Assembly (NCBI GenBank): GCA_963663955.1 | Contig: OY760694.1 | Location: 1,158,327-1,222,326 of the forward strand | From: Acidimicrobiia bacterium | GTDB taxonomy: Bacteria > Actinomycetota > Acidimicrobiia > Spongiisociales > Spongiisociaceae | DNA length: 64,000 bases | Reading direction: 5' to 3' | Shown: in pieces, positions 1-64,000 of the stretch | How positions within the stretch are numbered: position 1 is the stretch's first letter | How the letters are laid out: every line of letters starts with the position of its first letter | The notes under the pieces: generated by a model | What the model saw: the letters and a program-made list of their open reading frames with translations, nothing else | Databases searched by the model: none | What the model was told of the DNA's origin: nothing | Translations under genes and position numbers: made by a program

Positions 1-433
1 CCAGGATGATCGGCGCCGTGGCGTTGATGGTGAAGTTCACGGAGAGCTTGTCGAGTGGCAAGCTGTCGAACAGGTCCGCCATGTCGTCGGCGGTGTCCAC
101 GGCAACCCCCACGCGACCGACTTCGGCCTGGGCCATGGGATGCGACGAGTCGTAGCCGAGCTGGGTCGGCAGGTCGAAGGCCACCGAAAGCGCGGTCTGG
201 CCCTGTTCCAGCAGGAAGCGGAAGCGCTCGTTGGCGTCCTCCGCGCTCCCGTATCCGGCGAACTGGCGCATCGTCCACAACCGGCCGCGGTACATCGTCT
301 CGTAGGGTCCGCGGGTGAAAGGTGGATGGCCGGGGAGACCCAGATGATCGCCGGGTCGGAATCCATCGATGTCGTCCTGCGTGTAGAGGGGCGCGACCAG
401 GATGCCGGAGTCCGTGCGGCGATCGTCGATCAT
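1..433 (-). CDS. Methylmalonyl-CoA mutase family catalytic (large) subunit, N-terminal part; the gene runs off the window edge
   Basis: Minus-strand translation from the ATG at 433-431 reads MIDDRRTDSGILVAPLYTQDDIDGFRPGDHLGLPGHPPFTRGPYETMYRGRLWTMRQFAGYGSAEDANERFRFLLEQGQTALSVAFDLPTQ.... This is the conserved mutase N-terminal motif (FTRG..TMY..LWTMRQ.AG.G.AE..N.R...LL..GQT.LSVAFDLPT). The start overlaps the stop of the upstream gene (ATGA). Confidence 0.8.
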   Translation of the reverse strand, partial: MIDDRRTDSGILVAPLYTQDDIDGFRPGDHLGLPGHPPFTRGPYETMYRGRLWTMRQFAGYGSAEDANERFRFLLEQGQTALSVAFDLPTQLGYDSSHPMAQAEVGRVGVAVDTADDMADLFDSLPLDKLSVNFTINATAPIIL

Positions 434-834
434 CGGGCGACGCCGACGGACGCCACGCGCAACATTCCGCCTACAACCTGATCGAGCGGGGACCCGACCG
501 GGAACACTGCCGCGACGCCGATACCCCTCAGCGTTTCGATGTCCGCCTCGGGAATGGTCCCGCCGATGGCGATGGGAACCTCGGCGATGCCTGCCTTGCG
601 GCGTTCCTCCACCAACCGGAGGCTCAGCGCGAGGTGGGCTCCGGAGAGCACCGAGATACCGATCACGTCCACGCTCTCCTCGACGGCTGCGGCGATGATC
701 CGCTCCGGTGATTGCCGGAGGCCGAGAAAGATAACTTCGGCGCCTGCATCCCGGAGCGCCATGGCGATTACCTTCACGCCGCGGTCGTGGCCGTCTAGAC
801 CCGGTTTGGCCAGCAGGATCCGGGGCCTGTTCAT
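430..834 (-). CDS. B12-binding domain protein (small subunit of a split acyl-CoA mutase)
   Basis: 134 aa with the cobalamin-binding DxHxxG motif (LDGHDRG) and a Rossmann-like layout. It sits immediately upstream of the catalytic subunit with a 4-bp overlap. Confidence 0.85.
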   Translation of the reverse strand: MNRPRILLAKPGLDGHDRGVKVIAMALRDAGAEVIFLGLRQSPERIIAAAVEESVDVIGISVLSGAHLALSLRLVEERRKAGIAEVPIAIGGTIPEADIETLRGIGVAAVFPVGSPLDQVVGGMLRVASVGVAR

Positions 835-1793
835 TCCAGTAGTTCTCCGTCGCTAATCACTACCTCGCCGTCTATCTCGAGGGTGGCGGCTGCCATCACG
901 CAATCGAGATGAGCTGCCGCATTGACAATGCCCCCGTAGGCGATGGAGTTGCCTAGCGCTATGTGGGCCGTACCGAGTGCCGACTCGGTCTCCATCGGGA
1001 CGCCACAGATGTTTCCGAGCGGGTTGAGGCCCATGGATACCTCAGCCAGGTTGCTCATGCGATTGTCGTCGCAGCGCGCCATCATATCGAGAAGTCGATC
1101 CCGCTGGGTTCCTTCCACCCCTACCATCCGTCCATTCTCGAAGTGGATGACGACCGGCTCGGGTAGTGGCCCCTTACCCATGAACAACAGGTCGCCGTCG
1201 ATGACCGCCACCCCGTGCGTGGTCTCCTCGACCGGGGCGGTGCCGGCCTCGATGTCGGGCGGCGCCATGTACTGGCCGTCGGCTCTGGCGATACCGTCGA
1301 GTACCCGTCCGGGACGATTCTCGATCGAACCTCTGAGGTCGGTCCCGGCCGCGCTGGTGAGCCTGAACTGCGCGCCCCCGTCCCAAGCGCGTCCCACCTT
1401 TCTGGCTAGGGCGCGTTGGGAATCGAAATCGACGGTCAGGGGACCGGCGGCGCGGAACGTGTCCAACTCCACGCCCGGCATCGCAAGGTAACGAACTCCC
1501 ACTGCCGAGGCCCGACGGCGCGCCTTGCTCGAACCCACGAAGAGGCTTGTCAGCTCGATAGCGGCGCCGGCCGACAGTAGCGCCGCCGCTACCGCCCGCG
1601 GTGGCTCGGCGCCGGGAAGGGGAGGGGTCGGCATCCGGGCAACCAGCGGTACCGCCCCCCGCGACGATATCCCGTCGGACAAGCCCGCCACCACCTCGGG
1701 ATCGGTGCCCGCGTCGGTGAGGAGCAACACTTCCTCGTCGGGCCTGACTCCTAGGCACGAATCAAGGACGGTGTCGAAACCCGGGTAGCTCAC
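831..1793 (-). CDS. M29-family (aminopeptidase T/AmpS-like) metallohydrolase, paralog 1
   Basis: 320 aa. The C-terminal region (GTAHIALGNSIAYGG...AAHLDCV...EIDGEVV) matches the M29 signature pattern HIAFG...H.D.V...DGE.V. Confidence 0.6.
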   Translation of the reverse strand: MSYPGFDTVLDSCLGVRPDEEVLLLTDAGTDPEVVAGLSDGISSRGAVPLVARMPTPPLPGAEPPRAVAAALLSAGAAIELTSLFVGSSKARRRASAVGVRYLAMPGVELDTFRAAGPLTVDFDSQRALARKVGRAWDGGAQFRLTSAAGTDLRGSIENRPGRVLDGIARADGQYMAPPDIEAGTAPVEETTHGVAVIDGDLLFMGKGPLPEPVVIHFENGRMVGVEGTQRDRLLDMMARCDDNRMSNLAEVSMGLNPLGNICGVPMETESALGTAHIALGNSIAYGGIVNAAAHLDCVMAAATLEIDGEVVISDGELLE

Positions 1794-2980
1794 GTCGCCA
1801 GCGCCAGAGCCGCGAAGGCGGCGTACACCTTCGTGGCGTCTTGGATGTCCTCCACGGAGAGATTTTCGTCCGCCGAGTAGACCGGTTCACCGCCGGGGCC
1901 GAAGATCACCGTCTCGACCAGGGGTCCGAAGCTGGAGGTGTCGCCCAGCCAGCCCTCCACCCGTAGCGTGGGCTCGTGTCCCGGCCGGGCGGCCCGTACT
2001 GCGTCCTGCATCAGGCGCACCACCTCCGAGTCGGGATCCACGAGGTAGCCCGCCTTCTCGTCGGCCAGCGTCACCTCGGCGCGGAACCGGCTGTCTCTGG
2101 CGGCCGCGGCGGCCAAGGCCCGGTCGATATCCGCTCGGACCGTTGCCTTGCTTACCCCGGGCTGGGGGCGGCAGTCCACCCTGATAACGCATTCGTCCGG
2201 GATCATGGAAGGCCCACCGGGCGGCAGGCCCCCGTAAATCCGCCCGGGCGCCATGAAAGTCTCCCTGCCGAACAGATCCGCCACCCAGGGTTCCAGCTCG
2301 GGTTCCAGGCGGCATCTCTCCAGCTCGATGACCGCCAGCGCCGCCAGGTAGTTGGCGTTCACCGCGTCGTACTTATGGCAGGTGTGTGCGGAGCGGCCGT
2401 ACACATGTACATCGAAGTAGTAGCGACCCCGGTGGCCGAGGCAGATGGCGCTCTCGCTCAGTTCCCCGAGGACACACAGATCGGAAGGGTGGGCTTTGAA
2501 GTAAGCGATCGATCCCCGTTGCTCACCCATGTGGTCGGATACCGCGGCGAACGCCGCCGTCCCCGCCAGCGGCAGGCCCGCCTCGTTCAGGCCGGCCAAG
2601 GCCGCTATCTGGCAGGCCAGCGCCCCTTTCATATCCATGATGCCGTGGCCGTAGACCCGCCCGTCCACGAGATCTCCGGAGTACGGCTCGGCTACCGTCC
2701 ATCCGTGCGATACGGGTTTGGTATCCAGATGTCCGGTCAGGACCACCCGCCGACCGGGTCCGAAGGAAAGCTCCCCGATAGCGTTGGGTCGGTCGTGCAG
2801 GACCGGCTGGAGCTCCACCTTCTCGAACCCGAGATCCCCCAGCGTGGAGGCTACGAACTCCGCTAGTGGTCCTTCCTCCCCGAGAACGCTCGGAATGCGG
2901 GAGACCTGCCGGCACAGGTCGACGGCGAGGTCAAGGTCGGCCGCTTCGATCGCGGCCCTGGCCAGTCGGTCAGCGTCCAT
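1790..2980 (-). CDS. M20-family metallopeptidase/amidohydrolase (ArgE/DapE/CPG2-like)
   Basis: 396 aa with M20 zinc-site motifs (HLDTKP, HGIMDMKG) and a dimerisation-domain layout. Confidence 0.75.
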   Translation of the reverse strand: MDADRLARAAIEAADLDLAVDLCRQVSRIPSVLGEEGPLAEFVASTLGDLGFEKVELQPVLHDRPNAIGELSFGPGRRVVLTGHLDTKPVSHGWTVAEPYSGDLVDGRVYGHGIMDMKGALACQIAALAGLNEAGLPLAGTAAFAAVSDHMGEQRGSIAYFKAHPSDLCVLGELSESAICLGHRGRYYFDVHVYGRSAHTCHKYDAVNANYLAALAVIELERCRLEPELEPWVADLFGRETFMAPGRIYGGLPPGGPSMIPDECVIRVDCRPQPGVSKATVRADIDRALAAAAARDSRFRAEVTLADEKAGYLVDPDSEVVRLMQDAVRAARPGHEPTLRVEGWLGDTSSFGPLVETVIFGPGGEPVYSADENLSVEDIQDATKVYAAFAALALAT

Positions 2981-3011
2981 CCTTGTCTCCCCGGGTCAGG
3001 ACCGGGACAGG

Positions 3012-3872
3012 TCAGCCATCCGCCGGACTCTCGAGAGGAAGCGATGGGTCCCGAGTCCATTCACCCATCGAACCATCGTAGATCGAGACCCGTTCCGCGC
3101 CGAGCATGGACAGGGCGAAGGCGGTGCTCGCCGCGGAGATACCTCCGCCGCAGTAAGTGACGGTGCGGGCGCATCCGGTTTCCAGCGCGGGCGCCGCCCG
3201 CCTGCTCAACTCATCGGCATCCACGTAGGCATGGGTGCGGTGATCGACCAGTGAACCGGCCGGCACGTTCACGGCGGTCGGGATATGGCCGCGCCGGTTG
3301 TAGAACTGTATTTCACCTGCGAAGTGAGCGGCGGGAAGGGAATCGACGATAGCGGCGTTTTCGTCATCGATGGCGGCCAGCACCTCATCCTTTCCTACGA
3401 AGACACCCGGGCGGGGACGAACCGTCAGTGAGCCCCTCGGGTGGCTGGGCGCCGGATCGGTGGTGATCGGTCGGCCCTCCGTTTTCCAGCGTCTAAGTCC
3501 TCCATCAAGGAGACCGGCTTGGTCGAATCCTATGGAGTGGAGCATCCACCAGACTCGGGCCGCCCACATGTTCATGTCAAAGTCGTAGAGGGCGACTCTA
3601 TTCCGCTCGCCGACGCCTACGGATTCCATGACCGCTGCGAACTCTTCGGCTGGTGGCATCATGAACATCAGGTCAGCGGTCTGGTCAGCCAGTTCCGACG
3701 TGAGGTCTACATGGACACTTCCGGGTATGTGTTCCTTCATCCACCGTTGCCTTCCGCTCTCGATGTTCAGGACACCGCCCGGTCTCTCGAAAACCACCGA
3801 ACAGTCGAGGATACGTAGGTCGGGGGCGGCCAGGTTCTCTTCGAGCCAGCCTGGTTGTATAAGCTTATCCAC
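3012..3872 (-). CDS. Sulfurtransferase with two rhodanese domains (thiosulfate/3-mercaptopyruvate sulfurtransferase type)
   Basis: 286 aa with tandem rhodanese domains. The active-site cysteine loop is TYCGGGISAA. Confidence 0.8.
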   Translation of the reverse strand: MDKLIQPGWLEENLAAPDLRILDCSVVFERPGGVLNIESGRQRWMKEHIPGSVHVDLTSELADQTADLMFMMPPAEEFAAVMESVGVGERNRVALYDFDMNMWAARVWWMLHSIGFDQAGLLDGGLRRWKTEGRPITTDPAPSHPRGSLTVRPRPGVFVGKDEVLAAIDDENAAIVDSLPAAHFAGEIQFYNRRGHIPTAVNVPAGSLVDHRTHAYVDADELSRRAAPALETGCARTVTYCGGGISAASTAFALSMLGAERVSIYDGSMGEWTRDPSLPLESPADG

Positions 3873-3939
3873 CCCGGTTCTCCTTTCCGGTTACTTGCTC
3901 GGCAACGATAGATGATTACGACAGAGAGCCTGATCAGGT

Positions 3940-4974
3940 TCAGGCCAGAGTGAGAACTTGGCGGCCGAGCACCCGCCGCTGTCTGAGATTCTCAAGCGCT
4001 TCGGCCGCGTTGTCGAGCGGGTAGTCGGCGGCGATCGGTACCGAGATGTGCCCGTCCGAGGCAAGACGGATCGCATCGGACAGGTCAAGGACGGTGGCCG
4101 CCACGGTGGCGACCCACACGGTCTCGGGGAGGATGAACTCGATGGGATGAACTTCCAGCGAATCACCCGTATACCCGGTGGATACGAACCTCCCGTGCTT
4201 TGCTAGCGAGCGTAGACCCGCCAGCATGGTCCCGGTTGTACCGACCAGTTCGAAGAAAAGGTCGGCGCCTCTTCCCCCGGTGAGTTCTCTGATCCGGTCG
4301 GGGAGTTGGTCGTATCCTTCCGCATCAGGGACCACCAAGCCTCCTGCCGCACCGTATGATTCGGCGAGTTCCAGCTTCTCGTCGGTGTCGGCGACCGCGA
4401 GAACGCGGGCGCCTGCCAGCGCGGCAACCTGGAGGACCATCGACCCAACCCCGCCGATTCCGTTGACCACGGCTGTCTCACCGACGCTTATGTTGGAGAG
4501 CCGGGCCGCGTGGACCGCGGTCATTCCCGCGCAGGAGAGCACCGAGGCGGCCGCGAAATCCACATTATCGGGAAGGTGAACCAGATTCCGCGAGGGCGAT
4601 GTGATGTATTCGGCGTATACACCGTCGAGGTTGAAGCCGAATTGGCCGGGCTCGTTGTCGCAGATGTTCTGGCGACCCAGCAGACACTGTTCACAGGCGC
4701 CGCAGAAGATCTTGTTGTACACGGCTACTCGGTCACCCACGGCCGCGGTGGAGCCTTCCCCCGCCTCGATCACCACGCCTGCGCCTTCGTGCCCTACAGT
4801 CATCGGGTATTCATCGGGTCGGATCATCCCTTCGAGTACATGCAGATCGGTGGCGCATACTCCGGCCGAGTGCAGCCTTACCAGAGCTTCTCCCGGCCCG
4901 GGGGAGCGTCGTTGCACCTCATTTACGTTCAGGCTCAGGTCTTCGTGAACCTGTGCGGCCTTCATGGTGTCCAT
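3940..4974 (-). CDS. Zinc-dependent alcohol dehydrogenase (MDR family)
   Basis: 344 aa. It has the catalytic Zn motif GHEGAG, the structural Zn cysteines (CGACEQC) and the NAD-binding motif GIGGVG. Confidence 0.85.
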   Translation of the reverse strand: MDTMKAAQVHEDLSLNVNEVQRRSPGPGEALVRLHSAGVCATDLHVLEGMIRPDEYPMTVGHEGAGVVIEAGEGSTAAVGDRVAVYNKIFCGACEQCLLGRQNICDNEPGQFGFNLDGVYAEYITSPSRNLVHLPDNVDFAAASVLSCAGMTAVHAARLSNISVGETAVVNGIGGVGSMVLQVAALAGARVLAVADTDEKLELAESYGAAGGLVVPDAEGYDQLPDRIRELTGGRGADLFFELVGTTGTMLAGLRSLAKHGRFVSTGYTGDSLEVHPIEFILPETVWVATVAATVLDLSDAIRLASDGHISVPIAADYPLDNAAEALENLRQRRVLGRQVLTLA

Positions 4975-5207
4975 CTCTGCTGACCTCCATCGGTCCCGTC
5001 GGAAAGGCGTGCCCCTGGGAACGCAGGCTACCGGAGCGGCGTGCCCGGAGCGTTGCCAACCGCTCGGATCATTGAAGTCAACGCTGCTTCATAAGTTCTC
5101 CCCGCCTATATGCAGCTTGACGCTCGGGCCGCCGTACCCCGGCGCCGGGAGCGTCGCTTCCTGAGCCGCCCGATCGCATACGGCTACCATTACGGAACGG
5201 GAGGGGT

Positions 5208-6287
5208 GTGATGGAACCGAGATCGTACGCGGAGATGAACCCTCCCGGTCCCGGAGTGCTACCGCTGCTCATGCCGGGCGCTAAGAACCTGATGGACTAC
5301 GTCTCCCTGTCAGCCGGGGAGTATGTCCTGGTGCTGGCCGAACACGCCGTCCACCCGGAGGTGGTCGGGGCCGTCAGCGCGGCTGCCGCCTTCCGGGGCG
5401 GAGACGTCTCGATCCTCTATGTGGACGCCTGGAAGCCGGGTGGTATGGGAATGGCGGACCCGAGCCCGATCGTCGTGGCTGCGTGGAAGGCAGCCGACGT
5501 CGTCGTCTCCTGCGCGTGGTGGGCCGAGGTTCACACTGCGCCGCTCTTCTTCACCGAACTACGCGGATTGGGCGCGAGACTGGCGGCGTTGCACCAGACC
5601 GCCACATTCGGAGCGCTCACGACCGGCGCCCGCTTCCCACCCGACATCTTCTACGAGATCAAGAGCCGGGTACTGGATCGGGTCGTGGAATCTTCCGAGA
5701 TCCGGGTTAGCACCTCGCACGGCACCGATATCCGTTTCGCTCAGATGAGGTTCGACACCGACAACGGCCCCTTGGCAGAGCCCGGTGCATGGTCTCCCTT
5801 CCCCTACGGTGGAGTCAACTGGTACCCGGACGACACGTCCGGGCGCGCCGTCGTCGAAGAGTGCACGGTTACCGGAGTCCCGAGCGAGCCGCTCACGCTC
5901 CATTTCGAGAGCAACCGGGTGGTGGACATAGCCGGAGGGACCGAGGTGCGAGACCTCGAGTCGTTCTCGCCCGCGGGGTACTACATGCGGCATGCCTTCA
6001 TCGGTTTGAACCCCAAGGTCCGGGTGAAAGGGGCGCCCCAGTTCGAACGGGAGAAGCACGCCGGCGCCTTCTACTTGGGGATCGACTCGCAGGACGCGGC
6101 CGACCGGGTAGGTCCGGGCCGGGCCCACTGCGATTGCCAGTTCGACCGGCCCACCATCGCTGTGGACGGGGAACTCCTGGTCGACCGAGGTCGCCTTCTC
6201 ACGCTCGACCATCCATCGGTCAGGGCAGCCGCCTCCGAGCACGGGGATCCCGACATTCTCCTGTCCGACTCACCGGTGCTGTATTGA
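5208..6287 (+). CDS. M29-family-like metallohydrolase, paralog 2
   Basis: 359 aa. The C-terminal region HAFIGLNP...AHCDCQFDRPTIAVDGELLVDRG fits the M29 pattern. It is preceded by an RBS-like GGGAGGGG. Confidence 0.45.
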   Translation: MMEPRSYAEMNPPGPGVLPLLMPGAKNLMDYVSLSAGEYVLVLAEHAVHPEVVGAVSAAAAFRGGDVSILYVDAWKPGGMGMADPSPIVVAAWKAADVVVSCAWWAEVHTAPLFFTELRGLGARLAALHQTATFGALTTGARFPPDIFYEIKSRVLDRVVESSEIRVSTSHGTDIRFAQMRFDTDNGPLAEPGAWSPFPYGGVNWYPDDTSGRAVVEECTVTGVPSEPLTLHFESNRVVDIAGGTEVRDLESFSPAGYYMRHAFIGLNPKVRVKGAPQFEREKHAGAFYLGIDSQDAADRVGPGRAHCDCQFDRPTIAVDGELLVDRGRLLTLDHPSVRAAASEHGDPDILLSDSPVLY

Positions 6288-6300
6288 GCGGAGCGGGGGT

Positions 6301-7083
6301 TCAGTGGAAGATGCCGCCCCCGTCGACCAGGATCATCTGGCCGGTGACGAAATCGCCGGCCGGCGAAGCCAGGTAGATGAGCGTACCCACCAGGTCGCCG
6401 GGAACCCCGACCCGGTCAATGACCTGCGGCACCACCGGTTTGCGATAGTACTCGGGACCGCGGGCGGCCAGGGCCGTGTCGCTGGCGATCATACCGGGGC
6501 CGATCGAGTTGACCGTAATGCCGGTCCCCGCCACGGCCAGCGCAGTGGTTCGGGTCAGGTTGGTGACCGCTGCCTTGGTAGCCGAATAGTGGATAAGGCG
6601 GGGAGACCCCCGGATGGCCAGCCCGGAGGAAATATTGATGATCCGGCCCCATCCCCCGCGCTTCAGTAGAGGGAGGCATAGCTCCGTTACTGTGTATATC
6701 GACCGCACGTTGACCGCCAGGATCCGGTCCCACTCGTCGTCGGGAATCCCCCAGGCCGTTTGCCGGGCGGGAAGAGCCGAATACAGACCGGCGTTGTTCA
6801 CCAGGATGTCAAGTCCACCCCAACGCTGTTCGACATGCTGTACGGCCTGCGCGATAAGGCGCCGATCGGTCACGTCCAGGTAGGTCCCCATCACCTGCGA
6901 CGGATACGACTCCTCCATCCGGTCTACCGTATCCTCGATCGCGGCGCGGTCGATATCAGCGACAACCGCCCGCGCGCCCGCCTGCACAAGCGCCTCGACG
7001 TAGTGTCTGCCGATTCCCTTGCTCCCGCCCGTGATCATGGCCACCTTCGAATCGAGGCGGAACAGCTTCATAACGTTGTCCAT
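6301..7083 (-). CDS. SDR-family oxidoreductase
   Basis: The TGGSKGIG Rossmann motif and the catalytic Y-x3-K (YSATK) are present. The tool ORF (405 aa, to 7518) extends too far upstream; the likely start is MDNVMKLFRL. Confidence 0.8.
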   Translation of the reverse strand: MDNVMKLFRLDSKVAMITGGSKGIGRHYVEALVQAGARAVVADIDRAAIEDTVDRMEESYPSQVMGTYLDVTDRRLIAQAVQHVEQRWGGLDILVNNAGLYSALPARQTAWGIPDDEWDRILAVNVRSIYTVTELCLPLLKRGGWGRIINISSGLAIRGSPRLIHYSATKAAVTNLTRTTALAVAGTGITVNSIGPGMIASDTALAARGPEYYRKPVVPQVIDRVGVPGDLVGTLIYLASPAGDFVTGQMILVDGGGIFH

Positions 7084-7197
7084 GCCGACACTCTCCCGGT
7101 TCGTCCCGCCCTGCGGTAGACGGGTAGGCCCTAGGTAGACGTTTTGGAGGATGTATTCGGTTCCGGTTCCCAACTTGAGGAGGGTTGGGACTCGAAA

Positions 7198-8082
7198 ATG
7201 CTGATCGCACTGGTTAGCCTGCTCGGACCCTCCTACGAACCGATCACAGGCGACGGTCCGGACACTCAGCGGGTGCAACCCTCCTTCCTGCTCTCCGACT
7301 GGATCTTTGCTCTGGGTTCTCGACCTGACCGAAGTACTACGCGTGGACTGGACAGACTGCTCGAAGAGCCGCGCATGGCTAAATGGCGCAAGAGCCTTGA
7401 GCGGTCGCGAGACTTGCACAGGGTGGTCGTCGCCGATTCCGCTTACCTGCACCCCGATCCGGATCTGGTCCGACGAACCCTCAGCAACCTTCAACCTGCG
7501 AATGCCGCCGATCTCCATACCCTGCTCATTGACATATTCACAGACATTTCGGCACGCATCAGGGGTGACAGCGCGAATCTATGGAGAGGCTTCCATAACG
7601 AGGATCGCTACGGCCGACCGCAGAGCGCCAAGCCCGAGAACTCCTGTCGAGATATCCTGCTCCAGGAACTGAAGCATCGCCTTCCCCTCGGTGTCAATGC
7701 CTCAGCGGAGGGGCGATACGTATCCGATAAGCGAGCCGATATCCGCGTCTCCTATGGGGGTTTCAACATCCCGGTCGAGATCAAGAAAGACTCCAGTACT
7801 GACCTCTGGACCGGGTTGCCGAGCCAGCTGGTGGATCAGTACACCACCGACCCTGAAACCGGTGGATACGGCATCTATCTGGTGCTTCGGTTCGATGAGG
7901 GTGGTGATTCTCATCGACGCATCGAGAACCTCAAGGAGTCTGTGTCTATCGAACTCCGTCACAAGATCTCGGTGCTCGCTATCGACGTTACCAAACCCGA
8001 GCCCTCTCGGTCGGCTAGCCACCTCGGACGAGCCCTTACACGACCTACCTTGCCGATGGCTGCGGTCCGAGAACGTGCATAA
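7198..8082 (+). CDS. Hypothetical protein with a possible PD-(D/E)xK nuclease-like core
   Basis: The ORF could begin at 7144 or 7198. The C-terminal half has a helix carrying E (DILLQEL), a strand with D (KRADIRV) and an E-x-K (PVEIKK) at typical spacing. I recognise no other family. Confidence 0.4.
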   Translation: MLIALVSLLGPSYEPITGDGPDTQRVQPSFLLSDWIFALGSRPDRSTTRGLDRLLEEPRMAKWRKSLERSRDLHRVVVADSAYLHPDPDLVRRTLSNLQPANAADLHTLLIDIFTDISARIRGDSANLWRGFHNEDRYGRPQSAKPENSCRDILLQELKHRLPLGVNASAEGRYVSDKRADIRVSYGGFNIPVEIKKDSSTDLWTGLPSQLVDQYTTDPETGGYGIYLVLRFDEGGDSHRRIENLKESVSIELRHKISVLAIDVTKPEPSRSASHLGRALTRPTLPMAAVRERA

Positions 8083-8111
8083 TCGAGAAACGAGTTTTCT
8101 CTGTGGGTGGA

Positions 8112-9095
8112 TCAGTAGCCCGGTGCGCCAAGTGAGCGGGCCAGGCTCTGTAGTTCGACGTCGACGTATCGACCCTTGATCTTCACAGGTTCGTCGTCGA
8201 CATATACACTTGCTTCCAGGATCGTAAGGTCCGAGTGACAAGTGTAGGGCTGGGGTGGACCGAACCCCACACATAAACATCCGAAGACCCTTTCATCGCA
8301 CACGAGACGACCGGTGGGTATAGGCACGTTGGGGTGGTAGCCGTATGAGATATGATTGAGCCGGTAAATGCCCGGATCATCGTTCCATTCGCGCCAACCC
8401 GCCAGCACCTGAGCTTCCCGCCCGTCGTCGATTACGCGTGAAAGCCCGTCCGAGAACTCGATGCTTATCGTGCCCCTCAACACCGATAAAGACTCGGGCG
8501 GGAAGGCGGATCCGTCGAATACGAGGCGGCCCGCTACTGATTCCTCGATTGGAGAGATGTGAGTCTGTCCCAGAGGCATTGTGGTGGTGTCGGGGGTTGC
8601 CGCCCGACCTCTAATGCTCGCTCGGAACGAGGAACCGTTATCACAACTGATCCTCAGTTCCTCCTTTCCGGTGGTCATTTCTCCCAGGAGGGCTCCGAGT
8701 TCTGTTAGAGCCGCGCGGTCCACCGCCAACTCGAGCAGGACGAGGTCGGTTACCGTCATCCCGGATAGGCTGTAGAAGCGGCGAGTCCCAGCCTTCCGGG
8801 CCTCGTGATCCGCCGGAGTGCCGAGGATGTAGATCTCGTTGAGCTCAATCCAGATATCGGCGTTTCTCGCGGCCCGGGCGATCAGAGAGGGTATCGGGGC
8901 GCCGGGACGGGCCAACTTGGCCATGGAAACCTCGACAGGCGCTGCTCCCGCTTCCCATGCTGCGCTAGCGAGTAGCGAAGACAATTCAACCGTCTTGCGC
9001 GTGTCGTTAGTTATGAGGACGGTCTCGCCGTCTTGAATATCGAGGACTTCATTGATCACGACGCGCGCTGCGGCGATTGCCTCACGGTCCGTCAA
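8112..9095 (-). CDS. M29-family-like metallohydrolase, paralog 3
   Basis: 327 aa. The C-terminal pattern is FGCLCVGFG...HSDLTILEASVYVDDEPV. Confidence 0.5.
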   Translation of the reverse strand: MTDREAIAAARVVINEVLDIQDGETVLITNDTRKTVELSSLLASAAWEAGAAPVEVSMAKLARPGAPIPSLIARAARNADIWIELNEIYILGTPADHEARKAGTRRFYSLSGMTVTDLVLLELAVDRAALTELGALLGEMTTGKEELRISCDNGSSFRASIRGRAATPDTTTMPLGQTHISPIEESVAGRLVFDGSAFPPESLSVLRGTISIEFSDGLSRVIDDGREAQVLAGWREWNDDPGIYRLNHISYGYHPNVPIPTGRLVCDERVFGCLCVGFGPPQPYTCHSDLTILEASVYVDDEPVKIKGRYVDVELQSLARSLGAPGY

Positions 9096-9151
9096 GACTC
9101 CAACCTAACTTAGACCTGGTGTGGTGGGCGTCGGTGGAATCGGCCCATTGA

Positions 9152-9979
9152 TTACTCCTGCCACCTGACCACCCAGCGTCCGATTCCGGCGACGATCCCA
9201 TCGACTACCACCGCGACAACCCCGACAGAGAACACAATGGATAGGATCTCGGCTGTGGCGGCGTATTGTGCGTATACCCGGATGATTCTTCCTGCCCCGA
9301 TCTGGCCGCCCAGAACCTCGGCGATCGCCTGGAAACCCCACCCGAACGCGAGGGCGACGCGGACAGCGCCCAGCACTTCGGGTATTACAGCCGGCCTGAT
9401 GACTTGGAGGAGAACCCGCGTCGGGCCGGCGCCGAGACTGAGGGCATAGTTGTCGTAATGGTTAGAGATGTTGGTGGTGGCTTGCTGGGTGACTACAGCT
9501 ACCGTCACCATTGTGTAGAAGATGACCATCCCGTTCGTGGCCAGCCGACCCGTACCGAACCAGAGCGACAGGAACGGAAGCAATACCAGCACGGGCACGG
9601 TTCCGACGAACAGCAACGGTGGTTCCGCCAGATTGCGTATTACCCGTACCCGTCCGATCAGGAGGCCGATCGCAAAACCCGCCACAGCACCGGCTGTAAC
9701 ACCGATGAGTACGTTGACAGCCGTATAAGTTAGGTTCTGGATTATTCCGCCACTGCCGAACGAAGCGAATTCCAAAGCACGAATCTCGAAGAGGCCTTGA
9801 CTTAGCGCCTCGAACACCAGAATCGGGGAAGGGATCCTTACCGGTTCTGTCGCTGCCGCGGCCAGCGCCCACACCGCGAGCATGAGAACGAGCCCGAATA
9901 CCGCTAGGACTAATCGCCTAAGAACACTTGACAGTTTGTACCGCCTTACCCCGGTGGCGGTCCTGTATCGAACCCTCAT
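9152..9979 (-). CDS. ABC transporter permease (NitT/TauT type)
   Basis: 275 aa, polytopic membrane protein with a binding-protein-dependent permease signature. Confidence 0.85.
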   Translation of the reverse strand: MRVRYRTATGVRRYKLSSVLRRLVLAVFGLVLMLAVWALAAAATEPVRIPSPILVFEALSQGLFEIRALEFASFGSGGIIQNLTYTAVNVLIGVTAGAVAGFAIGLLIGRVRVIRNLAEPPLLFVGTVPVLVLLPFLSLWFGTGRLATNGMVIFYTMVTVAVVTQQATTNISNHYDNYALSLGAGPTRVLLQVIRPAVIPEVLGAVRVALAFGWGFQAIAEVLGGQIGAGRIIRVYAQYAATAEILSIVFSVGVVAVVVDGIVAGIGRWVVRWQE

Positions 9980-10018
9980 ATCTCGGTGTCCACTTCATCC
10001 CGCTGTATCAGCGCCATC

Positions 10019-10939
10019 CTATGCTGTGAACTCCTCGTGATGGTCGATCCACCATCCGGCGATGTCCATGCGACGGGCGAACCAGACGTTACCCAAGGAC
10101 AGCCCGTGCTCTATGAACTCTCGAAGGGCCGAGGTTCGTCCGGCTTGACCCACGATACGGGGATGTAGACCTACCGACATCATCTTGGGATAGCCGGCCG
10201 CTCCCTCCCGCCATAACTCATCAAGTCCCCGCTTAAGGTAATCAAGGAAGTCGACCGGACTCAAGGTTCCCTGGAGATCGTTGTAGGTGAGACTGTAGGG
10301 CACTACCAAGTGTCGCCGACCTCTGACGGTCACGAAGTAGGGAAAGTCATCATTGTAAGCGTCGGAGTCATATACGAACCCACCGTCCGCAACCACCAGA
10401 TCACGGGTATTAGTTGACGGTCCATACCGGCAGTACCAGGCACGCGGACGTTCTCCCCATGTCCTCTCGAATGATTCTATTGCGAGCCGCATGTGTTCGG
10501 CTTCTTCTTCTCGACTCAACCGCCAATGCTCACTCCATCTCCAGCCATGGGACATGAGATCGTGTCCGGCTGTCTTCGCTACTGTCGCCACTTCGGGATT
10601 CAATTCGAACGCGGCCGCACAGGCGAACATGGTGGCATTGATTCGGTACTCATCGAAGAGTCTCAGCAATCGCCAAATACCGGCCCGGCTACCGTACTCG
10701 TAAATCGTCTCTTGAGCTAGGTTCCTCTTGTCGTCCGGAAAGGGATAACTCTCCTCCCCCCCGTGGTGTTCGTTCCCGCCATCCCCGGCGGGAAACGAGT
10801 ACTCCGACCCCTCCTCGTAGTTCACCACGATGTTCACGGCAACGTGTGCGTCATTTGGCCATCTCACTCTGGGCAATCGGCTACCGTATCCCACCATGTC
10901 TCTTGGTGGTCCCGGTGTGTGGACGAATTCAAAAGCCAT
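10019..10939 (-). CDS. Polysaccharide-deacetylase-family protein (PuuE/allantoinase-like divalent-metal hydrolase)
   Basis: 306 aa with the NodB-like fold motifs VNIVVNYEEG and HGWRW, similar to PuuE/chitooligosaccharide deacetylases. Confidence 0.75.
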   Translation of the reverse strand: MAFEFVHTPGPPRDMVGYGSRLPRVRWPNDAHVAVNIVVNYEEGSEYSFPAGDGGNEHHGGEESYPFPDDKRNLAQETIYEYGSRAGIWRLLRLFDEYRINATMFACAAAFELNPEVATVAKTAGHDLMSHGWRWSEHWRLSREEEAEHMRLAIESFERTWGERPRAWYCRYGPSTNTRDLVVADGGFVYDSDAYNDDFPYFVTVRGRRHLVVPYSLTYNDLQGTLSPVDFLDYLKRGLDELWREGAAGYPKMMSVGLHPRIVGQAGRTSALREFIEHGLSLGNVWFARRMDIAGWWIDHHEEFTA

Positions 10940-10956
10940 CTGCGATCCCTTTCTTA

Positions 10957-11161
10957 GTCCCGATTATTCATGGATGGGGGTTTGGAGGATGAGTGGAGTA
11001 GACCATATTCGCGCCCTGACCAGGCAATACAGCTGCCGGTGTTTCCCGTCCCGGTCCGGTGTGGAGACACACCTGTCCGGTGAACGGTGGGTTTCGCCCA
11101 ATACTCGGGTTGAACTGGCGTTACGCGCCACGGTGTGTGGGAAACCTGAATAATCAGGGGC
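10957..11161 (+). mobile_element. MITE copy A (205 bp, 16-bp TIR, TA flanks)
   Basis: It begins GCCCCGATTATTCA and ends TGAATAATCAGGGG. TA dinucleotides flank it at 10955-56 and 11162-63. It sits between an ABC permease gene and the deacetylase gene, inside an operon. Confidence 0.85.
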
Positions 11162-11238
11162 TAGTGTATGTGACCGGATTGAACGTGTGTTTGCCTTTCC
11201 GCCCACTTGAGGGAGATACTCCTCATACCTGTCGCCCA

Positions 11239-12159
11239 TTACTCGGCCCAGCGGGTCAGCCATATAAGGGTCTTGTTGGCGACGAGGTATGTGACTGCTG
11301 CGAAAAGGATGACCACCAGACCTGTTAGGGCCACGACATCGGTGGAGGCGTAATAGAGTGCGCTCTGGAGGACATGGCCGAGTCCGACCTGCTGTCCCAG
11401 AAACTCCGCCGCTAACGCAGCACTCCAGGAGAACGCCACCGCCAGCAATAGTCCACCTCTTAGTTGAGGGAACGCGGCCGGAAACACAACCCGGGCGTAG
11501 GTACGTATAGGGCTGGCGCCAAGACTTCTAGCGTACTGCGAATAGTGAAGGGGAACATTGCCGATTGCGTTGATCGTGATTGCGAAGAGCAAGATACCGA
11601 CTGCAAAGGCTATAAACGTAAGAACACCAAGTTGGCTATCACCAAACCAGAGGGCGAACAGCGGGATCATTGCGAGCAGAGGCATCATACGAGCCAGGTG
11701 GGCGGGGAAGGTCAACAAACCTCTAGCCACCTTTGACCAAGCGATTAGGAAACCCAATCCAACCCCTGTGACAACCCCTATCGTGTAGCCGGCGATTGTC
11801 CTGAGCATCGTTACGAATGTGTTGTGGCCCAAGCCCAGCGCAGCCCCCCAATTTGTGGGCTCGGCTCCGGTTCTAGTGGATTCGGCGCCTAGGCCCCCCT
11901 GCCAGTAACCCGCGTACTCGATGAAAGCGCGGAAGATGTCCTCAAAGCCGGGAACGCGTTTGAACCCCACGGTTTCACCTAGGACTATCGACGCAGTTTG
12001 CCAGCCTCCGATGATCGTTAGGAACGAGAGGATGGCCAGCGGATGCAGTCGACCGGCTTTGCGCTTGGGACCGGTTCCATCATCCTGAATGGTACTAACG
12101 GACCCTTCCTGACCCGATTGCTGAGTGTCCGGCCCTGTACTGGGCGCCTCGGCACTCAT
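11239..12159 (-). CDS. ABC transporter permease (NitT/TauT type)
   Basis: 306 aa membrane protein with a permease signature. It overlaps the ATPase gene by 4 bp. Confidence 0.85.
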   Translation of the reverse strand: MSAEAPSTGPDTQQSGQEGSVSTIQDDGTGPKRKAGRLHPLAILSFLTIIGGWQTASIVLGETVGFKRVPGFEDIFRAFIEYAGYWQGGLGAESTRTGAEPTNWGAALGLGHNTFVTMLRTIAGYTIGVVTGVGLGFLIAWSKVARGLLTFPAHLARMMPLLAMIPLFALWFGDSQLGVLTFIAFAVGILLFAITINAIGNVPLHYSQYARSLGASPIRTYARVVFPAAFPQLRGGLLLAVAFSWSAALAAEFLGQQVGLGHVLQSALYYASTDVVALTGLVVILFAAVTYLVANKTLIWLTRWAE

Positions 12160-13031
12160 GCGATCTCCAGATCCCCAAAATGTAGTACAACCCTTCGGCG
12201 AATAGCCGATGCTTCCTCGCTAGTGATCATGTAGGTAGAACGAGGCCTTGGCAGGGCAACCGCTACGTCTTCGACGATCCGTCCATCCTTGACGACTAGT
12301 ATGCGATCCCCGAGCGCTAAGGCCTCATCTACATCGTGAGTGATCATGAAGACCGCTCGGTGGCCGCCTTCCGCCCATAGATCAAGCAGTACCTTGTGGA
12401 GTTGTGCCCGACGTAGGTAATCCAATCCGACGAAGGGTTCGTCCATTAGGAATACATCGGGCTCGTTTGCGAATACGGCTGCGATGGCGACCCTCCGTCG
12501 CATCCCTCCCGACAGTTGACGTGGCCAAGCACCGGCAAAGTCCTCTAGACCTACTATCTTCAAATAGCGTTCCACCGTGGCCTTGCGCTCCGGCTTGGGT
12601 ACGCCTCGGGCTTCCAACCCGAAGGAAATGTTGGCGGCCACCCTTCTCCACAAGAACAACGTGTCCCGCTGGAACACCACGCCTCGATCGGGTCCCGGTC
12701 CTTCTACCGGTCTTCCGTTCACAGAGATCTCGCCGTTGGTGGGCTCAATGAACCCGGCAATCAAGTTCAGCAGGGTTGACTTCCCGTGACCGGATGGTCC
12801 GACCACGCAGACGAACTCTCCACGAGCAACCGTGAGGGAGGCGTCTCTCACCGCGGTGAGTTCCTCTCCGGACTCCAAGACGAAGGTCTTGGTAACCGAT
12901 CTGAGTTCGATCGCGGGTGGTGAAGAGGTCCGGGGAGTTGTCGTGCGGCTTCCTGTTGAGTGAACTCGGCCTGCGTCCGTCGCGCCGGGATCAATCTGCG
13001 CCATGTCCCCGACGCTGTCAATTTCCTGCAT
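12156..13031 (-). CDS. ABC transporter ATP-binding protein
   Basis: Walker A GPSGHGKST, ABC signature LSGGMRRR and Walker B FLMDEP are all present. Confidence 0.9.
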   Translation of the reverse strand: MQEIDSVGDMAQIDPGATDAGRVHSTGSRTTTPRTSSPPAIELRSVTKTFVLESGEELTAVRDASLTVARGEFVCVVGPSGHGKSTLLNLIAGFIEPTNGEISVNGRPVEGPGPDRGVVFQRDTLFLWRRVAANISFGLEARGVPKPERKATVERYLKIVGLEDFAGAWPRQLSGGMRRRVAIAAVFANEPDVFLMDEPFVGLDYLRRAQLHKVLLDLWAEGGHRAVFMITHDVDEALALGDRILVVKDGRIVEDVAVALPRPRSTYMITSEEASAIRRRVVLHFGDLEIA

Positions 13032-13336
13032 CTTAAGCTGCCACCTCCCTCCAGGCTGGGCGCGTCCGGAGTGGACTTATCAGGAATCTACTTCGTCCGG
13101 CGGCTTCCCGGGCTGTACTGCGGTTGATAGCAGGTTTGGGTTAGCCGGAATGCAAGTCGACAACACTCTCACCGAGAGCCGCCCTTGTAGGAAGCAATGC
13201 ACCCTTCCTCCCGCTCCGCCGGGAATGCCTCATTGAGAACTTGCGTTCCAATGCGGGAACGAATGACGGAACCCGCAGGGTCCGGTCTCGGACGACCTGC
13301 GGGTTCCACTCCTCAGCCTCTTAGGTTTCTATACGT

Positions 13337-14746
13337 TCAGCAACCGCCTCCAACAGCGGCCTCGAGAATCCGAGCCGCGTCGAGGTAGTTGCGGTTTTCG
13401 TAGTGAGTGGCTGCCATTGTGGCCATCTCGGCGTACGCTCCATCCAAGCTTGACGCCTGCGAAACCATCGAGTCGTACCGGGCGCGTAGATCCACCAGAG
13501 CGTCGTAGATCTCTTCGGCAAGTCCGAACCCCAAGGAAGGATCAATCTCCTGGTCAGCGGGCAGAATACCGCCTTCCTGGGCGGCTTCTATCTGGGGGCG
13601 GTACACGTTCTTGTAGTGGAACGGGTTGTTCTCATCGTCCCAGTATTCGGTCTGTTCCTCGAAGGACTTCATCGGATCGATCTGGCCATAGATGATCCTA
13701 AGGCCGTCTATACCGATCTCGACCGCAGCAGCCGATTCAAGGACAGGAAGGATGTTGGCCAAGGCATGGTCCGTACCTTCGGCTACGTCCTTCTTGATGG
13801 CGTCGATCACTCGGAACATGACGCTCACTACCCGCAGGAAAGTATCGGGATCTTCGGCGTAATGACTTGCCCGAGCACCGAGGCCGGTGTGTCCGATACC
13901 GGTTGCGCCCCGGGGATCGCCAGGCGGAAGCAGGGCGATAAGGTCCGTAGCTCCGAGAATCGGATACCAACCGTCCTGGATCAATTCGGCGTTCTGGGCG
14001 CCTCCCAACGGTTTCACGAAGTCGGCCTGCCCTCCCCGACCGAGGAGTAGCATCCGCGCATCGTCGACCGTGATCAGCTCAGCGAAATCATCAGGTGTGA
14101 CGCCTCCGGCTTCGAAGACCGCATCCACGAAGGAGCGGTGAGACCCGGTGTCATCGATGGCGACTCGCTTGCCGACCATCTGGCCTACCACCTGTTTGAA
14201 GGCATTCTCGTAACTCATACCGGAGGCGACCAGATCAGGAACGGTATCAAGACCGCTGTCCGGGGGAGCGAGGAAGTATAGACCTACATAGGCGTCGCTG
14301 AACGTGATTTGTTGTACATCCGGCGCCCGCAGCATACTCTGTAACTCGTTTGGTCCGTACTGGGTGGTGAAGTCGTAGTCTTCGTTCACCAACAACGCCA
14401 CGATCTGTTCGTACGGGATAGTCGCGAACTTCTCGTTGATGTTGATTCCCACCTCTTCGAACCAGCCTTCGGCCATGGCGTGCGAGTAGATGGTGTGATC
14501 GCCGAACGGCGCCATGCCGAAATTGACGTTCACCCGGGGTATGGCGACATCACACATCGCCAGTAGTTCGTCGGCGGTCATGGGCGGCGCCTCGGTGACC
14601 GCGGTAGTCGCCTGGGTGACTTCCGGCGCCTGTGTGGTTGGCGGGGCGGTAGTCTCGGCGGGTTCGTCCTCGCCGCAGGCCGCCGCCACGAGGGACACGA
14701 TAAGCAACACCGCGAGAATTGGCCATTTATTGAACCATCTTGACAC
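13337..14746 (-). CDS. ABC transporter substrate-binding lipoprotein
   Basis: Signal peptide plus lipobox (LVAAAC). The 469-aa periplasmic binding protein heads the transporter operon. Confidence 0.7.
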   Translation of the reverse strand: MSRWFNKWPILAVLLIVSLVAAACGEDEPAETTAPPTTQAPEVTQATTAVTEAPPMTADELLAMCDVAIPRVNVNFGMAPFGDHTIYSHAMAEGWFEEVGININEKFATIPYEQIVALLVNEDYDFTTQYGPNELQSMLRAPDVQQITFSDAYVGLYFLAPPDSGLDTVPDLVASGMSYENAFKQVVGQMVGKRVAIDDTGSHRSFVDAVFEAGGVTPDDFAELITVDDARMLLLGRGGQADFVKPLGGAQNAELIQDGWYPILGATDLIALLPPGDPRGATGIGHTGLGARASHYAEDPDTFLRVVSVMFRVIDAIKKDVAEGTDHALANILPVLESAAAVEIGIDGLRIIYGQIDPMKSFEEQTEYWDDENNPFHYKNVYRPQIEAAQEGGILPADQEIDPSLGFGLAEEIYDALVDLRARYDSMVSQASSLDGAYAEMATMAATHYENRNYLDAARILEAAVGGGC

Positions 14747-14884
14747 TGAATACCTCCTGTTTTGTAGGTGTCTTACTCCCTTGTTTCAGTCTCCAACACC
14801 GCCGACTCCAAGCCCACCGGAGAGAGGTTCGTTACCGGTTCTCCGACGTTATGGCGGCAGGCGCCGGGTTCACAACGGGCCAAC

Positions 14885-15673
14885 TCAATACGCCATCCAG
14901 CCGCCATCCACAAGAAGGTTGTGTCCTGAGACGAAGGTGCAATCGTCGGATGCAAGATAGAGAGCCGCACCGGCTATGTCGTCGGGTTTGCCGAGCCGGG
15001 AGAACGGAGTACGGGAGTATGAATAGGGGAGTTCGGGGTCAGTCATGTCAGCCTCCCCGGGATGAGTTCCCGTGATGATCCGTCCCGGTGCAACCGCATT
15101 GACCATGATTCCTCGCTTGGCGTAATCAACCGCCAACTGGCGTGTCATTTGGGCAATCCCCGCCTTGCTGACCGCGTAGGCGAAGTATTCGGGCGGTCCG
15201 ATCATTCCATGCTGGGATGACAGATTCACGATGCGTCCCCGGACCTCCCCGACCATCGGCTGATCGATCATTTGCATGATCGCCCTCTTGCAGCAGAAAA
15301 ACTGACCGCGAAGATTGACCGTCATCACCTCATCCCAGTTCTCCACGGTGGTGTCCAGGATGTTGGTGGATTCGAATACCGCAGCGCTGTTAACCATCAC
15401 GTCAAGCCGCCCATACTTCTCGACGGCGCCGCCGACCAGAGCATCTACGCTCTCCCAGTCGCTTACGTCAGCCCGAACGTACTCGGCCTTTCCGCCTTTA
15501 GCCCGAATGGCTTCTACTGTCGGCAGGTCGTCTCCCTCAGGGGCCCAAATAGGCGTCTCACGGATGTCACTTACCACGACGAAGGCGCCCTCGTCCGCAA
15601 AACGGCGGGCGATAGCACGTCCGATACCGGATGCAGCTCCGGTGACGATGGCGGTGCGGTTCTTCAAACGCAT
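14885..15673 (-). CDS. SDR-family oxidoreductase
   Basis: TGAASGIG motif and the catalytic YAVSKAG. Confidence 0.85.
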   Translation of the reverse strand: MRLKNRTAIVTGAASGIGRAIARRFADEGAFVVVSDIRETPIWAPEGDDLPTVEAIRAKGGKAEYVRADVSDWESVDALVGGAVEKYGRLDVMVNSAAVFESTNILDTTVENWDEVMTVNLRGQFFCCKRAIMQMIDQPMVGEVRGRIVNLSSQHGMIGPPEYFAYAVSKAGIAQMTRQLAVDYAKRGIMVNAVAPGRIITGTHPGEADMTDPELPYSYSRTPFSRLGKPDDIAGAALYLASDDCTFVSGHNLLVDGGWMAY

Positions 15674-15710
15674 GGTTGCGGCCTCTCGGGGTCTACTTTG
15701 GTGGACGAAC

Positions 15711-16925
15711 TCATAGTTCTTTGAAGCCGTCGGGCAGCCCGGCGGAATGCGTCATCAGGACTCCACCATCCTCGGTCACCAGCGCGTTGTCCGTGATCCC
15801 AAGCCAACTGTATTTCTCGAACGTGGCGTGATCTTTGAACTCCACCGTCGGGTGGATGTTCACGACCTCCGTGTCCTTCAATACACGGTCGTTGCCTGGA
15901 ACCCATACTCCCTTGATAGCGTCACAGTCAATCCCATGAAGGCTGAACATGGAGTGGGGGTTCGAGGCGTGGGTATATCCCAGGTGGTATTCGGAATGCT
16001 CCACTAGGTAGTCGTGAACTCCCTCGACAAATGCCGACGCCATCGCGCCCGGTTTCATGGCGTCAAGTCCGGCGTTGAGGGAATCAACCGAGAGATCCCA
16101 GAATTCCCGGGCATCGGGGGCGGGGGCGCCGAAGCTGTAGCAGCGCCGGTATTCGAGCCAGTATCCGGTCGGGCCGGCCGATTCGATCCATACAGTGACT
16201 ATGTCGTCCTTATCGATTACCTTGGTCGTGCCGAAGCTGAGCGGCCCGTAGGGCGTGGTCTGAAGCAGTACCATGGGATCTCGGAGTCCGAACTCACGCG
16301 ACACTTTGTGGGACTCCGCGGCAAGTTCTATCTCGGTCATGCCAGGGCGTATGCTTGGCTCCAGGGCTTCATAGATGTCGTTGAAGAGTTCCGAAGTCAC
16401 GCGCAGGTAGTGCAACTCTTCCGCGCTATTGGTGTGCCTGGCGTCCTCGAAGAGTCGGGTGCCGTCTACTATTCGAAGCTCGGGCAGGGTATCCGTTATC
16501 TGCTGGAGATGCCAGGCGGCGAACGAAGCATCGGAGAGGCCGGTTATTCCGACCGTTGCGCTACCCAGACCGTTCGACTTCAACACGTCGGCTATTTCGA
16601 CTCCTGATAGGCCGCTGACCCTGAACTCGCCCGGCCACAAGGCCTGCTCGGCCTGCTCGAGTCCGAACACCTGACCCCCGATGAAAATGGGATCTCCTTC
16701 CGGCAGGATGACCACATGGGTGTCGGCGAGTAGCTGCCACACGTCTGACACCCAGAATGTTCGTCCCCGGTAGCGGATGTCGTCCCGTCCGCAAACCACC
16801 AGAGCGGCCAAACCTTGCTCCGCCATTCCCTCCCGCAGCAGGCCGAGTCGTCGCTCCCGCTCCTCGGGCGTGCTGTGGACGAAGTCGCCGCGTGGCGGTG
16901 GAGCTTTTACAGGGGTCAACGTCAC
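15711..16925 (-). CDS. M24-family peptidase (creatinase/prolidase-like Xaa-Pro peptidase)
   Basis: 404 aa with a creatinase-like N-terminal domain and a pita-bread catalytic domain with conserved metal-ligand positions. Confidence 0.8.
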   Translation of the reverse strand: MTLTPVKAPPPRGDFVHSTPEERERRLGLLREGMAEQGLAALVVCGRDDIRYRGRTFWVSDVWQLLADTHVVILPEGDPIFIGGQVFGLEQAEQALWPGEFRVSGLSGVEIADVLKSNGLGSATVGITGLSDASFAAWHLQQITDTLPELRIVDGTRLFEDARHTNSAEELHYLRVTSELFNDIYEALEPSIRPGMTEIELAAESHKVSREFGLRDPMVLLQTTPYGPLSFGTTKVIDKDDIVTVWIESAGPTGYWLEYRRCYSFGAPAPDAREFWDLSVDSLNAGLDAMKPGAMASAFVEGVHDYLVEHSEYHLGYTHASNPHSMFSLHGIDCDAIKGVWVPGNDRVLKDTEVVNIHPTVEFKDHATFEKYSWLGITDNALVTEDGGVLMTHSAGLPDGFKEL

Positions 16926-17109
16926 CGTGCCATCTCCTCATGCTCTCTCGTGACAGAACTGCCGGTTAGTTCAAAACCGGTCGTCTATTGTCGACAATAC
17001 GCGTTAATACTGTACTGTCGGCAACCCCGAGGCGCAACTGTCGGGTTGTGGACGAGGGACCGATTCGACCGAGGCAATAGCCTTGGATGATTCATGTTGC
17101 GTAGTTGTT

Positions 17110-17958
17110 TCAGGAGGTCTTCGGCGGTCCCTTTCGAATGTGGTAGCGGAAGACCTCGACGTCCGCGTGAGTGGCGGTATCAAAGCTTGGACCATCATGT
17201 AGCCATGTAACGCCCGCTCGTTCGTACTCCTCGATCAGCCCAGGCGCCAAGCCGCTTCGATCAACCATGCCTTCCAGAAAGATAGACACGTCGAATGGCT
17301 TGCCTCTATCGCGGTAACGGTTGGTATATCCCATCACTTCCCGCACATCGCTAGGCGTCATCTGCTCGTCTCCTACCTTCATCGGAAACACGCCGTCCCA
17401 GTGGGCGGCCCGCCGGAATGGTGCTCGATGAGGCCACTTTCCAGCGATCCAGATCGGAATCCGCGGTTGCTGGACAGGGCGTGGTAGGAATGTGAAAGGC
17501 TCGATCCGGTTGTATTTGCCCTGATACCCGTACGGCTGACCGCTCCACATCCCTGCGATGATCTCAAGTCCCTCGTCCAGTTTGGCTGCCCGAATCCGAG
17601 CATCGGGATTCTCTCCGAACGCGTCAAACTCCGTATCGGCGGGGTTACCCAGACCTGCACCGAAGACCAGTCGGCCTCCGGATAACCGGTCGAGTGACGT
17701 TGCTTCGCGAGCAACCTTCCATGGCCTCCTCCGAGCGACCGGGGTGACCATCGGACCGATCCGGATCCGCTTTGTTTTAGTAGCTATCGCAGCCAACGCG
17801 ATCCAAGGATCGGCAATCGAGTTCCGATCCCAAAGCAGGATGTGGTCCCAAAGGAAGAACCCGTCCCAACCGGCCTGATCGGCATGGTCGGCCAACTCCA
17901 TCAAAGTGTTGGGATCCGACAGTGCGCCGAAATTCGGGACGTTCAGAGCGAAACGCAT
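17110..17958 (-). CDS. LLM-class (luciferase-like) flavin/F420-dependent oxidoreductase
   Basis: 282 aa. The N-terminus MRFALNVPNFG...WDGFFLWDH is typical of LLM oxidoreductases. Confidence 0.85.
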   Translation of the reverse strand: MRFALNVPNFGALSDPNTLMELADHADQAGWDGFFLWDHILLWDRNSIADPWIALAAIATKTKRIRIGPMVTPVARRRPWKVAREATSLDRLSGGRLVFGAGLGNPADTEFDAFGENPDARIRAAKLDEGLEIIAGMWSGQPYGYQGKYNRIEPFTFLPRPVQQPRIPIWIAGKWPHRAPFRRAAHWDGVFPMKVGDEQMTPSDVREVMGYTNRYRDRGKPFDVSIFLEGMVDRSGLAPGLIEEYERAGVTWLHDGPSFDTATHADVEVFRYHIRKGPPKTS

Positions 17959-18215
17959 TGCGATGTGATCCTACCGATAGGAATGGTCGGCAATCTTCCG
18001 ATCCTCTGAATGTGTCTCTCTGCCTGCTGGTTAAGTTGCAATGCCGCCCCGGTTGGAGGATTGGGAGGGTGTTGAAAAAGGACGTACAAGGGGTTCGCGC
18101 CAGGTACACAGCATCTAGCTACCAGGCAGTTTGCCGGACTGCGAACCCCGCTAGATCATTGTTCGGTACCCTCCTAGAGTCTGTATCTTGTCGACAATCG
18201 ACATAGGAGTCGAAT

Positions 18216-19502
18216 ATGCCGCTTGAAAAGCCTCGCCACCTGTCCCCAATCCTTACGCGTGCGACCGCCGTCCACGCTGCTCGCGGGGAGGGTGTCCATA
18301 TCATCGATCACCAAGGTAGGAAGTACCTGGACTTCACCTCCGGCATCGGAGTCACCAGCACCGGCCACTGCCATCCGAAGGTGGTTGAAGCGATTAGGAA
18401 ACAGTCCGGGAAGCTGATTCACGGACAGTACACAACCGTTCTCCATCCTCTTCTCGAGGAACTCGCAATTCGCCTGACAGAGGTGCTACCCGGCGAGATC
18501 GACAGCCTGTTCTATGTCAGCGCAGGTACCGAAGCCGTGGAAGCATCGGTCCGTCTGGCCCGCAACGCAACCGGCAAGTCGAATCTGGTGGTGTTCCACG
18601 GCGGGTTCCACGGCCGTACAACAGCCTCGCTATCGATGACCACCTCGAAGACCGGTTACGGAGACGGACTGCAACCCCTGATGGCCGGTGTGTTCGTAGC
18701 GCCGTTTCCTTATGCGTATCGCTATGGATGGGGTATCGAGGAGGCCGTTGACTTCTGCTTGAGGGAATTGGACTTCCTATTCGCGACCCAGACGGCGCCC
18801 AACGAAACCGCCGCAATGGTTGTGGAGCCTGTTCTGGGGGAGGGTGGTTTCGTCCCGGCGCCGGACAGGTTTCTCCAAGGGCTCCGGGAGCGGTGCGATC
18901 TTCATGGAGTTCTTTTGATTGTTGACGAGGTTCAGGCGGGGTTCGGACGCACAGGGAGTTTCTGGGGTCATGACCGTTCTGGTGTCATTCCTGACGTGGT
19001 CATCATGGCCAAGGGACTGGCTTCCGGAATGCCACTCGCTGCCATGGCTGCAAACCTGAAGCTCATGGAGAAGGCTTGGCCCGGATCACAAGGAGGCACC
19101 TACGGCGGGAACGCGGTCGGTTGCGCCGCCGCGCTGGCAACTCTCGATGTCATTCGGGAGGAACGGCTTGTTGACAACGCAGCGACGGTCGGATCCCGGT
19201 TATTGGAAAGCTTGCAGGAAGTAGCCCGGCAACATGAGGTCATCGGTGACGTGCGCGGAAGGGGCTTGATGATCGGGACGGAGTTTTCCCGTCCTGACGG
19301 TACCCCCGATGCTGAAACAGCCGCCAAGGTGCGCTACGAGTGTGAGCGTGGGGGGCTGCTGCTACTCCCATGCGGCGCGTTCGGCCAAGTGGTGAGATGG
19401 TTGCCTCCCTTGATCGTCTCGGAAGCCCAGGTCAAGGAAGCGGTCGGAATATTCGAGGCGGCTATCGCCGAAGTAACCAGTCAGGGACCGCATGAGCGAT
19501 AG
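18216..19502 (+). CDS. Class-III PLP-dependent aminotransferase (GabT/ArgD-like)
   Basis: 428 aa with class-III motifs, including DEVQAGFGRTG and the PLP lysine region. Its TAG stop is formed by the TA target site plus the first G of MITE copy B. Confidence 0.9.
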   Translation: MPLEKPRHLSPILTRATAVHAARGEGVHIIDHQGRKYLDFTSGIGVTSTGHCHPKVVEAIRKQSGKLIHGQYTTVLHPLLEELAIRLTEVLPGEIDSLFYVSAGTEAVEASVRLARNATGKSNLVVFHGGFHGRTTASLSMTTSKTGYGDGLQPLMAGVFVAPFPYAYRYGWGIEEAVDFCLRELDFLFATQTAPNETAAMVVEPVLGEGGFVPAPDRFLQGLRERCDLHGVLLIVDEVQAGFGRTGSFWGHDRSGVIPDVVIMAKGLASGMPLAAMAANLKLMEKAWPGSQGGTYGGNAVGCAAALATLDVIREERLVDNAATVGSRLLESLQEVARQHEVIGDVRGRGLMIGTEFSRPDGTPDAETAAKVRYECERGGLLLLPCGAFGQVVRWLPPLIVSEAQVKEAVGIFEAAIAEVTSQGPHER

Positions 19503-19705
19503 CCCCGATTATTCATGGATAGGGGTTTGGAGGTTGAGTGGATTAGACCATATTCGTACCCTGACCTGGAAATACAGGTATCAGCGTTTTCCCGTCCTAT
19601 CCGGTGTAGAGATTCACCTGTCGGGTGAATGGTGGGATTCTCTCAATACTCGGGTTGAACTGGCGTAACATACCTCGGTGTGTGGGAAACCTGAATAATC
19701 GGGGC
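19502..19705 (+). mobile_element. MITE copy B
   Basis: Same TIRs, TA flanks at 19500-01 and 19706-07. Confidence 0.85.
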
Positions 19706-19879
19706 TAGGTCCGCGTCGGCAAGCCATGTGACCGTTGTCCCGCGGGGGCTAGCCTCGGATTGTTCATGGATGGGGGTGTGAGGGTCGGATGGAGAGGTCA
19801 TGAAACGGGTGAACGCAGTGCTGAAAACAACCGGCGTCGCCTCGGCCTAATGTGTATCGGCTTGTCGGGAACCTTCGGT

Positions 19880-20950
19880 TCAGGAATCGGGATTGGGTGC
19901 CTGAGACACGTTGCCGGGTACGTATCCCAGCTTCTTGTCGACCACGTTGAGAAGGGGCTGACCGGTCAACCACCGATCGAGATTCTCCAAGAACTGATCC
20001 GCCAGCGCTTCGAGCCAGCCGTGGAAGTCAGCTGACATGTGAGGTGAAACTATAACGTTGGGCATGGCCCACAATGGACTATCGACCGGCAGCGGCTCGG
20101 TTTGGAAAACGTCCAGCGCAGCTCCCGCGAGCGAGCCGCTCTGAAGCGCGCCGATCAGGGCGTCCTCATCCAGCAGTTGACCTCTACCTACATTGATCAA
20201 CCGTGCCGAGGTTTTCATGAGCTTCAATTGCTTGGCGCCGATGATCCCCCGCGTGTGGTCGGTCAGTGGCAGCACGAGAATCACGAAGTCTGCGTGGGGC
20301 AGCAACAGTTCAAGGTCGTCGATAGAACGGACCAGACCGAAGTCCTTGTCTTGCCTTTCAGAGGTCGCCATCCCGATCACTTCGACCCCGAGCGATGCAG
20401 CGCTACGACCTATCGCCCGGCCGATCTCACCCGCTCCGATTATCAGTGCGTTCCGGCCCGCCAGCATCTCATTGTCCCGATGGAGCCACCTACGTTGGGA
20501 CTGAAGGGACAGGGTTGTGATCATGTCCTTGGCGAACACCAGCATCATTCCGACGACTGTTTCCGCGATGGCTTGATTGAACACGCCGCGTGCGTTGGTG
20601 ACCACAACGTTGCTGGAAGCGATCTCGGGAGTCATCACCGCGTCTACCCCGGCTGCGGCGACATGGATCCACTCAAGAGTACGGGCTCGGCCGAAGTTTT
20701 CTCGAAGCAGATCTGATCTAAAGTTCCAGAGGAGCACGATCTTTGCCTTGTGGAGCACTTCCCTCAGTTGCGTTTCCGTACGTACGTGATGGATTGCAAC
20801 TTTGTGCGCAACGGTCTCCAGTCCTGGAGGGAGCCGGCCGTCAAGTTTACCGATCACTACCAATCCGGGCGGCGAGTCGGGGCGGTGGGTAAGCATGCGT
20901 TCGTTCATAGAGACGATTCTACGGTAGCTAATACGGTCGACAATCGACAA
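19880..20950 (-). CDS. D-isomer-specific 2-hydroxyacid dehydrogenase (NAD-binding)
   Basis: NAD-binding GAGEIG motif and the catalytic R/E/H arrangement. The start could instead be the internal MNERML (about 20908). Confidence 0.8.
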   Translation of the reverse strand: MSIVDRISYRRIVSMNERMLTHRPDSPPGLVVIGKLDGRLPPGLETVAHKVAIHHVRTETQLREVLHKAKIVLLWNFRSDLLRENFGRARTLEWIHVAAAGVDAVMTPEIASSNVVVTNARGVFNQAIAETVVGMMLVFAKDMITTLSLQSQRRWLHRDNEMLAGRNALIIGAGEIGRAIGRSAASLGVEVIGMATSERQDKDFGLVRSIDDLELLLPHADFVILVLPLTDHTRGIIGAKQLKLMKTSARLINVGRGQLLDEDALIGALQSGSLAGAALDVFQTEPLPVDSPLWAMPNVIVSPHMSADFHGWLEALADQFLENLDRWLTGQPLLNVVDKKLGYVPGNVSQAPNPDS

Positions 20951-21056
20951 TATGCAGTGTGCCCGCTAGAGTGCTTCCAAGCAGTACCTCCTGAAGTAAG
21001 GGTGATGGCGGGTTAGACCTAGACGATGAGACGATCCAAACGCGCATCAGCACGCC

Positions 21057-21743
21057 ATGCATGGTAGGCAAGAATCAGGTCTAGACCAGCTGGAGCCTAT
21101 CGCCCGCGCCCCGACCGCTCTGATAATCGCCCGTAGGATTCGCAGGGCGATCCGCGATGGGACTCTCTTGCCAGGTACCCGGATGGTCGAGACACGCCTG
21201 GCTGAGCAGCTTGGCGTGAGCCGTGCCCCGGTCCGTGAGGCCCTACAACGCTTGATCCAGGAAGGCCTGGCCGTTAACAAGAGACGTGGCGTGTTCATCA
21301 GGGAGCTGACGAGTGAAGACGTACTGGACGTGTATCTAGCCCGAACGGCGTGCGAAACGGCCGCAGCCGAATCGATAATGCAGTCGCCCGATGATGTGGA
21401 TTGGAGTGTCCTGGAAGCTGCTCTGAGGTCACTGGAGGCGGCTGCCGAAGTGTCGAATCTCCGCTCGACTCTGGAGGCTGATCGCTTCTTCCACGAGCAA
21501 CTTGTGGAGGCGGCAGGCAGTCCTAGGTTGACAAGAATGTTCGCTACGTTGCTTGTTGAGACGGCCATCTGCCTTCGTCGTCTGGAAGGCGCGTACACGG
21601 AGGCAACTCACTTGGTTGAAGAGCATCGACGCATTCTTACGGCCCTAAGAGCGGGTGACCGGGAAGAGGTCTCGCGAGCGATCACAGCACACATGAACGA
21701 CGCAATCCATCACCTAACCGACAGGAACTCTGGAAGTTCGTAA
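21057..21743 (+). CDS. GntR-family transcriptional regulator (FadR/FCD subfamily)
   Basis: N-terminal winged HTH (RLAEQLGVSRAPVREAL) plus an FCD ligand-binding domain. Confidence 0.85.
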   Translation: MHGRQESGLDQLEPIARAPTALIIARRIRRAIRDGTLLPGTRMVETRLAEQLGVSRAPVREALQRLIQEGLAVNKRRGVFIRELTSEDVLDVYLARTACETAAAESIMQSPDDVDWSVLEAALRSLEAAAEVSNLRSTLEADRFFHEQLVEAAGSPRLTRMFATLLVETAICLRRLEGAYTEATHLVEEHRRILTALRAGDREEVSRAITAHMNDAIHHLTDRNSGSS

Positions 21744-22130
21744 GGTTAGGGCCGTACTGCTGAGAGTGGTGTCATCGCGTCGATGTCGTCGGTCGTCACG
21801 TTGATGACGGAAGGAACGAGGTACCTGAATCGTCCAGGCTTCCTCGTAGACTCTCTTGGACCCGGTATTTGAATGCCCTGGTAGGTTTGGTTGCGATGGC
21901 ACCTGCATATCCGTTAGATGGTTCGAGGGACTCCGGTACCGACCCGGCCTGCCACACTTGCCTATGGTGGGAACACCTTCCAACTCCGGATCTCGCCGCC
22001 GGCACGGGGTGGTGTCGCCGGTTTCCGCCCTGTCCAACCTGGCCGGTGACAGCGGCCCATGATTGGTGCGGCGAGTACCGGAGGAATGCGAGGACAGTCC
22101 GTATATCGGGCCAGATCCAACTCGGTATCT

Positions 22131-22336
22131 AGCCCTGATTATTCAGGTTTCCCACACACCGAGGCATACAAAGCCAGTTCCACCCGAGTATTGGGAGCAA
22201 CCCACCCGTTCACCCGACAGGTGAATCTCTACACCGGACCGGGATATAAACACCGATAGCTGTATCACCTGGTCAGGGCCGCGAATATGGTCTACTCCAC
22301 TCATCCTCCAAACCTCCATCCATGAATAATCGGGGC
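22131..22336 (-). mobile_element. MITE copy C
   Basis: Inverted orientation, TA flanks. It lies about 200 bp upstream of vapB. Confidence 0.85.
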
Positions 22337-22544
22337 TAAGTAAGGCATTACTGTCGGATGTACGTCGGGAGTTCAGGGTGGTGACCACAAATGATCGGGG
22401 CTCTGTTCTGGATTCCCTGCGCGTGCCGAACACACAAGTCGGTTTCGCCTTGCCACTAAACACTGCCATTTTTCGCTCTCAGTGCCCTGTCTGGTGTATC
22501 GGTTGGACATGTCCTAGAAAACCCCATGTGCTACTATGTAGAAC

Positions 22545-22820
22545 ATGGAAGCGGTAGGGATAAGAGAACTGAAACAGAATGCTTCGGCGGTGGTGGCTCG
22601 GGTGGCGGCGGGTGAGGCGCTGACCGTAACGCGTCGCGGCCAACCCGTTGCCCGGATGGTTCCACTCGCCGAGGACCGGATCAGGACGTTGATCGATTCC
22701 GGACTCGCACGACCGGCGCGTCGATCCGGGGCGGATCTGCCGTTACCAGTTTCCCTGGGGGAGGACCGGCCTGCTCCGTCGAAGGTGCTGGAGGAGATGC
22801 GCGAAGCCGAGCGCTTCTGA
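22545..22820 (+). CDS. vapB: Type II antitoxin, Phd/YefM-type (VapB)
   Basis: 91 aa. The N-terminus MEAVGIRELKQNASAVVARVAAGEALTVTRRGQPVARMVP is a classic Phd/YefM fold. It sits 4 bp upstream of the PIN toxin gene. Confidence 0.8.
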   Translation: MEAVGIRELKQNASAVVARVAAGEALTVTRRGQPVARMVPLAEDRIRTLIDSGLARPARRSGADLPLPVSLGEDRPAPSKVLEEMREAERF

Positions 22821-22823
22821 CCT

Positions 22824-23213
22824 TTGTTCTATCTGGACACATCCGCAGCGATAAAGTTGATCTTCATCGAGTCGGGCTCGACGGCTCTTCGAAGATGGTG
22901 GGAGTCCTCTCATTCCGAGGTGGTATCGAGTGACCTCCTGCGGACCGAGTTGACCAGGGTGGTGCAGAGGGTGGATCCGAACCGAATGGTCGAAGCGACC
23001 GTGCTGCTTGATGCGCTGGTGTTGTTGAAACTGTCGACCACGGTGTGCCGACGGGCCGGGATGCTACGACCGGCAGTTCTGCGCAGTCTGGACGCCTTGC
23101 ACCTCGCTGCGGCTTTGGAGTTGGGTGATGAGATGGCAGGTCTGGTTAGCTATGACCGGAGATTGAACGCCGCCGCCAGGGCTTCGGGGATTCCGGTTAT
23201 CAGTCCCTCTTAG
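22824..23213 (+). CDS. vapC: PIN-domain toxin VapC
   Basis: 129 aa with PIN acidic residues (LDTSA, DALHLAAA, YD). The TAG stop is created by the TA target site plus the first G of MITE copy D. Confidence 0.85.
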   Translation: MFYLDTSAAIKLIFIESGSTALRRWWESSHSEVVSSDLLRTELTRVVQRVDPNRMVEATVLLDALVLLKLSTTVCRRAGMLRPAVLRSLDALHLAAALELGDEMAGLVSYDRRLNAAARASGIPVISPS

Positions 23214-23416
23214 CCCTGATTATTCAGGTTTCCCACAAACCGACGCATGGAACGCCCGTTCAACATAAGTATTAGGATAAATCCAGCCTTCACCCGCGGG
23301 TGACCCTCCAACACCGGTCCGGGATGGGAAACACGATAGCTGTATTGCCTGTTCAGGGGCGTGATTACGGCGTAATCGACTCATCTGTCAAACCCCCATC
23401 CATGAATAATCGGGGT
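23213..23416 (-). mobile_element. MITE copy D
   Basis: TA flanks at 23211-12 and 23417-18, same orientation as copy C. Confidence 0.85.
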
Positions 23417-23581
23417 TAGGTGATCCGAGGCAACGTACCCGGAGCAAACCGACCCTATCCGGGTTGCTCAGCACCGGATGGGTCGATCTCACCGGTTTAC
23501 ATAGTCGCCGAACTTCTCGGTCGGCGTGAAGAACCGGAAACCGACTGTGGACGAGTTCTTAGGGTCTCCACGCCGTGATCA

Positions 23582-24325
23582 TCAGGAATGATCGGAACCC
23601 ATCTCCGGCGGTCCGCTACGGGTTGGAGCGGCCAGGATCCGGTTGCCTGTCTTCGATAAGGCTGCGGCAAAGAGGCCTGACGGTACCGCGACGATACCTA
23701 AGCCTATAAGCACGAGGACCATGGCCAGGATCTTGCCGGGAACCGTGACAGGCGCTATTCCTTCGGCGCCCATGGTTAGGGAAGCCACCGACCAGTAGAC
23801 ACACTCGAAGAGGTTGCTGTAGGCCTCGTTTCTCTCATGCTCGAACTCCCATATTCCGTACGCCGCGATGAATGACATTACGGCGGTCACCCCCGAGTAG
23901 AGGGCTAGTTCATCCTTGATGTCGTCGAACGCCGCGGAGAAGCGGTCAACGGCCGCGCTGTATCGGGCCAGCTTCAGGACCCGCAGTGACCGCAGGATGC
24001 GTAGCGGCTTGGCGGCAGCCAAGGCCGGTATGGACGCGAGACCGGCGACGACCGCTAGCAAGTCAACGATGCCGTAGAACGACCGAAGGTAGCGAATGGG
24101 ATGCTCTGCCGAGATAATACGCAGTACGTATTCAATGGAGAACACCAGCCAGAAGACCAGTTCGGCAATCAGTATCCAAGAATAGGTCCCGGTGGTTTCC
24201 TCGACCGTCGTGGAGTACACCAGGAGAATCAGCGACAAGATGACGGTGATCCCGGAGGTAGCCTCGGCAACCCGTCCCCGGGTCGTGTCTAGGCTGAATA
24301 ACTGATCCTTTAGCCCGACACCCAT
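23582..24325 (-). CDS. Ion transport protein (voltage-gated cation channel family)
   Basis: S4-like segment RILRSLRVLKLAR and a pore helix. The filter reads TMGAEG rather than the K+-selective TVGYG. Confidence 0.7.
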   Translation of the reverse strand: MGVGLKDQLFSLDTTRGRVAEATSGITVILSLILLVYSTTVEETTGTYSWILIAELVFWLVFSIEYVLRIISAEHPIRYLRSFYGIVDLLAVVAGLASIPALAAAKPLRILRSLRVLKLARYSAAVDRFSAAFDDIKDELALYSGVTAVMSFIAAYGIWEFEHERNEAYSNLFECVYWSVASLTMGAEGIAPVTVPGKILAMVLVLIGLGIVAVPSGLFAAALSKTGNRILAAPTRSGPPEMGSDHS

Positions 24326-24326
24326 C

Positions 24327-25544
24327 TCAGCTTGTCCCGCCGACTACGAGCGTGTGGAACAGGGCAGCATCCATTACCGGAATACCCGCCGCGCGTGCTT
24401 TGCCAGCCTTGCCGGAGCGCGATAAAGGATCGCCCGCCACCAGAAGCCGGCACTTCCGGGTTACCGTCTTGACCGGTTGGAGTCCCTTCTGACGCGCCAG
24501 GTGCTCCAATTCCTTCCGGTGGATCCGGTTCCCGTCGATGATGACAACACCGGTGAAGCAGACCTTCATACCGGGGAGTAACTCGAGCGGATGCTCGGGA
24601 GGTTCGTAAGCGTCATCAAGGACCGGTTCAGGGCGGTCGATCATCAACGCCGCCGCCACCTTGTCGTGCAAGTTGCGTTCTTCCCGGGTGACGATCCCGT
24701 CAGCCAGGATCCGGCGGACCAAGAGTTCGTAGTATCGCCGGTGGAGATCCTCCCGATGGGTGTCGTCGAGGCGGAGGGCGTAGGCGGTCGAAGTGAGCCA
24801 GGCCTGCTCCTTGGAGGTCAAGATTCCGTCGTCGAGGCAGCGGTCAAGCGTGTCGAGGTACAGCACCTCTGACTCTCGTGTGGTTCGAGGCCAAGCGGTT
24901 CGCAGCGCCAGCATGCTCAACGCCCCTCGGCGGGCCGGCGCTCCCGGGCGTCTGACCGTGAAGTTGGCCGGACGGTCGGTGGTATCGCAGGTCGCCCTGC
25001 GCAGGTCGGGATTCGCCCAATGGTCCAACCGGTTGATCAGCATCCGGGCGACCACCCTCGCGTCACCCAACGCGGTGTGGTCGGGCTGGGAGATGCCCGC
25101 CTCCTGAGCCGCGAGTGAGAGTTTCTTCTTGGTCATCCGGTAGCTGCATATCCCATTACCCGGATCTAGGGTCATGGTGGGAACTCGTTCGATCTCCTGG
25201 CGCAGCATCCGCAGGTCGAAGCTGATGTTGTGGGCTACCAGCATCGCTCCGTTAAGGCGGGTGGCGATGTCTCCCGCCAAGGACTCGAATTCCGGCGCTG
25301 TCTCCAGAATCGACGGCGTGATCCCGTGGATATGTACCGGACCGGGGTCCCGGTTGGGCTGGACTAATGTCTCGTATTCCTCGACGATCTCGCCGTCGAG
25401 AACTGTCACACATGCGAATTCCACTATGCGGTCGTATCGAGAAAAACCGGTGGTCTCGGTGTCGATGACCGCAAACCGGACTTCTCCGCCGCCGTTTCCA
25501 AATGGGCTTTCCATGTCTCTCCCCAACTCCTCGTCTTCTCTCAA
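24327..25544 (-). CDS. DEDDh 3'-5' exonuclease (DnaQ-like) with a C-terminal BRCT domain
   Basis: Exo I FAVIDTETTG, Exo II LVAHNISFD, Exo III HTALGDA. The C-terminal region is BRCT-like. Confidence 0.8.
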   Translation of the reverse strand: MREDEELGRDMESPFGNGGGEVRFAVIDTETTGFSRYDRIVEFACVTVLDGEIVEEYETLVQPNRDPGPVHIHGITPSILETAPEFESLAGDIATRLNGAMLVAHNISFDLRMLRQEIERVPTMTLDPGNGICSYRMTKKKLSLAAQEAGISQPDHTALGDARVVARMLINRLDHWANPDLRRATCDTTDRPANFTVRRPGAPARRGALSMLALRTAWPRTTRESEVLYLDTLDRCLDDGILTSKEQAWLTSTAYALRLDDTHREDLHRRYYELLVRRILADGIVTREERNLHDKVAAALMIDRPEPVLDDAYEPPEHPLELLPGMKVCFTGVVIIDGNRIHRKELEHLARQKGLQPVKTVTRKCRLLVAGDPLSRSGKAGKARAAGIPVMDAALFHTLVVGGTS

Positions 25545-25741
25545 TTCCTCCGATCCGCCTCCACCTTAGGAACGGTATGTGACATGCCCCCGCACACCAC
25601 CCAGGCCGGGCTCCCACCGACTCGGGGTACGGATTAGGAGGAATCGCATGCCGAGACGACCACTGGGCTGGATCACGGGGATACCAGCAGGCCGTCTTGC
25701 GGTGTAATGCTCTGAACTGCTGACGAGGGTGCGCATCCGTT

Positions 25742-25855
25742 GGGGGAGTGTCACTGCCGAGTGGCATCATGGATTCCACCGGAAGGAGGATTTCATGGCT
25801 GTTGAAATGGCGATCTGGCGAATGACCGATTCGGGGCCGCGCCAACTTGCGTTGG
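25742..25855 (+). repeat. Repeat family 2, copy 1 (about 110 bp)
   Basis: About 75% identical to 29322-29425. Shared core: GTGTCAC..CC.AGTGGCATCATGGA.TC...GAGGA.T.A(A)ATGG.TGT.GA.ATGGCGATCTGGCG.ATGACCGA...GG.CCGCG. Confidence 0.6.
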
Positions 25856-26174
25856 CGCCGCTGCCTCAGACGACCCGGAGCTGACCGAGATGGTCGTCCC
25901 GGTCGAATGGTTCGCCACACGGCCCCTTGAGCAGGCGGTTTTGGGAGAAAGGCCTTTTCGCCTCACAGGTCACCGTCTGCAAACTGCGCGACGAGAACAC
26001 AATCAAGACGGTCGAGTCGGCGTTCGGGCTCGACTCTCCAATTGACTGATCGACCGGCCCTCAAGCCAGTGTCCCACGGCTTGCTTAGTGGACTGCCCCC
26101 ATTGCTGCTCGTCCGTTTAGGGGGGCTGATGATGGGAAGGAGGAGCCGCGAAGGTTCTCCAGAAGGTATAGCTA

Positions 26175-26379
26175 GCCCTGATTATTCAGGTTTCCTACAC
26201 ACCGAGGCATGTAACGCCGGTTCAACCCGAGTATCAGGATCACTCCACGGTTCACCCGACAGGTGGACCTCGCACACCGGACCGGGACGGGAAACGCTGA
26301 TAGCTGTATTGCCTGGTCAGGGTGAGATTATGCCCTACTCCACTCATCCTCCAAGCCCCCATCCGTGAATAATCAGGGC
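26175..26379 (-). mobile_element. MITE copy E
   Basis: TA flanks at 26173-74 and 26380-81. Confidence 0.85.
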
Positions 26380-26463
26380 TAGAGTCTTCGACTTTCCTAG
26401 ACGGGGTCGAACGGCTTCCGGGCACGGGGGAGTAGGAGGTAGAACGGTATGGACCTCGGCAGG

Positions 26464-28347
26464 CTAGAGCGCGTGAATGTCAGGGATGCGTGGCAGCACG
26501 AGGCGTTTCTTGTTGCGGCCGCGTACCCCGGCCTCGAGAACCACCTTACGGAGGCGAAGGAAGTGCGGGGTGACCTCAACGCACTCGTCATCGGCAATGA
26601 ATTCAAGAGCTTGCTCGAGCGACAGGATGCGAGGTGGAGTCAGACGGACGGTGTCGTCGGAAGCGGCGGCGCGCACGTTGGTCTGTTTCTTCTCACGGCA
26701 GATGTTGACGTTCATATCGTCGCGCCGCGGGTTCTCGCCGATAACCATGCCCTCGTAGACCTCGTCGCCGGGAGTGACGAACAGCGAAGTCCGGTCCTGC
26801 AGGGCGGCAACGGCGTAAGCCGTGACCGCGCCCCTGCGATCGGCGACTATCGAGCCTGAGCGGCGAGAGCGAAGCTCCCCCAACCACGGGGTGTAGCCTT
26901 CGAACACGCTGCCCATGAGGCCGGTGCCACGAGTCTCCGTGAGAAACTCGGTGCGGAAGCCGATGAGTCCACGGGCCGCCACGATGTAGTCGAGACGAAC
27001 CCATCCGGTGCCGTGGTTCGACATGTTCACCATGCGGGCCTTACGCTCGCCGAGGAGTTGGGTTGTCGCACCGACGAAGTCCTCGGGGACATCAATGGTG
27101 ATGCGCTCGGTCGGCTCGTGGAGGCGTCCTCCGACGGTTCGTGTGACGACTTCGGGCTTGCCGACGGTCATCTCAAAGCCCTCACGACGCATGATTTCCA
27201 CTAACACGGCGAGTTGAAGCTCGCCCCGTCCCTGAACTTCCCAGGTGTCGGGACGGTCGGTGTCCGACACTCGGATCGACACGTTGCCGACCAGTTCGGC
27301 ATCGAGACGGTTCTTGATGAGGCGGGCGGTCACCTTTTCACCGTCTAGTCCAGCCATTGGCGACGTATTGGTACCGATCGTCATCGAGAGGCTCGGCTCC
27401 TCCACCGCGATCACAGGAAGAGGAACGGGCTTGGCGAGATCGGCGAGTGTCTCACCGATGGTGATGTCGGGGATGCCGGAAATGGCGATGATCTCGCCGG
27501 CGTCGGCGTCGTAAGAATCTACTCGGTCGAGGCTCTCGGTGACATATAGGTCGGTGATCTTGGCTGTGGTGGTTGCTCCGTCGCTGCGGCACCACGCCAC
27601 GTATTGACCCTTCTTGATGGTTCCGTGGATGATGCGACAAATCGCGATGCGGCCGACATACGGGCTGGAATCGAGGTCGGTGACCCAGGCTTGGAGTGGA
27701 TGCTCCGGATCGTGGCGAGGTGGCTGGACGGTCTCAAGTAGCGTTTCGAACATGGGCCGCAGGTCGATGCCCGGCTGCAGGGGATCCAGCGTTGCAGTGC
27801 CACGGCGAGCGTTCGTGTAGACGATCGGAAAGTCGATCTGATGTTCTTTGGCGTCGAGGTCGAAGAACAACTCGTACACCTCGTCGACGACTTCGGAGAT
27901 ACGGGCATCAGGCCGATCGATCTTGTTGATCACCAACACGACGGGCAGGTCGAGTGCCAGCGCCTTGCGGAGCACGAACCGTGTCTGTGGTAGCGGACCC
28001 TCGCTCGAGTCCACCAGGAGGAGTACCCCGTCGACCATCGTCAGTGCCCGCTCTACCTCACCACCGAAATCAGAGTGCCCGGGTGTGTCGACGATGTTGA
28101 TCTTGATCTCCTCGCCGCTGTCGCGGACGTAGCGGACGGCGGTATTCTTGGCGAGGATCGTGATGCCCTTTTCCCTCTCTAGGTCCATCGAGTCCATAAC
28201 GCGCTCGGCGACCGTCTCATTGGCCCGAAAGGCGCCGGACTGCCAGAGCATGGCATCCACGAGGGTCGTCTTGCCGTGATCGACATGAGCGATGATTGCC
28301 ACGTTGCGCAGGTCTGCACGCGCGACCAGATGTCGGGATTCAGCCAT
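26464..28347 (-). CDS. typA: Translational GTPase TypA/BipA
   Basis: 627 aa. G-domain motifs AHVDHGKTT and DTPGH, plus EF-G-like domains II, III and V and the BipA C-terminal domain. Confidence 0.95.
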
Positions 28348-29037
28348 TGGGCCACGTCCAAGGGGTGGTATACGGGTGGGGTTGCTACGGCTCCGTCGCT
28401 TGCGGATTCAACTCGACGAAGCGTCGGGCCGAACATGGAGGGCTAGTCTCGCGCAGCGCCGCCCACCTTCGTGGTTGGTTATAACACCTAAGAAGACTAG
28501 CGGATAGGCGGAGCGCGCTCGCCCGCGTAGTCACTTCGACGCGACTGCCGGTCACTAAACCCAAGGTCATCGTAGTCGGCTCTTGACCTGTCGCAGCCGC
28601 CGTTCGTCACCGAGGCCGACGGCAACCCGTTTCCTTAAGACGGTTATTCCCAGTCGCAAGGCGATGAGATACTATTGGGGGAGGTAGACCCGTGAACTAC
28701 GAACTGATTTACGAAGAGCGCCTTCCCTCCTCCAACCACGCACTCCGGCAGTCTGTGGACTCCGGGAGCTGACGCCTCTGGATCAATGGTCGTTAACCGC
28801 GGGCCCGCTTGACGCTGATAGCCGCCCAATAGGGGAATGCCAGACCACATACCCAGTACCGATCGAAGATAGCCTCGGTCAGAAGCACGATTAGGGCCAC
28901 CTTCGTTGGTCATTTGGCCCGGGCCATCCCGGAAGGAAAGCGGTTCGGTGTAGGTCGGCCTCTAGCCGGCCGGTCGTGGTCCGCCTTGGTAACCCCCGGG
29001 CGGACCAGCACGCCTGAACGGTCCACCAGACGGGTTA

Positions 29038-29240
29038 GCCCCGATTATTCATGGTGGGGGTTTGGAGGATGCGTGGGATAGGCCATATTCGCGTCCTGAA
29101 CAGGCAATACCGCTAACGGCGTTTTCCGTCTGGGTCCGGTGTGCAGAGGCGCCTGCAGGGTGAACGGTGGGTTTATCCTGATACTCGGGTTGATCTGGCG
29201 TTACATGCCTCGGTGTGTGGGAAACCTGAATAATCAGGGC
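29038..29240 (+). mobile_element. MITE copy F
   Basis: TA flanks at 29036-37 and 29241-42. Confidence 0.85.
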
Positions 29241-29321
29241 TAGCCACACCCGTTCGTGATGACCGTCCGGTAGAACCATCATCCGCTACAAATCCTCAAG
29301 TACTGCCTCGGCTGTCCGCCC

Positions 29322-29425
29322 TGGGTGAGTGTCACAACCCAGTGGCATCATGGAATCTCCAGTGGCGAGAGGACTCAAATGGTTGTAGATGGCGATCTGG
29401 CGGATGACCGAAGCCGGACCGCGAA
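29322..29425 (+). repeat. Repeat family 2, copy 2
   Basis: Homologous to 25742-25855. It lies about 80 bp after MITE copy F. Confidence 0.6.
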
Positions 29426-29476
29426 GTGTCCTAGCTATGTCAGCAGCAGGACAAAACTTGATAAGTCACGGGATCA

Positions 29477-31141
29477 TCAGATGACTGCGAGGGGGGCCAT
29501 CGCGTCGATGTCGGTTACGACGTCGATCACTGCCGGCCGTTCCGCTTCTAAGGCTTGCTCCATCGCCGGACGGAAGTCGGATGGATCCTCAACCCGGATG
29601 CCCAGCGCGCCCATCTCCGCCGCCAAGCGAGCGAAGTTCACGTCGGTGAACGTCCAGAGGCGCCGACCTTCCGTGGTCTGCCCCCCGCCGTAGGCCCGGT
29701 CGAATCCACGAGCCGATTGATTCCCGGAGCTGTTGTTGTTCACGATGGTGACAGTTGAGATACGCCGGCGGACCGCCGTTTCTACCTCCGCGAGGTGGTA
29801 CCAGAATCCGGCATCTCCCGTGAAGCAGATGACCGGCCGGTCCGGGACAGCGCACTTGGCGCCGAGCGAGGCGGGAAAGGCCCATCCGAGATGTCCGGCG
29901 CTCCGCAGGTAGGTCTGATCTCGAGTACGTATGTCGTACATGCCCCCCATCCACATCCCGGCATGGCCTGTATCCACGACGACGCAGGCATCGTCGGGCA
30001 CTGCGGTCGTGAGTTGTGTACAGATGAGTTCGGGTCGGATCGGGATGGTTTCCGATTCCATGACGGCCTTATAGCGGGTGCGCCATAAGGCGGTTTCCCG
30101 CCGGACGGTCTCGATCCACTCCGATCTCGGGTCGGCAGCCGTTTCGACCCGTTCCAGCATCTTGGCCAACGTTAGTCTCGCATCGGCGTTGATCCCTACC
30201 GCCAGCGGGTAATTTCGGCCGAGTGCTGCGGGGTCGATGTCGATCTGGATTGCTCCAATGCCCGGGCGAGGAACCTGCCAGAAGTGAGTGGTCATGCTGC
30301 CGGTGCTCGATCCCACGAAAAAGACCAGATCGGCTTGGTTCACCACCCGGTTGGCGGAACTGCGCGAGTAGGTCCCTACCACACCGACCGATAACGGATG
30401 GGTTCCGGGGACGGTGTCCTTACCGTTCAACGAGGTGGCTATCGGAATAGACAACCGCTCGGCGAGTTCCACCAACTCAGCGGAGGCTCGTGACGTTCTG
30501 ACCCCGCCTCCGGCCACGATAACCGGACGGCGGGCCCGGTCCAGAAGGGAGAGCGCTTCCGCGATGTCTTCGTCCCGCGGCCGTGGTCTGGAGGGGGGAA
30601 TCCTTGAGGAGGACTCTTCGATGTAAGGATCGAGGTCGGCCTCGTCGAGTTCCACCTGCCCTTCGTTACCCGCGAACTGTAGATGCGCCGGGCCGGGGCA
30701 ACCCGAAACAGCCGACCGGAACGCGGAACGCACCAGATCAGGGAGTCGATCCACCCGGTCGACGGTTCGGTTGAACTTGGTGACGTTGACAAAGGCGGGT
30801 AGGTCGTCCGCCTCTTGGTAGACACCACGTCCCGCGAACTCCGGATGGAGACCGCCCGTCATAGCGATAACAGGGGAGTGGGCGAGGTGAGCCTCTCGCA
30901 ACCCGGCAGCCAGGTTGAGCGCCCCCACCGCCTGAGCCATGCATATGCCCGGCTTGCCGGCAACCCGTGCATACCCGTCGGCCATGTATGCCGCAGCCTT
31001 CTCTCCGTGGGTATGGATGCGCCGGATACCGAACTTTTCCATCTCCGCCATCGTGTGGCGCAGGATGGCGGGGACCATGAAGACATGGGTGACGCCGTAC
31101 GAGTGCAGCATCCCCGCCAGAGCCCGAGCACCGGTGATCAT
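29477..31141 (-). CDS. Thiamine-pyrophosphate-dependent enzyme (acetolactate synthase large subunit / sulfoacetaldehyde acetyltransferase-like)
   Basis: 554 aa with TPP-PYR, central and TPP-PP domains. The TPP motif is GDAGF...NN. Confidence 0.85.
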   Translation of the reverse strand: MITGARALAGMLHSYGVTHVFMVPAILRHTMAEMEKFGIRRIHTHGEKAAAYMADGYARVAGKPGICMAQAVGALNLAAGLREAHLAHSPVIAMTGGLHPEFAGRGVYQEADDLPAFVNVTKFNRTVDRVDRLPDLVRSAFRSAVSGCPGPAHLQFAGNEGQVELDEADLDPYIEESSSRIPPSRPRPRDEDIAEALSLLDRARRPVIVAGGGVRTSRASAELVELAERLSIPIATSLNGKDTVPGTHPLSVGVVGTYSRSSANRVVNQADLVFFVGSSTGSMTTHFWQVPRPGIGAIQIDIDPAALGRNYPLAVGINADARLTLAKMLERVETAADPRSEWIETVRRETALWRTRYKAVMESETIPIRPELICTQLTTAVPDDACVVVDTGHAGMWMGGMYDIRTRDQTYLRSAGHLGWAFPASLGAKCAVPDRPVICFTGDAGFWYHLAEVETAVRRRISTVTIVNNNSSGNQSARGFDRAYGGGQTTEGRRLWTFTDVNFARLAAEMGALGIRVEDPSDFRPAMEQALEAERPAVIDVVTDIDAMAPLAVI

Positions 31142-31385
31142 GGTCCGACCTTAACCCCGACCTGGCGTCTGTTCATCCGGTGGGAAGGTGTCCGGGCCAC
31201 ACGGCTGGATCAGACCGATGTGATCAAGGTTGGCGCCGTGCTTTCTCGGTTCCGGTCTACTTTCGGTAATCCACCGGGTCCGTCCGATCCCTGATCGCCC
31301 ACAGGATCGAATCTCCGTTCCGCCGTCTTCGGAGGCGGGGTACTCAAGATGACTTCGGCAGAGGGGTTGCCGACTGCTATGGGGT

Positions 31386-32682
31386 TTATGCTTCCCAGAG
31401 CATTTTGATGGGCATGGCGAACAGGCGTTCCGACACTCGCTGGATGCGTTCGCCGTCATGGAGGAGGATGCCGCAGACAAAGCGGTCTCCCGTAGCGCTC
31501 CTAATACGCTTCAGACCCTTGAAGTGCCGCGGTAGGGCGGTTGCGCCGGCCTTGACCTCGATACCTACGACCGTGCCGGGCGAACATTCCAATATGAGGT
31601 CAACTTCGACACCGTCCTTGTTCCGGTAGTGGCTGATTGTGGTTGGTTCCTCGCTGAGAGCTACGGCCTTAGAAAGTTCTGCGTAAACGAAGCCTTCCAG
31701 GAGGGGACCTAGCTTCTGCCGGTCTTTCAAGACCTCAGGCCGGCCTACCCGCACAAGAGTTGCCAACAATCCGGAATCCAAAAAGTGCAGCTTGGGCGCC
31801 TTCACCAGCCGCTTCAGTTCATTGTTGTGCCATGCCCTCACTCGATGAACAAGGAACATCTGCTCGAAGAGGGTGATCCAGCGATCCACAGTCTTGGCGT
31901 CCACGCCGAGTTGAGCGGCAAGGCGACTGGTGTTGAGTAGTTGGCCGGATGAGATCGCTGTCCGCTCCATTAGGAGTCTCCCGTTTGGTTACTTTGGCAA
32001 GATCGTAGACTTCGCGCTCGGCCAGGGAACGAGCATAGGAGAGTATCCAGGCCCGGCGCCGGAGTGGATCACTTCGGGCTAACGCCAGGGGAAATCCGCC
32101 GGAAACCACCCGTTCGATCAGGTCGGCGGTAGGTCCGGTGTTCTGGTATGTCGCGAAGCCTCCGATGAAAGCCTGGTCAAGGAAACCTGGTGGGGGAGTG
32201 CCCGCTATCTCAGCTTGTGAGAAGGGCAGCAGGGTTATGGTTTCCACCCGTCCAGCAAGCGAGTCCGGGGAGGACGAAACCGCAAACAGGTCTACGGAAC
32301 CGGTGATCAAGAAACGTCCCGGGCGAGGGTCCTCGTCTACCTGCTTCTTCAGGGCGAGCAGCATGTCGGGAACACGCTGTATTTCGTCGATCACCGCATA
32401 TTCGAGACCTCTGATGAAGCCATCCGGATCATCGCGGGCGAAACGTCTATTTTGGTCGTCGTCCAGCGTGATGAAGGGCCGACCGTCGTCCTCCGCTACT
32501 CGGCGGGCGAGAGTTGTTTTACCGGACTGGCGCGGCCCGACGATGGCGACGATACGTGTGTCCGAGAGCGCGGTTCGAATCCGTGCCTCGGCGTGCCGAT
32601 CTACAAAGCCGCCGCCGATGAGTGCGTCCATGATTTGGTCTCCGTCCGATCCGGAATTGTTAACCGTCTGATTTGGAATCAC
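31386..32682 (-). pseudogene. AAA+ ATPase (AAA_14 + DUF4143 family), frameshifted
   Basis: The N-terminal ORF (32682-31819, Walker A GPRQSGKTT) and the C-terminal ORF (31970-31386, DUF4143-like) overlap in different frames. Together they equal the intact paralog next door. Confidence 0.7.
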
Positions 32683-32867
32683 GACACCATTCGAGTCCTA
32701 TCAATCCAGCACAGTCATATAGACGGAATTGCCGACTACATGGACGGGTCAACGACAGTGACACCCCCGATGCGCCGGTACCGCGGGTACGGAGGCCAGA
32801 TACCCTCGACCGGGTGGAAGAGATAAGGATATTTGGGACTGTCCCGGCATTACGCCGCTCGCTGTAC

Positions 32868-34160
32868 TCATGGACCCAGGGAGGTGATGGGGATCACGCA
32901 CACCCCGTCGGGTCGCTCGAATGCATAGCCGGTAGCCGTGACCACGATCAGTCGCGACGGAAGGCCTTGCGAGGCGCTATCGACTCTGGCTCGGAGCCGG
33001 AGCAGGGACGCCGCGGCCTTGTCGATGGCTTCTCGGCCACCCAGTTTGACCTCTACCGCAGCCCAGCGTCCGTCCGGTTGGGATATCACCAGGTCCACCT
33101 CCAAACCCTGGCTGTCCCGGTAGTGGGAGACAGACGCCCGGATGGCTCCGGCGTAGACCTGGATATCGCGGATCACCATCGATTCGAAAAGGCGCCCGGC
33201 GAACCGCAGATCTCGCAGCAGGGCATGCACCCCCGTGTCCAGTACGGCCGCTGTGAGGGAGGGATCGACGAGGTGGAGTTTTGGCGCCTTGCGGACCTGA
33301 GCCCGAGATGCCAGATGAGGTCTCCACGCCGGCACCCTCTCCACCACGAACAGACGCTCGAGGGCGTCGAGGTACCGGCCGACTGTGCGGCGTTCCAGCG
33401 TAGGAAGTCCGTTACCCGGCGCTGTGTCCGCCGCCAGCGTGGTGTGTTTGACGTCTGTAGCCACGTTCCGGGCTATCGAGACCAGGAGGCGCTGCACCTT
33501 GAGTGGGTTCCGCTCGACGCCGTCCACTCTCGATACGTCGGTGCGGGTGATCTCTGACAGGTAGGCCCGGGCAGCGTCACCCGCCACATCGACGCTCGCG
33601 CCGACGTGTTGCGGCCACCCACCCCGGCAGGCCAACTCGAGCACATGGCCGAGGGAATGTCCCTGGTCCGGCGCCCGGCAAGGCCCACTGTCCAGGAGCT
33701 CGCCCAGGGAGATCCGACCTTCCGAGTCGCCGGACTCGATCAGACTCATGGGACGCATGCGCACCCTGACGATCCGGCCGGCACCGGAGTGTCGGGTGAT
33801 GTTATCGGGCGGGTCAGCCGAGCCGGTGAGAATGAATTGCCCCTTGAGCCCTCGCGCATCGCAGGCGCGCCGCATCGGGTTCCAGATGCCGGGCGCTAGC
33901 TGCCATTCATCCAGCAACCGCGGCGCCTCACCATCAAGGACCGCGGCATGATCCATACCCGCTGCCAGCGCCTCTCCGACGCGTTCGTCCAGAAACAGGG
34001 CGCTTCGAGCGAATCTCCTACTCGTCCAGGTCTTGCCACAGGCTCTCGGACCCTCTACGACAACGGCGGGCATGGTCTCCAGCGCAGAACGCATCCGAGA
34101 GTCCACGATCCGGGGCAGGTAACCGACGGGTATCATTCTGTCCGATTCCACCTGTCGCAC
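32868..34160 (-). CDS. AAA+ ATPase (AAA_14 + DUF4143 family), intact paralog
   Basis: Walker A GPRACGKTW, Walker B DEWQ, and a C-terminal DUF4143-like region (KLHLVDPSL). Confidence 0.8.
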   Translation of the reverse strand: MRQVESDRMIPVGYLPRIVDSRMRSALETMPAVVVEGPRACGKTWTSRRFARSALFLDERVGEALAAGMDHAAVLDGEAPRLLDEWQLAPGIWNPMRRACDARGLKGQFILTGSADPPDNITRHSGAGRIVRVRMRPMSLIESGDSEGRISLGELLDSGPCRAPDQGHSLGHVLELACRGGWPQHVGASVDVAGDAARAYLSEITRTDVSRVDGVERNPLKVQRLLVSIARNVATDVKHTTLAADTAPGNGLPTLERRTVGRYLDALERLFVVERVPAWRPHLASRAQVRKAPKLHLVDPSLTAAVLDTGVHALLRDLRFAGRLFESMVIRDIQVYAGAIRASVSHYRDSQGLEVDLVISQPDGRWAAVEVKLGGREAIDKAAASLLRLRARVDSASQGLPSRLIVVTATGYAFERPDGVCVIPITSLGP

Positions 34161-34299
34161 TTCCTCTTACCCTCGTACGATAGGCTAGCCCAAGGCTATA
34201 TGCCAGTTTATCGGCACTCCATATGCCAATAAACTGGCGCTTTAGAGCTTGCTCTGGATGGGGAGAGTTGCTTCGGGCGGGTCGCCTTGGCCGATTCCT

Positions 34300-34412
34300 T
34301 GCGCGGTTACCAGTACCGGGTTGGCCGCGGGTCCGTTATTAGGCTCCACCAAGAAGGCGTTGGCCCCAAGAGTCATCGTGAACCTCTCAATGGATTCCAT
34401 CCGACCGCCGTT
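34300..34412 (-). pseudogene. Relic 5' end (promoter-proximal region plus first codons) of a paralog of the OLD/PARIS-like ATPase gene
   Basis: It aligns to 37945-38090, covering the upstream region, start codon and P-loop-encoding segment of the 36268-38064 gene. There is a roughly 43-bp internal deletion (encodes MESIERFTMTLGANAFLVEPNNG...). Confidence 0.65.
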
Positions 34413-35391
34413 TCGTGACGGACCTGAGCCTGGATCCACCGGCGGGTTTTGGTGGTTTGGTGGTTGGATAGACGTGGAAAGTGCCTCTGGTCTGGGACAA
34501 TAGCCGTAAGCGATGGGGCTGTTGGTCCAGATTTGGTAGGCACTTCCTGTGAGTGGAGTATGGCAGAGTATTGACCGGTTGGGGGTTGTTTTCGATGATG
34601 GGGGTTGGTGGCGGATGGGGGTTTGCTGCTGGCGGGGACGGTGATGAGCCGTCTGGGGTTGGAAGCTTTGGTGGATGACACGGTGCGGTTGGGTGGTCGG
34701 GTTGGTGGCGCGAGTCCGGGTCGTAAGGTGCTGAGTTTGGTTGCTTCGATGCTGATGGGGGGTTCTCATATTGATCATGCGGATTGGCTGCGGGCCGGGG
34801 CTTCGGGTCGGGTGTTGCCCCATCGGGTGATGGCTCCGTCTACGTTGGGTACGTTTCTGCGTTCGTTTACTTGGGGGCATGTACGCCAGTTGGAAAAGGC
34901 GTTGACGTTGTCGACAGGTCGGGCGTGGGAAGCGGGCGCGGGTCCGGGCGGACACCGGGGAAGTGGTCGGCGCCCGGCTTCGGGAAGGGTCTTCGCAGCG
35001 GGGTGTGGTCCATTTCGCTCGGGAAACCATCGGTCGGGTGCGGAGGGCCGGAGTTTCGGGTGGGATAAGGGTTCGAGCCGATTCGGGATTCTATTCCTAC
35101 CAGATGTTCCGAACCCTGAACCGGGCGGGTGTCGACTGGTCGATCACCGCGCCCCGATACAAGAACGTTCTTGAAGCGATCTCGGGTATCGACGAAGACG
35201 CCTGGGCTTCTATCGACTATCCCCAAGAGGGTGTAGCGCAGGTCGCGGAGACCGTGATACAGGCGACGCATCGTACCCACCGGCGGGAACACATAAAACT
35301 ACGTTTGGTGGTACGCCGCACCCGTCTGGTGGGTTCCCACGCCACACTGTTTTCCGACAAACCCGGTACGGTTCATCCGGTTCCAGCGTGA
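34412..35391 (+). mobile_element. IS1380-family transposase remnant (frameshifted and C-terminally truncated)
   Basis: Overlapping ORFs encode ...LLLAGTVMSRLGLEALVDDTVRLGG...HRVMAPSTLGTFLRSFTW... and ...RADSGFYSYQM..., typical of IS1380-type DDE transposases. The fragments lie in different frames and total about 260 aa, not about 450. Confidence 0.55.
35353..35375 (+). repeat. Solo copy of the IS3-element right terminal inverted repeat
   Basis: TCCGACAAACCCGGTACGGTTCA matches the right end of the IS3 element at 44489-44511 at 22 of 23 positions. Confidence 0.5.
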
Positions 35392-36267
35392 CTCTTGTGC
35401 CCATTTCGCGAAGGTGGCGCCTGACGCGCCCTATCCTCGAGCCGGATACGCCGCCAGCTACGTGACTATTGGGTGGCCGGCAGAACTCTACATCTGTCAA
35501 CACATAGCCCACCGCGAGGTAGGCGTGTTCCTGAGCGGAAAGAACGGTAGAGGGGATCCCGATGTCAAGAAGCGAATTGCACAGTGCGCAGCCGCGCTCA
35601 CGAAAGAGCTGGGGGAGGGGATAAGAGTTTCACGGGTCCTCGACTCACCAGCGCACCGACTCCAACGACCTGAGCAATTGGGACAAAATGGCACATTGCT
35701 CGAAGGCCGGCGAGCAATCTACGAACGAGTTCTGTCGAACGGCACTCCCCTCAACAGCGGCTGACTTGAGACTCGCCAACCGACAGAAACGGCTTGCGCC
35801 TGGGGTGGCGGAGAGCGAGAGTCCCTGATAAACGTCGCGTTCCGGTTTCCGCCGTGCCTTGTCTATATGCTTGCCACTCCAACCACCGCGATCCTTCCAT
35901 CGGAAAGGCCACCCGGAGGTCCGGCGTACGCTGTTCTCCGTCATCTGGGATCGAATCTGGTGATCGCTAACACCCTCGCCGATGAGATCCAAGGGGCCTG
36001 ATCGGAGGGGTCAATGAAGGCGAAGGCCCTCTTGCAAACCGGTGCGGTCGCCTGTGACGGGGTTTAGAAGGCCCAGGTAAACATCCCTGTTTGACCCGGT
36101 TGCCAACACAATATCCCCACAGTGTGATCCCTTGCTCATCTCAGCCTTCCTACCGTGGCACGGAGGTTACTTCGTGCGGGCCGCCATGGCCGATTTCCTT
36201 TGCGCGGTTATCAGGACCTGGTCGACCGAGGGTTCAGATCTGATTCGAGCACCGCGGGTAGTTGTCC

Positions 36268-38064
36268 CTACCACATGTGGTGGCCGAGCCGTCGTGGTTG
36301 AGTCGCGTTACCGACGATGCTGGAGTTGACCTCGAACAGCCAGTTGTGCATCTCCTCGGGTATCTCGGATTTGCGTAGTTGGCGAGCGAGGTGCTTGGTC
36401 GATACGGTCGTGTAACCGGCCTGCTGGAGGGTCTTGTTCAGTTCGTTCAGTATTGATTTGGCCGGATACCTGTGAAGGCGCCAGACGGGATCCGAGACTC
36501 GTGGCCTTAGCTCTGTGTTTGTTACGCTGATAGTGCGGGCTAGGTTCTTCTTGCCGAACGGGCTGAAGAAATGACGTTTTTCGGCGAACTGGGCCAGAAC
36601 ATCTTCCGTCATATCGTCTGTGATTGAATCCAACTGGGACGAGATATAACTCGGCGATGAGTTTGACACGCGGGCTAGTGCTGTTGGGTCAAGTAGATAG
36701 TTCTCAAGCTCCTTTCGCTTCCAGATATGGGCGTGGACGCCGACCGCATCAAGACTCGAGCACACCTTGCCAACGTCGACATCGGCTCGATAGTCGCGAT
36801 CCAACAGCACATATACCTCAACGGAACCATCGAGGAAATCTGAGACGAACCACTTAAAAGGTTCGACGCGGACCCAGTTGCTGAAGCCCTTGATCTCAAT
36901 TACTGCACAGTTGTGCTCGCGGGCCAGGTTGTTGGCACCTACGGTCTTCGCCAACTCCCGGATGATGGACATGTCGTCCCCTTCCACAAAGACCACGGTT
37001 CGGGCACGGAGGGCCGCTGCGAGCCGCAAGTTGAAGCTTGAGCCGATCTGGGTCGATAGATCCTCGAGCGATGCTGGCTTGGGTCGACGAACGGCCCTGC
37101 GGCGGGACTTGTCAACCCACACAACCGAGTCAGAAGACGCTTCCGCGAGCATCTCGGATGAGTGGGTTGCAGTGATCGTCTGCGCTGGCGTTGAGTCAAG
37201 CAACCTCACTAGACGCCGCTGGAGGTCAGCATGTAGATAGAGGTCAGGCTCATCAAGGATCACCACATCTGCCGACCGAAGGCGCCAGAGGTGGGTCAGG
37301 ATCTGTACGAAGATCTGCATGCCATCGCCGACCCAGTAGAGCTCCTTCGGCGTCCTGTCGCCACGCTGTTGCACGAGCGCGTCGATCTCTCGGTCGCCAA
37401 GCTCTCTGCCGGGACGTGTCGTCACCAAGAGTTTTTCAATTTCCGGGAGCCATGAGGTCACGAACTCGTTGAAGTTCTCCAACTCGCCGTCGCGCTTGAT
37501 CCGACGCAGATGGTTACGAGCATGCTGGCTGGACCTTCTGCCCTGGAAGTGGGCCCGTAGGTACTTCGTATCCCGGACTGTTTCGGTGTGGTTCAGTGGG
37601 TAGAGGCCCGGGATGACCCCGATCTGGCCGGTCAGTCCTCGAACCTCGCGTGGCTCCGAGATCGATCGTTCGTCGGGGTGGCGTAGGTAGAAGAACGGCT
37701 CTCGAGAGTCGTCGTCATCGGAGGGCCAAACCCCAGTGAGTATCAGTTTGGTGTCGGTACGAATAGATACGGCCGACTCTCCGGGGCGGAATTGGTGTCG
37801 AAGGTTCTCCGTCACCAAGCCGTACTGATCCGCGCGGAGCGAATGCGTGCGCGCAAGCCGGTGGCCATGTTCTCGAAATCCGGTCGCCCTTCTCCGGGAA
37901 GCGTGTTCCAACATCCCTGCCGCGACTCTTGCCGCCTCAATAAGGGTTGACTTTCCGGCGTTGTTCGGCCCCACCAAAAAGGCGTTGGCCCCAAGCGTCA
38001 TTGTAAACCTCTCGAAGGCCTTATAGTTCCACAGGTCTAGTTGTTGGATGCGCATGGATTCCAT
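36268..38064 (-). CDS. OLD-family / PARIS-like fusion protein: ABC-type ATPase (AAA_15/21-like) plus C-terminal Toprim/DUF4435-like nuclease domain
   Basis: 598 aa. Walker A GPNNAGKST, signature-like GDGMQ, Walker B VVILDEPDLYLH, H-loop TATHS. The C-terminus has VVFVEGDDMSII and VLLDRDY motifs (Toprim-like E/DxD). Confidence 0.7.
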   Translation of the reverse strand: MESMRIQQLDLWNYKAFERFTMTLGANAFLVGPNNAGKSTLIEAARVAAGMLEHASRRRATGFREHGHRLARTHSLRADQYGLVTENLRHQFRPGESAVSIRTDTKLILTGVWPSDDDDSREPFFYLRHPDERSISEPREVRGLTGQIGVIPGLYPLNHTETVRDTKYLRAHFQGRRSSQHARNHLRRIKRDGELENFNEFVTSWLPEIEKLLVTTRPGRELGDREIDALVQQRGDRTPKELYWVGDGMQIFVQILTHLWRLRSADVVILDEPDLYLHADLQRRLVRLLDSTPAQTITATHSSEMLAEASSDSVVWVDKSRRRAVRRPKPASLEDLSTQIGSSFNLRLAAALRARTVVFVEGDDMSIIRELAKTVGANNLAREHNCAVIEIKGFSNWVRVEPFKWFVSDFLDGSVEVYVLLDRDYRADVDVGKVCSSLDAVGVHAHIWKRKELENYLLDPTALARVSNSSPSYISSQLDSITDDMTEDVLAQFAEKRHFFSPFGKKNLARTISVTNTELRPRVSDPVWRLHRYPAKSILNELNKTLQQAGYTTVSTKHLARQLRKSEIPEEMHNWLFEVNSSIVGNATQPRRLGHHMW

Positions 38065-38255
38065 CCGGCCGCCGTGTTTCGCGACGGAACTCTAGCGGTG
38101 CTTCCTTACGGAGGCTGCGTGATCGTGACGTTAGTGCGAAGTCGCCAACTCCGATGAGAACGGACAACAGCACTAGCCGGATCCTGCTGTGCAGGTATTT
38201 TCCGTGATGTCCTATAATACACGTTATGTAAAGCTGGAGTAGGTCGCAGGTTGCA

Positions 38256-39035
38256 GTGCCCTATGATCCTCACATGACCTCGATCGACCAGCTGTTGGAA
38301 AGCGACCTCGATACAGCTTCAAGGATCGCCGCCGACATCCTTCCGGATGTGGTCGCTGCGCTGGATCTGCTAGTTCCAAAGTTGACAGCTGGAGCGGACC
38401 GTGCCGCGTTGCGCCGCTATTACAACGCGATCGATGGCGCAGCGCAGACTCTGGCATCGTTGCCCGCCGACAATCCGGAAGCCCATGTTCCTTCTTCGGT
38501 GATACACCGACTTCTACAGCGACACATCGTTGAGTTGGCATGGGTAGCCCCGTCAGCGGACGGAACCGGTGTGCTCATCGCGTTGACCGACCGAGTCCGT
38601 GGGCTGGTCGGTGGTTTGCCCCAAGAATGTGTTAAAGCGCGGCCGGATATCGATGAGCACCGTTTCGGATGGCTTTTTGAATCGATTGCCGACCTGGAGT
38701 TCGAACAAAGGTGCGGTTCACCACTGCGACGCGCTATGAGGACTTTGGAACTGTCGAGCGCCGAGATGGCGGGTTTGATGGGGGTGACACGCCAGGCGGT
38801 GGACAAGTGGCTACTCGCCTCGCCGCCAATCGAGCGGATGGCGAAGATCGGAGCGATAGCCGAGATCTCAGACATGCTCCGACACCGACTCCGGGACGGT
38901 ATGCCCCCCGTGGTGGCGCGGCGCCCGGCCGAGGCATACGGAGGACGCAGCATGCTCGACGTGATTGCCGACGACGATCACGAGTGGCTGCGTTGCTCCG
39001 TCAGGGAAAGCTTCGACTTCGCACAGGTAGGGTGA
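38256..39035 (+). CDS. Xre-family antitoxin of a RES-Xre toxin-antitoxin pair (HTH plus C-terminal toxin-binding domain)
   Basis: HTH ELSSAEMAGLMGVTRQAVDKWL. The C-terminus AEAYGGRSMLDVIADDD resembles the DUF2384/MbcA-ParS toxin-binding domain. The stop overlaps the RES gene start (GTGA). Confidence 0.7.
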   Translation: MPYDPHMTSIDQLLESDLDTASRIAADILPDVVAALDLLVPKLTAGADRAALRRYYNAIDGAAQTLASLPADNPEAHVPSSVIHRLLQRHIVELAWVAPSADGTGVLIALTDRVRGLVGGLPQECVKARPDIDEHRFGWLFESIADLEFEQRCGSPLRRAMRTLELSSAEMAGLMGVTRQAVDKWLLASPPIERMAKIGAIAEISDMLRHRLRDGMPPVVARRPAEAYGGRSMLDVIADDDHEWLRCSVRESFDFAQVG

Positions 39036-39547
39036 GCGTGCTGACCGTATCGATCGGTGGATCGTATTACCGGGTCGTTGACCCGGACTGGGCGGACCAG
39101 CTCGACCCGTCCTTCGCTTCTGCGCATCCAGGCCGGCGATGGAATCCGCCCGGGACGGCGTGCCTGTACTTGAACCACAACGTGACCACAGCCCGAGCCA
39201 ATGTGATGAAACGATTCGTAGGCCTTCCCTACGGAACTGAGGATCTCGACCCTGCCACAGCCCCTCTGCTGCTCGGAGTTGTCGTTCCCGATGGAGAAGC
39301 ATCCGACGCCTACACCGAGGCGGGCCTCTCCGCCTTGGGACTACCCCCCACCTACCCGCACGACATCGCCGGTGATATGGTCCCACACTACGTGTGCCAA
39401 CCGATCGGCCGGGCAGTGTATGACGCAGGACTAGACGGTGTCGACTGTCGATCCGTCGTCGCTGACGATTGCCGCGAGTTGGCGTGGTTCCCCAGACGCA
39501 GAACAGCATCCGAGACATCACGACTCGCCTTTGACAACTGGTGGTGA
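39032..39547 (+). CDS. RES-domain toxin
   Basis: 171 aa from a GTG start. It carries the RES signature GRRWNPPGTACLYL with downstream conserved E and S. Confidence 0.8.
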   Translation: MSVLTVSIGGSYYRVVDPDWADQLDPSFASAHPGRRWNPPGTACLYLNHNVTTARANVMKRFVGLPYGTEDLDPATAPLLLGVVVPDGEASDAYTEAGLSALGLPPTYPHDIAGDMVPHYVCQPIGRAVYDAGLDGVDCRSVVADDCRELAWFPRRRTASETSRLAFDNWW

Positions 39548-39638
39548 TAATCAGGCACCCCCCTGTCGACTCGATTCCAGACGCATCACCGTTCGTGGGA
39601 CTTGGTGCGGTGATTATCCACTATAATCACCGCACATT

Positions 39639-40793
39639 ATGCGGCGGTTATATATTCATGAGCAGCCTGAATGGCCCCAACTCCGATGGCGGATAGACAA
39701 ACTGGATGACGGTCTGGGCGCTGTCCGCTATAGACAGGGGCGTCTAGCGGGCCGGATGCAGTCGTTGGGGTTCCACCTCCGGCAGGAGGCGATGCTCGAG
39801 ACCCTAATCCAGGACGTTCACAAATCGAGCGATATCGAGGGAGAACGGCTCGACTTGGAACAAGTCCGTTCCTCTGTCGGGCGTCGCCTCGGTATGGACA
39901 TCGGTGGTCTTCGCCATGTGGAAGACAAGGTTGAGGGCGTGGTGGAAATGATGCTGGACGCAACCGGCAACTATGACCTCTCTCTAACACGGGATCGGTT
40001 ATGGCGCTGGCAGGCAGCTCTGTTCCCAACTACTAGGCGCAGCCGGATGTTACCGATAACCGTAGGCGGCTGGCGTGACGATCGTACCGGACCCATGCAG
40101 GTGATCTCCGGACCCATCGGTAAGGAGCGGGTACATTTCGAAGCGCCCGCCGCGGAGCGGATCGACAACGAGATGGAGGCATTCCTCAGCTGGTTCAACG
40201 AGTCATCGGACACTGACGGAGTGATCCGGGCAGCGTTGGCGCATCTTTGGTTCGTGACTATCCATCCCTTCGACGACGGTAACGGACGCATAGCTCGAGC
40301 GATCACCGACATGGCGTTAGCTCGCTCGGAAGGCGGCTCACAGCGTTTCTACAGTATGTCATCACAGATCCGGGTGGAACGCCGCGCCTACTACCACATC
40401 ATGGAACGAACCCAGAAAGGAACACCGGACATCTCGGAGTGGATGGGATGGTTCCTAGCCTGTTTGGGTCGAGCCATCGATGGAGCCCAGGCAATCCTGG
40501 AATCTGTACTCAAAAAAGCCCACTTCCGGCAACATATCGAGGGCGTGCCACTCAACGAAAGGCAGCGTCTGGTTCTCGATCGACTCGTAGACAGCTTCGA
40601 AGGCAAGTTAACCACCTCGAAGTGGGCAAAGCTGGCCAAATGCTCCCAAGACACCGCCCTGCGTGACATAACAGCCCTGGTAAACCACGGTATCCTAATC
40701 CGCGGTTCGGCGCGGGGTCGCAGTACCAACTACTCCCCCAGCACCCGTCTTTTTGAGGAACCCGGCGCCGTTTCCATCTTGTCGATTCCATGA
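39639..40793 (+). CDS. Fic/DOC-family protein
   Basis: Fic motif HPFDDGNGRIAR and a C-terminal winged-helix-like region. Confidence 0.9.
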   Translation: MRRLYIHEQPEWPQLRWRIDKLDDGLGAVRYRQGRLAGRMQSLGFHLRQEAMLETLIQDVHKSSDIEGERLDLEQVRSSVGRRLGMDIGGLRHVEDKVEGVVEMMLDATGNYDLSLTRDRLWRWQAALFPTTRRSRMLPITVGGWRDDRTGPMQVISGPIGKERVHFEAPAAERIDNEMEAFLSWFNESSDTDGVIRAALAHLWFVTIHPFDDGNGRIARAITDMALARSEGGSQRFYSMSSQIRVERRAYYHIMERTQKGTPDISEWMGWFLACLGRAIDGAQAILESVLKKAHFRQHIEGVPLNERQRLVLDRLVDSFEGKLTTSKWAKLAKCSQDTALRDITALVNHGILIRGSARGRSTNYSPSTRLFEEPGAVSILSIP

Positions 40794-41762
40794 CCTGATC
40801 ACCCCGGCGAGACCCGAACCTTTGTTGAGGCGATTCAGGGAGATGGTCCGTCGAGTGAAAGTTCCGATAGAGCCTCCTAATCTGGGTATTCTGCGGGTCT
40901 GACTATGTCGCTCCGTCTCCGCCCCTCCATTTCCCGGATTCATACCTGCACAGGATTCCAATCTCGTTCATTCCAGTTATGTTCCGACCGGTCGTAGATG
41001 AGTCCGAGGGCTCGGGGCGTGGCGATGATCGCGATGGCCGGATTGTTATGGAGCACGCTGGGGCTAGGTGTCCGGTTCCTGGATGAGGTCGGGACATGGG
41101 CAATTCTGTTCTATCGGGCTATCGCGCAGATTCTGGCGCTGCTGGTTCTCATAGCGATTCGTCATCGAGGCTTACTGGTTCACACCTTTACGAGTATCGG
41201 TTTGAACGGTCTAGTCAGCGGGGTTTCACTCGCTTCCTCTTCGATCTGTTTCGTATATGCACTGAGCCTGGTATCGGTAGCCGAAGCTACCTTGATCCTT
41301 GGTGCGGCCCCTGTGCTGGCGGGACTGCTCGGGTGGCTGGTGCTACGTGAGCCGATTACCGGAACCAATTGGAGGACGATGGCTATAGCGGGGGCAGGGC
41401 TAACGATCATGACCTATACAGGGACGGTATCCGGGAGTCTGGTAGGCACCGCTCTCGCCTTCTGCGCTGCCTTGAGTTTCGCGTCATTCACGGTGTTCCA
41501 GCGACGCGGGATGCGAACGGACATGCTGCCGGCGGTGATCGTCGCAGGAATAGTCACGCTGATCGTCACCGCCCCACTGATCGGGGGTGTCGTTATCAGT
41601 TCGATGGATCTTCTGGTTGCTTTCTACTTGGGCGGTGTTGCCCTCGCGGGAGGCTTGGCTCTCTTCACCATAGGTTCACGTTATGTCCGCTCCACCGAGT
41701 TGGTATTGATTGAACCACCCCGGGTTTTCCGGAGACTCTAATTGGTTGGGAGATAATGGAGT

Positions 41763-44154
<2,392 letters not shown>

Positions 44155-44481
44155 CAATACCTGTCCATCCGCTACACAAACCGTTTAACGGAAACCGGGA
44201 TCCGACCTTCGGTCGGATCCGTAGGAGACTCATACGACAACGCCCTCGCCGAATCCGTCATCGGACTATACAAAACAGAACTCATCCACAAACAGGCCCC
44301 ATGGCGTGACCGTGACCAGGTCGAGTACGCCACCCTCGAATACGTCGACTGGTTCAACCACCGGAGACTGCTCGAACCAAACGGGGACAAACCACCAACA
44401 GAGAGGGAGGCCGACTACTATCGTGACCACACACCAGCCCGGCTGGGACACACCCCGGCCCAGGTAGCTGGACTCAAGTAA
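44155..44481 (+). pseudogene. IS3-family OrfB, C-terminal part
   Basis: YLSIRYTNRLTETGIRPSVGSVGDSYDNALAESVIG...EYVDWFNHRRL is the conserved rve C-terminal region. Confidence 0.8.
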
Positions 44482-44830
44482 AAAACTCTCCGGCAAACCC
44501 GGTACGGTTCAGATCGCCATGACCGAGGTCGTGTTCGCCCCGGTGTGGGTTTGGTGGGTGTTCGGTGAGACCATAACGTTGGCCACCGGTATGGGCGGCG
44601 TTCTGATCATGGCCGCGGTCCTAGTACAGGCCCGTGCTCGTGAAATCCCGTCCGAGTCCCCACCGAACCACCCCTTGCCCGGTTTCCCCGGAAGGTGGGG
44701 TCGGCGGCGCCCCGCAAGCTGAGTATCCGGCGCGATTCAAGATTCAAGGCGTCGGTTTGTTGGAAACCTGACCAACCGGGGTTAAGGTCGGTTACCTGGT
44801 GAATCGGTATCTGGATCGATACGTGAATCG

Positions 44831-45589
44831 ATGTTACGGAGGGAGAGCGTTTTGAGGAGCCACGAGATCGACTATCAGCTTCATGGTGATGATCTCCAGT
44901 TCGTGGAGATAGCGCTGGACCCGGGAGAGTCCGTGGTTGCCGAGGCCGGCGCCATGATGTTCATCGAGGAGGGAATCGAGTTCGAGACCAAGTTGGGTGA
45001 CGGGTCGGAGCCCAATCAGGGGGCCTGGGGGAAGTTCAAGTCGGCTGGTAGAAGGGTGTTGGCCGGCGAATCGCTCTTCTTGACCCACTTCACCAACCGT
45101 GGGGGTGGCCGACGGAGCTTGGCCTTCGCGGCTCCCTATCCGGGAAAGATCATTCCCCTTGACCTGGCCGCCGTCGGGGGCCGGATTCTTGCCCAGAAGC
45201 AGGCATTTCTGTGCGCCGCCATGGGTACCAGATTGGGGATAGCCTTCACCCGGAAGTTCGGGACGGGCTTCTTCGGAGGAGAAGGGTTCGTACTGGAGGA
45301 TATCCAGGGTGATGGCTTGGCCTTCCTGCATGCGGGAGGCACTGTGGTCGAGAAGCATCTGGTGGGCGAAAGCCTCCGGATCGATACCGGGTGCATTGTG
45401 GCGTTCGAACCGCAGATACAGTACTCCATCGAACGGGCAGGCCGGGCTACGTCGATGCTGTTCGGCGGCGAGGGCTTGTTTCTTGCCACCCTCACCGGCG
45501 CCGGTCGTGTCTGGTTGCAGTCCTTGCCCTTTAACCGGTTAGTTGACGAGGTAATCAGGAACCTGCCGCCCTCAGGCTCAAGCGACTGA
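44831..45589 (+). CDS. DUF124/AIM24 (TIGR00266) family protein
   Basis: 252 aa with a glycine-rich beta pattern (FLTHFTN.GGG...FFGGEGFVL...GTVVEK) typical of AIM24/DUF124. Confidence 0.7.
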
Positions 45590-45693
45590 CCACTCCGTTC
45601 CCCCATGATCTGCTCACCGTGGGATACGTGTTCGATAAATTGTTTACACGTTGATTACTAATCTACATACTAAATCGGCTAGTCTGGATTCTG

Positions 45694-47340
45694 ATGTCGG
45701 GAGCAATCCGAGTTAGGCAAGGTGGGGATTCTCTTCCGGGTGCGTATGTGCTCACGGATGATCCCGCTTGTATGGGAGTTGATACGGTGACTGCGAAAGC
45801 AGCAATGGGGAAAGCAGCAATAATGAGGGTTAACCTTCACGAACAGGCCTATGAAGCCATCAGTCGGCTAAGGATCGCTCGATCCGACCTCAAGACTGTC
45901 GAGGCCAAGGCAGCACGGGAAGGTCTACCACACTCGGTCCGGGAATCGGTCAGCGCCTTCGCCAACACTGCCGGGGGTTTGCTGCTCTTAGGTCTTGATG
46001 AACTGACCTACCGTCCTCTGGAGGTCGATGCGCCGAAACTGGCTGAAGATCTGGCGTCGGCGTGTGCCTATGACCTCGAACCGCCCATCCAGCCCGACAT
46101 AGGTATCGTCGACGTCGGTGGGCGTCGGGTGGTTGCGGCCCTGGTTGCGGAACTACCTTCCGGACGCAAGCCCTGCTTTCTGAAGCGACGAGGAGTGAGT
46201 TGTGGTTCGTATATCCGGACCCACTCCGGAGACAGAAGGCTCACGCCCTACGAAGTCCACATCTTGGTATCCGGTCGTACTCAACCGCGTGACGATGTCG
46301 TGGTTGTTGAAGGTGCTTCACGTCGACACCTGGCGCCTGAATTGGTTGAATCCTTGTTGAGTCGAGTCAGGTCACATCGGGGCAGGATCGTTGCCGATTC
46401 GAGCGACGAGGAGATACTCAGCATGATGAACGTTTTGATCGGGGGTGATCCCGAGCGGGTGAGTCTGGCCGGCCTCATGGCCCTCGGTCGTTATCCTCAG
46501 CAGTTCTTTCCCCAGCTCAACGTCCATTTTATGGCTTTTGCCACCCCATCGGGCGATCCCTTGGAAGATGGATCGCGGTTCCTCGACAATGAATCCATCG
46601 ATGGTCCTATACCGTTGATGGTGGCTCGCACGCAAGCAGCCGTTCTGCGCAATATGACCCGCCGCACCGTGGTAACCGAATCAGGACGGTTCGATCAGTG
46701 GGACTACCCCGAAGAGGTCATCCGCGAACTGGTCGTAAACGCATTGGAACATCGCGATTACCATCCCCTCGCCCATGGATGGGAAGTGTGGGTAAAGATG
46801 TACCCGGACCGGTTGGAGGTCACGAGTCCCGGTGGGCTGCACGGTCCGATGGATCGCAGGCGGCTCATGTCCGATCCGGTTACGTCCTCTCGTAATCCAT
46901 ATCTCGCCAAGCTTCTCGAGGATGTACAGGTTCCGACGACAAGCCGGAGCGTTTGTGAGAGTCGTGGGTCCGGGCTGATCTCGATAGCGGCTTCACTCCG
47001 TAGGTGCGGGCTCATGCCACTTCATTTGATGGACCGAATCGATAGATTCACCGCGGTCGTGCGAAGCAAGCGGTGCAGCGCCCAGGAAAGTAACGAGTTG
47101 TGGGCGCCCCGATCGCGAGTGGGGACCAATCACAACTCCCGTCGGGGGGATCGCAGGACTGCCATCGTCGAGCTTCTCGCGGTCGGACCCAGATCCAGCC
47201 GGGAACTGGCGGGAGAACTCGGTATGACTCCTCAGGGTATCCTTCGATGGTTGCGCCGGATGGAAGCATCGGGTGAGGTCTGGCCCACGGAGGTGTCACG
47301 CCGGAGCCCGAGGAACCGGTGGCAACTGGCCGACAGATAG
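45694..47340 (+). CDS. Putative regulator with a Schlafen-like AlbA_2 domain, a HATPase_c_4 domain and a C-terminal wHTH
   Basis: AlbA_2 region ESVSAFANTAGGLLLLGLDE and HATPase_c_4-like ELVVNALEHRDY...LEVTSPGGL. The start is uncertain (alternative MRVNLHEQ near 45823). Confidence 0.65.
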   Translation: MSGAIRVRQGGDSLPGAYVLTDDPACMGVDTVTAKAAMGKAAIMRVNLHEQAYEAISRLRIARSDLKTVEAKAAREGLPHSVRESVSAFANTAGGLLLLGLDELTYRPLEVDAPKLAEDLASACAYDLEPPIQPDIGIVDVGGRRVVAALVAELPSGRKPCFLKRRGVSCGSYIRTHSGDRRLTPYEVHILVSGRTQPRDDVVVVEGASRRHLAPELVESLLSRVRSHRGRIVADSSDEEILSMMNVLIGGDPERVSLAGLMALGRYPQQFFPQLNVHFMAFATPSGDPLEDGSRFLDNESIDGPIPLMVARTQAAVLRNMTRRTVVTESGRFDQWDYPEEVIRELVVNALEHRDYHPLAHGWEVWVKMYPDRLEVTSPGGLHGPMDRRRLMSDPVTSSRNPYLAKLLEDVQVPTTSRSVCESRGSGLISIAASLRRCGLMPLHLMDRIDRFTAVVRSKRCSAQESNELWAPRSRVGTNHNSRRGDRRTAIVELLAVGPRSSRELAGELGMTPQGILRWLRRMEASGEVWPTEVSRRSPRNRWQLADR

Positions 47341-47398
47341 CGCTTTCCATATGGGATAGAAGCTATCCGAGGCCGGTTAGATTACAGAGTCGGGATTA

Positions 47399-47602
47399 GC
47401 CCCGATCATTCATGGATGGGGGTTTGGAGGATGAGTGGAGAAGACCAGATTCGCGCCCTGACCAGGCAGTACAGCTATCGGCGCTTCCCGTTTCGGTCCG
47501 GTGTAGAGTTTCACCTGTCGGGTGAACGGCGAGTTTCTCTTGATACTCGGGTTGAACAGGCGTTACATGCCTCGGTGTGTGGGAAACCTGAATAATCAGG
47601 GC
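47399..47602 (+). mobile_element. MITE copy G
   Basis: TA flanks at 47397-98 and 47603-04. It sits 30 bp upstream of the acyl-CoA synthetase start. Confidence 0.85.
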
Positions 47603-47635
47603 TAGAGAGTCGGTCGAATTGCAAGGAGTATCCGG

Positions 47636-49174
47636 ATGAAAGTTCCTCTGACGATCCGGGATTTTCTGGATCGAGCCGCCTTGGTCTATCCGGACCGTCC
47701 CGCAGTCATCGACGAGCCCGACCAGCCGGCCCCCGGTTGGGGCACGCTCACCTACCGAGAGGTGGTGATTCGAGCCCGGGCTCTGGCGGCCGCCTTGGAC
47801 CGCTACGGGATCGGCCCGGGTGAACGGGTGGCCATGGTTTCGCACAACTCAGCACGCCTCCTAGTGATGATGCTGGGTGTAAGTGCTTACGGTCGTATTT
47901 CAGTTCCGATCAACTTCCGCCTTAACGCCGAGGAAGTTCGATACATAGTCTCCCACAGCGGGGCGCGGTTGCTGCTGATCGATCCGGAATTGGAGGATGA
48001 CCTAGCAGGTGTGGGTTGCGAACATCTATACGTATTCGGGGCCGAGGCAGACGACGTGCTGTTCGGCGATCGGGATGCCGATCCTCGCCCATGGATACCG
48101 GATGAAGATTTGACAGCCACCATCAACTATACGAGTGGAACCACCGCCCGGCCGAAGGGTGTACAGATGACTCACCGTAGCCTATGGCTGAACGCCGTGA
48201 CCTTCGGGTGGACTGCGGGAGTAAATGATCACGACGTCTACTTACACACCCTTCCCATGTTTCACTGCAATGGCTGGGGCATGACCTATGCCCTTACCGG
48301 AGTGGGGGCTACCCAGGTCGTGATCAGGAAGGTGGACGGATCCGAGATACTTCGCCGGGTGGACCGCTACGGCGTGACATATATGTGTGGCGCTCCGGCG
48401 GTTGTGGCCGCCGTCCTGGCCGCCGCTGAGAGGTGGCGGGGTGCGATACCGGGTTCAGGTACGGTCCGGATGACGGTGGCGGGGGCGCCGCCTCCCACGC
48501 GCACGATCCGGAGGATGGAGACAGAACTCGGATGGGAGTTCATGCAGCTGTACGGCCTTACCGAAACCGCTCCTTATTTGACCATGAACCGGTTACGGCC
48601 TGAGTGGGTGGATCTGACGAGCGAGGAAAAGGCCCGCCTCCTTGCGCGGCAAGGGGTTCCGGCGCTCGGTATCAACCTTAAAGTATCAAAGGAGGGTGAG
48701 GTTAAAGCGAAAGGTAACCATGTTATGGAAGGTTACTGGGGCCAACCGGAATCCACGCGTAAGGCTCTGGAAGGCGGATGGTTCCATACGGGGGATGGCG
48801 GCTATCTCGATAATGAGGATTACCTGGTTCTAACCGATCGTCGTAAGGACGTGATCATCAGCGGCGGCGAGAACATATCATCCATCGAGGTGGAGGACTG
48901 CCTCTTTAGCCATCCCGATGTGGATGAGGTGGCGGTTATAGGCGTCCCCGATGATCGCTGGGGCGAGACACCAAAGGCGTTGGTGGTCCGAGTCGATGGG
49001 TCGGAGGTCACGTCCGGGGAGTTGATCGAGTATTGCCGCACTCGAATGGCCCATTACAAGTGTCCCACCTCGGTCGAATTCCGCAAGCGACTCGCTAGAA
49101 CGGCAACCGGGAAACTACAGAAATACAAGCTGCGCGGCCCGTACTGGGAGGGTCGGGAGCGCCGTATCAACTAG
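47636..49174 (+). CDS. AMP-dependent acyl-CoA synthetase/ligase (FadD-like)
   Basis: AMP-binding motif YTSGTTARPKGV and the conserved C-terminal region GWFHTGDGGYLD. Confidence 0.9.
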   Translation: MKVPLTIRDFLDRAALVYPDRPAVIDEPDQPAPGWGTLTYREVVIRARALAAALDRYGIGPGERVAMVSHNSARLLVMMLGVSAYGRISVPINFRLNAEEVRYIVSHSGARLLLIDPELEDDLAGVGCEHLYVFGAEADDVLFGDRDADPRPWIPDEDLTATINYTSGTTARPKGVQMTHRSLWLNAVTFGWTAGVNDHDVYLHTLPMFHCNGWGMTYALTGVGATQVVIRKVDGSEILRRVDRYGVTYMCGAPAVVAAVLAAAERWRGAIPGSGTVRMTVAGAPPPTRTIRRMETELGWEFMQLYGLTETAPYLTMNRLRPEWVDLTSEEKARLLARQGVPALGINLKVSKEGEVKAKGNHVMEGYWGQPESTRKALEGGWFHTGDGGYLDNEDYLVLTDRRKDVIISGGENISSIEVEDCLFSHPDVDEVAVIGVPDDRWGETPKALVVRVDGSEVTSGELIEYCRTRMAHYKCPTSVEFRKRLARTATGKLQKYKLRGPYWEGRERRIN

Positions 49175-49383
49175 GGCCTGTTAACACTACTACGGCGGTA
49201 TGTTAGCGAGAGGTGGGTAAGTTTAGTTAAGTGTGTTTAAGGAGGCAAGGGGGGCTCGACGAAGCTACCTATACCCGATCTTATATGCTGTTAACTAACG
49301 GTTCGGTGTATCTCCAAGACTTGCGTGAACAGGCCCTAACTAACCCCGATCCTCTACTGATCAAGGATTGAAACAGGCGAGCC

Positions 49384-49803
49384 TCAGTCACTATCGAAGT
49401 CGATGGCTGCGGAGTTGATGCAGTAGCGGAGTCCGGTAGGGCGTGGTCCGTCCGGGAACACGTGTCCTAGATGGCATTGACAGCGGCTGCACACTACTTC
49501 GGTCCTCACCATCCCGTAGCTATGGTCGGAATGTTGGTCGATGGGCGCTCCATCTACCACATCGTAGAAACTGGGCCATCCGGTGCCCGAGTCAAACTTC
49601 TGGTCACTACTGAACAGTGGTGTACCACACCCTATACAGCGGTAGGTCCCGTCCTCCTTGGTGTTCCAGTACTCACCGGAGAAGGCTCGTTCGGTTCCCG
49701 CCCCCCGGGCGACGCGGTATTGCATAGGGCTCAGCTTCCGGCGCCACTCTTCGTCGGTTTGGGGAATCGAGGCCTCGTCCTGCGAGTTGGCGGTCTCGGT
49801 CAT
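49384..49803 (-). CDS. msrB: Peptide-methionine (R)-S-oxide reductase MsrB
   Basis: 139 aa from MTETAN. CxxC...CxxC zinc cysteines and the catalytic RYCINSAA motif are present. The tool ORF extends implausibly upstream. Confidence 0.85.
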
Positions 49804-50034
49804 TCCGGTACTCCTTTCCGATGGTCTCGGGACAATCCGCCGGGAGCTATTCGGCGACCGGACAGCCGGCCGGACCTCCCGTTGCAAGGATATTCGACCT
49901 TCACATGTCGGCGGGCTTAAATCGCTTGCAGGTTTGACCTGGCGACCATCACCCGTCGAAACGGGATCATTCGGACCACCCGGGACTCGGTTCCGATACC
50001 CTGCTAGCCACTCAACTCCTCTAGTCTTGCATAT

Positions 50035-51783
50035 ATGGAGACTAAACCCACGCACCCGCCTAACAGCCCTCGGACCTCAGTCGGATCACGCGTCGATTAT
50101 GCGATCATCGGAGTGGTGGCAACCGGGGTTGCACTGGCCGCGTCCGAGGTGGTGGCCGGCCTTTTTCTGTCAGCTCCGTCGTTGATCCGGACAATCGGGC
50201 AGCGGATCATCGACATTACCCCGGCCGCGGTCGAGGACTGGGCGATCTCTACATTCGGCACCAACGACAAGGCGGTGCTGATCGCCGGAATCGTGGTGGT
50301 TTCCCTGGCTATAGGGGCGTTGCTCGGTATGTTGGCCAGGGAGAGGCTCCGCCTAGCCGTCTCCGGTTTCGTAGCCTTCGGGTTGGTGGGTTTCGTAGTG
50401 GGTCTTAGCGATCCTCTGTCCACCACCATGTTGACGCTGGTGGCCGGGGTTGTTGCCGCCGGCGCCGGCGCCGGCATCCTGCTGGGCTTGCGTTCCCTGC
50501 TTGAGAGAGAATCCATGCCCGGTACGGACTCCCCCGCACCGGATGAGGTTGGAGCGGAATCAAGACGCGCCTTCATGAGGGCTTCGGTAAGCGCGGCCTT
50601 CCTGGCTGTAGTCGGGGTAGCGCTGGGCCGTTTTCTGGCTGAACGTGAATCTTCGGCCATCAGGGGACGAGATCAGGTAACCCTTCCCTCGGCTTCCGGC
50701 TCTTCACCTACCACTGCGGCTTCTTCGGCTTCCGGCGCTTCACCTACCCAGCCGACCACAGCCGTTACTACCACCACGTCGGCTGCAGGAGAACCGGTTG
50801 CCGAGACTCCGGTTCAGGAAACCGCCACGACCACCCGGCCCGCGTCGGAAGGCGGTGTGTCGGGTGTGCCGGATCCGGTACCCTCACAGGTGGCGCCGGT
50901 GGAGGGGGTGTCGGAGTTGATCACACCGAACTCCGACTTCTACCGGATTGACACCGCTTTGAGTATCCCCCGGGTCGATGTAGACACTTGGAAGCTCTCA
51001 TTCCGGGGTTCGGTCGACAATCCCTTTGCAGTCACCTATGACGAGCTACTACAGATGCCGTTGGTCGAGCGTTACGTGACCCTCTGCTGCGTGTCCAATC
51101 CCGTTGGAGGAACCCTGGTAGGTAACGCAAAATGGTTAGGGGTTCCCCTGCGGAGCCTGGTCGAACAGGCCGGGGTCCGCTCCGAAGGTGATCAGCTGAT
51201 AGGCCGCTCAGTGGACGGATTTACGGTTGGGTTTCCAACTAGCGCGGTGTTCGACGGGCGGGAAGCTCTGGTTGCTGTGGGTATGAACGGAGAACCCCTC
51301 CCCCTTGCTCACGGCTTCCCGGCGCGCCTGGTGGTGTCCGGACTGTATGGATACGTCTCGGCGACCAAGTGGTTGTCCGAGATCGAGTTCACCGGCTGGG
51401 ATGACTTCGATGCGTACTGGATTCCTCGAGGATGGGCAAAGCAGGCCCCTATCAAGACACAGTCCCGCATAGACACCCCTAGGGCGGGAGCCTTAGCTAC
51501 CGGAAACCAGGTGATCGCGGGGGTTGCGTGGGCTCAGAACCGGGGTATCGAGCGGGTTGAGGTCCAGGTCGGTGAGGGCCCTTGGATGGATGCGAACCTT
51601 CCGGAGGAGCTGACGATAGATACCTGGCGGCAGTGGTATCTGGAGTATGACTTTCCTAGTGGAGTACATGTGATCTCGGTCCGGGCTACCGACGCTACGG
51701 GCGAGACACAACCGGCCGAAATGCAGGGCGCCCGACCGGATGGAGCTACCGGCTATCACATGGTGAGCGTCAACGCCTCCTGA
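50035..51783 (+). CDS. Molybdopterin-dependent oxidoreductase (sulfite-oxidase family, MsrP/YedY-like) with an N-terminal membrane domain
   Basis: N-terminal TM helices and a Pro/Thr-rich linker, then a Mo-cofactor-binding domain ([12 protein letters not shown]) and a dimerisation domain. Confidence 0.8.
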
Positions 51784-51802
51784 CGCCTCGTCGACTTCCC
51801 TG

Positions 51803-52546
51803 TCAACTGCCGGCGTGAGCTTCGAGGAGGTGGTCAGGTATGTCGAAGTTCCCGTACACCTCTTGGACATCGTGGAGCTCGTCGAGCGCGTCGACCAGAC
51901 GAAGGACCCGGTTGGCCTTCCCGGCTTCCAATTCGATGGTGACGGAGGGGAGCTGTGTTACTTCGGCAGACTGTACGGCCAACTCCGCCCCCGCCAGCGC
52001 GTCACGGACAGTGGGCATTTCAGACGGGTCGGTTATCACCTCGAACTGGCCTCCGCTCGGTCTGACATCCTCGGCGCCCGATTCGAGCGCAGCTAGGAGG
52101 ATGTCATCCTCATCACCCTCAACCAAGAGGTAGCCCTTCTGGTCGAATAAGTAGCTGACCGATCCGGGTTCTCCCAGGTTCCCGCCGTTTCTGGTGAAGG
52201 CCGACCGGACATCCGACGCGGCCCGGTTCCGGTTATCGGTGAGAACGTGGACCAGCAAAGCCACTCCCCCGGGAGCGTATCCCTCGTAGAACATGGTTTC
52301 GAGCCTGTCTCCGACCAGATCTCCCCTGCCCCTCTTGATGGCTCGCTCGATGTTGTTCTTGGGTACGGATGCCGACTTGGCGTTGTCGATGGCGTTGGCC
52401 AGGACCGCGTTGAGGGCGGGTTCTCCTCCCCCTTGGCGAGACGCGGCCTCGATCGCCCTGCACAGCTTGGCGAACAGGTTGCCGCGAGCCGCATCCTGTC
52501 TGCCCTTGCGGTGTTTGATGTTCGCCCATTTCGAGTGACCGGCCAT
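51803..52546 (-). CDS. yebC: YebC/PmpR-family DNA-binding regulator
   Basis: MAGHSKWANIKHRKG N-terminus, 247 aa. Confidence 0.9.
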   Translation of the reverse strand: MAGHSKWANIKHRKGRQDAARGNLFAKLCRAIEAASRQGGGEPALNAVLANAIDNAKSASVPKNNIERAIKRGRGDLVGDRLETMFYEGYAPGGVALLVHVLTDNRNRAASDVRSAFTRNGGNLGEPGSVSYLFDQKGYLLVEGDEDDILLAALESGAEDVRPSGGQFEVITDPSEMPTVRDALAGAELAVQSAEVTQLPSVTIELEAGKANRVLRLVDALDELHDVQEVYGNFDIPDHLLEAHAGS

Positions 52547-52552
52547 CGGCTA

Positions 52553-53134
52553 TTATCCAACCATCTCAAGCAACATACGGTGCAAGCGCAGATCTCCGGT
52601 GAGTTCCGGATGGAAGGCTGAGGCGATCACATGATCCTGCATGACCAGGACGGGCGAACCGTCGTGCCGGGCCATCACCTGGACCTGCGGGCCGGTTCTC
52701 TGTACTACCGGAGATCTGATGAAGACGGCGTGGATGGCGTCGCGCCATCCCTCGACCTCCAGCTCGTATTCGAATGATTCGTTCTGGCGGCCGAAGGCGT
52801 TGCGTTCCACCACCATGTCGAGGATTCCCAGTTGAGGTTGGGCGCCTTCGGTAACACCGGAAGCGAGGAAGATCATTCCCGCACAGGTGCCCAACGTAGG
52901 AAGACCGGCCCGAATATGCTTGCGCAGCGGTTCGATCATGCCGTAGAGCCTGGCGAGGCGTCCGATCGTGGTCGATTCACCTCCGGGAATGATGAGCGCA
53001 TCCACAGTGTCGAGGTCGGCAGGCAATCGGACCTGTCGGCCGATCGCGCCGCTTGCAGCCACTGAATCCAAGTGGTCACGCACCCCTCCTTGGAGCGCGA
53101 GCACACCCACTACCGGGGCCGGAGCCTCCGGCAC
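52553..53134 (-). CDS. pdxT: Pyridoxal 5'-phosphate synthase glutaminase subunit PdxT
   Basis: Class-I glutamine amidotransferase with GTCAG and the HPE catalytic triad region. Confidence 0.9.
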   Translation of the reverse strand: MPEAPAPVVGVLALQGGVRDHLDSVAASGAIGRQVRLPADLDTVDALIIPGGESTTIGRLARLYGMIEPLRKHIRAGLPTLGTCAGMIFLASGVTEGAQPQLGILDMVVERNAFGRQNESFEYELEVEGWRDAIHAVFIRSPVVQRTGPQVQVMARHDGSPVLVMQDHVIASAFHPELTGDLRLHRMLLEMVG

Positions 53135-53139
53135 GGTTC

Positions 53140-54069
53140 CTACCAGCCCCGGTCTTGCATCCGCTGGGAAGCCGGAATGGTTTCGATCTCGATACCGACC
53201 ATCGCTTCGCCGAGGTTGCGTGACACCTTGGCGAGTATCTGGGCGTCGTTGTAGAAGGTGGTGGCTTCGACGATCGCCCGCGCCCTGACCGCGGGGTTGC
53301 CGCTCTTGAAAATCCCTGACCCTACGAACACCCCGTCACAGCCGAGCTGCATCATCATGGCTGCGTCAGCCGGGTTGGCGATCCCACCCGCTGCAAAGTT
53401 GACGACCGGTAGCCGACCGAGTTCCGCCACCTCGCGCAGCAAGTCGATCGGAGCGTTCAGGTCGCGGGCCAGAGCCATGATCTGGTCGTGACCGGCCCGC
53501 ACCGCCCTGCTTATCTCGTTGTTCATCTTGCGCATATGGGTGACCGCCTCCACCACGTTGCCGGTGCCCGGCTCGCCCTTGGTGCGGATCATCGCCGCTC
53601 CCTCCCCTATACGGCGGAGCGCTTCCCCCAGGTTGCGGGCGCCGCACACGAACGGAGTTGTGAATGCCCACTTGTCAATGTGATGTTCGACGTCGGCCGG
53701 CGTCAGCACTTCGGACTCGTCGATGTAATCGACGCTGAGGCCCTGCAAAATCTGGGCCTCCACGAAGTGGCCGATCCGAGCCTTGGCCATTACCGGAATG
53801 GAGACCGTTTCCATGATTTCTTCCACCCTGGCCGGATCCGCCATGCGCGCAACGCCACCGTGAGCGCGAATGTCGGCAGGTACTCGTTCCAGTGCCATGA
53901 CCGCGACGGCGCCGGCCTGTTCAGCGATCTCGGCCTGCTCCGCGTTGACAACGTCCATGATGACCCCACCCTTGAGCATCTCTGCGAGTCCCCGCTTTAC
54001 CCGTGCAGTGCCGGTGGTATGGCCTTTGGTGCCCTGTTCCACTGCCCCTTCCCTTCCATGACCAGTCAA
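53140..54069 (-). CDS. pdxS: Pyridoxal 5'-phosphate synthase lyase subunit PdxS
   Basis: Highly conserved PdxS/SNZ sequence ([13 protein letters not shown]...[15 protein letters not shown]...). Confidence 0.9.
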
Positions 54070-54323
54070 ACGGTAATCCTACTTGTAAATAGGAGGGTAC
54101 TGAAATGATGATCTAGACATCCCATGAGTGTAAATGTCAAGCTGCGGCTTGGTCGAGGGCGGTTCGGTGTGCCCAGGCGGTGTGTTAAGGATGCCTACGA
54201 GTCGATTGGCGAGGTGTAATTCCCCACCAACGCTGATTGGTCCAACCTATACGGCCGGGTTCGTCGAACATTGTGAAATACATATCGCATTGCAATACGG
54301 TACGCTCGTCGCATGGTGCGGAC

Positions 54324-54537
54324 GTGGCTCGAATCGACGAGGAGTTGGCGGTCGAGGTTGACCGCGGCGTGGTCAGGTCCAAGTCGGAGGCGGTTCGTTG
54401 GGGACTGCGGGAACTCCTCGAGCGGGAGAGACGTCAAACCATCGGGGCTGCGATTGTTGAGGGGTACCGGCGCATCCCACAGACCGGGAGTGAGGCCGGC
54501 TGGACAGACGATTCAGCCAGGTCCATGATCGCCCAGG
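54324..54537 (+). pseudogene. parD: ParD-family (ribbon-helix-helix) antitoxin gene truncated by a partial MITE; no cognate toxin gene follows
   Basis: The frame reads VARIDEELAVEVDRGVVRSKSEAVRWGLRELLERERRQTIGAAIVEGYRRIPQTGSEAGWTDDSARSMIAQ, resembling ParD (..SASEVIRSALRLLE..E..L..I.EG..SG..). It reads through into repeat sequence at 54538. Confidence 0.5.
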
Positions 54538-54617
54538 TAGCTGTATTGCCTGGTCAGGGGCGTGATTACGGCGTAATCGACTCATCTGTCAAACCCCCAT
54601 CCATGAATAATCGGGGT
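54538..54617 (-). mobile_element. MITE partial copy H (right half only)
   Basis: 79 of 80 positions identical to the right half of copy D. It ends with a TA flank at 54618-19. Confidence 0.8.
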
Positions 54618-54726
54618 TACTGGTTACCCACCGGTATGCAGAGGGGGTGTGACAGTTTTTTACGGCGGTCGGGCAGCGCCCGTCAGAAAGATTTCTCGGT
54701 CTCCCGAACACAAGCGACACAACGAT

Positions 54727-55761
54727 TCAGGACGCCAGAGCCTTTCTGTACAGGGTTCGATAGTGATCGGTAACCATTCCCCAATCGAATGCCATCACCC
54801 GCTCCGAGGATGCCGCAGCCAGCCTTCCGCGGAGGTCGGCATCGGTCAGGACACGGACGAGAGCGGAGGCAAGGGCTGCTCGGTCGCCGTTGGGAAACAG
54901 GAGACCTGAGCCGTCCAACACATCAGAGAAGGCGATCAGGTCGCTTGCCACAATGGCGCATCCGGCCGCCATTCCCTCGGCTACCGTGATCCCGAAGCTT
55001 TCTCCTCCCCTGTTGGGGGCGCAGAACACCGCGCTGGTGGCCAAGACGGTACGCTTTTCTTCCTCACTTATTCGGCCCAAATAGCGTACCCCTTCTACAG
55101 GAGGCTCGTCCCCACCCCCGATTATGACCAGTTCGGCGTCCGGCGCCAGTGAACGTACCCGGGGCCATGAATCCAGGAGTAGGTCGCGTCCTTTCCGGGG
55201 CTCGGGGCGGCCGACGAAAGCCACCTGGCGGTGGTTCCTTTCGTTCGGTATTCGGAATGCCCCGACGTCGATAGCGTTGGGAATCACCACCGGCTGGATG
55301 TCCAGCATGTCGATTCCTCGCCGGGCGGTCCGGCTGACGGTCGTGGTCAGGCAGCCGCGCAGTTGGCGGCGGAGAATCGTGCGGGTCGCTCGGTAGAATG
55401 CCTTCACCGTCGGGGGTGGGTCGGCGTGAAAGGTGACCACTCGGGGTTTTCGGGGCACCAGGGCGGCCCAACCGACCAGCGGTACAAAGGGTTCGTGTAT
55501 ATGAACCATATCCGCCCGATGCAGCGCCTCCGCGACCCGGCGGGCAACCCCCGGCGAAAGTCCCAGCGGAGCTCTCGAACGGTTGGCGCGTACCGTTACC
55601 GACCTCCCCACGTCGATCCGGTCGGATCCCTCTCCCGCGGCAGGAGCCACCACGTAAGCTTGGTCACCGTGACCCTGCAGCTGTCTTACTAGGCCCGTCA
55701 CCTGCTGCTGGACCCCACCGGGAACATCGAGTCCGTACGGAGAGACAACGGCGATTCTCAC
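54727..55761 (-). CDS. pimA: GT4 glycosyltransferase (PimA-like phosphatidylinositol mannosyltransferase)
   Basis: GT-B fold with the EX7E-type motif region (ESFGITVAEGMAAG). It is the third gene of the pgsA-patA-pimA operon and its ATG overlaps the patA stop (ATGA). Confidence 0.75.
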   Translation of the reverse strand: MRIAVVSPYGLDVPGGVQQQVTGLVRQLQGHGDQAYVVAPAAGEGSDRIDVGRSVTVRANRSRAPLGLSPGVARRVAEALHRADMVHIHEPFVPLVGWAALVPRKPRVVTFHADPPPTVKAFYRATRTILRRQLRGCLTTTVSRTARRGIDMLDIQPVVIPNAIDVGAFRIPNERNHRQVAFVGRPEPRKGRDLLLDSWPRVRSLAPDAELVIIGGGDEPPVEGVRYLGRISEEEKRTVLATSAVFCAPNRGGESFGITVAEGMAAGCAIVASDLIAFSDVLDGSGLLFPNGDRAALASALVRVLTDADLRGRLAAASSERVMAFDWGMVTDHYRTLYRKALAS

Positions 55762-56678
55762 TCTTGCATCCGATGGTCATCTCTCCGATGATCGACAAGG
55801 TAACGGTGGTCGGACGGCCAGTTCGGTTGAACGAGGTGCCATTGGGTGGGCGCGGACCTTATCAGTTCTTCGAAACGGTGGGCCAACTCCTGGGTCATCA
55901 CCTCGGCCCGTCGCGGGGTTGTAGCAGGCGGGGGTGACACAGGTGGAAGAACCAACATCCGGTGACCGGCGCCCGATTTGAAGTACGAGGCGCAAGGTAG
56001 GAGGACCGCGCCGGTTCGCAGGGCCAACACCGCCGGTCCGGCGGGCAGAGAGGTTCGCTCTCCGAAGAAATCGACTTCGATGCCCTTTCCCCCGATGTTT
56101 CGATCGGCGACCAGGGCAACCAGCCTTCCCTCCCTTAGCGCGGTCAGCAGCGCCCTGATGGTGGAGGGGCCTTTGGCGAGGATCACCTGTATCGAGAGTT
56201 GGGCCCTCAGGCTCACGAACCATGCAGCAAGGCGGCGGTTCTCCAGAGCTTCGGCCACCGCGGTGATGCGCACCCCCACCTCATCGGAAAGGGTGCCCGC
56301 CATCTCCCAGTTCCCCATATGGGGTAACGCCACGATTATCGGACGGTTCTCGGCTTGGGCCGCTCTTACATGTTGCAGGCCTTCCAGGCTCATCCGACCG
56401 CGGACCTGATCGGCGCGACGGGGCCGGAACCAAAGGGTCTCAGCCCAGTATCGGCCGTACTCGGCAAACATTTCTCGAGCTGCGTTCCGGACCGCCCCGC
56501 TGTTCTCGTGGCCCAACACCCGCCCCATGTGTCGGAGAGCCATTGCCTTGCGATCCTTGGCCCAGTACCACGACATTCGGCCTGCTGCGCGCCCGAGATG
56601 ACGGATGACCGGTTCAGGTAAGACCGTGATCAGACCGGCCCCTAGCCGGTAAGCGATAAAGGTTGCCCAGCCACTCAC
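55758..56678 (-). CDS. patA: PatA-like phosphatidylinositol-mannoside acyltransferase (HtrB/LPLAT family)
   Basis: LPHMGNWEMAG (HX4D-variant loop), VDFFGERTSLPAGPA and QWHLVQPNW match mycobacterial PatA. A GTG start overlaps the pgsA stop (GTGA). The tool ORF (521 aa) runs on spuriously. Confidence 0.75.
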   Translation of the reverse strand: MSGWATFIAYRLGAGLITVLPEPVIRHLGRAAGRMSWYWAKDRKAMALRHMGRVLGHENSGAVRNAAREMFAEYGRYWAETLWFRPRRADQVRGRMSLEGLQHVRAAQAENRPIIVALPHMGNWEMAGTLSDEVGVRITAVAEALENRRLAAWFVSLRAQLSIQVILAKGPSTIRALLTALREGRLVALVADRNIGGKGIEVDFFGERTSLPAGPAVLALRTGAVLLPCASYFKSGAGHRMLVLPPVSPPPATTPRRAEVMTQELAHRFEELIRSAPTQWHLVQPNWPSDHRYLVDHRRDDHRMQE

Positions 56679-57268
56679 CCGCTGAGTTGGCGCCAGGTCT
56701 TGTAGAAACGTTGGAACACGGTGAGCCAGGTGAGGGTGGCCAGCAACCAGAGCATGATCGTCACCTGGTTCAGCGCCAGACCGACGGTGAACAGGATCAC
56801 CCGCTCGGCGCGACCCATGATTCCTCCCCGCCCCTCGACGCGGCCGATGTCCGCCTTGGCCCTCATGTAGGAGACCAGCAGTGACGCCCCGAGGCTCAGC
56901 ACGCACAACACCACCAGGGCCGGATCTCCCTCTTGCGGCGATCGAAGTGAGGAAAGCCAGAAGGCGCACCCGGCGAACATGGCAGTCTCGCCTAGGCGGT
57001 CCGACACCGAATCGATCAGCGCGCCGCGGGCGGATGCCGTGCCGGCCGCTCGTGCAACCGCCCCGTCGAGACCGTCTAGGGCGGAACCCACCAGGATGAC
57101 CAAAGCTCCCGCCTGAACGTCGCCGTTTGCGAGCAACCCCGATCCGATCAGGGTTACAACGAGGCCGGTGAGGGTCAGGTGAGCCGGGCGGACCCGGATC
57201 CGCACCAGTCCACGGCCCAGCGGGGCTACCACCTTCTCGACATGTTGTCGGGTCCACAGTTCGATCAA
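56675..57268 (-). CDS. pgsA: CDP-alcohol phosphatidyltransferase (phosphatidylinositol phosphate synthase PgsA1-like)
   Basis: CDP-OH-P motif DGLDGAVAR...GALIDSVSDR, 197 aa, membrane protein. Confidence 0.85.
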   Translation of the reverse strand: MIELWTRQHVEKVVAPLGRGLVRIRVRPAHLTLTGLVVTLIGSGLLANGDVQAGALVILVGSALDGLDGAVARAAGTASARGALIDSVSDRLGETAMFAGCAFWLSSLRSPQEGDPALVVLCVLSLGASLLVSYMRAKADIGRVEGRGGIMGRAERVILFTVGLALNQVTIMLWLLATLTWLTVFQRFYKTWRQLSG

Positions 57269-57333
57269 ATAATGCTCCTTGTATTTGGCAAAGTACCATA
57301 GTTACGCCGTTCCGCACGATCACCTACACTCGG

Positions 57334-59406
57334 TTGTCCGAGAGGAGGTTCGCCAGGATGGGACCGGACAGAATACGCAACGTGGGGTTGTTCGGCCACG
57401 GCGGTGCAGGCAAGACCGCTGTGGCCGAAGCACTCCTGTACAACGCGGGGATGACTACCCGCATCGGTACTGTCGAAGCCGGCAATACCGTGATGGACTA
57501 CGAGCCCGAGGAGATTGAACGTCAGAATTCGCTTGGGTTGGGGATTGCCGCGTTCAATCTCAATGGTCACCGGGTAAACCTGATCGATACACCCGGTTAT
57601 GCAGATTTCATCGGTGACGCTCTCGCTGCTCTGAGAGCAGTGGATATCGCCATTTTTGTGGTGTCCGCGGTGGATGGTGTCGAAGTTCAGACCGAATTGC
57701 TTTGGGAGGCTGCTCAGCAGGAAGGGATAGCCAAGGCGGTTTTCATCAACAAGCTGGATCGCGACCGCGCCTCCTTCTCCCGTACGCTTGACCAGTTGAT
57801 CGAGGTATTCGGTAAGCGAATCGCACCGGTTCAGATACCGATCGGCGCCGAAGATGACTTTTCGGGAATAGTCCGTCTGGTGTCGGGCCAGGCTATGGAA
57901 TACCGGAATGGTCAGACTAAGGGATCACCCAAGAGCCCCCCGCCTGAGGTAGCCGACATGTTCGACGAGACCCGCCTGGCGCTGGTGGAGACGGTGGTCG
58001 AAACCGACGATGACCTCCTCGAAGCCTATTTCGAGGGCGAAGAGCCGTCAGCGCAGCAAATGATACGGGTTATTCACGACGGGATGATCGCCGGCGAAAT
58101 GTTCCCGGTCCTGGTCGGGTCGGCGGGGTCCTTGGTGGGGATTGACACCCTGGCCGAGTTTATTGTCGACTTCGCTCCCACCCCTCTCGAACGTCCCATG
58201 CCATCCACCAGCGTCGGTGATCTGGCCCCCGATCCGACCGGTCCGATAGCCGCCTACACCTTCAAGACATCCGGTGACCAGTACGTCGGGCGTGTTAACA
58301 CCTTCCGCGTGTTCTCGGGCTCGCTCGATCTCGATGGTTTCCTGGAAACCTCAGGGGGATCTCGGGTCAGGATGACCAATCTCTTCGCCATGCAGGGGAA
58401 GGACCATGCAGACGTAGGACCGGTCGGCGTGGGGTCGATCGCATCGGTCGCGAAACTGGATGCGCTCCGAGTGGGCGACACCCTACGATCACCCGGCGCC
58501 GGGGTGGAGATAGTTCCGGTTCAAGTACCGCAACCTGTACACGAGGTCACCGTCATACCGCGGTCCACCCACGACGAGGACAAACTTTCAACCGCGCTGG
58601 CCCGCGTTCAGGAGGAGGATCCCACCATTGTGGTGGAGCGACGGCCCGAAACCAAGGAGACCGTAATGTCCGGCCTGGGAGAAGCCCATGTGTCTGTCAC
58701 GCTGGCCCGAGTTTCACGGCGCTTTGGAGTAGAGGTCAATGTCGGGATACCGCGCATCCCCTACCGTGAGACGGTGCTGGGCCGGGCGGATGTGGAAGGC
58801 AAGCACAAGAAGCAGTCCGGTGGCCGAGGGCAGTTCGGTGTGGCCTACGTCAGATTCGAGCCCAACCAACGTGGAGAAGGCTACGAATTCGTAGACCGGA
58901 TAAAGGGCGGCTCCATCCCTCGCAACCTGATACCGGCTGTGGACAAAGGCATTAGAGAAGCTCTGGAGCGGGGAATCCTGGCCGGCTATCCGGTGATCGA
59001 TGTCCGAGCGACGGTGTACGACGGAAAGTTCCACTCGGTTGATTCGGACGAACTCAGTTTCCGGATGGCCGGGATCATGGCGGTTCGGTCGGCGGCGCCG
59101 GATCTACGGGCCACGATCCTGGAGCCCATATCCGTGGTCAACGTACGGGTACCCGAGGACTATATGGGCGATGTCATCGGAGACATCAACTCGAAGCGGG
59201 GCCGCGTTCTCGGAATGGATGCGGACGGACGGAGTCGGGTGGTTAGCGCCGAAGTTCCGATGTCGGAGATGCAAAGGTATTCTGTGGACCTACGGTCTAT
59301 GACCGGGGGCCGGGGATCGTTCGAGATTTCGTTCTCCCACTATGACCCGGCGCCGCCCCAGGAGGTTCGGAAGGTCGTGTTGGCGTCCCAATCCGATTCC
59401 GATTAG
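57334..59406 (+). CDS. Elongation factor G paralog (EF-G2-like translational GTPase)
   Basis: G motifs GHGGAGKT and DTPGYADF, with EF-G domains II to V. Confidence 0.85.
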   Translation: MSERRFARMGPDRIRNVGLFGHGGAGKTAVAEALLYNAGMTTRIGTVEAGNTVMDYEPEEIERQNSLGLGIAAFNLNGHRVNLIDTPGYADFIGDALAALRAVDIAIFVVSAVDGVEVQTELLWEAAQQEGIAKAVFINKLDRDRASFSRTLDQLIEVFGKRIAPVQIPIGAEDDFSGIVRLVSGQAMEYRNGQTKGSPKSPPPEVADMFDETRLALVETVVETDDDLLEAYFEGEEPSAQQMIRVIHDGMIAGEMFPVLVGSAGSLVGIDTLAEFIVDFAPTPLERPMPSTSVGDLAPDPTGPIAAYTFKTSGDQYVGRVNTFRVFSGSLDLDGFLETSGGSRVRMTNLFAMQGKDHADVGPVGVGSIASVAKLDALRVGDTLRSPGAGVEIVPVQVPQPVHEVTVIPRSTHDEDKLSTALARVQEEDPTIVVERRPETKETVMSGLGEAHVSVTLARVSRRFGVEVNVGIPRIPYRETVLGRADVEGKHKKQSGGRGQFGVAYVRFEPNQRGEGYEFVDRIKGGSIPRNLIPAVDKGIREALERGILAGYPVIDVRATVYDGKFHSVDSDELSFRMAGIMAVRSAAPDLRATILEPISVVNVRVPEDYMGDVIGDINSKRGRVLGMDADGRSRVVSAEVPMSEMQRYSVDLRSMTGGRGSFEISFSHYDPAPPQEVRKVVLASQSDSD

Positions 59407-59431
59407 CCGAGCAGGAACCGCTGAACACCTA

Positions 59432-60712
59432 ATGGAGATAGCAAAAGTCCAAGTCCAGAACGAAGATCCTGTCGATCTGCCGGTTGTGAAGGGAACGGAA
59501 GGTGGTAGGGCGATCAGCATTGCGCATCTTCGTAGCGCCACCGGTTTCGTGACCTTCGACCCGGGTTACGGCAACACGGCCGAGGCGGCCAGCGCCATCA
59601 CCTTCGTCGACGGTGAGAAGGGCGTACTTCGTTATCGGGGTTATCCGGTGGACCAGTTAGTCCGGCATTCCTCCTTCTTGGAGGTGTGCTACCTGCTGGA
59701 TCGGGGCGAGTTGCCCTCGCTGAACCAACTCGGGAGTTTTCGACAAGAGATTGCAGGCAACGGCTCGCTGCCGGGAGATCTGGCGACCCTTCTCGAGTCC
59801 ATTCCTTCAAGTATTCACCCGATGCAGAAGTTGGCCGCGGCGGTGGCGCTTCTCGGTTCGTACCGTTCCGGCAAAGGCGGTATTGGCCGAACGGAAGATG
59901 GCGCTTCCAGCTCGATACAGCTCCTGGCCAAGTTACCGACGCTGGCAGCCTGGTCATACCGGAGCACTACCGACAAGACCTATCTGGAACCGCAGGATGA
60001 TCTGGGGTATGCCGCGAACTTCCTCAACATGATGTTCGCTCCGGGAAGCGGGCAAAATGAGATTCCGGAGGCACACATCCTGGCTCTGGAAGCCCTTCTC
60101 CTTCTTCATGCCGATCACGGCCAAAATCTCTCGACCTCGGCGGTGCGGCTGGTCGGCTCAAGTCACGCCGAGCTGTTCTCGGCTATCTCAGCGGGGATCC
60201 TCGCTCTATCAGGCCCTCTTCATGGAGGGGCCAACCAGAGTGTGATAGAGATGCTGGAGGAGATTCTCGCTACCGGTGGTGACACTCGCACATTCATCGA
60301 ACGGGCCAAGGATCGTACCGATCCCTTCCGGCTGATGGGTTTCGGTCATCGCGTGTACCGAAACTACGACCCTCGGGCCGAGTTGATCAAACAACATGCC
60401 GAGGACCTGCTGGCGGAAGGGAAGGACCCGTTGCTCGAAGTAGCTCTGCGGCTGGAGGAGGAGGCTTTGGCTGACGATTTCTTCAGCGAGCGCAGGATCT
60501 ACCCCAATGTGGACTTCTACTCGGGCATCATATACCGAGCGATGGGCTTCCCCAGCGACATGTTCACGGTTCTTTTCGCCCTAGGGCGTCTCCCCGGCTG
60601 GTTGGCTCAGTGGAGGGAGATGATCGAAGATCCCTCATCCAAGCTCAAACGCCCAAGGCAGATCTACACCGGTCACTCCCGCCGGGACTACATACCGATG
60701 GAAGATCGTTAG
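59432..60712 (+). CDS. gltA: Citrate synthase
   Basis: Catalytic motifs GFGHRVY, HADHG and the DPR region. The start MEIAKVQ at 59432 is chosen because the tool ORF start overlaps the EF-G gene. Confidence 0.9.
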   Translation: MEIAKVQVQNEDPVDLPVVKGTEGGRAISIAHLRSATGFVTFDPGYGNTAEAASAITFVDGEKGVLRYRGYPVDQLVRHSSFLEVCYLLDRGELPSLNQLGSFRQEIAGNGSLPGDLATLLESIPSSIHPMQKLAAAVALLGSYRSGKGGIGRTEDGASSSIQLLAKLPTLAAWSYRSTTDKTYLEPQDDLGYAANFLNMMFAPGSGQNEIPEAHILALEALLLLHADHGQNLSTSAVRLVGSSHAELFSAISAGILALSGPLHGGANQSVIEMLEEILATGGDTRTFIERAKDRTDPFRLMGFGHRVYRNYDPRAELIKQHAEDLLAEGKDPLLEVALRLEEEALADDFFSERRIYPNVDFYSGIIYRAMGFPSDMFTVLFALGRLPGWLAQWREMIEDPSSKLKRPRQIYTGHSRRDYIPMEDR

Positions 60713-60741
60713 GTGGGGGATATTGAAGTGAGGAATCGCTA

Positions 60742-61236
60742 GTGGATGGAATCCGGATCCCTAAGGATCTGGCCGCTGCCGAGGGCGTTCCGGAGGACCT
60801 CGACTCGGGTATTCCAGGTCCATATCGGTTTCCCTCACCGGACCGTCGGCGGTCGGCAGCCTTCATCTATGTGATGGGAGCGGTTATCGCTGCTCTTGGA
60901 GCCTTGGCCGGGCTCGCTTCCGGGTTGTGGGTGGCATCCGTGGGGTTTCTCGGACTGGCCTACTTGCATGACCGGGCCGCCTGGCCGTTGGTAGTCGACC
61001 AGGAGCAGGCTTTAGGCAGTGCGGCGACTCGCATTCCGTTCCCCGTGGGTCACGCCTCAGCGGCCCTAGGGTTTAGGGGTTTGCGATCGCGGCCGGTTTG
61101 GAACGTGATCCTCTACTCGTCTTCCGACCCCCCGGATCGTAGAGCCCTGGTACGCCTGGATGCCGTAACCGGTGAACAGATTGACAGCACCTACATCCAG
61201 GATTTGGAAGGAATCACGGTTCCGGAAGGTCTGTAA
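60742..61236 (+). CDS. Hypothetical membrane protein
   Basis: 164 aa with one or two predicted TM helices (AAFIYVMGAVIAALGALAGLASGLWVASVGFLGLAYL). No recognisable domain. Confidence 0.4.
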   Translation: MDGIRIPKDLAAAEGVPEDLDSGIPGPYRFPSPDRRRSAAFIYVMGAVIAALGALAGLASGLWVASVGFLGLAYLHDRAAWPLVVDQEQALGSAATRIPFPVGHASAALGFRGLRSRPVWNVILYSSSDPPDRRALVRLDAVTGEQIDSTYIQDLEGITVPEGL

Positions 61237-61274
61237 TCCGGTCTTCCCGAGCGGGCGCAGGCTCACAGTCGCTA

Positions 61275-61305
61275 GCCCTTATAATTCAGGTTTCCCCACA
61301 CACCG
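61275..61305 (-). mobile_element. MITE remnant I (terminal about 31 bp)
   Basis: GCCCTTATAATTCAGGTTTCCCCACACACCG preceded by TA. It lies immediately after the thrS stop. Confidence 0.6.
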
Positions 61306-61310
61306 CCTGC

Positions 61311-63242
61311 TCAGTGGGGGACTTGGGCGGCGGCGCTTATTCTTTCCACCGCGGTATCCAGAGGAACGCCGCGCTTTTCCCGTCCACGGCCCAGTCGCAG
61401 TCCGACCGTCCGGTTGGCGAGATCGTGATCACCTACTACCACCACCGCCGGAACCTTCTGGGTGAGCGCTTTGCGGACCTTCTCCCCCAGCTTGCCCGGT
61501 CCGGTGGCCGACTCGACTCGAAGACCGATCGTTTCGAGTGAATCAGCGACCTCTTTCGTGTAGCCGTGGTGACGGTCGGCGACGGGAATAATCGTCACCT
61601 GTACGGGAGCGAGCCACATCGGCATCGCACCCGCGTAGTGTTCGACGAGAACGCCGACGAACCGTTCAACGGAACCGAACTTGGCGGCATGAATCATGAC
61701 GGGACGTTCTCGGGTGTCTTGGCGGGTTACGTACTCGAGACCGAAGCGTTCCGGTAGCGAGAAGTCAACCTGAATGGTGGACATCTGCCAGCGCCGCCCG
61801 ATAGCGTCCCTTACGTGCACGTCGATCTTCGGTCCGTAGAAGGCGCCCTCCCCGGTTGCTACCCGGTGAGGGATACCGACCTCGGTCAAGGCCTCCATGA
61901 GGGCCTGTTCCGCTAGGTTCCACAGTGCGAGGTCGCCGACCCATTTGTCTGTCGGCCTAGTCGCCAGTTCGGCCTCGAACTCGTCGAAGCCGAAGTCCCG
62001 CAGCAGTCTGAGCACGAAGTCGAGGTGTAGCAGGAGTTCCGACGGAACTTGCTCAAGGGTGCAGAAAGTATGGGAGTCGTCCTGGGTGAAGCCCCTTGCT
62101 CGCAGCAGGCCGTGCACAACACCGGATCGCTCGTAACGGTAGACCGCACCCAACTCGGACAGGCGCATCGGAAGCTCCCGGTAGGAACGCGCCGAGGATC
62201 GGTAGACGAGCACATGAAACGGGCAGTTCATGGGCTTTACCCGGTATTCGTCCCGCCGATCCATCTCCAATCCGGGATACATGTTCTCGGCATAGAAGCC
62301 GAGATGACCGGAAGTGTCCCAGAGTTGCGCCTTTGCCAGATGGGGCGAGTTCACGAAATCGAACCCGTAACTCTCATGGAGTCGACGGCTGTAAGCCTCC
62401 ACCTGGCGGCGTAGCATCCCTCCTTTCGGGTGCCAGACCGCCAAACCCGGTCCGAGTTCCTCGGGGAACGAGAAGAGGTCGAGCTCTCGTCCGAGTTTTC
62501 GGTGATCTCTCCGGGCCGCCTCTTCGATCCGGTGAAGGTATGTCCGCAGGGCTTTGCGGTTCTCCCATGCGGTGCCGTATATGCGTTGTAACTGTGGTCT
62601 GTGTTCGTCTCCCCGCCAGTAGGCGCCGGCCGTCCGCAGCAGTTTCACCGCCTTCAAACAGCCCGTGGAGGGCAGGTGCGGACCGCGGCACAGGTCTACG
62701 AAGGCGCCGTTACGATACACGGAGACCGCGTCGGACGATTCGACCTCGGAGGAATCTACCGAGCGAATTATCTCGACTTTGTAGGGGTGTTCGCCGAACA
62801 GCTCCAATCCGTCTTTTATCGACATCTCGGCCCTCTCGAAGGCTTGGTCGACGGTGATTATCCGGTCCATCTCCGCTTCGATCCGGGCGAGATCGTCGGG
62901 AGTGAACGGGCGACCGATATCAAAGTCGTAGTAGAACCCATCCGTAATCGGGGGACCGATCGCAAAAGTGGCGCCCTCGAAAAGGTTGAGTACCGCCTGA
63001 GCAAGGATATGAGCCGCCGAGTGGCGTATCACGGCTCGTCCTTCATCGGAGGTTCCGGTGATCACTCGGAACCGGCCCCCCGCTTCGATCGGGCGGTCTA
63101 GGTCGAGTGCAACGCCGTCAACAGTTACGGCCACGGCCGCGGCGGACAGCTTCCTGCCGATCGAACCGGCCACCTCGCGTCCGGTTGTTCCCTGAGGGAA
63201 GGCGCTAATGGATTCGTCGGGGAGAGTCAGTTCTATATTCAT
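61311..63242 (-). CDS. thrS: Threonine--tRNA ligase
   Basis: TGS and editing domains, class-II catalytic core motifs and an anticodon-binding domain. The start MNIELTLPDE is preceded by AGG-rich RBS. Confidence 0.9.
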   Translation of the reverse strand: MNIELTLPDESISAFPQGTTGREVAGSIGRKLSAAAVAVTVDGVALDLDRPIEAGGRFRVITGTSDEGRAVIRHSAAHILAQAVLNLFEGATFAIGPPITDGFYYDFDIGRPFTPDDLARIEAEMDRIITVDQAFERAEMSIKDGLELFGEHPYKVEIIRSVDSSEVESSDAVSVYRNGAFVDLCRGPHLPSTGCLKAVKLLRTAGAYWRGDEHRPQLQRIYGTAWENRKALRTYLHRIEEAARRDHRKLGRELDLFSFPEELGPGLAVWHPKGGMLRRQVEAYSRRLHESYGFDFVNSPHLAKAQLWDTSGHLGFYAENMYPGLEMDRRDEYRVKPMNCPFHVLVYRSSARSYRELPMRLSELGAVYRYERSGVVHGLLRARGFTQDDSHTFCTLEQVPSELLLHLDFVLRLLRDFGFDEFEAELATRPTDKWVGDLALWNLAEQALMEALTEVGIPHRVATGEGAFYGPKIDVHVRDAIGRRWQMSTIQVDFSLPERFGLEYVTRQDTRERPVMIHAAKFGSVERFVGVLVEHYAGAMPMWLAPVQVTIIPVADRHHGYTKEVADSLETIGLRVESATGPGKLGEKVRKALTQKVPAVVVVGDHDLANRTVGLRLGRGREKRGVPLDTAVERISAAAQVPH

Positions 63243-63412
63243 ATGAAATCGCGGTTGCCGGGATGTCCTGTTTGCAGGCATGTAGTTGCCGGAATAAGCT
63301 CGTTCCGTTTCAAGGTTAATCGTTCTCAACCGGTAGGCCTTGCGGCGACATCCACCCGCCCTGATCGGGGTTAAGGTGACACGAAGGCGATAGAACGAGG
63401 GTGGCGGCTGGT

Positions 63413-63931
63413 TCACCTTGAGCGTATGATCGACGACTTCCACCGGTAGGCACGGTCCGCGTGATCGGTTGTGAAACCGAGACTTCGATAGAGTTCCAGT
63501 GCAGCCGAGTTCGACGAATCCACATATAGGATTGCTCGGTCTGCTCCCCGTTTGGAAGCCAGATACCGGAGCCCTTCGACGGCGATGATCCGACCGAGCC
63601 CGCGCTGCTGGAAGGACGGGTGGACGGCTATGGAGTAGATTTCCCCCACCGTTTCTCCATCAGGTCCTGGCTTGGAATGGACCTTGGTCCAGTTAAAGGC
63701 CACCATCCGCCTCCCTATCCAGGCTGTGCGAACTCCGGCGGGATCGAACCATTCGAACGCTAGGCGGGTTTCCAGATCCCGGGGGGTCCAGCCTCCCTGC
63801 TCCGGATGGTTCCCGAACGCCCGGTTGTTCACATCGATCAGAGCGGAGGCGTCACTCTCGATATCCATGCTTCGGATGATGACGCCCTCCGGCGGAACCG
63901 CGGTATCCACTATCGGAAGGCCGGTGGACAT
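63413..63931 (-). CDS. GNAT-family N-acetyltransferase
   Basis: 172 aa with acetyl-CoA-binding motif A (QQRGLGRIIAVEG). Confidence 0.7.
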   Translation of the reverse strand: MSTGLPIVDTAVPPEGVIIRSMDIESDASALIDVNNRAFGNHPEQGGWTPRDLETRLAFEWFDPAGVRTAWIGRRMVAFNWTKVHSKPGPDGETVGEIYSIAVHPSFQQRGLGRIIAVEGLRYLASKRGADRAILYVDSSNSAALELYRSLGFTTDHADRAYRWKSSIIRSR

Positions 63932-64000
63932 CCGGTACAGAGCGCGCTCGGGATGTACCCGATCCGTGGGGGGGTCTATCGCCCGGCTATGGATCCAGAG

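Follow-up and report, generated by a model that had tools for sequence, protein, structure and literature searches.

The RUP element of Streptococcus pneumoniae, a miniature inverted-repeat element (MITE) associated with IS630-Spn1, is small, non-coding, and intergenic, has terminal inverted repeats, inserts at TA, is present in about 100 copies per genome, and appears to have been mobile recently (PMC2229807). The repeat family described here, found in a 64,000-nt stretch of an Acidimicrobiia chromosome (the window), resembles RUP in these features. RUP differs in its length of 107 bp and in its ends, which match those of a known IS630 element of the same genome, whereas the present element is 205 bp long, shows no sequence similarity to RUP, and may generate a 3-bp duplication. 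The Correia (NEMIS) elements of Neisseria, which occur in hundreds of copies, also resemble the present family: they are flanked by TA with a target duplication, have long inverted repeats, occupy sites that are filled in some strains and empty in others, and have no identified transposase (PMC2229807). They differ in being 107–155 bp long and A+T-rich, and in carrying IHF sites and promoters; neither motifs of these two kinds nor sequence similarity to Correia elements were detected in the present copies.

Yet another comparison is offered by the MITEs of the IS5 family (IS427/ISL2/IS1031) and their eukaryotic relatives of the PIF/Harbinger-Tourist group, which share with the present element short inverted repeats and a TA-containing duplication of 2–3 bp. 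In the IS5-family and Harbinger groups the duplicated triplets are TNA or TWA, whereas the triplet here would be TAR (TAG or TAA). In the IS427 group of the IS5 family a 2-bp duplication accompanied by short inverted repeats is typical (PMC3281130, Table 2), and members of this group captured experimentally had 2-bp repeats and inverted repeats of 13–21 bp (PMC3281130). The present family is new and its element class ordinary, with a general biology familiar from RUP, Correia, and elements of that sort; specialist interest is limited to three points: the duplication may be 3 bp long (TAR), the same target sites were used more than once, and a matching transposase was not found. The family adds recently active MITEs, whose filled and empty sites are precise, to an actinobacterial class that is uncultured and little studied.

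Architecture and Distribution of the Family

The window contains seven full copies of 203–205 bp, four on the plus and three on the minus strand, together with several relics. These repeats are very probably MITEs, non-autonomous DNA transposons about 205 bp long with 14-nt terminal inverted repeats, moved by a DDE transposase encoded elsewhere. An nhmmer profile built from the seven full copies scored each of them at E = 1e-61 to 1e-70; all seven are present where the original prediction had placed them, with the start of the third corrected from 22131 to 22132. All full copies end in the 14-nt inverted repeat GCCCYGATTATTCA and its complement; inverted repeats had rightly been predicted, but at 16 bp, a length reached only when the TA is counted. 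The terminal motif GCCCYGATTATTCA, allowing up to two mismatches, occurs 16 times against 0.66 expected from shuffles, and helix 1, formed by the terminal repeats, is 97.5% paired in an alignment of 20 copies. As also predicted, TA is found on both sides of all seven full copies, and the ends are conserved while the centre varies: column identity is highest at the ends (94–96%) and lowest in the centre (72–88%). Several subfamilies can be distinguished. No reading frame is open in all copies, nor is there a consistent coding frame.

Thirteen additional full or near-full copies are present in the related loci L084–L092. Element-derived short ORFs are found at least 23 times elsewhere on the source chromosome and otherwise in a handful of related contigs, and the family appears to be confined to a narrow clade of Acidimicrobiia. 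The density in the window, one copy per 9 kb, appears to exceed the genome average; a rough estimate gives about 10^2 copies per 4.1-Mb chromosome. The copies break up short-read assemblies, yield dozens of spurious ‘proteins’ in public databases, and mark strain-level differences.

All copies are intergenic, in line with the original prediction, two of them lying exactly on upstream TAG stop codons. The first copy, c1 (10957–11161, plus strand, 205 bp, E = 1.4e-69), is flanked by TA at 10955–10956 and 11162–11163 and lies between two minus-strand genes. In c2 (19502–19705, plus strand, 204 bp, E = 2e-67) the TAG stop codon of an aminotransferase gene (18216–19502) is made up of the left TA and the first G, and is kept. 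Copy c3 (22132–22336, minus strand, 205 bp, E = 1e-66) has a GntR-type gene on one side and an antitoxin gene on the other. The neighbouring c4 (23213–23416, minus strand, 204 bp, E = 3e-61) belongs to a divergent subfamily, its identity to the other copies being about 76%, and sits on the TAG stop codon of a PIN toxin gene (22824–23213), which is likewise kept. Two copies enclose the BipA gene, c5 (26175–26379, minus strand, 205 bp, E = 2.7e-68) downstream and c6 (29038–29240, plus strand, 203 bp, E = 2.1e-66) upstream of it, while c7 (47399–47602, plus strand, 204 bp, E = 1.6e-70) is located 34 bp upstream of the start codon of an acyl-CoA ligase gene.

A truncated copy at 54532–54619 on the minus strand retains only the left 87 positions (E = 4e-23); it is c4-like and has a 58-nt stretch in common with c4 (pairs I19 and I20). 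A right-end relic of 33 nt at 61273–61305, also on the minus strand, abuts the stop codon of the threonyl-tRNA synthetase gene and gives a weak match to model positions 177–208 (E = 1.5e-4). Both partial copies had been reported with slightly different bounds; two relics on the plus strand had been overlooked. One, at 44743–44784, is a diverged right end of 42 nt (model positions 167–208, E = 1.2e-4), and is old, since it is also present in both related genomes described below. The other is a degenerate, shortened relative beside c2 at about 19750–19894 (repeat family D4), with weak nhmmer hits at 19751–19794 and 19806–19874 and a recognisable left end (TAGCCTCGGATTGTTCATGGATGGGGG).

Filled and Empty Sites in Related Genomes

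The window genome (A) was compared with syntenic regions of genomes B and C (identity about 97% and about 90%, respectively); identity between A and B is 95–98.6% over most syntenic blocks. Seven sites were compared among the three genomes, those of c1, c2, c3, c4, and c7 and window positions 22457 and 49174, and in these comparisons an empty site has a single TA and a filled one the arrangement TA-element-TA. This duplication of TA upon filling, sought in relatives as the original prediction proposed, strongly supports its reading of the repeats as MITEs, i.e., non-coding, TA-flanked mobile elements.

At the c1 site genome B is filled with a copy 99% identical to c1, and genome C is empty, with exactly 2 nt (TC) separating the equivalent flanks. 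The c2 site is cleanly empty in genome B (GAGCGA-TAG-GTCCGCG, flanks 98% identical), while in genome C a very diverged copy, 73% identical, occupies the same TA. Genome C is empty at the c3 site, with a single TA, and genome B has there a copy displaced by 4 nt and of no more than 86% identity. The c4 site is cleanly empty with a single TA in both genomes; that of c7 carries a copy in genome B but not in genome C, whose empty site differs by one extra T in the left flank. The reverse situation is seen at 22457–22458, an empty TA target in genome A into which a full copy is inserted in genome C: A reads GCCTTGCCAC-TA-AACACTGCC, and C reads ...CCAC-TA-[ACCCCGATT...CAGGGC]-TA-AACACTG. The site at 49174 is filled in genome C and empty in genome B. 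At the place of the truncated copy (54532–54619), a full copy from another subfamily shares the right-hand junction in genome C, and genome B has an intact PemK-like toxin gene.

Insertions differ between A and B at c2, c4, and window position 54734, the junction at the last being messy. Since these genomes are only 2–3% apart, the differences indicate recent mobility; recent or ongoing activity was one of the alternatives put forward in the original prediction. The segment 25863–29469, which holds c5, c6, and the BipA gene, is absent at this place from genomes B and C, and L001, an independent contig from short reads, breaks off within c5 and c6, a usual behaviour of assemblies at repeats. 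The copies may mediate rearrangements, of which the displaced BipA segment would be an example.

Target-Site Duplication and the Type of Transposase

The first base of the element and the base following the right-hand TA are identical in 17 of 19 independent insertions (Fisher p = 0.003), and the match holds in five of the six copies that start with A. Such co-variation between the third base of the flank and the base with which the element begins suggests a 3-bp TAR duplication, with the ends of the element offset by one base. The terminal pair of the alignment (3–214) is G...C in 12 of 20 copies and A...T or T...A in four; in three copies with terminal A...T the ends stay complementary, which favours a 2-bp duplication for these three. 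On the left the flank is in most cases YTAR; on the right the element end and its flank together read CTAR.

In the proposed mechanism the 14-nt inverted repeats would serve as binding and cleavage sites of a DDE transposase encoded elsewhere in the genome and presumably acting in trans. Insertion would take place at TA in a YTAR context, mostly TTAG, CTAA, or CTAG, and in a genome of 60% G+C such sites would often be stop codons or lie in intergenic DNA. Repair of the staggered cut would then duplicate TA or, more probably, the three bases TAR. No evidence of a benefit of the copies to the host was seen.

Neither the window nor about 230 kb of related DNA contains an autonomous element with matching inverted repeats, and six-frame protein searches with the element retrieved no transposase-sized relative among 5.8 billion proteins, the matches being only short ORFs of 51–158 aa that overlap other copies. 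The transposase content of the window comprises an IS3 element, an IS30 element, and an IS1380-like remnant; the last, at 34963–35391, is the sole DDE_Tnp_1-type remnant there, and its ends are unrelated to the MITE. The original prediction was correct that the window lacks an IS630-type transposase; no IS630 (DDE_3) gene was found among the annotated genes of the window and the ~230 kb of related DNA, and no IS5-type partner was found either.

We infer that an IS5-family enzyme (IS427/ISL2/IS1031, PIF/Harbinger-related) is the foremost candidate, at somewhat less than an even chance, followed by one of the IS630/Tc1-mariner type, with any other type less probable still. A TA-containing duplication of 2–3 bp is expected of an IS5-type enzyme, and TA or TAR is what is observed; the same feature occurs in IS630 and is thus not diagnostic. 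That a transposase of the IS630/Tc1-mariner type moves the element, always duplicating just the 2-bp TA and with the repeats (G...C) directly after the TA, is a tenable but rather doubtful explanation. The YTAR/CTAG context agrees with the reported preference of IS630 elements for CTAG, TA adjoins every full copy, and a single TA is found at every clean empty site; the terminal pairs are complementary in the proportions given above. RUP furthermore provides a precedent of a bacterial MITE driven by IS630 (PMC2229807). Against this, the agreement between the first element base and the flank would be a coincidence under a 2-bp model, and the first base varies in step with the target even inside one young subfamily. 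IS630 elements are not known to make a 3-bp duplication. Nor is TA diagnostic of IS630, because IS427-group elements of the IS5 family also duplicate 2 bp (PMC3281130), and the DDE_3 gene that this explanation calls for was not encountered in the DNA searched. Thus, of the predicted MITE mobilised in trans by an IS630/Tc1-mariner-type enzyme, the MITE stands, and the attribution to IS630 is not established.

Repeated Use of Sites and Other Explanations

In three cases the same site carries different subfamilies in different genomes: that of c3 in A and B, that of c2 in A and C, and that of the 54.5-kb copy, which is c4-like in A and of the young type in C. At one further site another genome holds a different MITE family, the same TA at window 49174 having served two unrelated families. 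Such changes of occupant are not predicted by simple one-off insertion and call for hot spots, gene conversion, or excision with subsequent re-insertion. An uncharacterised transposase common to both families might make a 3-bp TAR duplication with a one-base offset and be selective enough to hit the same TA repeatedly, with different subfamilies and even different families in sister genomes, often on stop codons that the duplication regenerates, or precise excision and replacement might be at work; we consider this unlikely.

Spread or exchange mainly by homologous recombination or gene conversion, without a transposase, is very improbable. The subfamily exchanges would fit it, as would the BipA segment, which lies between two copies and between 100-bp direct repeats; however, recombination cannot create TA-duplicated insertions at formerly empty sites, and conversion cannot account for two unrelated families at the 49174 TA. 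It may act as a secondary process.

No more credible is a family of small-RNA genes or cis-regulatory RNAs (terminators, promoter carriers) that was selected rather than transposed. The minus strand folds somewhat better than shuffles (z = -2.0), and two-sided changes are seen in seven pairs, with 14 cells against 5.8 ± 2.1 in shuffles; however, the terminal base pair contributes most of this compensatory signal, the covariation term amounts to just -1.2 kcal/mol, and the predicted internal structure differs between the 7-copy and 20-copy alignments. The plus strand (z = +0.6) and the DNA fold (z = -0.6) give no such indication, and nothing in Rfam matched, even with E allowed up to 1. The copies are oriented both ways with respect to neighbouring genes (three sense, four antisense), no promoter-like or terminator-like sites were found inside the copies, and presence/absence differences with a duplicated TA are unexpected for a gene family. 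The folding and covariation analyses that the original prediction had suggested hence speak against a structured non-coding RNA, and this candidate was rejected.

An IS200/IS605-type single-strand, palindrome-associated element inserting beside a TTAG-like tetranucleotide without duplication, to which the YTAR left flank and the CTAR right end would be suited, was dismissed as hardly conceivable: the element has long (14-nt) terminal inverted repeats instead of separate subterminal hairpins, copies occur on both strands within one GC-skew arm, and the third bases of the two TARs, left and right, change together as they would after a duplication.

The TIR-type MITEs discussed above are accompanied in the window by a second, unrelated MITE at 49174–49336, which ends in GGGCCTGTT; we take these ends to resemble IS5/Harbinger termini, as a lead only.

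The Repeat Family and Its Distribution

The repeats are a genuine, recently active family of miniature inverted-repeat elements (MITEs), of a kind already well known. Aligned in a common orientation, the seven full copies, c1–c7 (starting at 10957, 19502, 22132, 23213, 26175, 29038, and 47399; four on the plus strand, three on the minus), define a 205-bp family with a mean column identity of 83%, highest at the element ends (94–96%) and lowest in the centre (72–88%), and every full copy has TA on both sides. Allowing up to two mismatches, the terminal motif GCCCYGATTATTCA is present 16 times, where shuffled sequence would give an expected 0.66. A search profile built from the seven full copies finds each of them at E = 1e-61 to 1e-70, and also a truncated copy (54532–54619), end relics at 61273–61305 and 44743–44784, and a degenerate relative at about 19750–19894. 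Alignment, motif count, and profile confirm the repeats described in the original prediction, with small corrections of coordinates and strand.

The window, with a G+C content of 60%, encodes proteins present on a 4,140,741-bp chromosome (genome A); the closest relatives of its BipA protein, at 95% and 86% identity, belong to metagenome-assembled Acidimicrobiia genomes. Two complete chromosomes are related to this source (ena:ERZ25069711:ctg17310_46x_c and ena:ERZ25084387:ctg36569l). These related chromosomes, called B (4,016,103 bp) and C (4,082,865 bp), share syntenic blocks with the window that are mostly 95–98.6% and 88–93% identical to it, respectively.

Copies elsewhere were traced by translating the element and searching the protein collection, many copies being annotated by gene callers as short "proteins". 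Such ORFs are confined in this collection to genomes A, B, and C and a few related contigs. DNA fetched around them and around orthologues of window genes (loci L084–L092) contains 13 additional full or near-full copies, while the locus from the nearest reference species (L003, with the 95% identical BipA) has none in 21.8 kb, its junction beside c6 being too diverged for a clean empty-site comparison. No match was found in the viral sequence scan or in plasmid and phage BLAST searches; the single match in a metagenome scan lies inside a coding region and is due to chance. A literature search found no MITEs described in Acidimicrobiia.

More than 60 short "proteins" of 51–158 aa in public collections (among P0031–P0137) are translated MITE copies or ORFs running into copies, and most of them are annotation artefacts. 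One, P0129, continues from element sequence into a stretch that resembles an ISL3-type transposase fragment. MITE copies also break the short-read assembly of run ERR3887494: its contigs L001 and L002, encoding proteins identical to those of the window, end inside c5, c6, and c7.

The first two protein searches gave 25 element-derived ORFs on genome A, two of them within the window; scaled by the seven copies of the window, they would correspond roughly to 90 copies on this genome. Unseeded copies in loci fetched around one copy occur at about one per 20 kb. From these two rough figures, the family may be estimated at about 10^2 copies in each genome; with one copy per 9 kb, the window would be richer than the genome average.

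Filled and Empty Sites

The occupied and empty states of the insertion sites were compared at the syntenic loci of genomes A, B, and C. The site of c1 (10957) is filled in A and B and empty in C, where the same flanks are separated by exactly two bases, TC; that of c3 (22132) is likewise filled in A and B, the two copies being 86% identical, and is a single TA in C. The c2 site (19502) is empty in B (GAGCGA-TAG-GTCCGCG) and filled in A (GAGCGA-TA[G...C]TA-GGTCCGCG) and in C, whose copy is 73% identical to that of A. Copy c4 (23213) is present in A, while B and C each have a single TA there, and at 22457 a copy present in C corresponds to a single TA in A. The c7 site (47399) is filled in A and B, where the left flank has one additional T, and empty in C; at 54734 B alone is filled, with a messy junction. 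Insertions thus differ even between genomes 2–3% apart, each bounded by a duplicated TA, which is direct evidence of recent transposition, and the MITE reading of the original prediction stands.

A second, unrelated TA-flanked MITE of 163 bp, with the ends GGGCCTGTTAACAC / GGGCCTGTTCACGC (GGGCCTGTT...), is located at 49174–49336 and is a single copy in all DNA compared. The TA at 49174 carries this element in A, nothing in B (AAC-TA-ACTAAC), and a copy of the main family in C. At three further sites (c2, c3, and 54532, compared with L089, L090, and L088) sister genomes carry different subfamilies, the copies being 73–86% and the flanks 90–98% identical. This sharing of sites by different subfamilies and families is most simply explained by insertion hot spots, although gene conversion, or excision and later re-insertion, may also account for it.

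Length of the Target Duplication

In a junction table of 19 independent insertions, the first element base (G or A) is the same as the base following the right-hand TA in 17, and among the copies starting with A this holds for five of six (Fisher p = 0.003). Within one young subfamily the first base switches in step with the target, and at clean empty sites the base after TA is always that of the first "element" base. On the simplest reading, which is probably the correct one, three base pairs (TAG or TAA) are duplicated, and the element itself would extend from CCCYGATTATTCA to TGAATAATCRGGGC, one end being offset by a base relative to the other. The two mismatching copies speak against a 3-bp duplication, yet the table as a whole favours it; both exceptions are transitions, and about that many would be expected to have arisen since insertion at the level of divergence seen among the copies. 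A duplication of TA alone, which would agree with the complementary A...T terminal pair of three copies, is less likely, as it leaves the tracking of the right flank by the first element base unaccounted for. A 4-bp YTAR duplication is excluded, the left and right tetramers being unlike in most copies. The target context is YTAR, in most cases TTAG or the complementary CTAA, and four copies (c2, c4, and those at L088:13146 and L092:10051) coincide precisely with a TAG or TAA stop codon that is restored by the duplication.

The Source of the Transposase

The absence of an IS630-type transposase from the window, noted in the original prediction, is borne out: no DDE_3 (IS630) gene was found in the gene set of the window or in that of about 230 kb of related DNA. 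If three bases are duplicated, the IS5/Harbinger side would be a better candidate than IS630. No transposase-sized protein in the protein collection matches any of the six translated frames of the element; the matches are solely ORFs of 51–158 aa overlapping other copies, spurious and short, and therefore the family has no obvious origin by internal deletion from a sequenced element. An attribution to IS630 is possible: the TA duplication and short inverted repeats fit IS630, as in RUP (PMC2229807), and they also fit the IS427 group (IS5 family), in which members captured experimentally have 2-bp repeats and inverted repeats of 13–21 bp (PMC3281130).

Three transposase-related features are present in the window, and the ends of each are unrelated to those of the MITE. 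An IS3-family element (41700–44500), with an ALIL frameshift pseudoknot at 42041–42157, has its orfB interrupted by an IS30-family element (42707–44148) with the inverted repeats TTCAATTGGTCGTCGCAACAC. The third, a decayed IS1380-like transposase remnant (ORF 34963–35391), lies in a segment specific to genome A (34243–36021).

A Structured RNA Family as an Alternative

The evidence is against the alternative that the repeats are a structured RNA family. Rfam gave no match to the element at the gathering score or at E ≤ 1, and fold energies are ordinary (z = +0.6 for plus-strand RNA, −2.0 for minus-strand RNA, and −0.6 for DNA), the longest helix of the minus-strand fold being the pairing of the two inverted repeats. 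The internal structure predicted from the 7-copy alignment differs from that predicted from 20 copies, the covariation term amounts to −1.2 kcal/mol, and most two-sided changes fall in the terminal pair or along subfamily splits. Three copies lie in sense orientation to the genes beside them and four in antisense, and a scan found no promoter-like or terminator-like site inside any copy.

Other Features of the Window

The segment 25863–29469, holding the BipA gene between c5 and c6, is missing at this place in B and C and is bracketed by direct repeats of about 100 bp (25741–25841 and 29322–29423, 86% identical); this suggests that repeats surrounding a housekeeping gene took part in a rearrangement or deletion. 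A variable island at 31000–47400 carries defence-like and toxin-like genes, encoding AAA_14/DUF4143 ATPases, a PtuA-like AAA_15 ATPase (36268–38064), a RES-domain protein, a Fic/DOC protein, and an SLFN/AlbA_2 protein with a HATPase domain. The start of the ATPase gene (37959–38018) is present as a 60-nt duplicate at 34334–34393, within the segment specific to genome A. Toxin–antitoxin pairs are found outside the island, at 22545–23213 and near 54237. At about 17000–19000 a switch of the GC skew from negative to positive is accompanied by a shift in gene orientation, possibly marking a replication landmark.

Follow-up and report, generated by a model that had tools for sequence, protein, structure and literature searches.

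Is the compact, transposon-scarred group of phage-defence and toxin–antitoxin (TA) genes in a stretch of chromosome from a sponge-symbiont member of the Acidimicrobiia a horizontally acquired immunity island, or does it have another history? The former was proposed in a sequence-only reading of the window (the whole stretch of 64,000 nucleotides that was analysed). Its observation that these genes cluster is confirmed, and its interpretation is partly supported: the cluster is a mosaic whose modules move separately, within a hypervariable region, and it does not form a discrete island whose borders can be drawn. Such a cluster is ordinary for genomes of this kind, with the exception of the pairing of a RES toxin with an unusually long antitoxin. 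The features of the locus are outlined in table 1.

Table 1. Features of the gene cluster and its surroundings, with positions in the window.
Feature	Position	Strand	Basis or detail
S01a, AAA_14 + DUF4143 ATPase, PADLOC candidate PDC-S01	31386..32682	-	Pfam; PADLOC PDLC04790, 1e-71 and 1e-75
S01b, intact AAA_14 + DUF4143 ATPase (PDC-S01)	32868..34160	-	Pfam, PADLOC
Remnant of second OLD-family gene	34262..34411	-	matches to intact OLD gene region
Decayed DDE_Tnp_1_4 IS, 5' two-thirds	34424..35358	+	frameshifts, internal deletion
Solo right terminal inverted repeat, IS3-family element	35353..35375	+	96% identical to 44489-44511
Stand-alone OLD-family nuclease	36268..38064	-	Pfam, PADLOC, residue conservation, AF2 + Foldseek
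Divergent intergenic region, OLD gene/antitoxin gene	38065..38273	.	homology to L163, L162
253-aa antitoxin	38274..39035	+	AF2 + Foldseek, alignments
171-aa RES-domain toxin, MbcT-like subfamily	39032..39547	+	Pfam RES 1.9e-9, alignment, profile
Perfect 13-bp inverted repeat, GTGCGGTGATTAT-N5-ATAATCACCGCAC	39605..39635	.	ends 4 nt before Fic ATG
DUF4172-Fic-wHTH protein	39639..40793	+	Pfam DUF4172 9e-30, Fic 6.5e-16; PADLOC SoFic 7e-39
EamA transporter gene, interrupted at 41713/44512	40998..44722	+	IS3-family insertion
IS3-family element in EamA	41714-44511		TSD GAT; ALIL frameshift pseudoknot 42041-42157
IS30-family element nested inside IS3 element	42707-44148		

The genes listed in the sequence-only reading (two AAA_14+DUF4143 ATPases, an OLD gene, an antitoxin–RES pair and a Fic protein) are all present where it placed them (Pfam, PADLOC). 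The scan for defence systems that it proposed returns PADLOC matches for S01a and S01b (PDC-S01), for the OLD gene (partial) and for the Fic gene (SoFic). Six defence-like genes are adjacent, from about nine such genes among about 52 in the window (p ~2e-4 in a rough permutation test). That defence- and toxin-like modules cluster here non-randomly, amid transposon scars, is supported. From family membership we infer a role for the cluster in defence, and the activities proposed below are drawn in the same way. Sponge-symbiont Poriferisodalaceae are reported to be rich in defence and TA genes (PMC11706023). Characterized RES–Xre pairs and Fic proteins have documented roles outside defence, a point that was counted against the explanation preferred here.

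Both ATPases fit the PADLOC model PDLC04790 over nearly its full length (E 1e-67 to 1e-76). The model is that of PDC-S01, a phage defence candidate family (AAA_14 + DUF4143) that is itself unvalidated. S01b carries a Walker A motif (GPRACGKT) and a C-terminal PD-(D/E)xK-like motif (E-V-D...E-V-K). S01a, correctly read as frameshifted, has a probable start at the ATG at 32631 and is split by a 1-nt frameshift in a AAACGGGAGA run near 31975-31990, leaving one ORF with AAA_14 (31819-32682(-); Pfam, 7e-26) and another with DUF4143 (31386-31970(-); 1e-39). The frameshift sits in short homopolymer runs, where an assembly error is possible; this copy is probably dead. The two proteins share only 26.9% identity, which rules out a recent tandem duplication as their origin. 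The two PDC-S01 proteins would be ATPases fused to a PD-(D/E)xK-type nuclease domain, acting on nucleic acid. In the sole published test PDC-S01 gave no protection, which was likewise counted against the mosaic explanation.

The OLD protein, with a probable start at M4 (38055), combines an N-terminal ABC-type ATPase (AAA_21, 3e-24; Walker A GPNNAGKS, Walker B LDEPD, H-loop ATHS) with C-terminal TOPRIM motifs (VEGDD, LLDRDY), for which the Pfam OLD TOPRIM match is weak. Key residues of both domains are invariant in 54 homologues. The best full-length Foldseek matches of its AF2 model (pLDDT 87) are GajA of Gabija and Thermus OLD, and it resembles GajA and the class 1 OLD proteins (Thermus scotoductus OLD, P2 Old) in the insertion within its N-terminal ABC ATPase, in the C-terminal TOPRIM domain and in the conserved E/DxD/E residues, although sequence similarity to GajA and T. 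scotoductus OLD is very low (13-15% in fold alignments). The best PADLOC matches (AriAB, AriA, GajA and Old) are each partial. Gabija was rejected for want of an adjacent GajB/UvrD helicase; the earlier label 'PARIS-like' also falls, as there is no separate AriB/DUF4435 partner and AriA is not among the best 50 fold matches. The gene stands alone in related loci (L166-L172) as well, and its product is a stand-alone OLD-family enzyme, neither Gabija nor PARIS. By analogy with Thermus OLD and GajA, its ABC ATPase would be coupled to a TOPRIM nuclease that nicks or degrades DNA, here without a helicase partner. Of a second OLD-family gene, a remnant survives: its 3' flank (matching 36162-36233, 82%) is joined directly to the start region with the first ~22 codons (matching 37959-38075, 85-95%), and ~1725 bp of the interior is deleted.

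The IS scars reported on both sides of the cluster are real (DDE_Tnp_1_4, IS3 and IS30), and an intact copy of the DDE_Tnp_1_4 IS adjoins the antitoxin–RES–Fic trio in a related locus, L163. MITEs do flank the cluster (29035-29243 and 47396-47605), but they do not mark island borders, because this 212-bp family occurs throughout the 64-kb window (at least seven full copies, about one per 9 kb). Together with the deleted second OLD copy, the IS and MITE scars show repeated turnover at the locus.

Might the locus then be a mere junkyard, in which selfish addiction modules and the debris of IS elements have piled up and confer no protection against phage? On this reading the genome rearranges everywhere, and the TA pair, Fic and the ATPase-nucleases persist because loss is difficult or because they travel along with IS elements. 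The density of MITEs is in keeping with this, as are the pseudogenes (S01a, the OLD remnant and the many truncated OLD homologues), the candidate status of PDC-S01 and the host-like composition; the flanks of the TypA gene in the closest relatives are equally rich in IS and TA genes, the whole neighbourhood being alike. However, S01b, the OLD and Fic genes and both genes of the TA pair are intact, with catalytic residues kept across many homologues. Experiments elsewhere support a role in defence for OLD-family and SoFic-type proteins, as the established literature and the PADLOC models attest. We consider a mere junkyard unlikely.

The 253-aa protein was identified as an antitoxin through its predicted structure only (AF2, pLDDT 91.7); its ORF has no match in Pfam, NCBIfam or PADLOC, and none to DUF2384. 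In the model, residues ~145-253 (the C-terminal ~110 aa) form an HTH and a toxin-binding domain of MbcA/NatR/Xre type. The seven best Foldseek matches in the PDB are all antitoxins of RES toxins (MbcA at TM 0.71), and a profile match to 8qnl has an E of 0.1. The earlier name 'Xre antitoxin' thus suits the C-terminal fold, but not the remainder: the solved antitoxin chains matched have 111-149 residues, whereas this protein has an additional conserved all-helical domain (residues 1 to ~140) for which no Pfam or PDB relative was found. Homologues fall into at least 193 clusters, ~253 aa long (253 aa in most of the 120 listed). No homologues of the antitoxin were found in PLSDB plasmids or in IMG/VR, and none of the RES toxin in PLSDB, absences that were counted against the mosaic explanation. 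In contrast to other RES–Xre systems, the family seems largely confined to chromosomes of sponge-associated Acidimicrobiia.

The RES gene begins with a GTG that overlaps the antitoxin stop codon (GTGA, 39032-39035), as the sequence-only reading had seen, and this 4-nt overlap is kept in two related loci, L164 and L165. An upstream antitoxin gene with a 4-nt overlap is also found in MbcT–MbcA (Rv1989c/Rv1990c) and the other type II RES–Xre systems (NatRT, ParST, P. putida Xre-RES and VPA0770/0769). The toxin has 343 relatives among 1.84 billion representatives, and the profile of its subfamily is closest to MbcT (6fkg_A, 3e-13). R14, R36 and Y46 are conserved in the alignment, the subfamily retaining the equivalents of R27, R47 and Y58, which mutagenesis has found essential in MbcT. 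The toxin differs from other RES proteins at the site of the Glu that helps to name the family, occupied by N57 here and by Asn or Gln in its family; because the canonical Glu is absent, activity could be altered or lost, and this too was counted against the mosaic explanation. Homology to L163 and L162 begins at 38203-38248, and the divergent intergenic region therefore presumably carries the TA promoter. The two proteins would constitute a translationally coupled type II TA pair, in which the MbcA-like domain blocks the cleft that holds the active site of the toxin, an NAD+-degrading enzyme of MbcT type, the HTH represses the operon and the conserved N-terminal domain may add oligomerisation or signal sensing.

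The Fic protein has the DUF4172–Fic–wHTH layout of SoFic and of Coxiella CbFic2, with an intact catalytic motif (HPFDDGNGRIAR, fitting HxFx(D/E)GNGRxxR) and an N-terminal SxxxEG inhibitory-helix motif (S-SDI-EG), and would be an AMP-transferase that inhibits itself and binds DNA through a C-terminal domain. It matches CbFic2 over its full length (8cil_A, 2e-80, residues 5-365), whereas SoFic itself, from S. oneidensis, aligns in the Fic core only (1.5e-8). CbFic2 AMPylates histone H3, with DNA binding via the C-terminal HTH acting as a switch (PMC10628234), and the source organism is a sponge symbiont; the protein could accordingly be neither defence nor toxin, but a DNA-regulated AMPylase/deAMPylase acting on chromatin proteins of the sponge host or the bacterium. 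This is rather improbable, since in two genomes the gene has defence and TA genes as neighbours and the PADLOC model for SoFic, a single-gene Fic defence system, fits nearly its full length.

Might antitoxin, RES and Fic instead form a single three-gene system, in which Fic cooperates with the toxin or with the long antitoxin, perhaps through modification of one of them or through a common regulator? The trio is colinear in the window and in L163 (~80% nucleotide identity) within differing surroundings, and the palindrome directly 5' of Fic is partly conserved there, with a compensating change in its outer pair. Yet Fic has its own -10-like box, with TATAAT present in that palindrome, and the RES–Fic spacer is not conserved. 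The pair stands alone in L164 and L165, its more distant copies (62% and 55% identity) lacking Fic, and the closest copy (L162, 87%) is followed by IS21. The trio has two examples only, which may share recent ancestry, and we hold a joint system to be very doubtful.

Neither composition nor borders set the cluster apart. Its GC content (0.56-0.66, against ~0.60 for the window) and GC3 (0.59-0.74, against 0.62-0.82 in flanking genes) match the host and carry no foreign signature, and no discrete borders, tRNA, integrase or block-specific flanking direct repeat were found at the block; both observations were counted against the mosaic explanation. Nor was an empty site found. The sequence-only reading had held that core-like composition together with a gene order conserved across distant relatives would argue against an acquired island: the composition is indeed host-like, but the order is not maintained. 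In relatives whose TypA is 97% and 90% identical, the TypA gene itself (window 26500-28598, 96% nt) is all that is shared, and what lies on either side is unrelated, with many other IS and TA genes (PhD/PIN, FitA-RHH, Fic_N-Fic). The closest homologues of the flanking TPP enzyme also lie in unrelated contexts, and the claim of insertion 'between core genes' was overstated, as the 'core' flanks themselves lack synteny in relatives. That the block is ancestral, vertically inherited core genome fits its GC and GC3 but is contradicted by the lack of synteny at 97% TypA identity, the unrelated contexts of the modules and the IS scars, and is scarcely credible.

Because the modules occur in differing contexts and only TypA is shared at 97% identity, the cluster is a mosaic of separately mobile modules. 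What stands of the acquired immunity island is a non-random cluster that varies between relatives; discrete borders and foreign composition do not. We therefore consider it likely that this is a mosaic defence/addiction cluster in a sponge-associated Acidimicrobiia chromosome (near Poriferisodalaceae/Spongiisociaceae), in which small modules that move independently within the clade would have been assembled piecemeal and then eroded by IS activity. Like defence islands and genomic plasticity hotspots, it is dense in defence-like and TA genes and in IS and MITE debris, it varies between close relatives, and the deleted second OLD copy is a sign of repeated gain and loss; unlike defence islands, it lacks an unusual composition, an integrase, a tRNA site and borders that can be defined. 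The genome around it is similarly fluid, and the cluster is thus less an island than a patch of a generally mosaic region.

The cluster is best read as a mosaic of small modules exchanged within the clade, and this exchange accounts for its host-like composition. The sequence-only reading had suggested that the same stretch (31386-40793) is a horizontally acquired immunity island between core metabolic genes, with IS and MITE scars on both sides. Every gene that it listed is in its expected place, and the IS scars are present as a decayed DDE_Tnp_1_4 element, a solo IS3 end and an IS3 with a nested IS30. A rough permutation test gave p ~2e-4 for six adjacent defence-like genes, with ~9 such genes among ~52 in the window. 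What stands of the interpretation is a non-conserved, module-rich and transposon-scarred cluster; what finds no support is atypical composition and discrete island borders. GC (0.56-0.66) and GC3 (0.59-0.74) both lie inside the host range, in a window of ~60% GC. We infer the defence phenotype and the activities of all modules of the cluster.

Features of the cluster and its surroundings (window positions)
Feature	Position	Strand	Evidence or remark
S01a, C-terminal half	31386-31970	-	DUF4143, 1e-39 (Pfam)
S01a, N-terminal half	31819-32682	-	AAA_14, 7e-26 (Pfam)
S01b	32868-34160	-	AAA_14+DUF4143, intact
Remnant of second, diverged OLD-family gene	34262-34411		Deletion remnant, adjoins IS debris
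Decayed DDE_Tnp_1_4 IS	34424-35358
Solo IS3 end	35353-35375
OLD	36268-38064	-	AAA_21 ABC-type ATPase, 3e-24; weak OLD-like_TOPRIM, 0.006 (Pfam)
Antitoxin	38274-39035	+	253 aa; ATG start at 38274
RES toxin	39032-39547	+	RES, 1.9e-9, 38 bits vs 23.2 cutoff (Pfam)
Fic	39639-40793	+	DUF4172, 9e-30; Fic, 6.5e-16; weak HTH_DeoR (Pfam)
IS3 element	41714-44511		Splits EamA transporter gene (40998-41713, 44512-44722); 3-bp TSD GAT
ALIL frameshift pseudoknot	42041-42157		Rfam, 99 bits
IS30	42707-44148		Nested in IS3
MITE, full copies	10954-11164, 19500-19708, 22128-22348, 23211-23419, 26172-26381, 29035-29243, 47396-47605
MITE, partial copies	54538-54619, 44743-44786, 61268-61305

The MITE scars do not mark borders, because at least seven full copies of this 212-bp element are spread throughout the window. 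The copies are 76-87% identical, carry terminal inverted repeats of ~16 bp (TAGCCCYGATTATTCA), occur about once per 9 kb and match no Rfam family. The 212-bp repeats that flank the cluster are thus copies of a genome-wide MITE, and no island-specific flanking repeats were found. Searches found no tRNA, no tandem repeats and, among the ORFs scanned against Pfam, no integrase domain, while a promoter and terminator scan gave signal at background level.

The locus differs in close relatives. In two loci from relatives with 97% identical TypA (L173 and L174), nucleotide identity of 96% extends only over 26500-28598 and both flanks are unrelated, with IS elements and TA genes of their own; relatives with 90% identical TypA behave likewise. 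The proposed comparison of relatives with and without the block confirms a variable locus but yielded no true empty site, since conservation does not extend to the flanks. The TypA neighbourhood is hypervariable across the lineage; the region is generally fluid, as the whole genome probably is. In L173 and L174 (1-10000, 11900-21866), TypA is an isolated conserved gene among different IS families, with a PhD/PIN pair, a FitA-like RHH pair, a phage-integrase fragment and a Fic_N-Fic gene as neighbours. In the window, MITE copies lie on both sides of TypA, with the synteny breakpoints at 26500 and 28598 within a few hundred bp. Distant Acidimicrobiia give weak hints of TypA near pdxS/pdxT/yebC or msrB, and the best TypA match in JGI metagenomes (71% identity) is too distant for synteny. 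The other flanking gene, encoding a TPP-dependent enzyme (29477-31141), has its nearest proteins (71-81% amino acid identity) in sponge-associated Acidimicrobiia MAGs, including 'Candidatus Spongiisociaceae'; none of 80 loci in GTDB genomes (best identity 81%) shared neighbours with the window.

The individual modules recur in other settings. The OLD gene stands alone in loci L166-L172, and the antitoxin-RES pair has metabolic genes on both sides in L164 and other TA-like genes around it in L165. In L163 the antitoxin-RES-Fic trio adjoins a type III R-M system, a SEFIR/TIR protein, PemK and another PDC-S01 gene, together with an intact copy of the window's DDE_Tnp_1_4 IS. Names attached to homologues of the cluster proteins and of TypA include Candidatus Poriferisodalis and Poriferisocius. 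Comparative genomics has found defence and TA genes enriched in the Poriferisodalaceae (formerly TK06) when compared with free-living relatives (PMC11706023). This already reported richness of sponge-symbiont Acidimicrobiia in defence and TA genes is clearly exemplified by the cluster, which offers little that is new in principle. Here such genes occupy fast-changing regions shuffled by IS and MITE elements, and host-like composition is compatible with mobility when exchange stays within one clade.

The antitoxin-RES pair, with its long antitoxin and Glu-less toxin, is the component most worth experimental follow-up. The antitoxin has no match in Pfam, NCBIfam or PADLOC, and belongs to a family of at least 193 homologue clusters of ~253 aa (exactly 253 for most among the 120 listed) and 52-97% identity, conserved along its whole length in alignments. 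The named taxa among these homologues are all Acidimicrobiia or sponge-symbiont genera, most matches being unnamed. Single-sequence searches of the antitoxin and the toxin against the PDB returned nothing and matches came with profiles; for the antitoxin, the sole profile match is 8qnl (E 0.1), in the HTH region. The seven top PDB matches of the antitoxin AlphaFold (AF2) model (pLDDT 91.7) are all antitoxins of RES toxins, namely MbcA (6fkg_C; TM 0.71 on the target, rmsd 2.9 Å, 98 columns), NatR (8qnl/8qnq) and VPA0769 (8gug); with the lower-ranking P. putida Xre, these are the only credible matches. They identify the C-terminal ~110 residues as an Xre/MbcA-type antitoxin; by its predicted structure, the protein encoded upstream of the toxin thus has an HTH together with a toxin-binding domain of MbcA/ParS type, as in RES-Xre systems. 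For the N-terminal ~140 residues, which make up a conserved helical domain, Pfam, the PDB and BFVD gave no match.

The toxin carries a RES domain, and its GTG start codon overlaps the stop of the antitoxin ORF (GTGA). Its subfamily is small, with 343 relatives among 1.84 billion representatives; the top match of the RES search, P0241, was discarded as spurious, being a satellite-like translation of 1202 aa with 19 tandem repeats of ~62 aa. A profile of the subfamily hits MbcT at 3e-13 and gives weak matches to VPA0770 and ParT. Mutagenesis of MbcT (PMC6436930) showed R27, R47 and Y58 to be essential and S126 dispensable, with some limited toxicity left in E69A. The equivalents of the three essential residues (R14, R36 and Y46) show no or almost no variation, which makes an NAD+-consuming activity plausible. 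Within the R-E-S polar triad, Arg (R36) and Ser (S141) are conserved and Glu is missing; the toxin departs from the family signature with an Asn (N57) at the position of MbcT E69, where the subfamily has N, Q or other residues.

The two genes form an operon that is conserved as a pair, being adjacent in the window and in four other loci (L162, L163, L164 and L165), with the 4-nt overlap in the window and in both L164 and L165. No relatives of either protein were found on PLSDB plasmids, and IMG/VR, searched with the antitoxin alone, gave none of the antitoxin. Links of RES-Xre systems to persistence and to plasmid stability have been reported. A bolder reading, which we regard as improbable, is that the pair represents a distinct, lineage-expanded RES class in which the N-terminal ~140-aa antitoxin domain would sense a signal, such as one from a phage or the host, and sensing would free an MbcT-like toxin able to degrade NAD+ despite lacking the canonical Glu. 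If the domain is a sensor, the pair would be a triggered abortive-infection module and not a passive addiction pair. The system offers a cheap target for testing the role of an added antitoxin domain in an NAD+-depleting TA system.

The OLD gene is best described as encoding a putative stand-alone, class-1-like OLD-family nuclease, judged by conserved residues, fold and solitary context. Across 54 homologues the ABC ATPase residues of Walker A (K38), Walker B (D271/E272) and the H-loop (H301) are invariant, as are the TOPRIM residues E361/G362/D364 and D422; D424, E452 and E454 are nearly so. The best full-length fold matches of the AlphaFold model (pLDDT 87.1) are GajA (8u7i, 8sm3) and Thermus scotoductus OLD (6p74), while PtuA and retron ATPases fit over the ATPase part only. 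It is this fold, in a solitary gene without a partner, that files the protein as stand-alone OLD-family and as neither Gabija nor PARIS. Homologues at 85% and 55% identity are likewise stand-alone, with convergent neighbours and without a helicase or AriB partner, and no identical-protein record was found. Gabija was rejected because no adjacent UvrD-like helicase (GajB) occurs in the window or in L166-L172. The 'PARIS-like' label given earlier is also withdrawn: the Pfam scan gives no DUF4435 (AriB) match, PADLOC aligns AriAB just in part (positions 333-530 of the 694 in the model), and AriA is absent from the top 50 fold matches.

Nucleotide homology to L166 spans exactly 36202-38096, which suggests that the OLD gene and its short flanks behave as a unit. 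In the remnant of the second OLD-family gene, the 3' flank is joined directly to the first ~22 codons, both surviving at 82-95% identity, and ~1.7 kb of interior has been lost; this copy points to repeated acquisition or replacement at the locus. Between the IS debris and OLD, ~790 bp (35376-36161) contain no convincing ORF, match no protein family and resemble none of the loci compared. Just downstream of OLD begins a 42-codon ORF (36011-36139, minus strand).

The two ATPase genes S01a and S01b both match the PADLOC model for the candidate system PDC-S01 (PDLC04790, E 1e-67 to 1e-76). Each combines AAA_14 with a PD-(D/E)xK-like DUF4143, S01a only with its frameshift repaired. The halves of S01a are one gene, whose frame is broken by one base within the run AAACGGGAGA (near 31975-31990); at such a short homopolymer an assembly error is possible, and no second independent assembly of the stretch is on record. 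Nor were identical-protein records found for S01b or the S01a C-terminal half. An identity of just 26.9% rules out a recent tandem duplication and suggests that the two genes are old paralogues or separate acquisitions. PDC-S01 is described as the fourth commonest 'defence' call in prokaryotes, yet an unvalidated candidate (PMC12988326), and it was absent from the protective candidates in the single reported test. In a distant relative (L127, from 11822 onward; TypA 67%), an S01b homologue with 45% identity lies directly downstream of TypA, which may be coincidence, PDC-S01 being so common.

Fic proteins are tied to several roles. The protein encoded here combines an intact catalytic motif, HxFx(D/E)GNGRxxR (HPFDDGNGRIAR), with DUF4172 and a C-terminal wHTH, as SoFic-type proteins do, and the PADLOC SoFic model matches at 7e-39 (positions 35-349 of 361). 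On its N-terminal side, the catalytic motif is preceded by an S-SDI-EG inhibitory-helix motif. The nearest solved structure is Coxiella CbFic2 (8cil_A, 2e-80, full length); the alignment with S. oneidensis SoFic is confined to the Fic core. CbFic2 is an AMPylase/deAMPylase whose activity is switched by DNA binding via the C-terminal HTH (PMC10628234), a role that differs from SoFic-type phage resistance. A perfect 13-bp inverted repeat (39605-39635), which contains TATAAT and stops 4 nt short of the Fic start codon, could be a candidate operator for this HTH; it is partly kept in L163, with a compensating change in the outer pair (two sequences compared). The identical-protein look-up for Fic returned only a 4.7-kb contig of the same strain.

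Further genes of related type lie outside the cluster. A PIN-domain (VapC-like) gene of TA type (22824-23213, plus strand) sits between two MITE copies. The DEDDh exonuclease-domain protein encoded at 24327-25544 (minus strand) matches the PADLOC candidate PDC-S48 over almost its full length (8e-89), but may equally be a housekeeping actinobacterial exonuclease. Between the IS3 and the next MITE, an AIM24 protein gene (44831-45589, plus strand) is followed by a gene for a Schlafen AlbA_2, HATPase_c_4 and HTH protein with weak PADLOC pAgo-associated matches (45694-47340, plus strand); both may be part of the same variable block.

Follow-up and report, generated by a model that had tools for sequence, protein, structure and literature searches.

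A lone ABC ATPase–Toprim gene of the OLD/PARIS kind in an Acidimicrobiia genome, a candidate defence gene

The window, a 64,000 nt stretch of Acidimicrobiia bacterium contig OY760694.1, carries on its minus strand one gene for a 598 aa protein in which an ABC-type ATPase is joined to a Toprim domain. A remnant of a second copy lies close to it. The features are given below, with the evidence in parentheses.

36268..38064, minus strand: complete gene for the 598 aa ABC ATPase-Toprim protein (open reading frame list; 1222 homologs; dN/dS 0.17–0.24)
36268–36270: stop codon of this gene
37105..38064, minus strand: ABC-type ATPase domain, residues ~1–320 (Pfam, hhalign, Foldseek)
37945..37971, minus strand: Walker A/P-loop GPNNAGKST, residues 32–40 (motif position and conservation)
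37315..37329, minus strand: ABC-signature-like motif GDGMQ, residues 246–250 (conservation)
37231..37260, minus strand: Walker B and D-loop ILDEPDLYLH, residues 269–278 (conservation; alignment to the Walker B of P2 Old, Ts OLD and PtuA)
37159..37173, minus strand: H-loop TATHS, residues 298–302 (conservation)
36661..37104, minus strand: linker helix and four-stranded Toprim core, residues ~321–468
36973..36987, minus strand: Toprim catalytic glutamate motif VEGDD, residues 360–364 (aligned with LLVEG of Ts OLD and P2 Old)
36793..36801, minus strand: Toprim DxD metal-binding motif DRD, residues 422–424 (conservation and spacing)
36697..36714, minus strand: third acidic motif KELENY, residues 451–456 (conservation and spacing)
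36271..36660, minus strand: C-terminal all-helical domain, residues ~469–585, and disordered tail (AF2 model)
34262..34425, minus strand: internally deleted relic, a second copy of the gene unit (direct repeats; blastn)

The gene is intact and has catalytic motifs in both halves; an alternative start, M4, is at 38055. The ATPase half scores 87 bits with Pfam AAA_21 and 57.4 bits with AAA_15, which passes the ATPase thresholds of Rousset et al. (AAA_15/AAA_21, 32/27 bits; the threshold given there for DUF4435 is 27 bits; PMC9122126). Foldseek matches of the domain include GajA, PtuA, Ts OLD, and the Rad50 and SMC heads. In an alignment of 30 sequences, G32, N34, A36, G37 and K38 of the Walker A are invariant, as are D271, E272, P273, D274, L277 and H278 of the Walker B/D-loop and A299, T300, H301 and S302 of the H-loop. 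W244, G246, D247, G248 and Q250 are invariant as well, and from its position ahead of the Walker B, GDGMQ would be the ABC signature.

The C-terminal half has the Toprim fold expected of the superfamily, and its acidic metal-binding residues are conserved. Invariant in the same alignment are V360, E361, G362 and D364 of VEGDD, D422, R423 and D424 of DRD, and E452, E454 and Y456 of KELENY. E361 is separated from D422 by 61 residues, and E452 and E454 of KELENY lie 30–32 residues past D422; in AriB, E26 to D88 is 62 residues and D88 to E122 is 34 (PMC11464382). By spacing, without superposition, KELENY may be the equivalent of AriB E122. Six helices follow the Toprim core in the AF2 model (residues ~469–585, pLDDT 93–98). 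This helical domain matches no sequence profile, but has invariant P534 and N543 and almost invariant R529 and K536. Purifying selection acts on the ATPase half and the nuclease half alike (dN/dS ~0.2, range 0.17–0.24). The two-domain architecture is confirmed as real and is conserved through a large family, which supports the first-pass annotation in its call of a single-gene ABC ATPase plus Toprim protein of the OLD or fused-PARIS kind.

Domain searches of the nuclease half, which that annotation proposed as a check, did not bear out the expected Pfam families. OLD-like_TOPRIM (PF20469) gives 17.4–19.4 bits for the full-length protein and for residues 322–598, under the gathering cutoff of 23.2, and DUF4435 (PF14491) shows no match on the C-terminal half even at E ≤ 10. 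Among 24 relatives, OLD-like_TOPRIM is matched in 14 (best E = 9.8e-4) and DUF4435 weakly in two (best E = 0.013); their nuclease halves match PDC-M55B in 10 cases, mad4 in four and AriB in four. The best defence-model match is the PADLOC AriAB model PDLC02981, with 85.2 bits (E = 1e-24) for the whole protein and 35.6 bits (E = 1.1e-9) for the C-terminal half alone; the match spans the Toprim core only (residues 346–468) and excludes the helical domain. Published thresholds for a merged ATPase plus DUF4435 profile are 80 or 20 bits, the identity of the PADLOC/DefenseFinder model and threshold being unconfirmed.

Profile-profile comparison of the nuclease region (hhalign) yielded E = 0.54 against the validated PARIS-1 AriB clade and E = 0.088 against the P2 Old clade, neither of them significant, and single-sequence hhalign of the nuclease domain found no significant match to either family. 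The supplement of PMC9122126 supplied the PARIS-1 AriB sequence; its fused Vibrio PARIS entry ends before the nuclease and was left out. PARIS-1 AriB itself failed to retrieve solved AriB by phmmer. The C-terminal profile matches no PDB sequence even at E ≤ 10. The best 150 matches of an HMM search with the nuclease profile are all in-family, and thus this search is uninformative on remote relatives. Plasmid relatives from Cupriavidus, Nitrosomonas and Methylobacter were tried as a bridge to DUF4435/OLD_TOPRIM and rejected, as Pfam fails to detect their nuclease halves too; they reach GajA, Ts OLD and AriA via the ATPase and junction only. With the Pfam models failing and the profile-profile comparisons non-significant, the nuclease assignment rests on the predicted structure and one PADLOC model. 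As these two concur on Toprim, the Pfam failure is not taken as a refutation. The nuclease half is too diverged for detection by standard domain models.

The family profile aligns residues 3–383 with residues 2–421 of P2 Old (hhalign, 97.5% probability, E = 7.8e-12), and the alignment with Ts OLD continues through LLVEG (E = 2.6e-13). The ATPase-to-Toprim junction is collinear with that of these bona fide OLD proteins. The best PDB profile matches are Class 1 Ts OLD and PtuA, then GajA; together with fused AriAB as the best defence model (85 bits), this upholds the proposal of a candidate defence gene. A better match to a non-defence ABC protein of the RecF/SbcC type had been named as grounds for discarding that proposal, and it stands because no such protein ranks first.

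By sequence profile the nuclease region seems to resemble fused PARIS (AriAB) most closely. The gene could then be fused PARIS proper ('Class 4 OLD'), in which the ATPase would sense anti-restriction proteins (Ocr-like DNA mimics) and a tethered AriB-like Toprim would cut host tRNA, leading to translation arrest and abortive infection. This is possible but doubtful. DUF4435, the AriB-defining domain, is unmatched, with only weak hits in 2 of 24 relatives (E ≥ 0.013), and the comparison with the validated AriB clade gave the E-value of 0.54 noted above. The ATPase and junction favour Ts OLD, P2 Old and GajA over AriA (52.7 and 40.8 versus 28.5 bits). Moreover AriA frees AriB, which then dimerises, and the same route is impossible in a single polypeptide. 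Adjacency to restriction-modification genes is expected of any defence-island gene.

Gene neighbourhoods were compared across 80 related loci, and no recurring partner gene was found. No UvrD/GajB gene recurs and no helicase occupies a fixed position, nor do small open reading frames recur beside the gene. The earlier view that Gabija is the less likely identity therefore holds, as neither a UvrD/GajB-like nor any other partner recurs in the 80 loci. The largest neighbour cluster, counted on either side and either strand, is present at 9 of the 80 and looks integrase-like by its motifs. Co-directional genes within 150 nt make up 14 of 151 nearest neighbours, all different. A conserved convergent partner of ~720 aa was suggested by loci L002 and L006 and was rejected, the two proteins being unrelated. 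Gene context differs in every close relative, often with integrases, transposases or Type I restriction-modification genes nearby. Few of the nearest neighbours are defence genes (roughly 5%), and many loci, L002 included, are situated among housekeeping genes.

In the window, the gene is surrounded by a RES toxin, a Fic/DOC gene and IS elements; downstream there are only a 116 aa open reading frame without a family match and DDE-transposase fragments. No recognised defence system adjoins the gene. Of the defence island proposed for this region, the IS- and toxin-rich accessory setting is present while a cluster of recognised defence systems is not. Scans for promoters and terminators near the gene did not exceed shuffled expectation. 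The neighbouring RES, Fic/DOC and IS sequences, the mobility as a compact one-gene cassette and the annotation of AAA_21 as 'putative AbiEii toxin, Type IV TA system' would also suit a selfish addiction or toxin module (an AbiEii/AAA_21-like toxin or nuclease toxin) with the main effect of stabilising the mobile island that carries it. Such a module is extremely unlikely here: there is no conserved antitoxin-like neighbour, large or small, a constitutively toxic lone gene could not persist, and both domains are under purifying selection. The AAA_21 label is a family name, with no tested function for the present clade.

The relic at 34.3 kb shows 81–87% identity to 36162–36233, 37959–38013 and 38054–38091 (direct repeats, blastn). 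Its order is the 3′ flank, then codons ~18–35, then the start codon with 27 nt upstream, with ~1.7 kb missing. This repeat had been read as a MITE, a reading that is rejected: it is a collinear, internally deleted copy of the gene, and no inverted repeats were found. An integron-cassette reading of the compact mobile unit was also rejected, as no attC-like core is seen in the flank sequence.

A total of 1222 homologs was detected. The clade is Actinomycetota-wide (~2000 sequence clusters), most sources labelling the clade's proteins just 'AAA family ATPase'. Occurrence is patchy, with ~190 loci detected in 185,579 species genomes. There is no synteny around the gene even between genomes with 77–87% nucleotide identity in the gene, and the gene moves as a compact one-gene cassette. 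The family is absent from 50,697 phage records and is found in 1 of 2.9 million viral contigs.

This distribution bears on the alternative of a role outside immunity, in housekeeping or genome maintenance, for an ABC ATPase-nuclease akin either to RecF/SbcC/Rad50 in repair or to the Cran1 cell-cycle OLD ATPase. The ATPase half is like the Rad50, SMC and RecF heads, some loci such as L002 lie amid core metabolic genes, and there is a precedent in archaeal Cran1, one class of the OLD family that is essential and outside defence (PMC12796447). However, the patchy occurrence, the lack of synteny, and the decayed second copy and IS elements alongside the gene all argue against such a role. In addition, the NCBIfam repair equivalogs score far under their cutoffs (e.g. 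RecF 20.9 versus 172), and repair proteins rank below OLD, GajA and PtuA in PDB searches. A housekeeping function is thus very unlikely.

The best explanation, which we consider likely, is that the gene encodes a lone OLD-superfamily member, its ABC-type ATPase joined in one chain to a metal-dependent nuclease of the Toprim type, which by itself provides an accessory, horizontally mobile defence against phage or other mobile DNA. Its basis is what was seen directly, i.e. the architecture, intact motifs, lack of a conserved partner, purifying selection and a patchy, context-hopping distribution; the mechanism is modelled on characterised relatives (P2 Old, Ts OLD, Vc OLD, GajA and AriA/AriB). 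The ATPase heads would pair around ATP as sensor and regulator and would restrain the nuclease until an infection cue. The Toprim site (E361, D364, D422, D424, E452/E454) would then cleave nucleic acid by two-metal catalysis, and this cleavage would halt phage replication or the infected cell. If the protein is a defence nuclease, its substrate is somewhat more apt to be DNA, which would be nicked or degraded in the manner of Class 1/2 OLD; cleavage of tRNA/RNA, the AriB activity, is a serious possibility that falls short of probable.

A further reading, improbable on present evidence, would place the clade in an OLD class of its own, as a single-chain 'anti-anti-restriction' sensor-effector. 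Its ATPase and junction would be of the Class 1 type and its Toprim-helical nuclease AriB-like; it would be recruited beside Type I restriction-modification genes and would fire on phage restriction inhibitors. The nuclease would be tethered, and therefore the activation mechanism would be other than the release of AriB in PARIS. If true, this may help decide between DNA and tRNA as the in vivo target of single-gene OLD proteins.

If the preferred reading of a lone OLD-superfamily defence protein is true, the hosts of one-protein OLD/PARIS-type immunity extend to an uncultivated Acidimicrobiia lineage of the sponge-symbiont type and, more broadly, to Actinomycetota. The nuclease domain of this large clade escapes both Pfam models that define OLD/PARIS systems, so domain-based surveys that rely on these models would undercount or mislabel it. 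The clade lies on a boundary that the field has flagged, fused AriAB versus Class 1 OLD and DNA versus tRNA as target. The current picture of the mechanism of OLD/PARIS systems is unchanged by the present gene.

Among known systems, Gabija (Class 2 OLD, GajA plus GajB) differs in its UvrD/PcrA/Rep-like GajB, which is absent beside the gene in the window and at the 80 related loci; PADLOC GajA models score below AriAB and are marginal on the nuclease half. For Class 3 OLD (retron-associated), no reverse transcriptase occurs among the 25 commonest neighbour families, and the only Rfam match in the window is the ALIL pseudoknot, with no retron ncRNA. The split pairs (AriA/AriB PARIS, AbiLi/AbiLii, MADS mad3/mad4 and the PADLOC candidate PDC-M55) have the same two activities, and the ATPase half matches mad3, AbiLi and AriA models, but the present protein joins both activities in one chain with no conserved second gene. 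Fused PARIS (single-polypeptide AriAB; 'PARIS merge', proposed Class 4 OLD) differs by the lack of a Pfam DUF4435 signal here and of detectable profile similarity to the validated AriB clade (E = 0.54); in the literature searched, no tested fused AriAB was found. E. coli PARIS rides P4-like satellites, whereas the present family is Actinomycetota-centred, chromosomal and almost never viral, a near-absence from viruses that is also unlike P2 Old.

Class 1 OLD (P2 Old, Ts OLD 6P74, Vc OLD) is likewise a lone gene without a partner. Its homology and collinearity with the present protein run from the N-terminal ABC ATPase through the linker to the first Toprim strand, and the lengths are similar (586 versus 598 aa, the latter being the present protein). 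Past the first strands the Toprim is not alignable by sequence; OLD-like_TOPRIM is found in all P2 Old relatives listed but in no listed relative of the present family; and the Class 1 signature is described as degenerate while the GDGxQ signature-like motif is invariant here. Ts OLD is without the ~120 aa post-Toprim helical domain that the present protein carries (PMC7049728); a compact C-terminal region without extra helices is a typical Class 1 trait and no formal criterion. The first-pass label of Class 1 OLD or fused PARIS thus stands as to kind, and the choice between the two is unsettled, as the data do not separate them; published work, too, describes the distinction as unclear (PMC10568477). 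By gene context the protein is a Class 1 OLD. By predicted fold, its Toprim-plus-helical nuclease region appears to resemble the C-terminal region of Class 2 OLD and AriB. It is a fairly ordinary representative of an already known type of bacterial immune protein, with a candidate role in defence.

The following open reading frame is the subject of this analysis.

36268-38064, minus strand: target ORF, ATG to stop, 598 aa

A search of a 5.8-billion-protein collection gave 1222 homologs of this sequence at E ≤ 1e-5. Full-length relatives are 575-657 aa long, most of them 580-600, and the architecture is unchanged down to ~42% identity. Pairwise dN/dS values of the target versus eight close relatives are 0.17-0.24, with the ATPase and C-terminal halves equally low. 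The target ORF is a real gene; conservation together with dN/dS rules out a dead one. Because many relatives begin with MRIQQL, translation may in fact start from the ATG at 38055 instead of 38064.

The motifs named in the first-pass annotation are all found where it placed them: GPNNAGKST at 32, ILDEPDLYLH at 269, TATHS at 298, VEGDD at 360 and DRD at 422. Judged by sequence, the N-terminal ~320 residues are beyond doubt an ABC-type ATPase, with Pfam scores of 87 bits for AAA_21 (cutoff 27) and 57 bits for AAA_15 (cutoff 32). In a 30-sequence protein alignment (A1) the Walker A (G32-K38), a signature-like GDGxQ (W244, G246-D247-G248, Q250), the Walker B and D-loop (D271-E272-P273-D274) and the H-loop (A299-S302) are invariant.

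The C-terminal half was expected by the first-pass annotation to match Toprim_OLD or DUF4435 profiles, and neither match materialized. Pfam OLD-like_TOPRIM gives just 17.4-19.4 bits, below the cutoff of 23.2, and DUF4435 shows no match to the target, nor at E ≤ 10 with residues 322-598 alone. A profile of the family C-terminal half also yields no match to PDB sequences. On this half the models for GajA, Old and stand-alone AriB give marginal scores. The PADLOC fused-AriAB model matches the isolated C-terminal half (E = 1.1e-9, residues 346-468) and 23 of 24 family members. Invariant columns in the same alignment, E361-G362-x-D364, D422-R423-D424 and E452-x-E454-x-Y456, read as the Toprim glutamate, the DxD motif and a third acidic cluster. 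The spacing of E361/D364, D422/D424 and E452/E454 is nearly equal to that of the AriB catalytic residues E26/D30, D88/E90 and E122 (PMC11464382), and the two sets are probably equivalent, as judged from spacing rather than superposition. Independent lines thus identify a predicted Toprim nuclease despite the failed Pfam models.

The full-length model of the target (pLDDT 83) matches GajA and Ts OLD across 630-685 alignment columns; PtuA, Rad50 and SMC match the ATPase half only. The family profile gives E-values of 2.6e-13 with Ts OLD (6P74), 1e-9 with GajA and 5e-6 with AriA, and the Ts OLD alignment runs from Walker B through the linker to the Toprim 'LLVEG' strand. Phage P2 Old, the Class 1 OLD archetype, aligns with the family at 97.5% probability (E = 7.8e-12), collinear across residues 3-383. 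This alignment takes in the linker, SxQIGSxFNL in the family versus SPQLHSAFTL, and VVFVEGDD versus VLLVEGKT. Since both the Ts OLD and P2 Old alignments pass through the linker into the Toprim, the target and bona fide OLD proteins have a homologous ATPase-nuclease junction.

The surroundings of the gene in the window display these features.

31386-32682 and 32868-34160: two tandem paralogous AAA_14 + DUF4143 ATPase genes
34262-34425, minus strand: relic, an internally deleted second copy of the target gene unit, consisting of the 3′ flank, codons ~18-35, and the start codon plus 27 nt upstream (81-87% identity)
34605-35391, plus strand: overlapping ORF pair, the second with weak DDE transposase matches
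38256-39547: divergently transcribed pair, a 259-aa ORF overlapping a RES-domain ORF (38.2 bits)
39639-40793: Fic/DOC family protein with an N-terminal DUF4172 domain
40998-41741: 247-aa membrane-protein-like ORF, after the Fic/DOC gene
41763-44147: IS3-family element and IS30 transposase region
42041-42157: ALIL frameshifting pseudoknot of IS3 (Rfam RF01497, 99 bits)
42747-44147: IS30-family transposase gene, 74% identity to annotated IS30 transposases

The first AAA_14 + DUF4143 gene consists of two overlapping frames (31819-32682, AAA_14; 31386-31970, DUF4143), apparently split by a frameshift. The DDE_Tnp_1 score of the second ORF at 34605-35391 is 23.0 bits, exactly the cutoff, and the pair are probably pieces of an insertion sequence in decay. 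The 259-aa ORF has no Pfam match; the locus at 38256-39547 looks like a RES-Xre/MbcTA-type toxin-antitoxin locus with a putative antitoxin. The 247-aa ORF seems to be truncated where it meets the IS3 element, whose short orfB (250 aa) runs into the IS30-family transposase gene, which suggests that IS30 inserted into IS3. The G+C content drops from ~0.65-0.67 (window 1-7000) to ~0.56-0.59 at ~7 kb and stays lower (7000-24000 compared); this step could be a boundary of acquired DNA.

The relic is collinear with the target, 2 kb from the gene, adjoins the DDE-transposase fragments, and has lost ~1.7 kb. Its presence implies that the unit was once duplicated, or acquired a second time, and that this copy then decayed. 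The toxin, Fic and insertion-sequence setting described in the first-pass annotation is present as the RES locus, the Fic/DOC gene and the IS elements, but its MITE is not: the relic was rejected as such an element when inverted repeats were not found.

Twelve loci of closely related Acidimicrobiia genomes (L001, L008-L018; L001 and L008 are one and the same contig) share 77-87% nucleotide identity with the window. The similarity is restricted to ~36202-38099 at its widest, i.e. the gene and a few dozen bases at most, and in the 8 kb compared there is no flanking synteny and no shared flanking gene. Wherever the start of the relative's gene is covered, the upstream limit falls at ~38056-38099, near the relic's limit at 38091. 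Similarity confined to the gene, lack of synteny and a decayed second copy show that the target gene behaves as a compact, high-turnover accessory cassette. Such a relocating one-gene unit is promoter-poor.

The family is centered on Actinomycetota. Nearest to the window are sponge-associated Acidimicrobiia, e.g. Ca. Poriferisodalis, followed by Gaiellales, Solirubrobacterales, Streptomyces, Micromonospora, Arthrobacter, Mycolicibacterium and Nocardia. Stray full-length relatives (~39-40% identity) in MAGs labelled Patescibacteria, Ca. Dormiibacterota/Dormibacterota and a Micrarchaeaceae archaeon (loci L028, L043, L049) reflect either horizontal transfer or binning contamination. Cupriavidus megaplasmids carry relatives ~30% identical. 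Approximately 190 loci were found among 185,579 species genomes, a lower bound as the scan was motif-seeded, and the nuclease-domain profile gave 2065 clusters at 50% identity. Viruses almost never carry a member: a single match came from 2.9 million viral contigs and none from 50,697 phage records. The patchy distribution, the absence of synteny even in close relatives, the decayed paralog and repair-family scores far under their cutoffs make it unlikely that the gene serves in repair or the cell cycle, be it as a RecF/SbcC/Rad50-like or a Cran1-like protein.

The target is a one-gene system. In the window, the gene upstream is divergent and belongs to the RES-toxin locus; downstream there are just a 116-aa ORF without family matches and the DDE-transposase fragments. 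Neighbors are wholly different among seven loci by exact-protein look-up. Two unannotated convergent genes of ~720 aa were rejected as a partner, the two being unrelated to each other. When all flanking ORFs of ≥90 aa within 4.5 kb were clustered for 80 loci from reference genomes, the commonest cluster, by its motifs seemingly a tyrosine recombinase, occurred at 9 loci, on both sides and both strands. Only 14 of 151 nearest neighbors are co-directional within 150 nt (127-1007 aa), and small ORFs (≥25 aa, within 600 nt of the gene) are shared at most by a few close relatives. The lack of a conserved antidote gene speaks against a toxin or addiction role. No UvrD/GajB-like helicase holds a fixed position across related loci, which bears out the earlier remark that no such gene adjoins the target. 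Reverse transcriptases are absent from the 25 commonest neighbor families, and no retron RNA was found in the window.

Nearest neighbors vary widely across the family, with 111 Pfam families represented in 148 of them. Those that recur are transposases (5), ResIII helicase/restriction domains (5), integrases (4), GntR/UTRA regulators (4, in loci also with an FtsK/TraB-like ORF), hsdR (3) and N6_Mtase (3), the last two from Type I restriction-modification. In a Gaiella MAG, 83 nt separate the family gene from the hsdMSR genes that precede it, and on a Methylobacter plasmid it comes after hsdR and an SprT-like gene. One genome has it between GmrSD/McrBC and a DUF6361-helicase cluster, and in a close relative of the window its neighbor is an Abi_2-like gene. 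Immediate same-strand hsdR or hsdM neighbors are seen in Gaiella, Streptomyces, Arthrobacter, the Methylobacter plasmid and a Ca. Poriferisocius MAG. Type I adjacency, on the strand of the family member, is found at these loci of relatives.

L005/L019: 2892-5915
L029: 2592-5531
L070: 7866-10952
L090: 1-1798
L012: 2904-4352

By a rough estimate only, this adjacency is commoner than expected by chance; it fits a PARIS-like 'anti-anti-restriction' role and also generic defense-island clustering.

A single chain with an intact ABC ATPase and an intact Toprim-type active site is under selection, partnerless, accessory and mobile. Characterized relatives (Ts OLD, P2 Old, Vc OLD, GajA and AriA/AriB) oligomerize, sense and are regulated through the ATPase, and use the Toprim as a two-metal nuclease effector (PMC7049728, PMC12392090, PMC11464382, PMC12796447). 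By analogy with these roles, an ATPase-regulated oligomeric nuclease fired by an infection cue is a quite probable model for the target. The protein would homo-oligomerize via its ATPase heads, with a canonical ATP sandwich between them because the signature-like motif and D-loop are invariant. The nuclease would be held inactive in this oligomer until an infection cue, when it would cut nucleic acid and block phage replication or the infected cell. In vitro, OLDs of Classes 1 and 2 act on DNA by nicking or degrading it. AriB cuts tRNA-Lys, and its authors note that older data hinted that even P2 Old might target tRNA (PMC12409363). The OLD-like ATPase and junction tip the balance slightly toward DNA rather than tRNA as the substrate.

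OLD classes are defined by gene context: Class 1 is a single gene, Class 2 has GajB, Class 3 a retron, and Class 4 is PARIS, with AriA/AriB split or occasionally fused (PMC10568477, PMC12392090). By this scheme the target is Class 1. Measured against the published PARIS criteria (PMC9122126), it agrees in the ATPase and, at least when PADLOC's version of the model is used, in the merged profile, and departs in DUF4435. Its nuclease-domain profile shows no significant similarity to the profile of a P2 Old clade (E = 0.088; linker and first strands only), nor to that of the PARIS-1 AriB clade validated by experiment (E = 0.54). The target is filed as an OLD superfamily member, Class 1 by context, with a nuclease domain nearest to fused PARIS and no claim to membership of PARIS proper. 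It sits on the Class 1 OLD/fused AriAB boundary without GajB, in keeping with the first-pass preference for either of these over Gabija; a 2023 review (PMC10568477) left undecided whether fused AriAB should be set apart from Class 1. Some sources already name relatives 'ATP-dependent nuclease' or 'predicted ATP-dependent endonuclease of OLD family', the target is recognized by a defense-model library, and there is no mechanism-level surprise in evidence. Mildly new are a large Actinomycetota clade whose nuclease domain is missed by both Pfam models defining such systems, and the cassette-like mobility of this clade. OLD-like_TOPRIM is found in all listed relatives of P2 Old (Class 1) but in 0 of 120 listed relatives in the target family. 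A helical domain follows the Toprim in the target, as in Class 2 OLDs and AriB, whereas Ts OLD has none, and the target departs from the Class 1 exemplars by its invariant signature-like motif.

What the first reader, a model, noticed from the sequence alone, without database searches (positions are those of the whole stretch)
54324..54620. Orphan, C-terminally truncated parD antitoxin fused to a half-MITE that is 79/80 identical to copy D
An RHH ParD-like antitoxin ORF (from GTG 54324) runs directly into a partial MITE beginning at about 54538. Only the right half of the element is present. No ParE/RelE-family toxin gene follows. The next gene is pimA of a conserved core operon. The half-element matches the right half of copy D (23337-23416) at all but one position. 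Full copies are far more divergent from one another. This looks like recent recombination or gene conversion between MITE copies that deleted the 3' end of parD and the parE toxin. It is a plausible route for decay of toxin-antitoxin loci.
Basis: partly seen in the sequence, partly recalled or inferred. Interest (0 to 1): 0.6.

Follow-up and report, generated by a model that had tools for sequence, protein, structure and literature searches.

The report
Decayed antitoxin gene joined to MITE fragment
This is the broken leftover of a toxin-antitoxin gene pair whose toxin (a MazF-type RNase, not ParE) has been deleted, and it is joined to the right-hand 40% of a small mobile repeat. It is an ordinary case of gene decay, but five related genomes each lost the same toxin in a different way, which documents it unusually well.

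Summary
**Observation: confirmed.** Window 54538-54619 matches 23337-23418 (copy D) at 81 of 82 bases. The seven full copies of this ~208-bp repeat are only 72-85% alike. The repeat has terminal inverted repeats and TA flanks. No toxin gene follows.

**Interpretation: partly right.**
- The ribbon-helix-helix (RHH) gene is only weakly ParD-like; all ParD models score below threshold.
- More distant relatives (L005, L006) carry an intact pair in the same pdxS–pimA gap. It is an 82-aa RHH antitoxin plus a 103-aa PemK/MazF toxin, closest to *M. tuberculosis* MazF3.
- The window copy is a pseudogene with three lesions:
  - a 1-nt deletion after codon 3 of the true ATG at 54313;
  - a 12-bp deletion that removes two invariant residues;
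  - replacement of the last three codons and the stop by the MITE fragment.
- Close relatives (92-99% identical flanks) each carry a different toxin-destroying deletion. Two of those involve no MITE.
- Copy D is absent from its site in three close relatives, so it is a very recent insertion.
- The near-identity of D and the half copy is therefore best explained by recent transposition of one subfamily, followed by an illegitimate deletion of about 0.34-0.45 kb.
- Gene conversion is not needed, though it is not excluded.

**Verdict:** a known phenomenon (a degraded TA locus leaving an orphan antitoxin) involving an apparently undescribed MITE family. Interest is low to moderate.

The parts
54313..54537 (+). 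Pseudogene of an 82-aa RHH antitoxin (mazE-like role, weakly ParD-like sequence). Its lesions are: ATG 54313 is the ancestral start position; a 1-nt deletion lies between 54322 and 54323 (relatives read AGATCGTGG, the window reads GGA-CGTGG); a 12-bp in-frame deletion at the GACCG repeat 54360-54364 removes R18-L19-V20-D21; the last antitoxin-derived base is G 54537, the first base of codon 80.
   Evidence: Alignments with 14 homologues and 6 orthologous loci. tblastn of the L005 antitoxin covers residues 5-79 only. L19 and V20 are invariant in the family.
54324..54773 (+). It gives 149 aa: 71 aa of antitoxin-derived sequence, then 78 aa of read-through across the MITE fragment, the spacer and the antisense 3' end of pimA.
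   Evidence: ORF list. Only sub-threshold Pfam and NCBIfam hits: VapB_antitoxin 20.4 bits against a cutoff of 23.4, ParD 12.9 against 21, TIGR02606 22.7 against 46.2.
54538..54619 (+). Right-hand 80 bp of a D-type MITE plus its flanking TA (54618-54619). The left ~124 bp of the element and its left TA are missing.
   Evidence: 81/82 identical to 23337-23418. Alignment with all copies.
23211..23418 (+). MITE copy D. It is full length: 204 bp between two TA dinucleotides. It sits in the TA of the TAG stop codon of vapC and regenerates that stop.
   Evidence: The site is empty (CCCTGTTAGGTG) in three relatives, L013, L015 and L016. ORF end at 23213.
54283..54302 (.). Imperfect palindrome TATCGCATTGCAATACGGTA immediately upstream of the antitoxin start. 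It is a candidate autoregulatory operator. L002 has the perfect 12-mer GTATTGCAATAC.
   Evidence: The function is inferred only.
54620..54726 (.). Spacer between the MITE end and the pimA stop. It is conserved in the close relatives and holds a terminator-like hairpin on the minus strand (54708-54695), presumably serving pimA.
54727..55761 (-). pimA-like GT4 glycosyltransferase, convergent with the antitoxin remnant.
   Evidence: Pfam families on the exact protein, and the neighbouring Lip_A_acyltrans and CDP-OH_P_transf genes.
53140..54069 (-). pdxS (SOR_SNZ), divergent from the antitoxin remnant.
22130..22341 (+). Full MITE copy upstream of the Phd-VapC module. It is also present in the ERR3887488 strain.
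26173..26384 (+). Full MITE copy.
10954..11159 (-). Full MITE copy.
19499..19704 (-). Full MITE copy.
29034..29239 (-). Full MITE copy.
47396..47601 (-). Full MITE copy. It belongs to the subfamily closest (92-93%) to both copies seen in relative L002.

Best explanation
The feature is a dead remnant of a chromosomal type II toxin-antitoxin operon. The operon once encoded an 82-aa ribbon-helix-helix antitoxin and a 103-aa MazF/PemK endoribonuclease toxin. It lay between pdxS and pimA and was convergent with pimA.

**Shown**
- The intact operon still sits at this position in more distant relatives.
- Each of the five closely related genomes, the window included, carries a different toxin-destroying deletion.
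- The window has no toxin sequence left.
- Its antitoxin gene carries a frameshift after codon 3, a 12-bp deletion that removes invariant core residues of helix 1, and loss of the last three codons and the stop.
- The 3' junction is to position ~125 of a MITE that ends at a TA site downstream of the former toxin.
- The repeat is a real mobile element that inserts at TA and duplicates it.
- Copy D, the near-twin of the fragment, is an insertion specific to the window's lineage.

**Inferred**
- A D-type MITE transposed recently into the TA site downstream of the toxin. This happened in the same burst that produced D, or this copy was D's parent.
- One illegitimate deletion of roughly 0.34-0.45 kb, with no microhomology at the junction, then removed the left 60% of the MITE, whatever remained of the toxin, and the antitoxin's last three codons.
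- With no toxin left to neutralise, the antitoxin gene drifted and picked up the other two lesions.

The remnant probably makes no functional protein.
For: **The ancestral module**
- The homologues are 78-87 aa, most of them 82. They start MxQ(I/L)V.R and most end in EEPW.
- L005 and L006 carry RHH plus an intact 103-aa PemK toxin in the same synteny.
- The closest solved structure to the toxin is MazF3.

**Remnants in the close relatives**

| Locus | Toxin residues left | Antitoxin | MITE at this site |
|---|---|---|---|
| L014 | 1-60 | intact, 82 aa | none here |
| L003 | 1-34, then 72-97 in another frame | frameshifted | none |
| L002 | 1-24 | 78 aa | full copy follows the toxin remnant |
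| L004 | none | 81 aa | last 27 bp only, joined at a CCCCCAT microhomology |
| window | none | residues 5-79, with a 4-aa gap | right 80 bp |

**Relatedness.** Flank identity to the window is 98.4% for L003, 97.9% for L004, 98.6% for L014 and 91.6% for L002.

**Mobility of the repeat**
- L002:844 is a filled site and L004 is the matching empty site, with a TA duplication.
- D is filled in the window and empty in L013, L015 and L016.
- The element pairs only through its terminal inverted repeats; the fold z-score is -1.3. It has no Rfam match.

**Subfamilies**
- The copy at the same site in L002 belongs to a different subfamily. It is 95% identical to the window's 47396 copy and 80% to the half copy over the right half.
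- The window fragment is therefore not the diverged orthologue of L002's copy.
Against: - L002 and L004 share the MITE right junction (GGGGTTA|CTGGTTACCC). A resident older copy at this site, later converted by D, therefore cannot be excluded.
- The flank phylogeny conflicts. On the left the window groups with L003 and L014, which lack the MITE. On the right it groups with L004, which has the remnant. The order of events is blurred by recombination between strains.
- No third D-type copy or master copy was found. Searches beyond the 64-kb window failed or were uninformative.
- Whether the deletion removed a still-intact toxin or an already broken one is not known.
- Non-expression was not tested.
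Confidence: 0.72

Rival explanations
1. An older MITE copy already lay beside the TA module. Recombination or gene conversion with copy D overwrote its right half, and the same event deleted the antitoxin 3' end and the toxin.
For: - A MITE sits at exactly this TA site in L002 and L004, so a resident copy may predate D.
- L002's copy belongs to another subfamily. That is what one would see if the window's copy had been converted.
- D and the half copy are 81/82 identical, against 72-85% among full copies.
Against: - D is itself a lineage-specific recent insertion, and L003 and L014 lack the MITE at this site. Recent transposition explains the identity without any further event.
- The D-type and consensus-type right halves differ at about 15 of 82 positions. 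Their only long identical run is about 30 bp at the very end. That is a poor substrate for RecA-dependent conversion (established knowledge on minimal homology).
- Conversion would not create the antitoxin/MITE junction, which has no homology.
- Crossing-over between the two direct copies would delete 31 kb of genes that are present.
Confidence: 0.12
2. The ORF from GTG 54324 is still a working orphan RHH protein. It could be a transcription factor for the divergent pdxS promoter, or an anti-addiction antitoxin against incoming MazF toxins. On this view the MITE-encoded tail is tolerated.
For: - The reading frame is open for 149-178 codons.
- Orphan antitoxins have been proposed to act as anti-addiction modules (review PMC7354431).
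- The antitoxin is intact in L014 although its toxin is truncated.
Against: - The ancestral start is out of frame.
- The beta-strand residues V2, Q3 and I4 are lost if GTG 54324 is used as the start.
- Invariant L19 and V20 are deleted, and the near-invariant E80 and the terminal W82 are lost.
- RHH_1 matches all 13 intact homologues but not the window ORF.
- Each close relative carries a different antitoxin lesion: L003 a frameshift, L002 a premature stop, L004 loss of W82. That is the pattern of relaxed selection, not of co-option.
Confidence: 0.06
3. This rival concerns the order of events. The deletion seen in the window was itself the toxin-killing event. It removed an intact mazF together with the antitoxin's last codons in one step, rather than clearing away an already dead remnant.
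For: - L003 and L014 keep different, complementary parts of the toxin: residues 1-34 plus 72-97, and residues 1-60.
- Their common ancestor, about 98-99% identical to the window, therefore still had a full-length toxin.
- A deletion that takes the toxin and the antitoxin's C-terminus together is viable. Loss of the antitoxin's C-terminus alone would not be (established TA logic).
Against: - On the left flank the window groups with L003, with 28 informative sites against 11 and 7. L003's toxin already has an internal deletion.
- The state just before the deletion cannot be recovered from the window.
Confidence: 0.35

Closest known systems
MazEF (PemIK) type II toxin-antitoxin systems with an RHH antitoxin, for example the M. 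tuberculosis MazEF3 pair. The toxin MazF3 is solved in PDB entries 5uct and 5cca.
   Same: - In intact relatives the downstream gene is a 103-aa PemK/MazF-fold protein: PF02452 at 37.8 bits against a cutoff of 23.1, and MazF3 E 1e-11.
- The order is antitoxin first, and the two genes overlap (L005 5001-5249 and 5243-5554).
- The antitoxin model has an ordered N-terminal region and a low-confidence C-terminal third, consistent with a disordered toxin-binding tail.
   Different: - The window has no toxin at all, and its antitoxin is a triple-lesion pseudogene.
- The antitoxin's sequence and modelled fold resemble ParD-type RHH proteins more than any solved MazE.
- No toxicity or neutralisation was tested.
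ParD antitoxins of ParDE systems (Caulobacter ParD1, PDB 3kxe; M. tuberculosis ParD1, PDB 8c24)
   Same: - They are the nearest solved relatives of the antitoxin family, but the matches are weak: profile E 0.015, and best fold-search E 0.47 at 30-36% identity.
- TIGR02606 (ParD family) is the best NCBIfam hit.
   Different: - All ParD models score below their curated thresholds.
- The partner in intact loci is MazF, not ParE.
- No ParE/RelE-like ORF exists in any of the seven loci examined.
Orphan antitoxins as remnants of degraded TA systems, as surveyed in Klebsiella, Mycobacterium and Caulobacter (a parE pseudogene leaving ParD without a mate). Source: review PMC7354431.
   Same: An antitoxin gene is left without a toxin after the toxin gene decayed. 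The remnant then degrades in turn (for the literature; for this locus).
   Different: Here the stages are visible side by side in seven orthologous loci. They include five independent toxin-inactivating deletions within one group of genomes whose flanks are 92-99% identical.
TA-duplicating bacterial MITEs derived from IS630/Tc1-mariner-type elements, such as Neisseria Correia elements and cyanobacterial Nezha. This comparison rests on my own knowledge and was not tested.
   Same: - About 204 bp with ~18-bp terminal inverted repeats.
- No ORF of its own.
- Many copies: 7 full copies in 64 kb.
- Insertion at TA with TA duplication.
- Presence/absence polymorphism between strains.
   Different: - No parent transposase was identified.
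- The IS3-family and IS30-family elements in the window have unrelated ends.
- The family matches nothing in Rfam. It could not be compared with an IS database.

Membership tests
ParDE toxin-antitoxin (ParD antitoxin) | The sequence reaches the curated threshold of a ParD model (Pfam PF03693 or NCBIfam TIGR02606). | tested here: not met
   Window ORF: PF03693 12.9 bits against 21, and TIGR02606 22.7 against 46.2. Intact orthologue L005: 17.4 against 21, and 35.9 against 46.2.
ParDE toxin-antitoxin (ParD antitoxin) | A cognate ParE/RelE-fold toxin is encoded immediately downstream. | tested here: not met
   Intact loci L005 and L006 encode a PemK/MazF toxin instead. There is none in the window.
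Ribbon-helix-helix (CopG/Arc/MetJ) DNA-binding superfamily | An RHH_1 profile match and the N-terminal strand, helix, helix layout. | tested here: met
   All 13 intact homologues match PF01402 at E<0.01, and P0005 scores 21.0 against 20.5. The model has two N-terminal helices, with the strand modelled as helix in the monomer, and its nearest folds are RHH antitoxins and NikR. The window copy itself no longer matches RHH_1.
MazEF/PemIK type II TA module | A PemK/MazF-fold toxin gene adjacent to and co-oriented with the antitoxin. | tested here: met
   This holds for the ancestral module only. L005 5243-5554 scores 37.8 bits on PF02452 against a cutoff of 23.1, and matches MazF3 at E 1e-11. Remnants of the same gene are in L014, L003 and L002. 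It is not met in the window, where the toxin is absent.
MazEF/PemIK type II TA module | The toxin inhibits growth and the antitoxin neutralises it. | not testable with these tools
   This needs expression experiments.
MITE (non-autonomous TIR transposon) | Short, non-coding and multi-copy, with terminal inverted repeats. | tested here: met
   Seven full ~208-bp copies plus fragments in 64 kb, with ~18-bp terminal inverted repeats. Only short incidental ORFs.
MITE (non-autonomous TIR transposon) | Target-site duplication, and filled versus empty sites between related genomes. | tested here: met
   TA is duplicated at L002:844 against the empty site in L004. The same holds for copy D against the empty sites in L013, L015 and L016.
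IS630/Tc1-mariner-derived MITE | An autonomous element with the same terminal inverted repeats that encodes a DDE transposase of that family. | not tested
   No such element is in the window. Both genome-wide scans failed. The TA duplication is the only pointer.

The most novel reading that the evidence does not exclude
The TA dinucleotide just downstream of this mazF may be a MITE landing hot spot. If so, breakage at the MITE's left end (for example abortive excision followed by end-joining) would be what repeatedly deletes the neighbouring toxin.

- Three of the five independent toxin-loss alleles (window, L004, L002) have a deletion that spans or abuts the left boundary of a MITE at this same site.
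- At least two different MITE subfamilies occupy the site in different lineages.
- A third insertion sits 100 bp away, in the pimA stop codon of L014.

If this is right, MITEs would act as a deletion engine that purges chromosomal toxin genes.
Probability: 0.22. Interest if true: 0.5.

Novelty: new member of a known kind. Interest (0 to 1): 0.3.

Why it matters
On its own the locus is a pseudogene with no likely function.

Its value is as a natural time series. Seven orthologous loci show the following states:
- an intact RHH-MazF module (L005, L006);
- a toxin truncated at the 3' end with an intact antitoxin (L014);
- a toxin with an internal deletion and a frameshifted antitoxin (L003);
- a toxin stump followed by a full MITE (L002);
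- no toxin, an almost complete antitoxin and a 27-bp MITE scar (L004);
- the window's triple-lesion antitoxin fused to a half MITE.

This supports the view that chromosomal TA modules are lost toxin-first, and that orphan antitoxins are mostly wreckage. It also cautions against naming the missing toxin from the antitoxin's fold alone, because a ParD-like RHH protein is paired with MazF here.

It also documents a currently active TA-duplicating MITE family in an uncultured, probably Acidimicrobiia lineage. Members of that family can land in stop codons (vapC in the window, pimA in L014) and regenerate the stop.

Tried and rejected
- **Genome-wide MITE census.** No census of D-type copies and no organism title could be obtained.
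- **Metagenome scan.** The 20-mer gave one hit (L011), which on inspection is a chance match and not a MITE.
- **Viral contigs.** No match.
- **Protein search with the 54-aa ORF inside copy D**, as a proxy census of D-type copies: no candidates.
- **Known or structured RNA.** There is no Rfam hit on any copy. The DNA fold z-score is -1.3 and only the terminal inverted repeats pair. Rejected.
- **Parent transposase in the window.** The only transposases are an IS3-family element interrupted by an IS30-family element. Their ends are unrelated to the MITE's. Rejected as parents.
- **A second D-type left half, or a reciprocal junction, in the window.** Only copy D itself was found.
- **Sigma-70 promoter scan.** Nothing convincing upstream of the antitoxin. 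Statements about expression remain inference.
- **Excision footprint in L003.** I considered whether L003's empty site (CTTTACGGGTTTACCC against CTGGTTACCC in the others) is an excision footprint. It lacks the expected TA-x-TA form, so I treat the differences as ordinary substitutions.
- **Taxonomy.** Only indirect evidence: homologues at about 70% identity are named Acidimicrobiia or Acidimicrobiaceae MAGs.

Full report
**1. What is in the sequence**

Window 54538-54619 and 23337-23418 are identical at 81 of 82 positions. None of 100 shuffles gave such a match.

Both stretches belong to a repeat of about 208 bp, and the window holds seven full copies. Those at 10954, 19499, 29034 and 47396 lie in one orientation. 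Those at 22130, 23211 ('D') and 26173 lie in the other. The element has terminal inverted repeats, TAGCCCTGATTATTCAGG and CCATGAATAATCGGGGCTA, and TA at both flanks.

Full copies are 72-85% identical to each other. Over its 82 bp the fragment is 99% identical to D and 78-83% to the rest. The match to D starts exactly at TAGCTG and stops at the element's end, and the flanks are unrelated. About 124 bp of the left part of the element is missing.

The ORF in the frame of GTG 54324 does run into the fragment. It continues to a stop at 54771-54773.

**2. What the ORF is**

On its own, the window ORF gets only sub-threshold hits:
- VapB_antitoxin: 20.4 bits against a cutoff of 23.4.
- ParD_antitoxin: 12.9 against 21.
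- TIGR02606 (ParD family): 22.7 against 46.2.

A homology search found 14 relatives, 78-87 aa long apart from one mis-called 123-aa frameshift product; most are 82 aa. They begin MxQ(I/L)V.R(I/V)D, and most end in MIAEEPW. All 13 intact members match Pfam RHH_1.

The nearest solved proteins are ParD antitoxins, but the matches are weak:
- The sequence profile matches 3kxe at E 0.015.
- Foldseek on an AlphaFold model (pLDDT 93-95 over residues 11-50, low-confidence C-terminal third) gives *M. tuberculosis* ParD1 8c24 as best hit, at E 0.47 and 30-36% identity.

'RHH, ParD-like' is therefore a fair description of resemblance, but membership of the ParD family is not met.

**3. The window copy is a pseudogene with three lesions**

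Comparison with six orthologous loci shows three lesions.

- **Frameshift.** The ancestral start corresponds to ATG 54313. One T is missing between 54322 and 54323; relatives read AGATCGTGG where the window reads GGA-CGTGG. Translation from the ancestral start is therefore out of frame.
- **In-frame deletion.** Twelve bases are deleted between two GACCG repeats at 54360-54364. This removes R18, L19, V20 and D21. L19 and V20 are invariant in the family.
- **3' replacement.** From 54538 the last three codons (E80, P81, W82) and the stop are replaced by the MITE fragment. The junction CCCAGG|TAGCTG shows no microhomology.

tblastn with the intact orthologue covers residues 5-79 only.

**4. The missing toxin was MazF, not ParE**

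Look-ups of the homologues recovered the same gene neighbourhood in other assemblies: yebC, pdxT and pdxS on one side, and pimA, the acyltransferase and pgsA on the other.

In L005 and L006, whose flanks are about 72% identical to the window, the RHH gene is followed by an overlapping 103-aa gene. That gene matches PemK_toxin at E 2.4e-9 and 37.8 bits, against a cutoff of 23.1. Its closest solved structure is *M. tuberculosis* MazF3, at E 1e-11.

No ParE/RelE-like gene is present in any of the loci. The window has no trace of the toxin.

**5. A series of independent decays**

Four close relatives were compared with the window. Flank identity to the window is 98.4% for L003, 97.9% for L004, 98.6% for L014 and 91.6% for L002. 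Each locus has a different lesion.

| Locus | Toxin | Antitoxin | MITE |
|---|---|---|---|
| L014 | residues 1-60 (3' deletion) | intact, 82 aa | none at this site; one in the pimA stop codon instead |
| L003 | residues 1-34, then 72-97 in another frame (internal deletion) | frameshifted | none |
| L002 | residues 1-24 | 78 aa (premature stop) | full copy |
| L004 | none | 81 aa | last 27 bp only, joined at a 7-bp CCCCCAT microhomology |
| window | none | residues 5-79, three lesions | right 80 bp |

L003 and L014 keep complementary parts of the toxin. Their common ancestor therefore still had a full-length gene, so toxin loss is recent and has recurred. MITEs are not needed for it, because two of the five alleles have no MITE endpoint.

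**6. The repeat is a real MITE, and copy D is young**

- L002 has a copy between the AMP-binding gene and the SelR gene. L004 has the empty site there, and the insertion duplicated TA.
- Copy D lies in the TA of the TAG stop codon of a vapC gene. The site is empty (CCCTGTTAGGTG) in L013 (ERR3887488), L015 (the genome that holds L004) and L016 (the genome that holds L014).
- The element folds only through its terminal inverted repeats, with a z-score of -1.3. It matches no Rfam family.

D is therefore an insertion specific to the window's lineage. The MITE next to the antitoxin is likewise absent from L003 and L014, the relatives closest on the left flank.

The copy that L002 carries at the same TA site belongs to another subfamily. 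Over the right half it is 95% identical to the window's 47396 copy and 80% to the half copy. Both L002 copies have TAACCC...GGGTTA ends.

**7. Most likely history**

1. A D-type MITE inserted recently at the TA site downstream of the toxin. Either it belongs to the same burst as D, or it was D's parent.
2. A single illegitimate deletion then removed the left 60% of the MITE, the toxin or its remnant, and the antitoxin's last three codons. Its size would be about 0.34 kb if the ancestor looked like L003, and about 0.45 kb if the toxin was still full length.
3. The frameshift and the 12-bp deletion are later or unrelated drift in a gene with nothing left to neutralise.

Gene conversion by D of an older resident copy is not excluded, since L002 and L004 show that a MITE can sit at exactly this junction. 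It is not needed, however, and it is mechanistically awkward. The two subfamilies differ at about 15 of 82 positions, with only about 30 bp of perfect identity at one end. Reciprocal recombination between D and this copy would have removed the 31 kb between them.

The flank phylogeny conflicts between the two sides. On the left the window groups with L003 and L014. On the right it groups with L004. That indicates recombination between strains, and it limits how firmly the events can be ordered.

**8. Comparison with what is known**

Orphan antitoxins left over from degraded TA systems are well documented. Examples include a Caulobacter parE pseudogene that leaves ParD without a mate, and large surveys in Klebsiella (review PMC7354431).

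From my own knowledge:
- RHH antitoxins paired with MazF toxins are known.
- Toxin and antitoxin families are known to mix.
- TA-duplicating MITEs are typical of IS630/Tc1-mariner relatives.

The parent transposase was not found here. The IS3-family and IS30-family elements in the window have unrelated ends.

**9. Limits**

- Both scans of the reference-genome collection failed. The metagenome, viral and protein proxy searches were uninformative. I therefore could not count D-type copies genome-wide or name the organism.
- The source is a 4.14-Mb contig present in NCBI, ENA and Logan. Homologues at about 70% identity are labelled Acidimicrobiia.
- Expression and function were not tested.

**10. 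Verdict**

It is wrong on the toxin family and probably wrong on the mechanism.

This is a new example of a known phenomenon. The comparative series is instructive, but the locus has little functional consequence.

Noticed in passing
window 22130-23418: A Phd/YefM antitoxin (22545-22820; PF02604) and a PIN/VapC toxin (22824-23213; PF01850) are bracketed by two MITE copies in direct orientation, 22130-22341 and D at 23211-23418. D sits in the TA of the vapC TAG stop codon and regenerates the stop. Relatives have the module and the left MITE but not D.
   Followed up: yes
L014 4029-4250 (4.016-Mb relative, ERZ25069711 ctg17310): In this relative a MITE in the opposite orientation is inserted in the pimA stop region. 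PimA is one residue shorter (343 aa), and the new TAG stop is formed by the TA plus the first base of the MITE. This is the second case of this MITE landing in a stop codon and supplying a new one.
   Followed up: partly
window 41711-44511: Nested insertion sequences. The outer one is an IS3-family element: orfA 41763-42086 (HTH_Tnp_1), orfB 42083-42835 (rve), an ALIL frameshift pseudoknot at 42041-42157 (Rfam RF01497, 99 bits), and inverted repeats at 41711-41735 and 44487-44511. It is interrupted by an IS30-family element: a 466-aa transposase at 42747-44147 (HTH_38 + rve) with inverted repeats at 42707-42727 and 44128-44148. Neither has ends like the MITE.
   Followed up: partly
window 19749-19800: A degenerate, truncated MITE end (CTAGCCTCGGATTGTTCATGGATGGGGGTGTGAGGG...) lies about 45 bp from the full copy at 19499-19704. 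The half copy at 54538 is therefore not the only fragment.
   Followed up: no
L002 836-1045 versus L004 1050-1080: The empty target site of an L002-specific MITE insertion reads AAC-TA-ACTAACCCCGATTCTC. The insertion thus lies next to a sequence that matches the element's own terminus, TAACCCCGATT, at 11 of 11 bases. The TA site beside the antitoxin is likewise followed by GGTTACCC, which resembles the end GGGGTTA. This may be insertion next to terminus-like sequence, or it may be coincidence.
   Followed up: partly
window 48000-58800 versus L002, L003, L004, L014: The flank phylogenies disagree. Left of the locus the window groups with L003 and L014 (17 sites set L004 and L002 apart). Right of it the window groups with L004 (32 sites, against 12 and 11). 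This suggests homologous recombination between co-occurring strains, with a breakpoint near the TA locus.
   Followed up: partly
window 25741-25841 and 29322-29423; 34334-34393 and 37959-38018: Two pairs of short direct repeats, 85-86% identical and 3.58-3.63 kb apart, that are not MITE copies. Their nature is unknown; they may be paralogous gene segments or shared regulatory sequence.
   Followed up: no
window 54070-54310 versus L002 5740-5900 and L004 5880-5910: The divergent pdxS/antitoxin promoter region is also unstable. L002 has about 150 bp of unrelated sequence there, and L004 lacks about 60 bp that the window and L003 have.
   Followed up: no
window 1-8000: G+C is higher (0.63-0.65) in the first 8 kb than in the rest of the window (0.58-0.62).
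   Followed up: no
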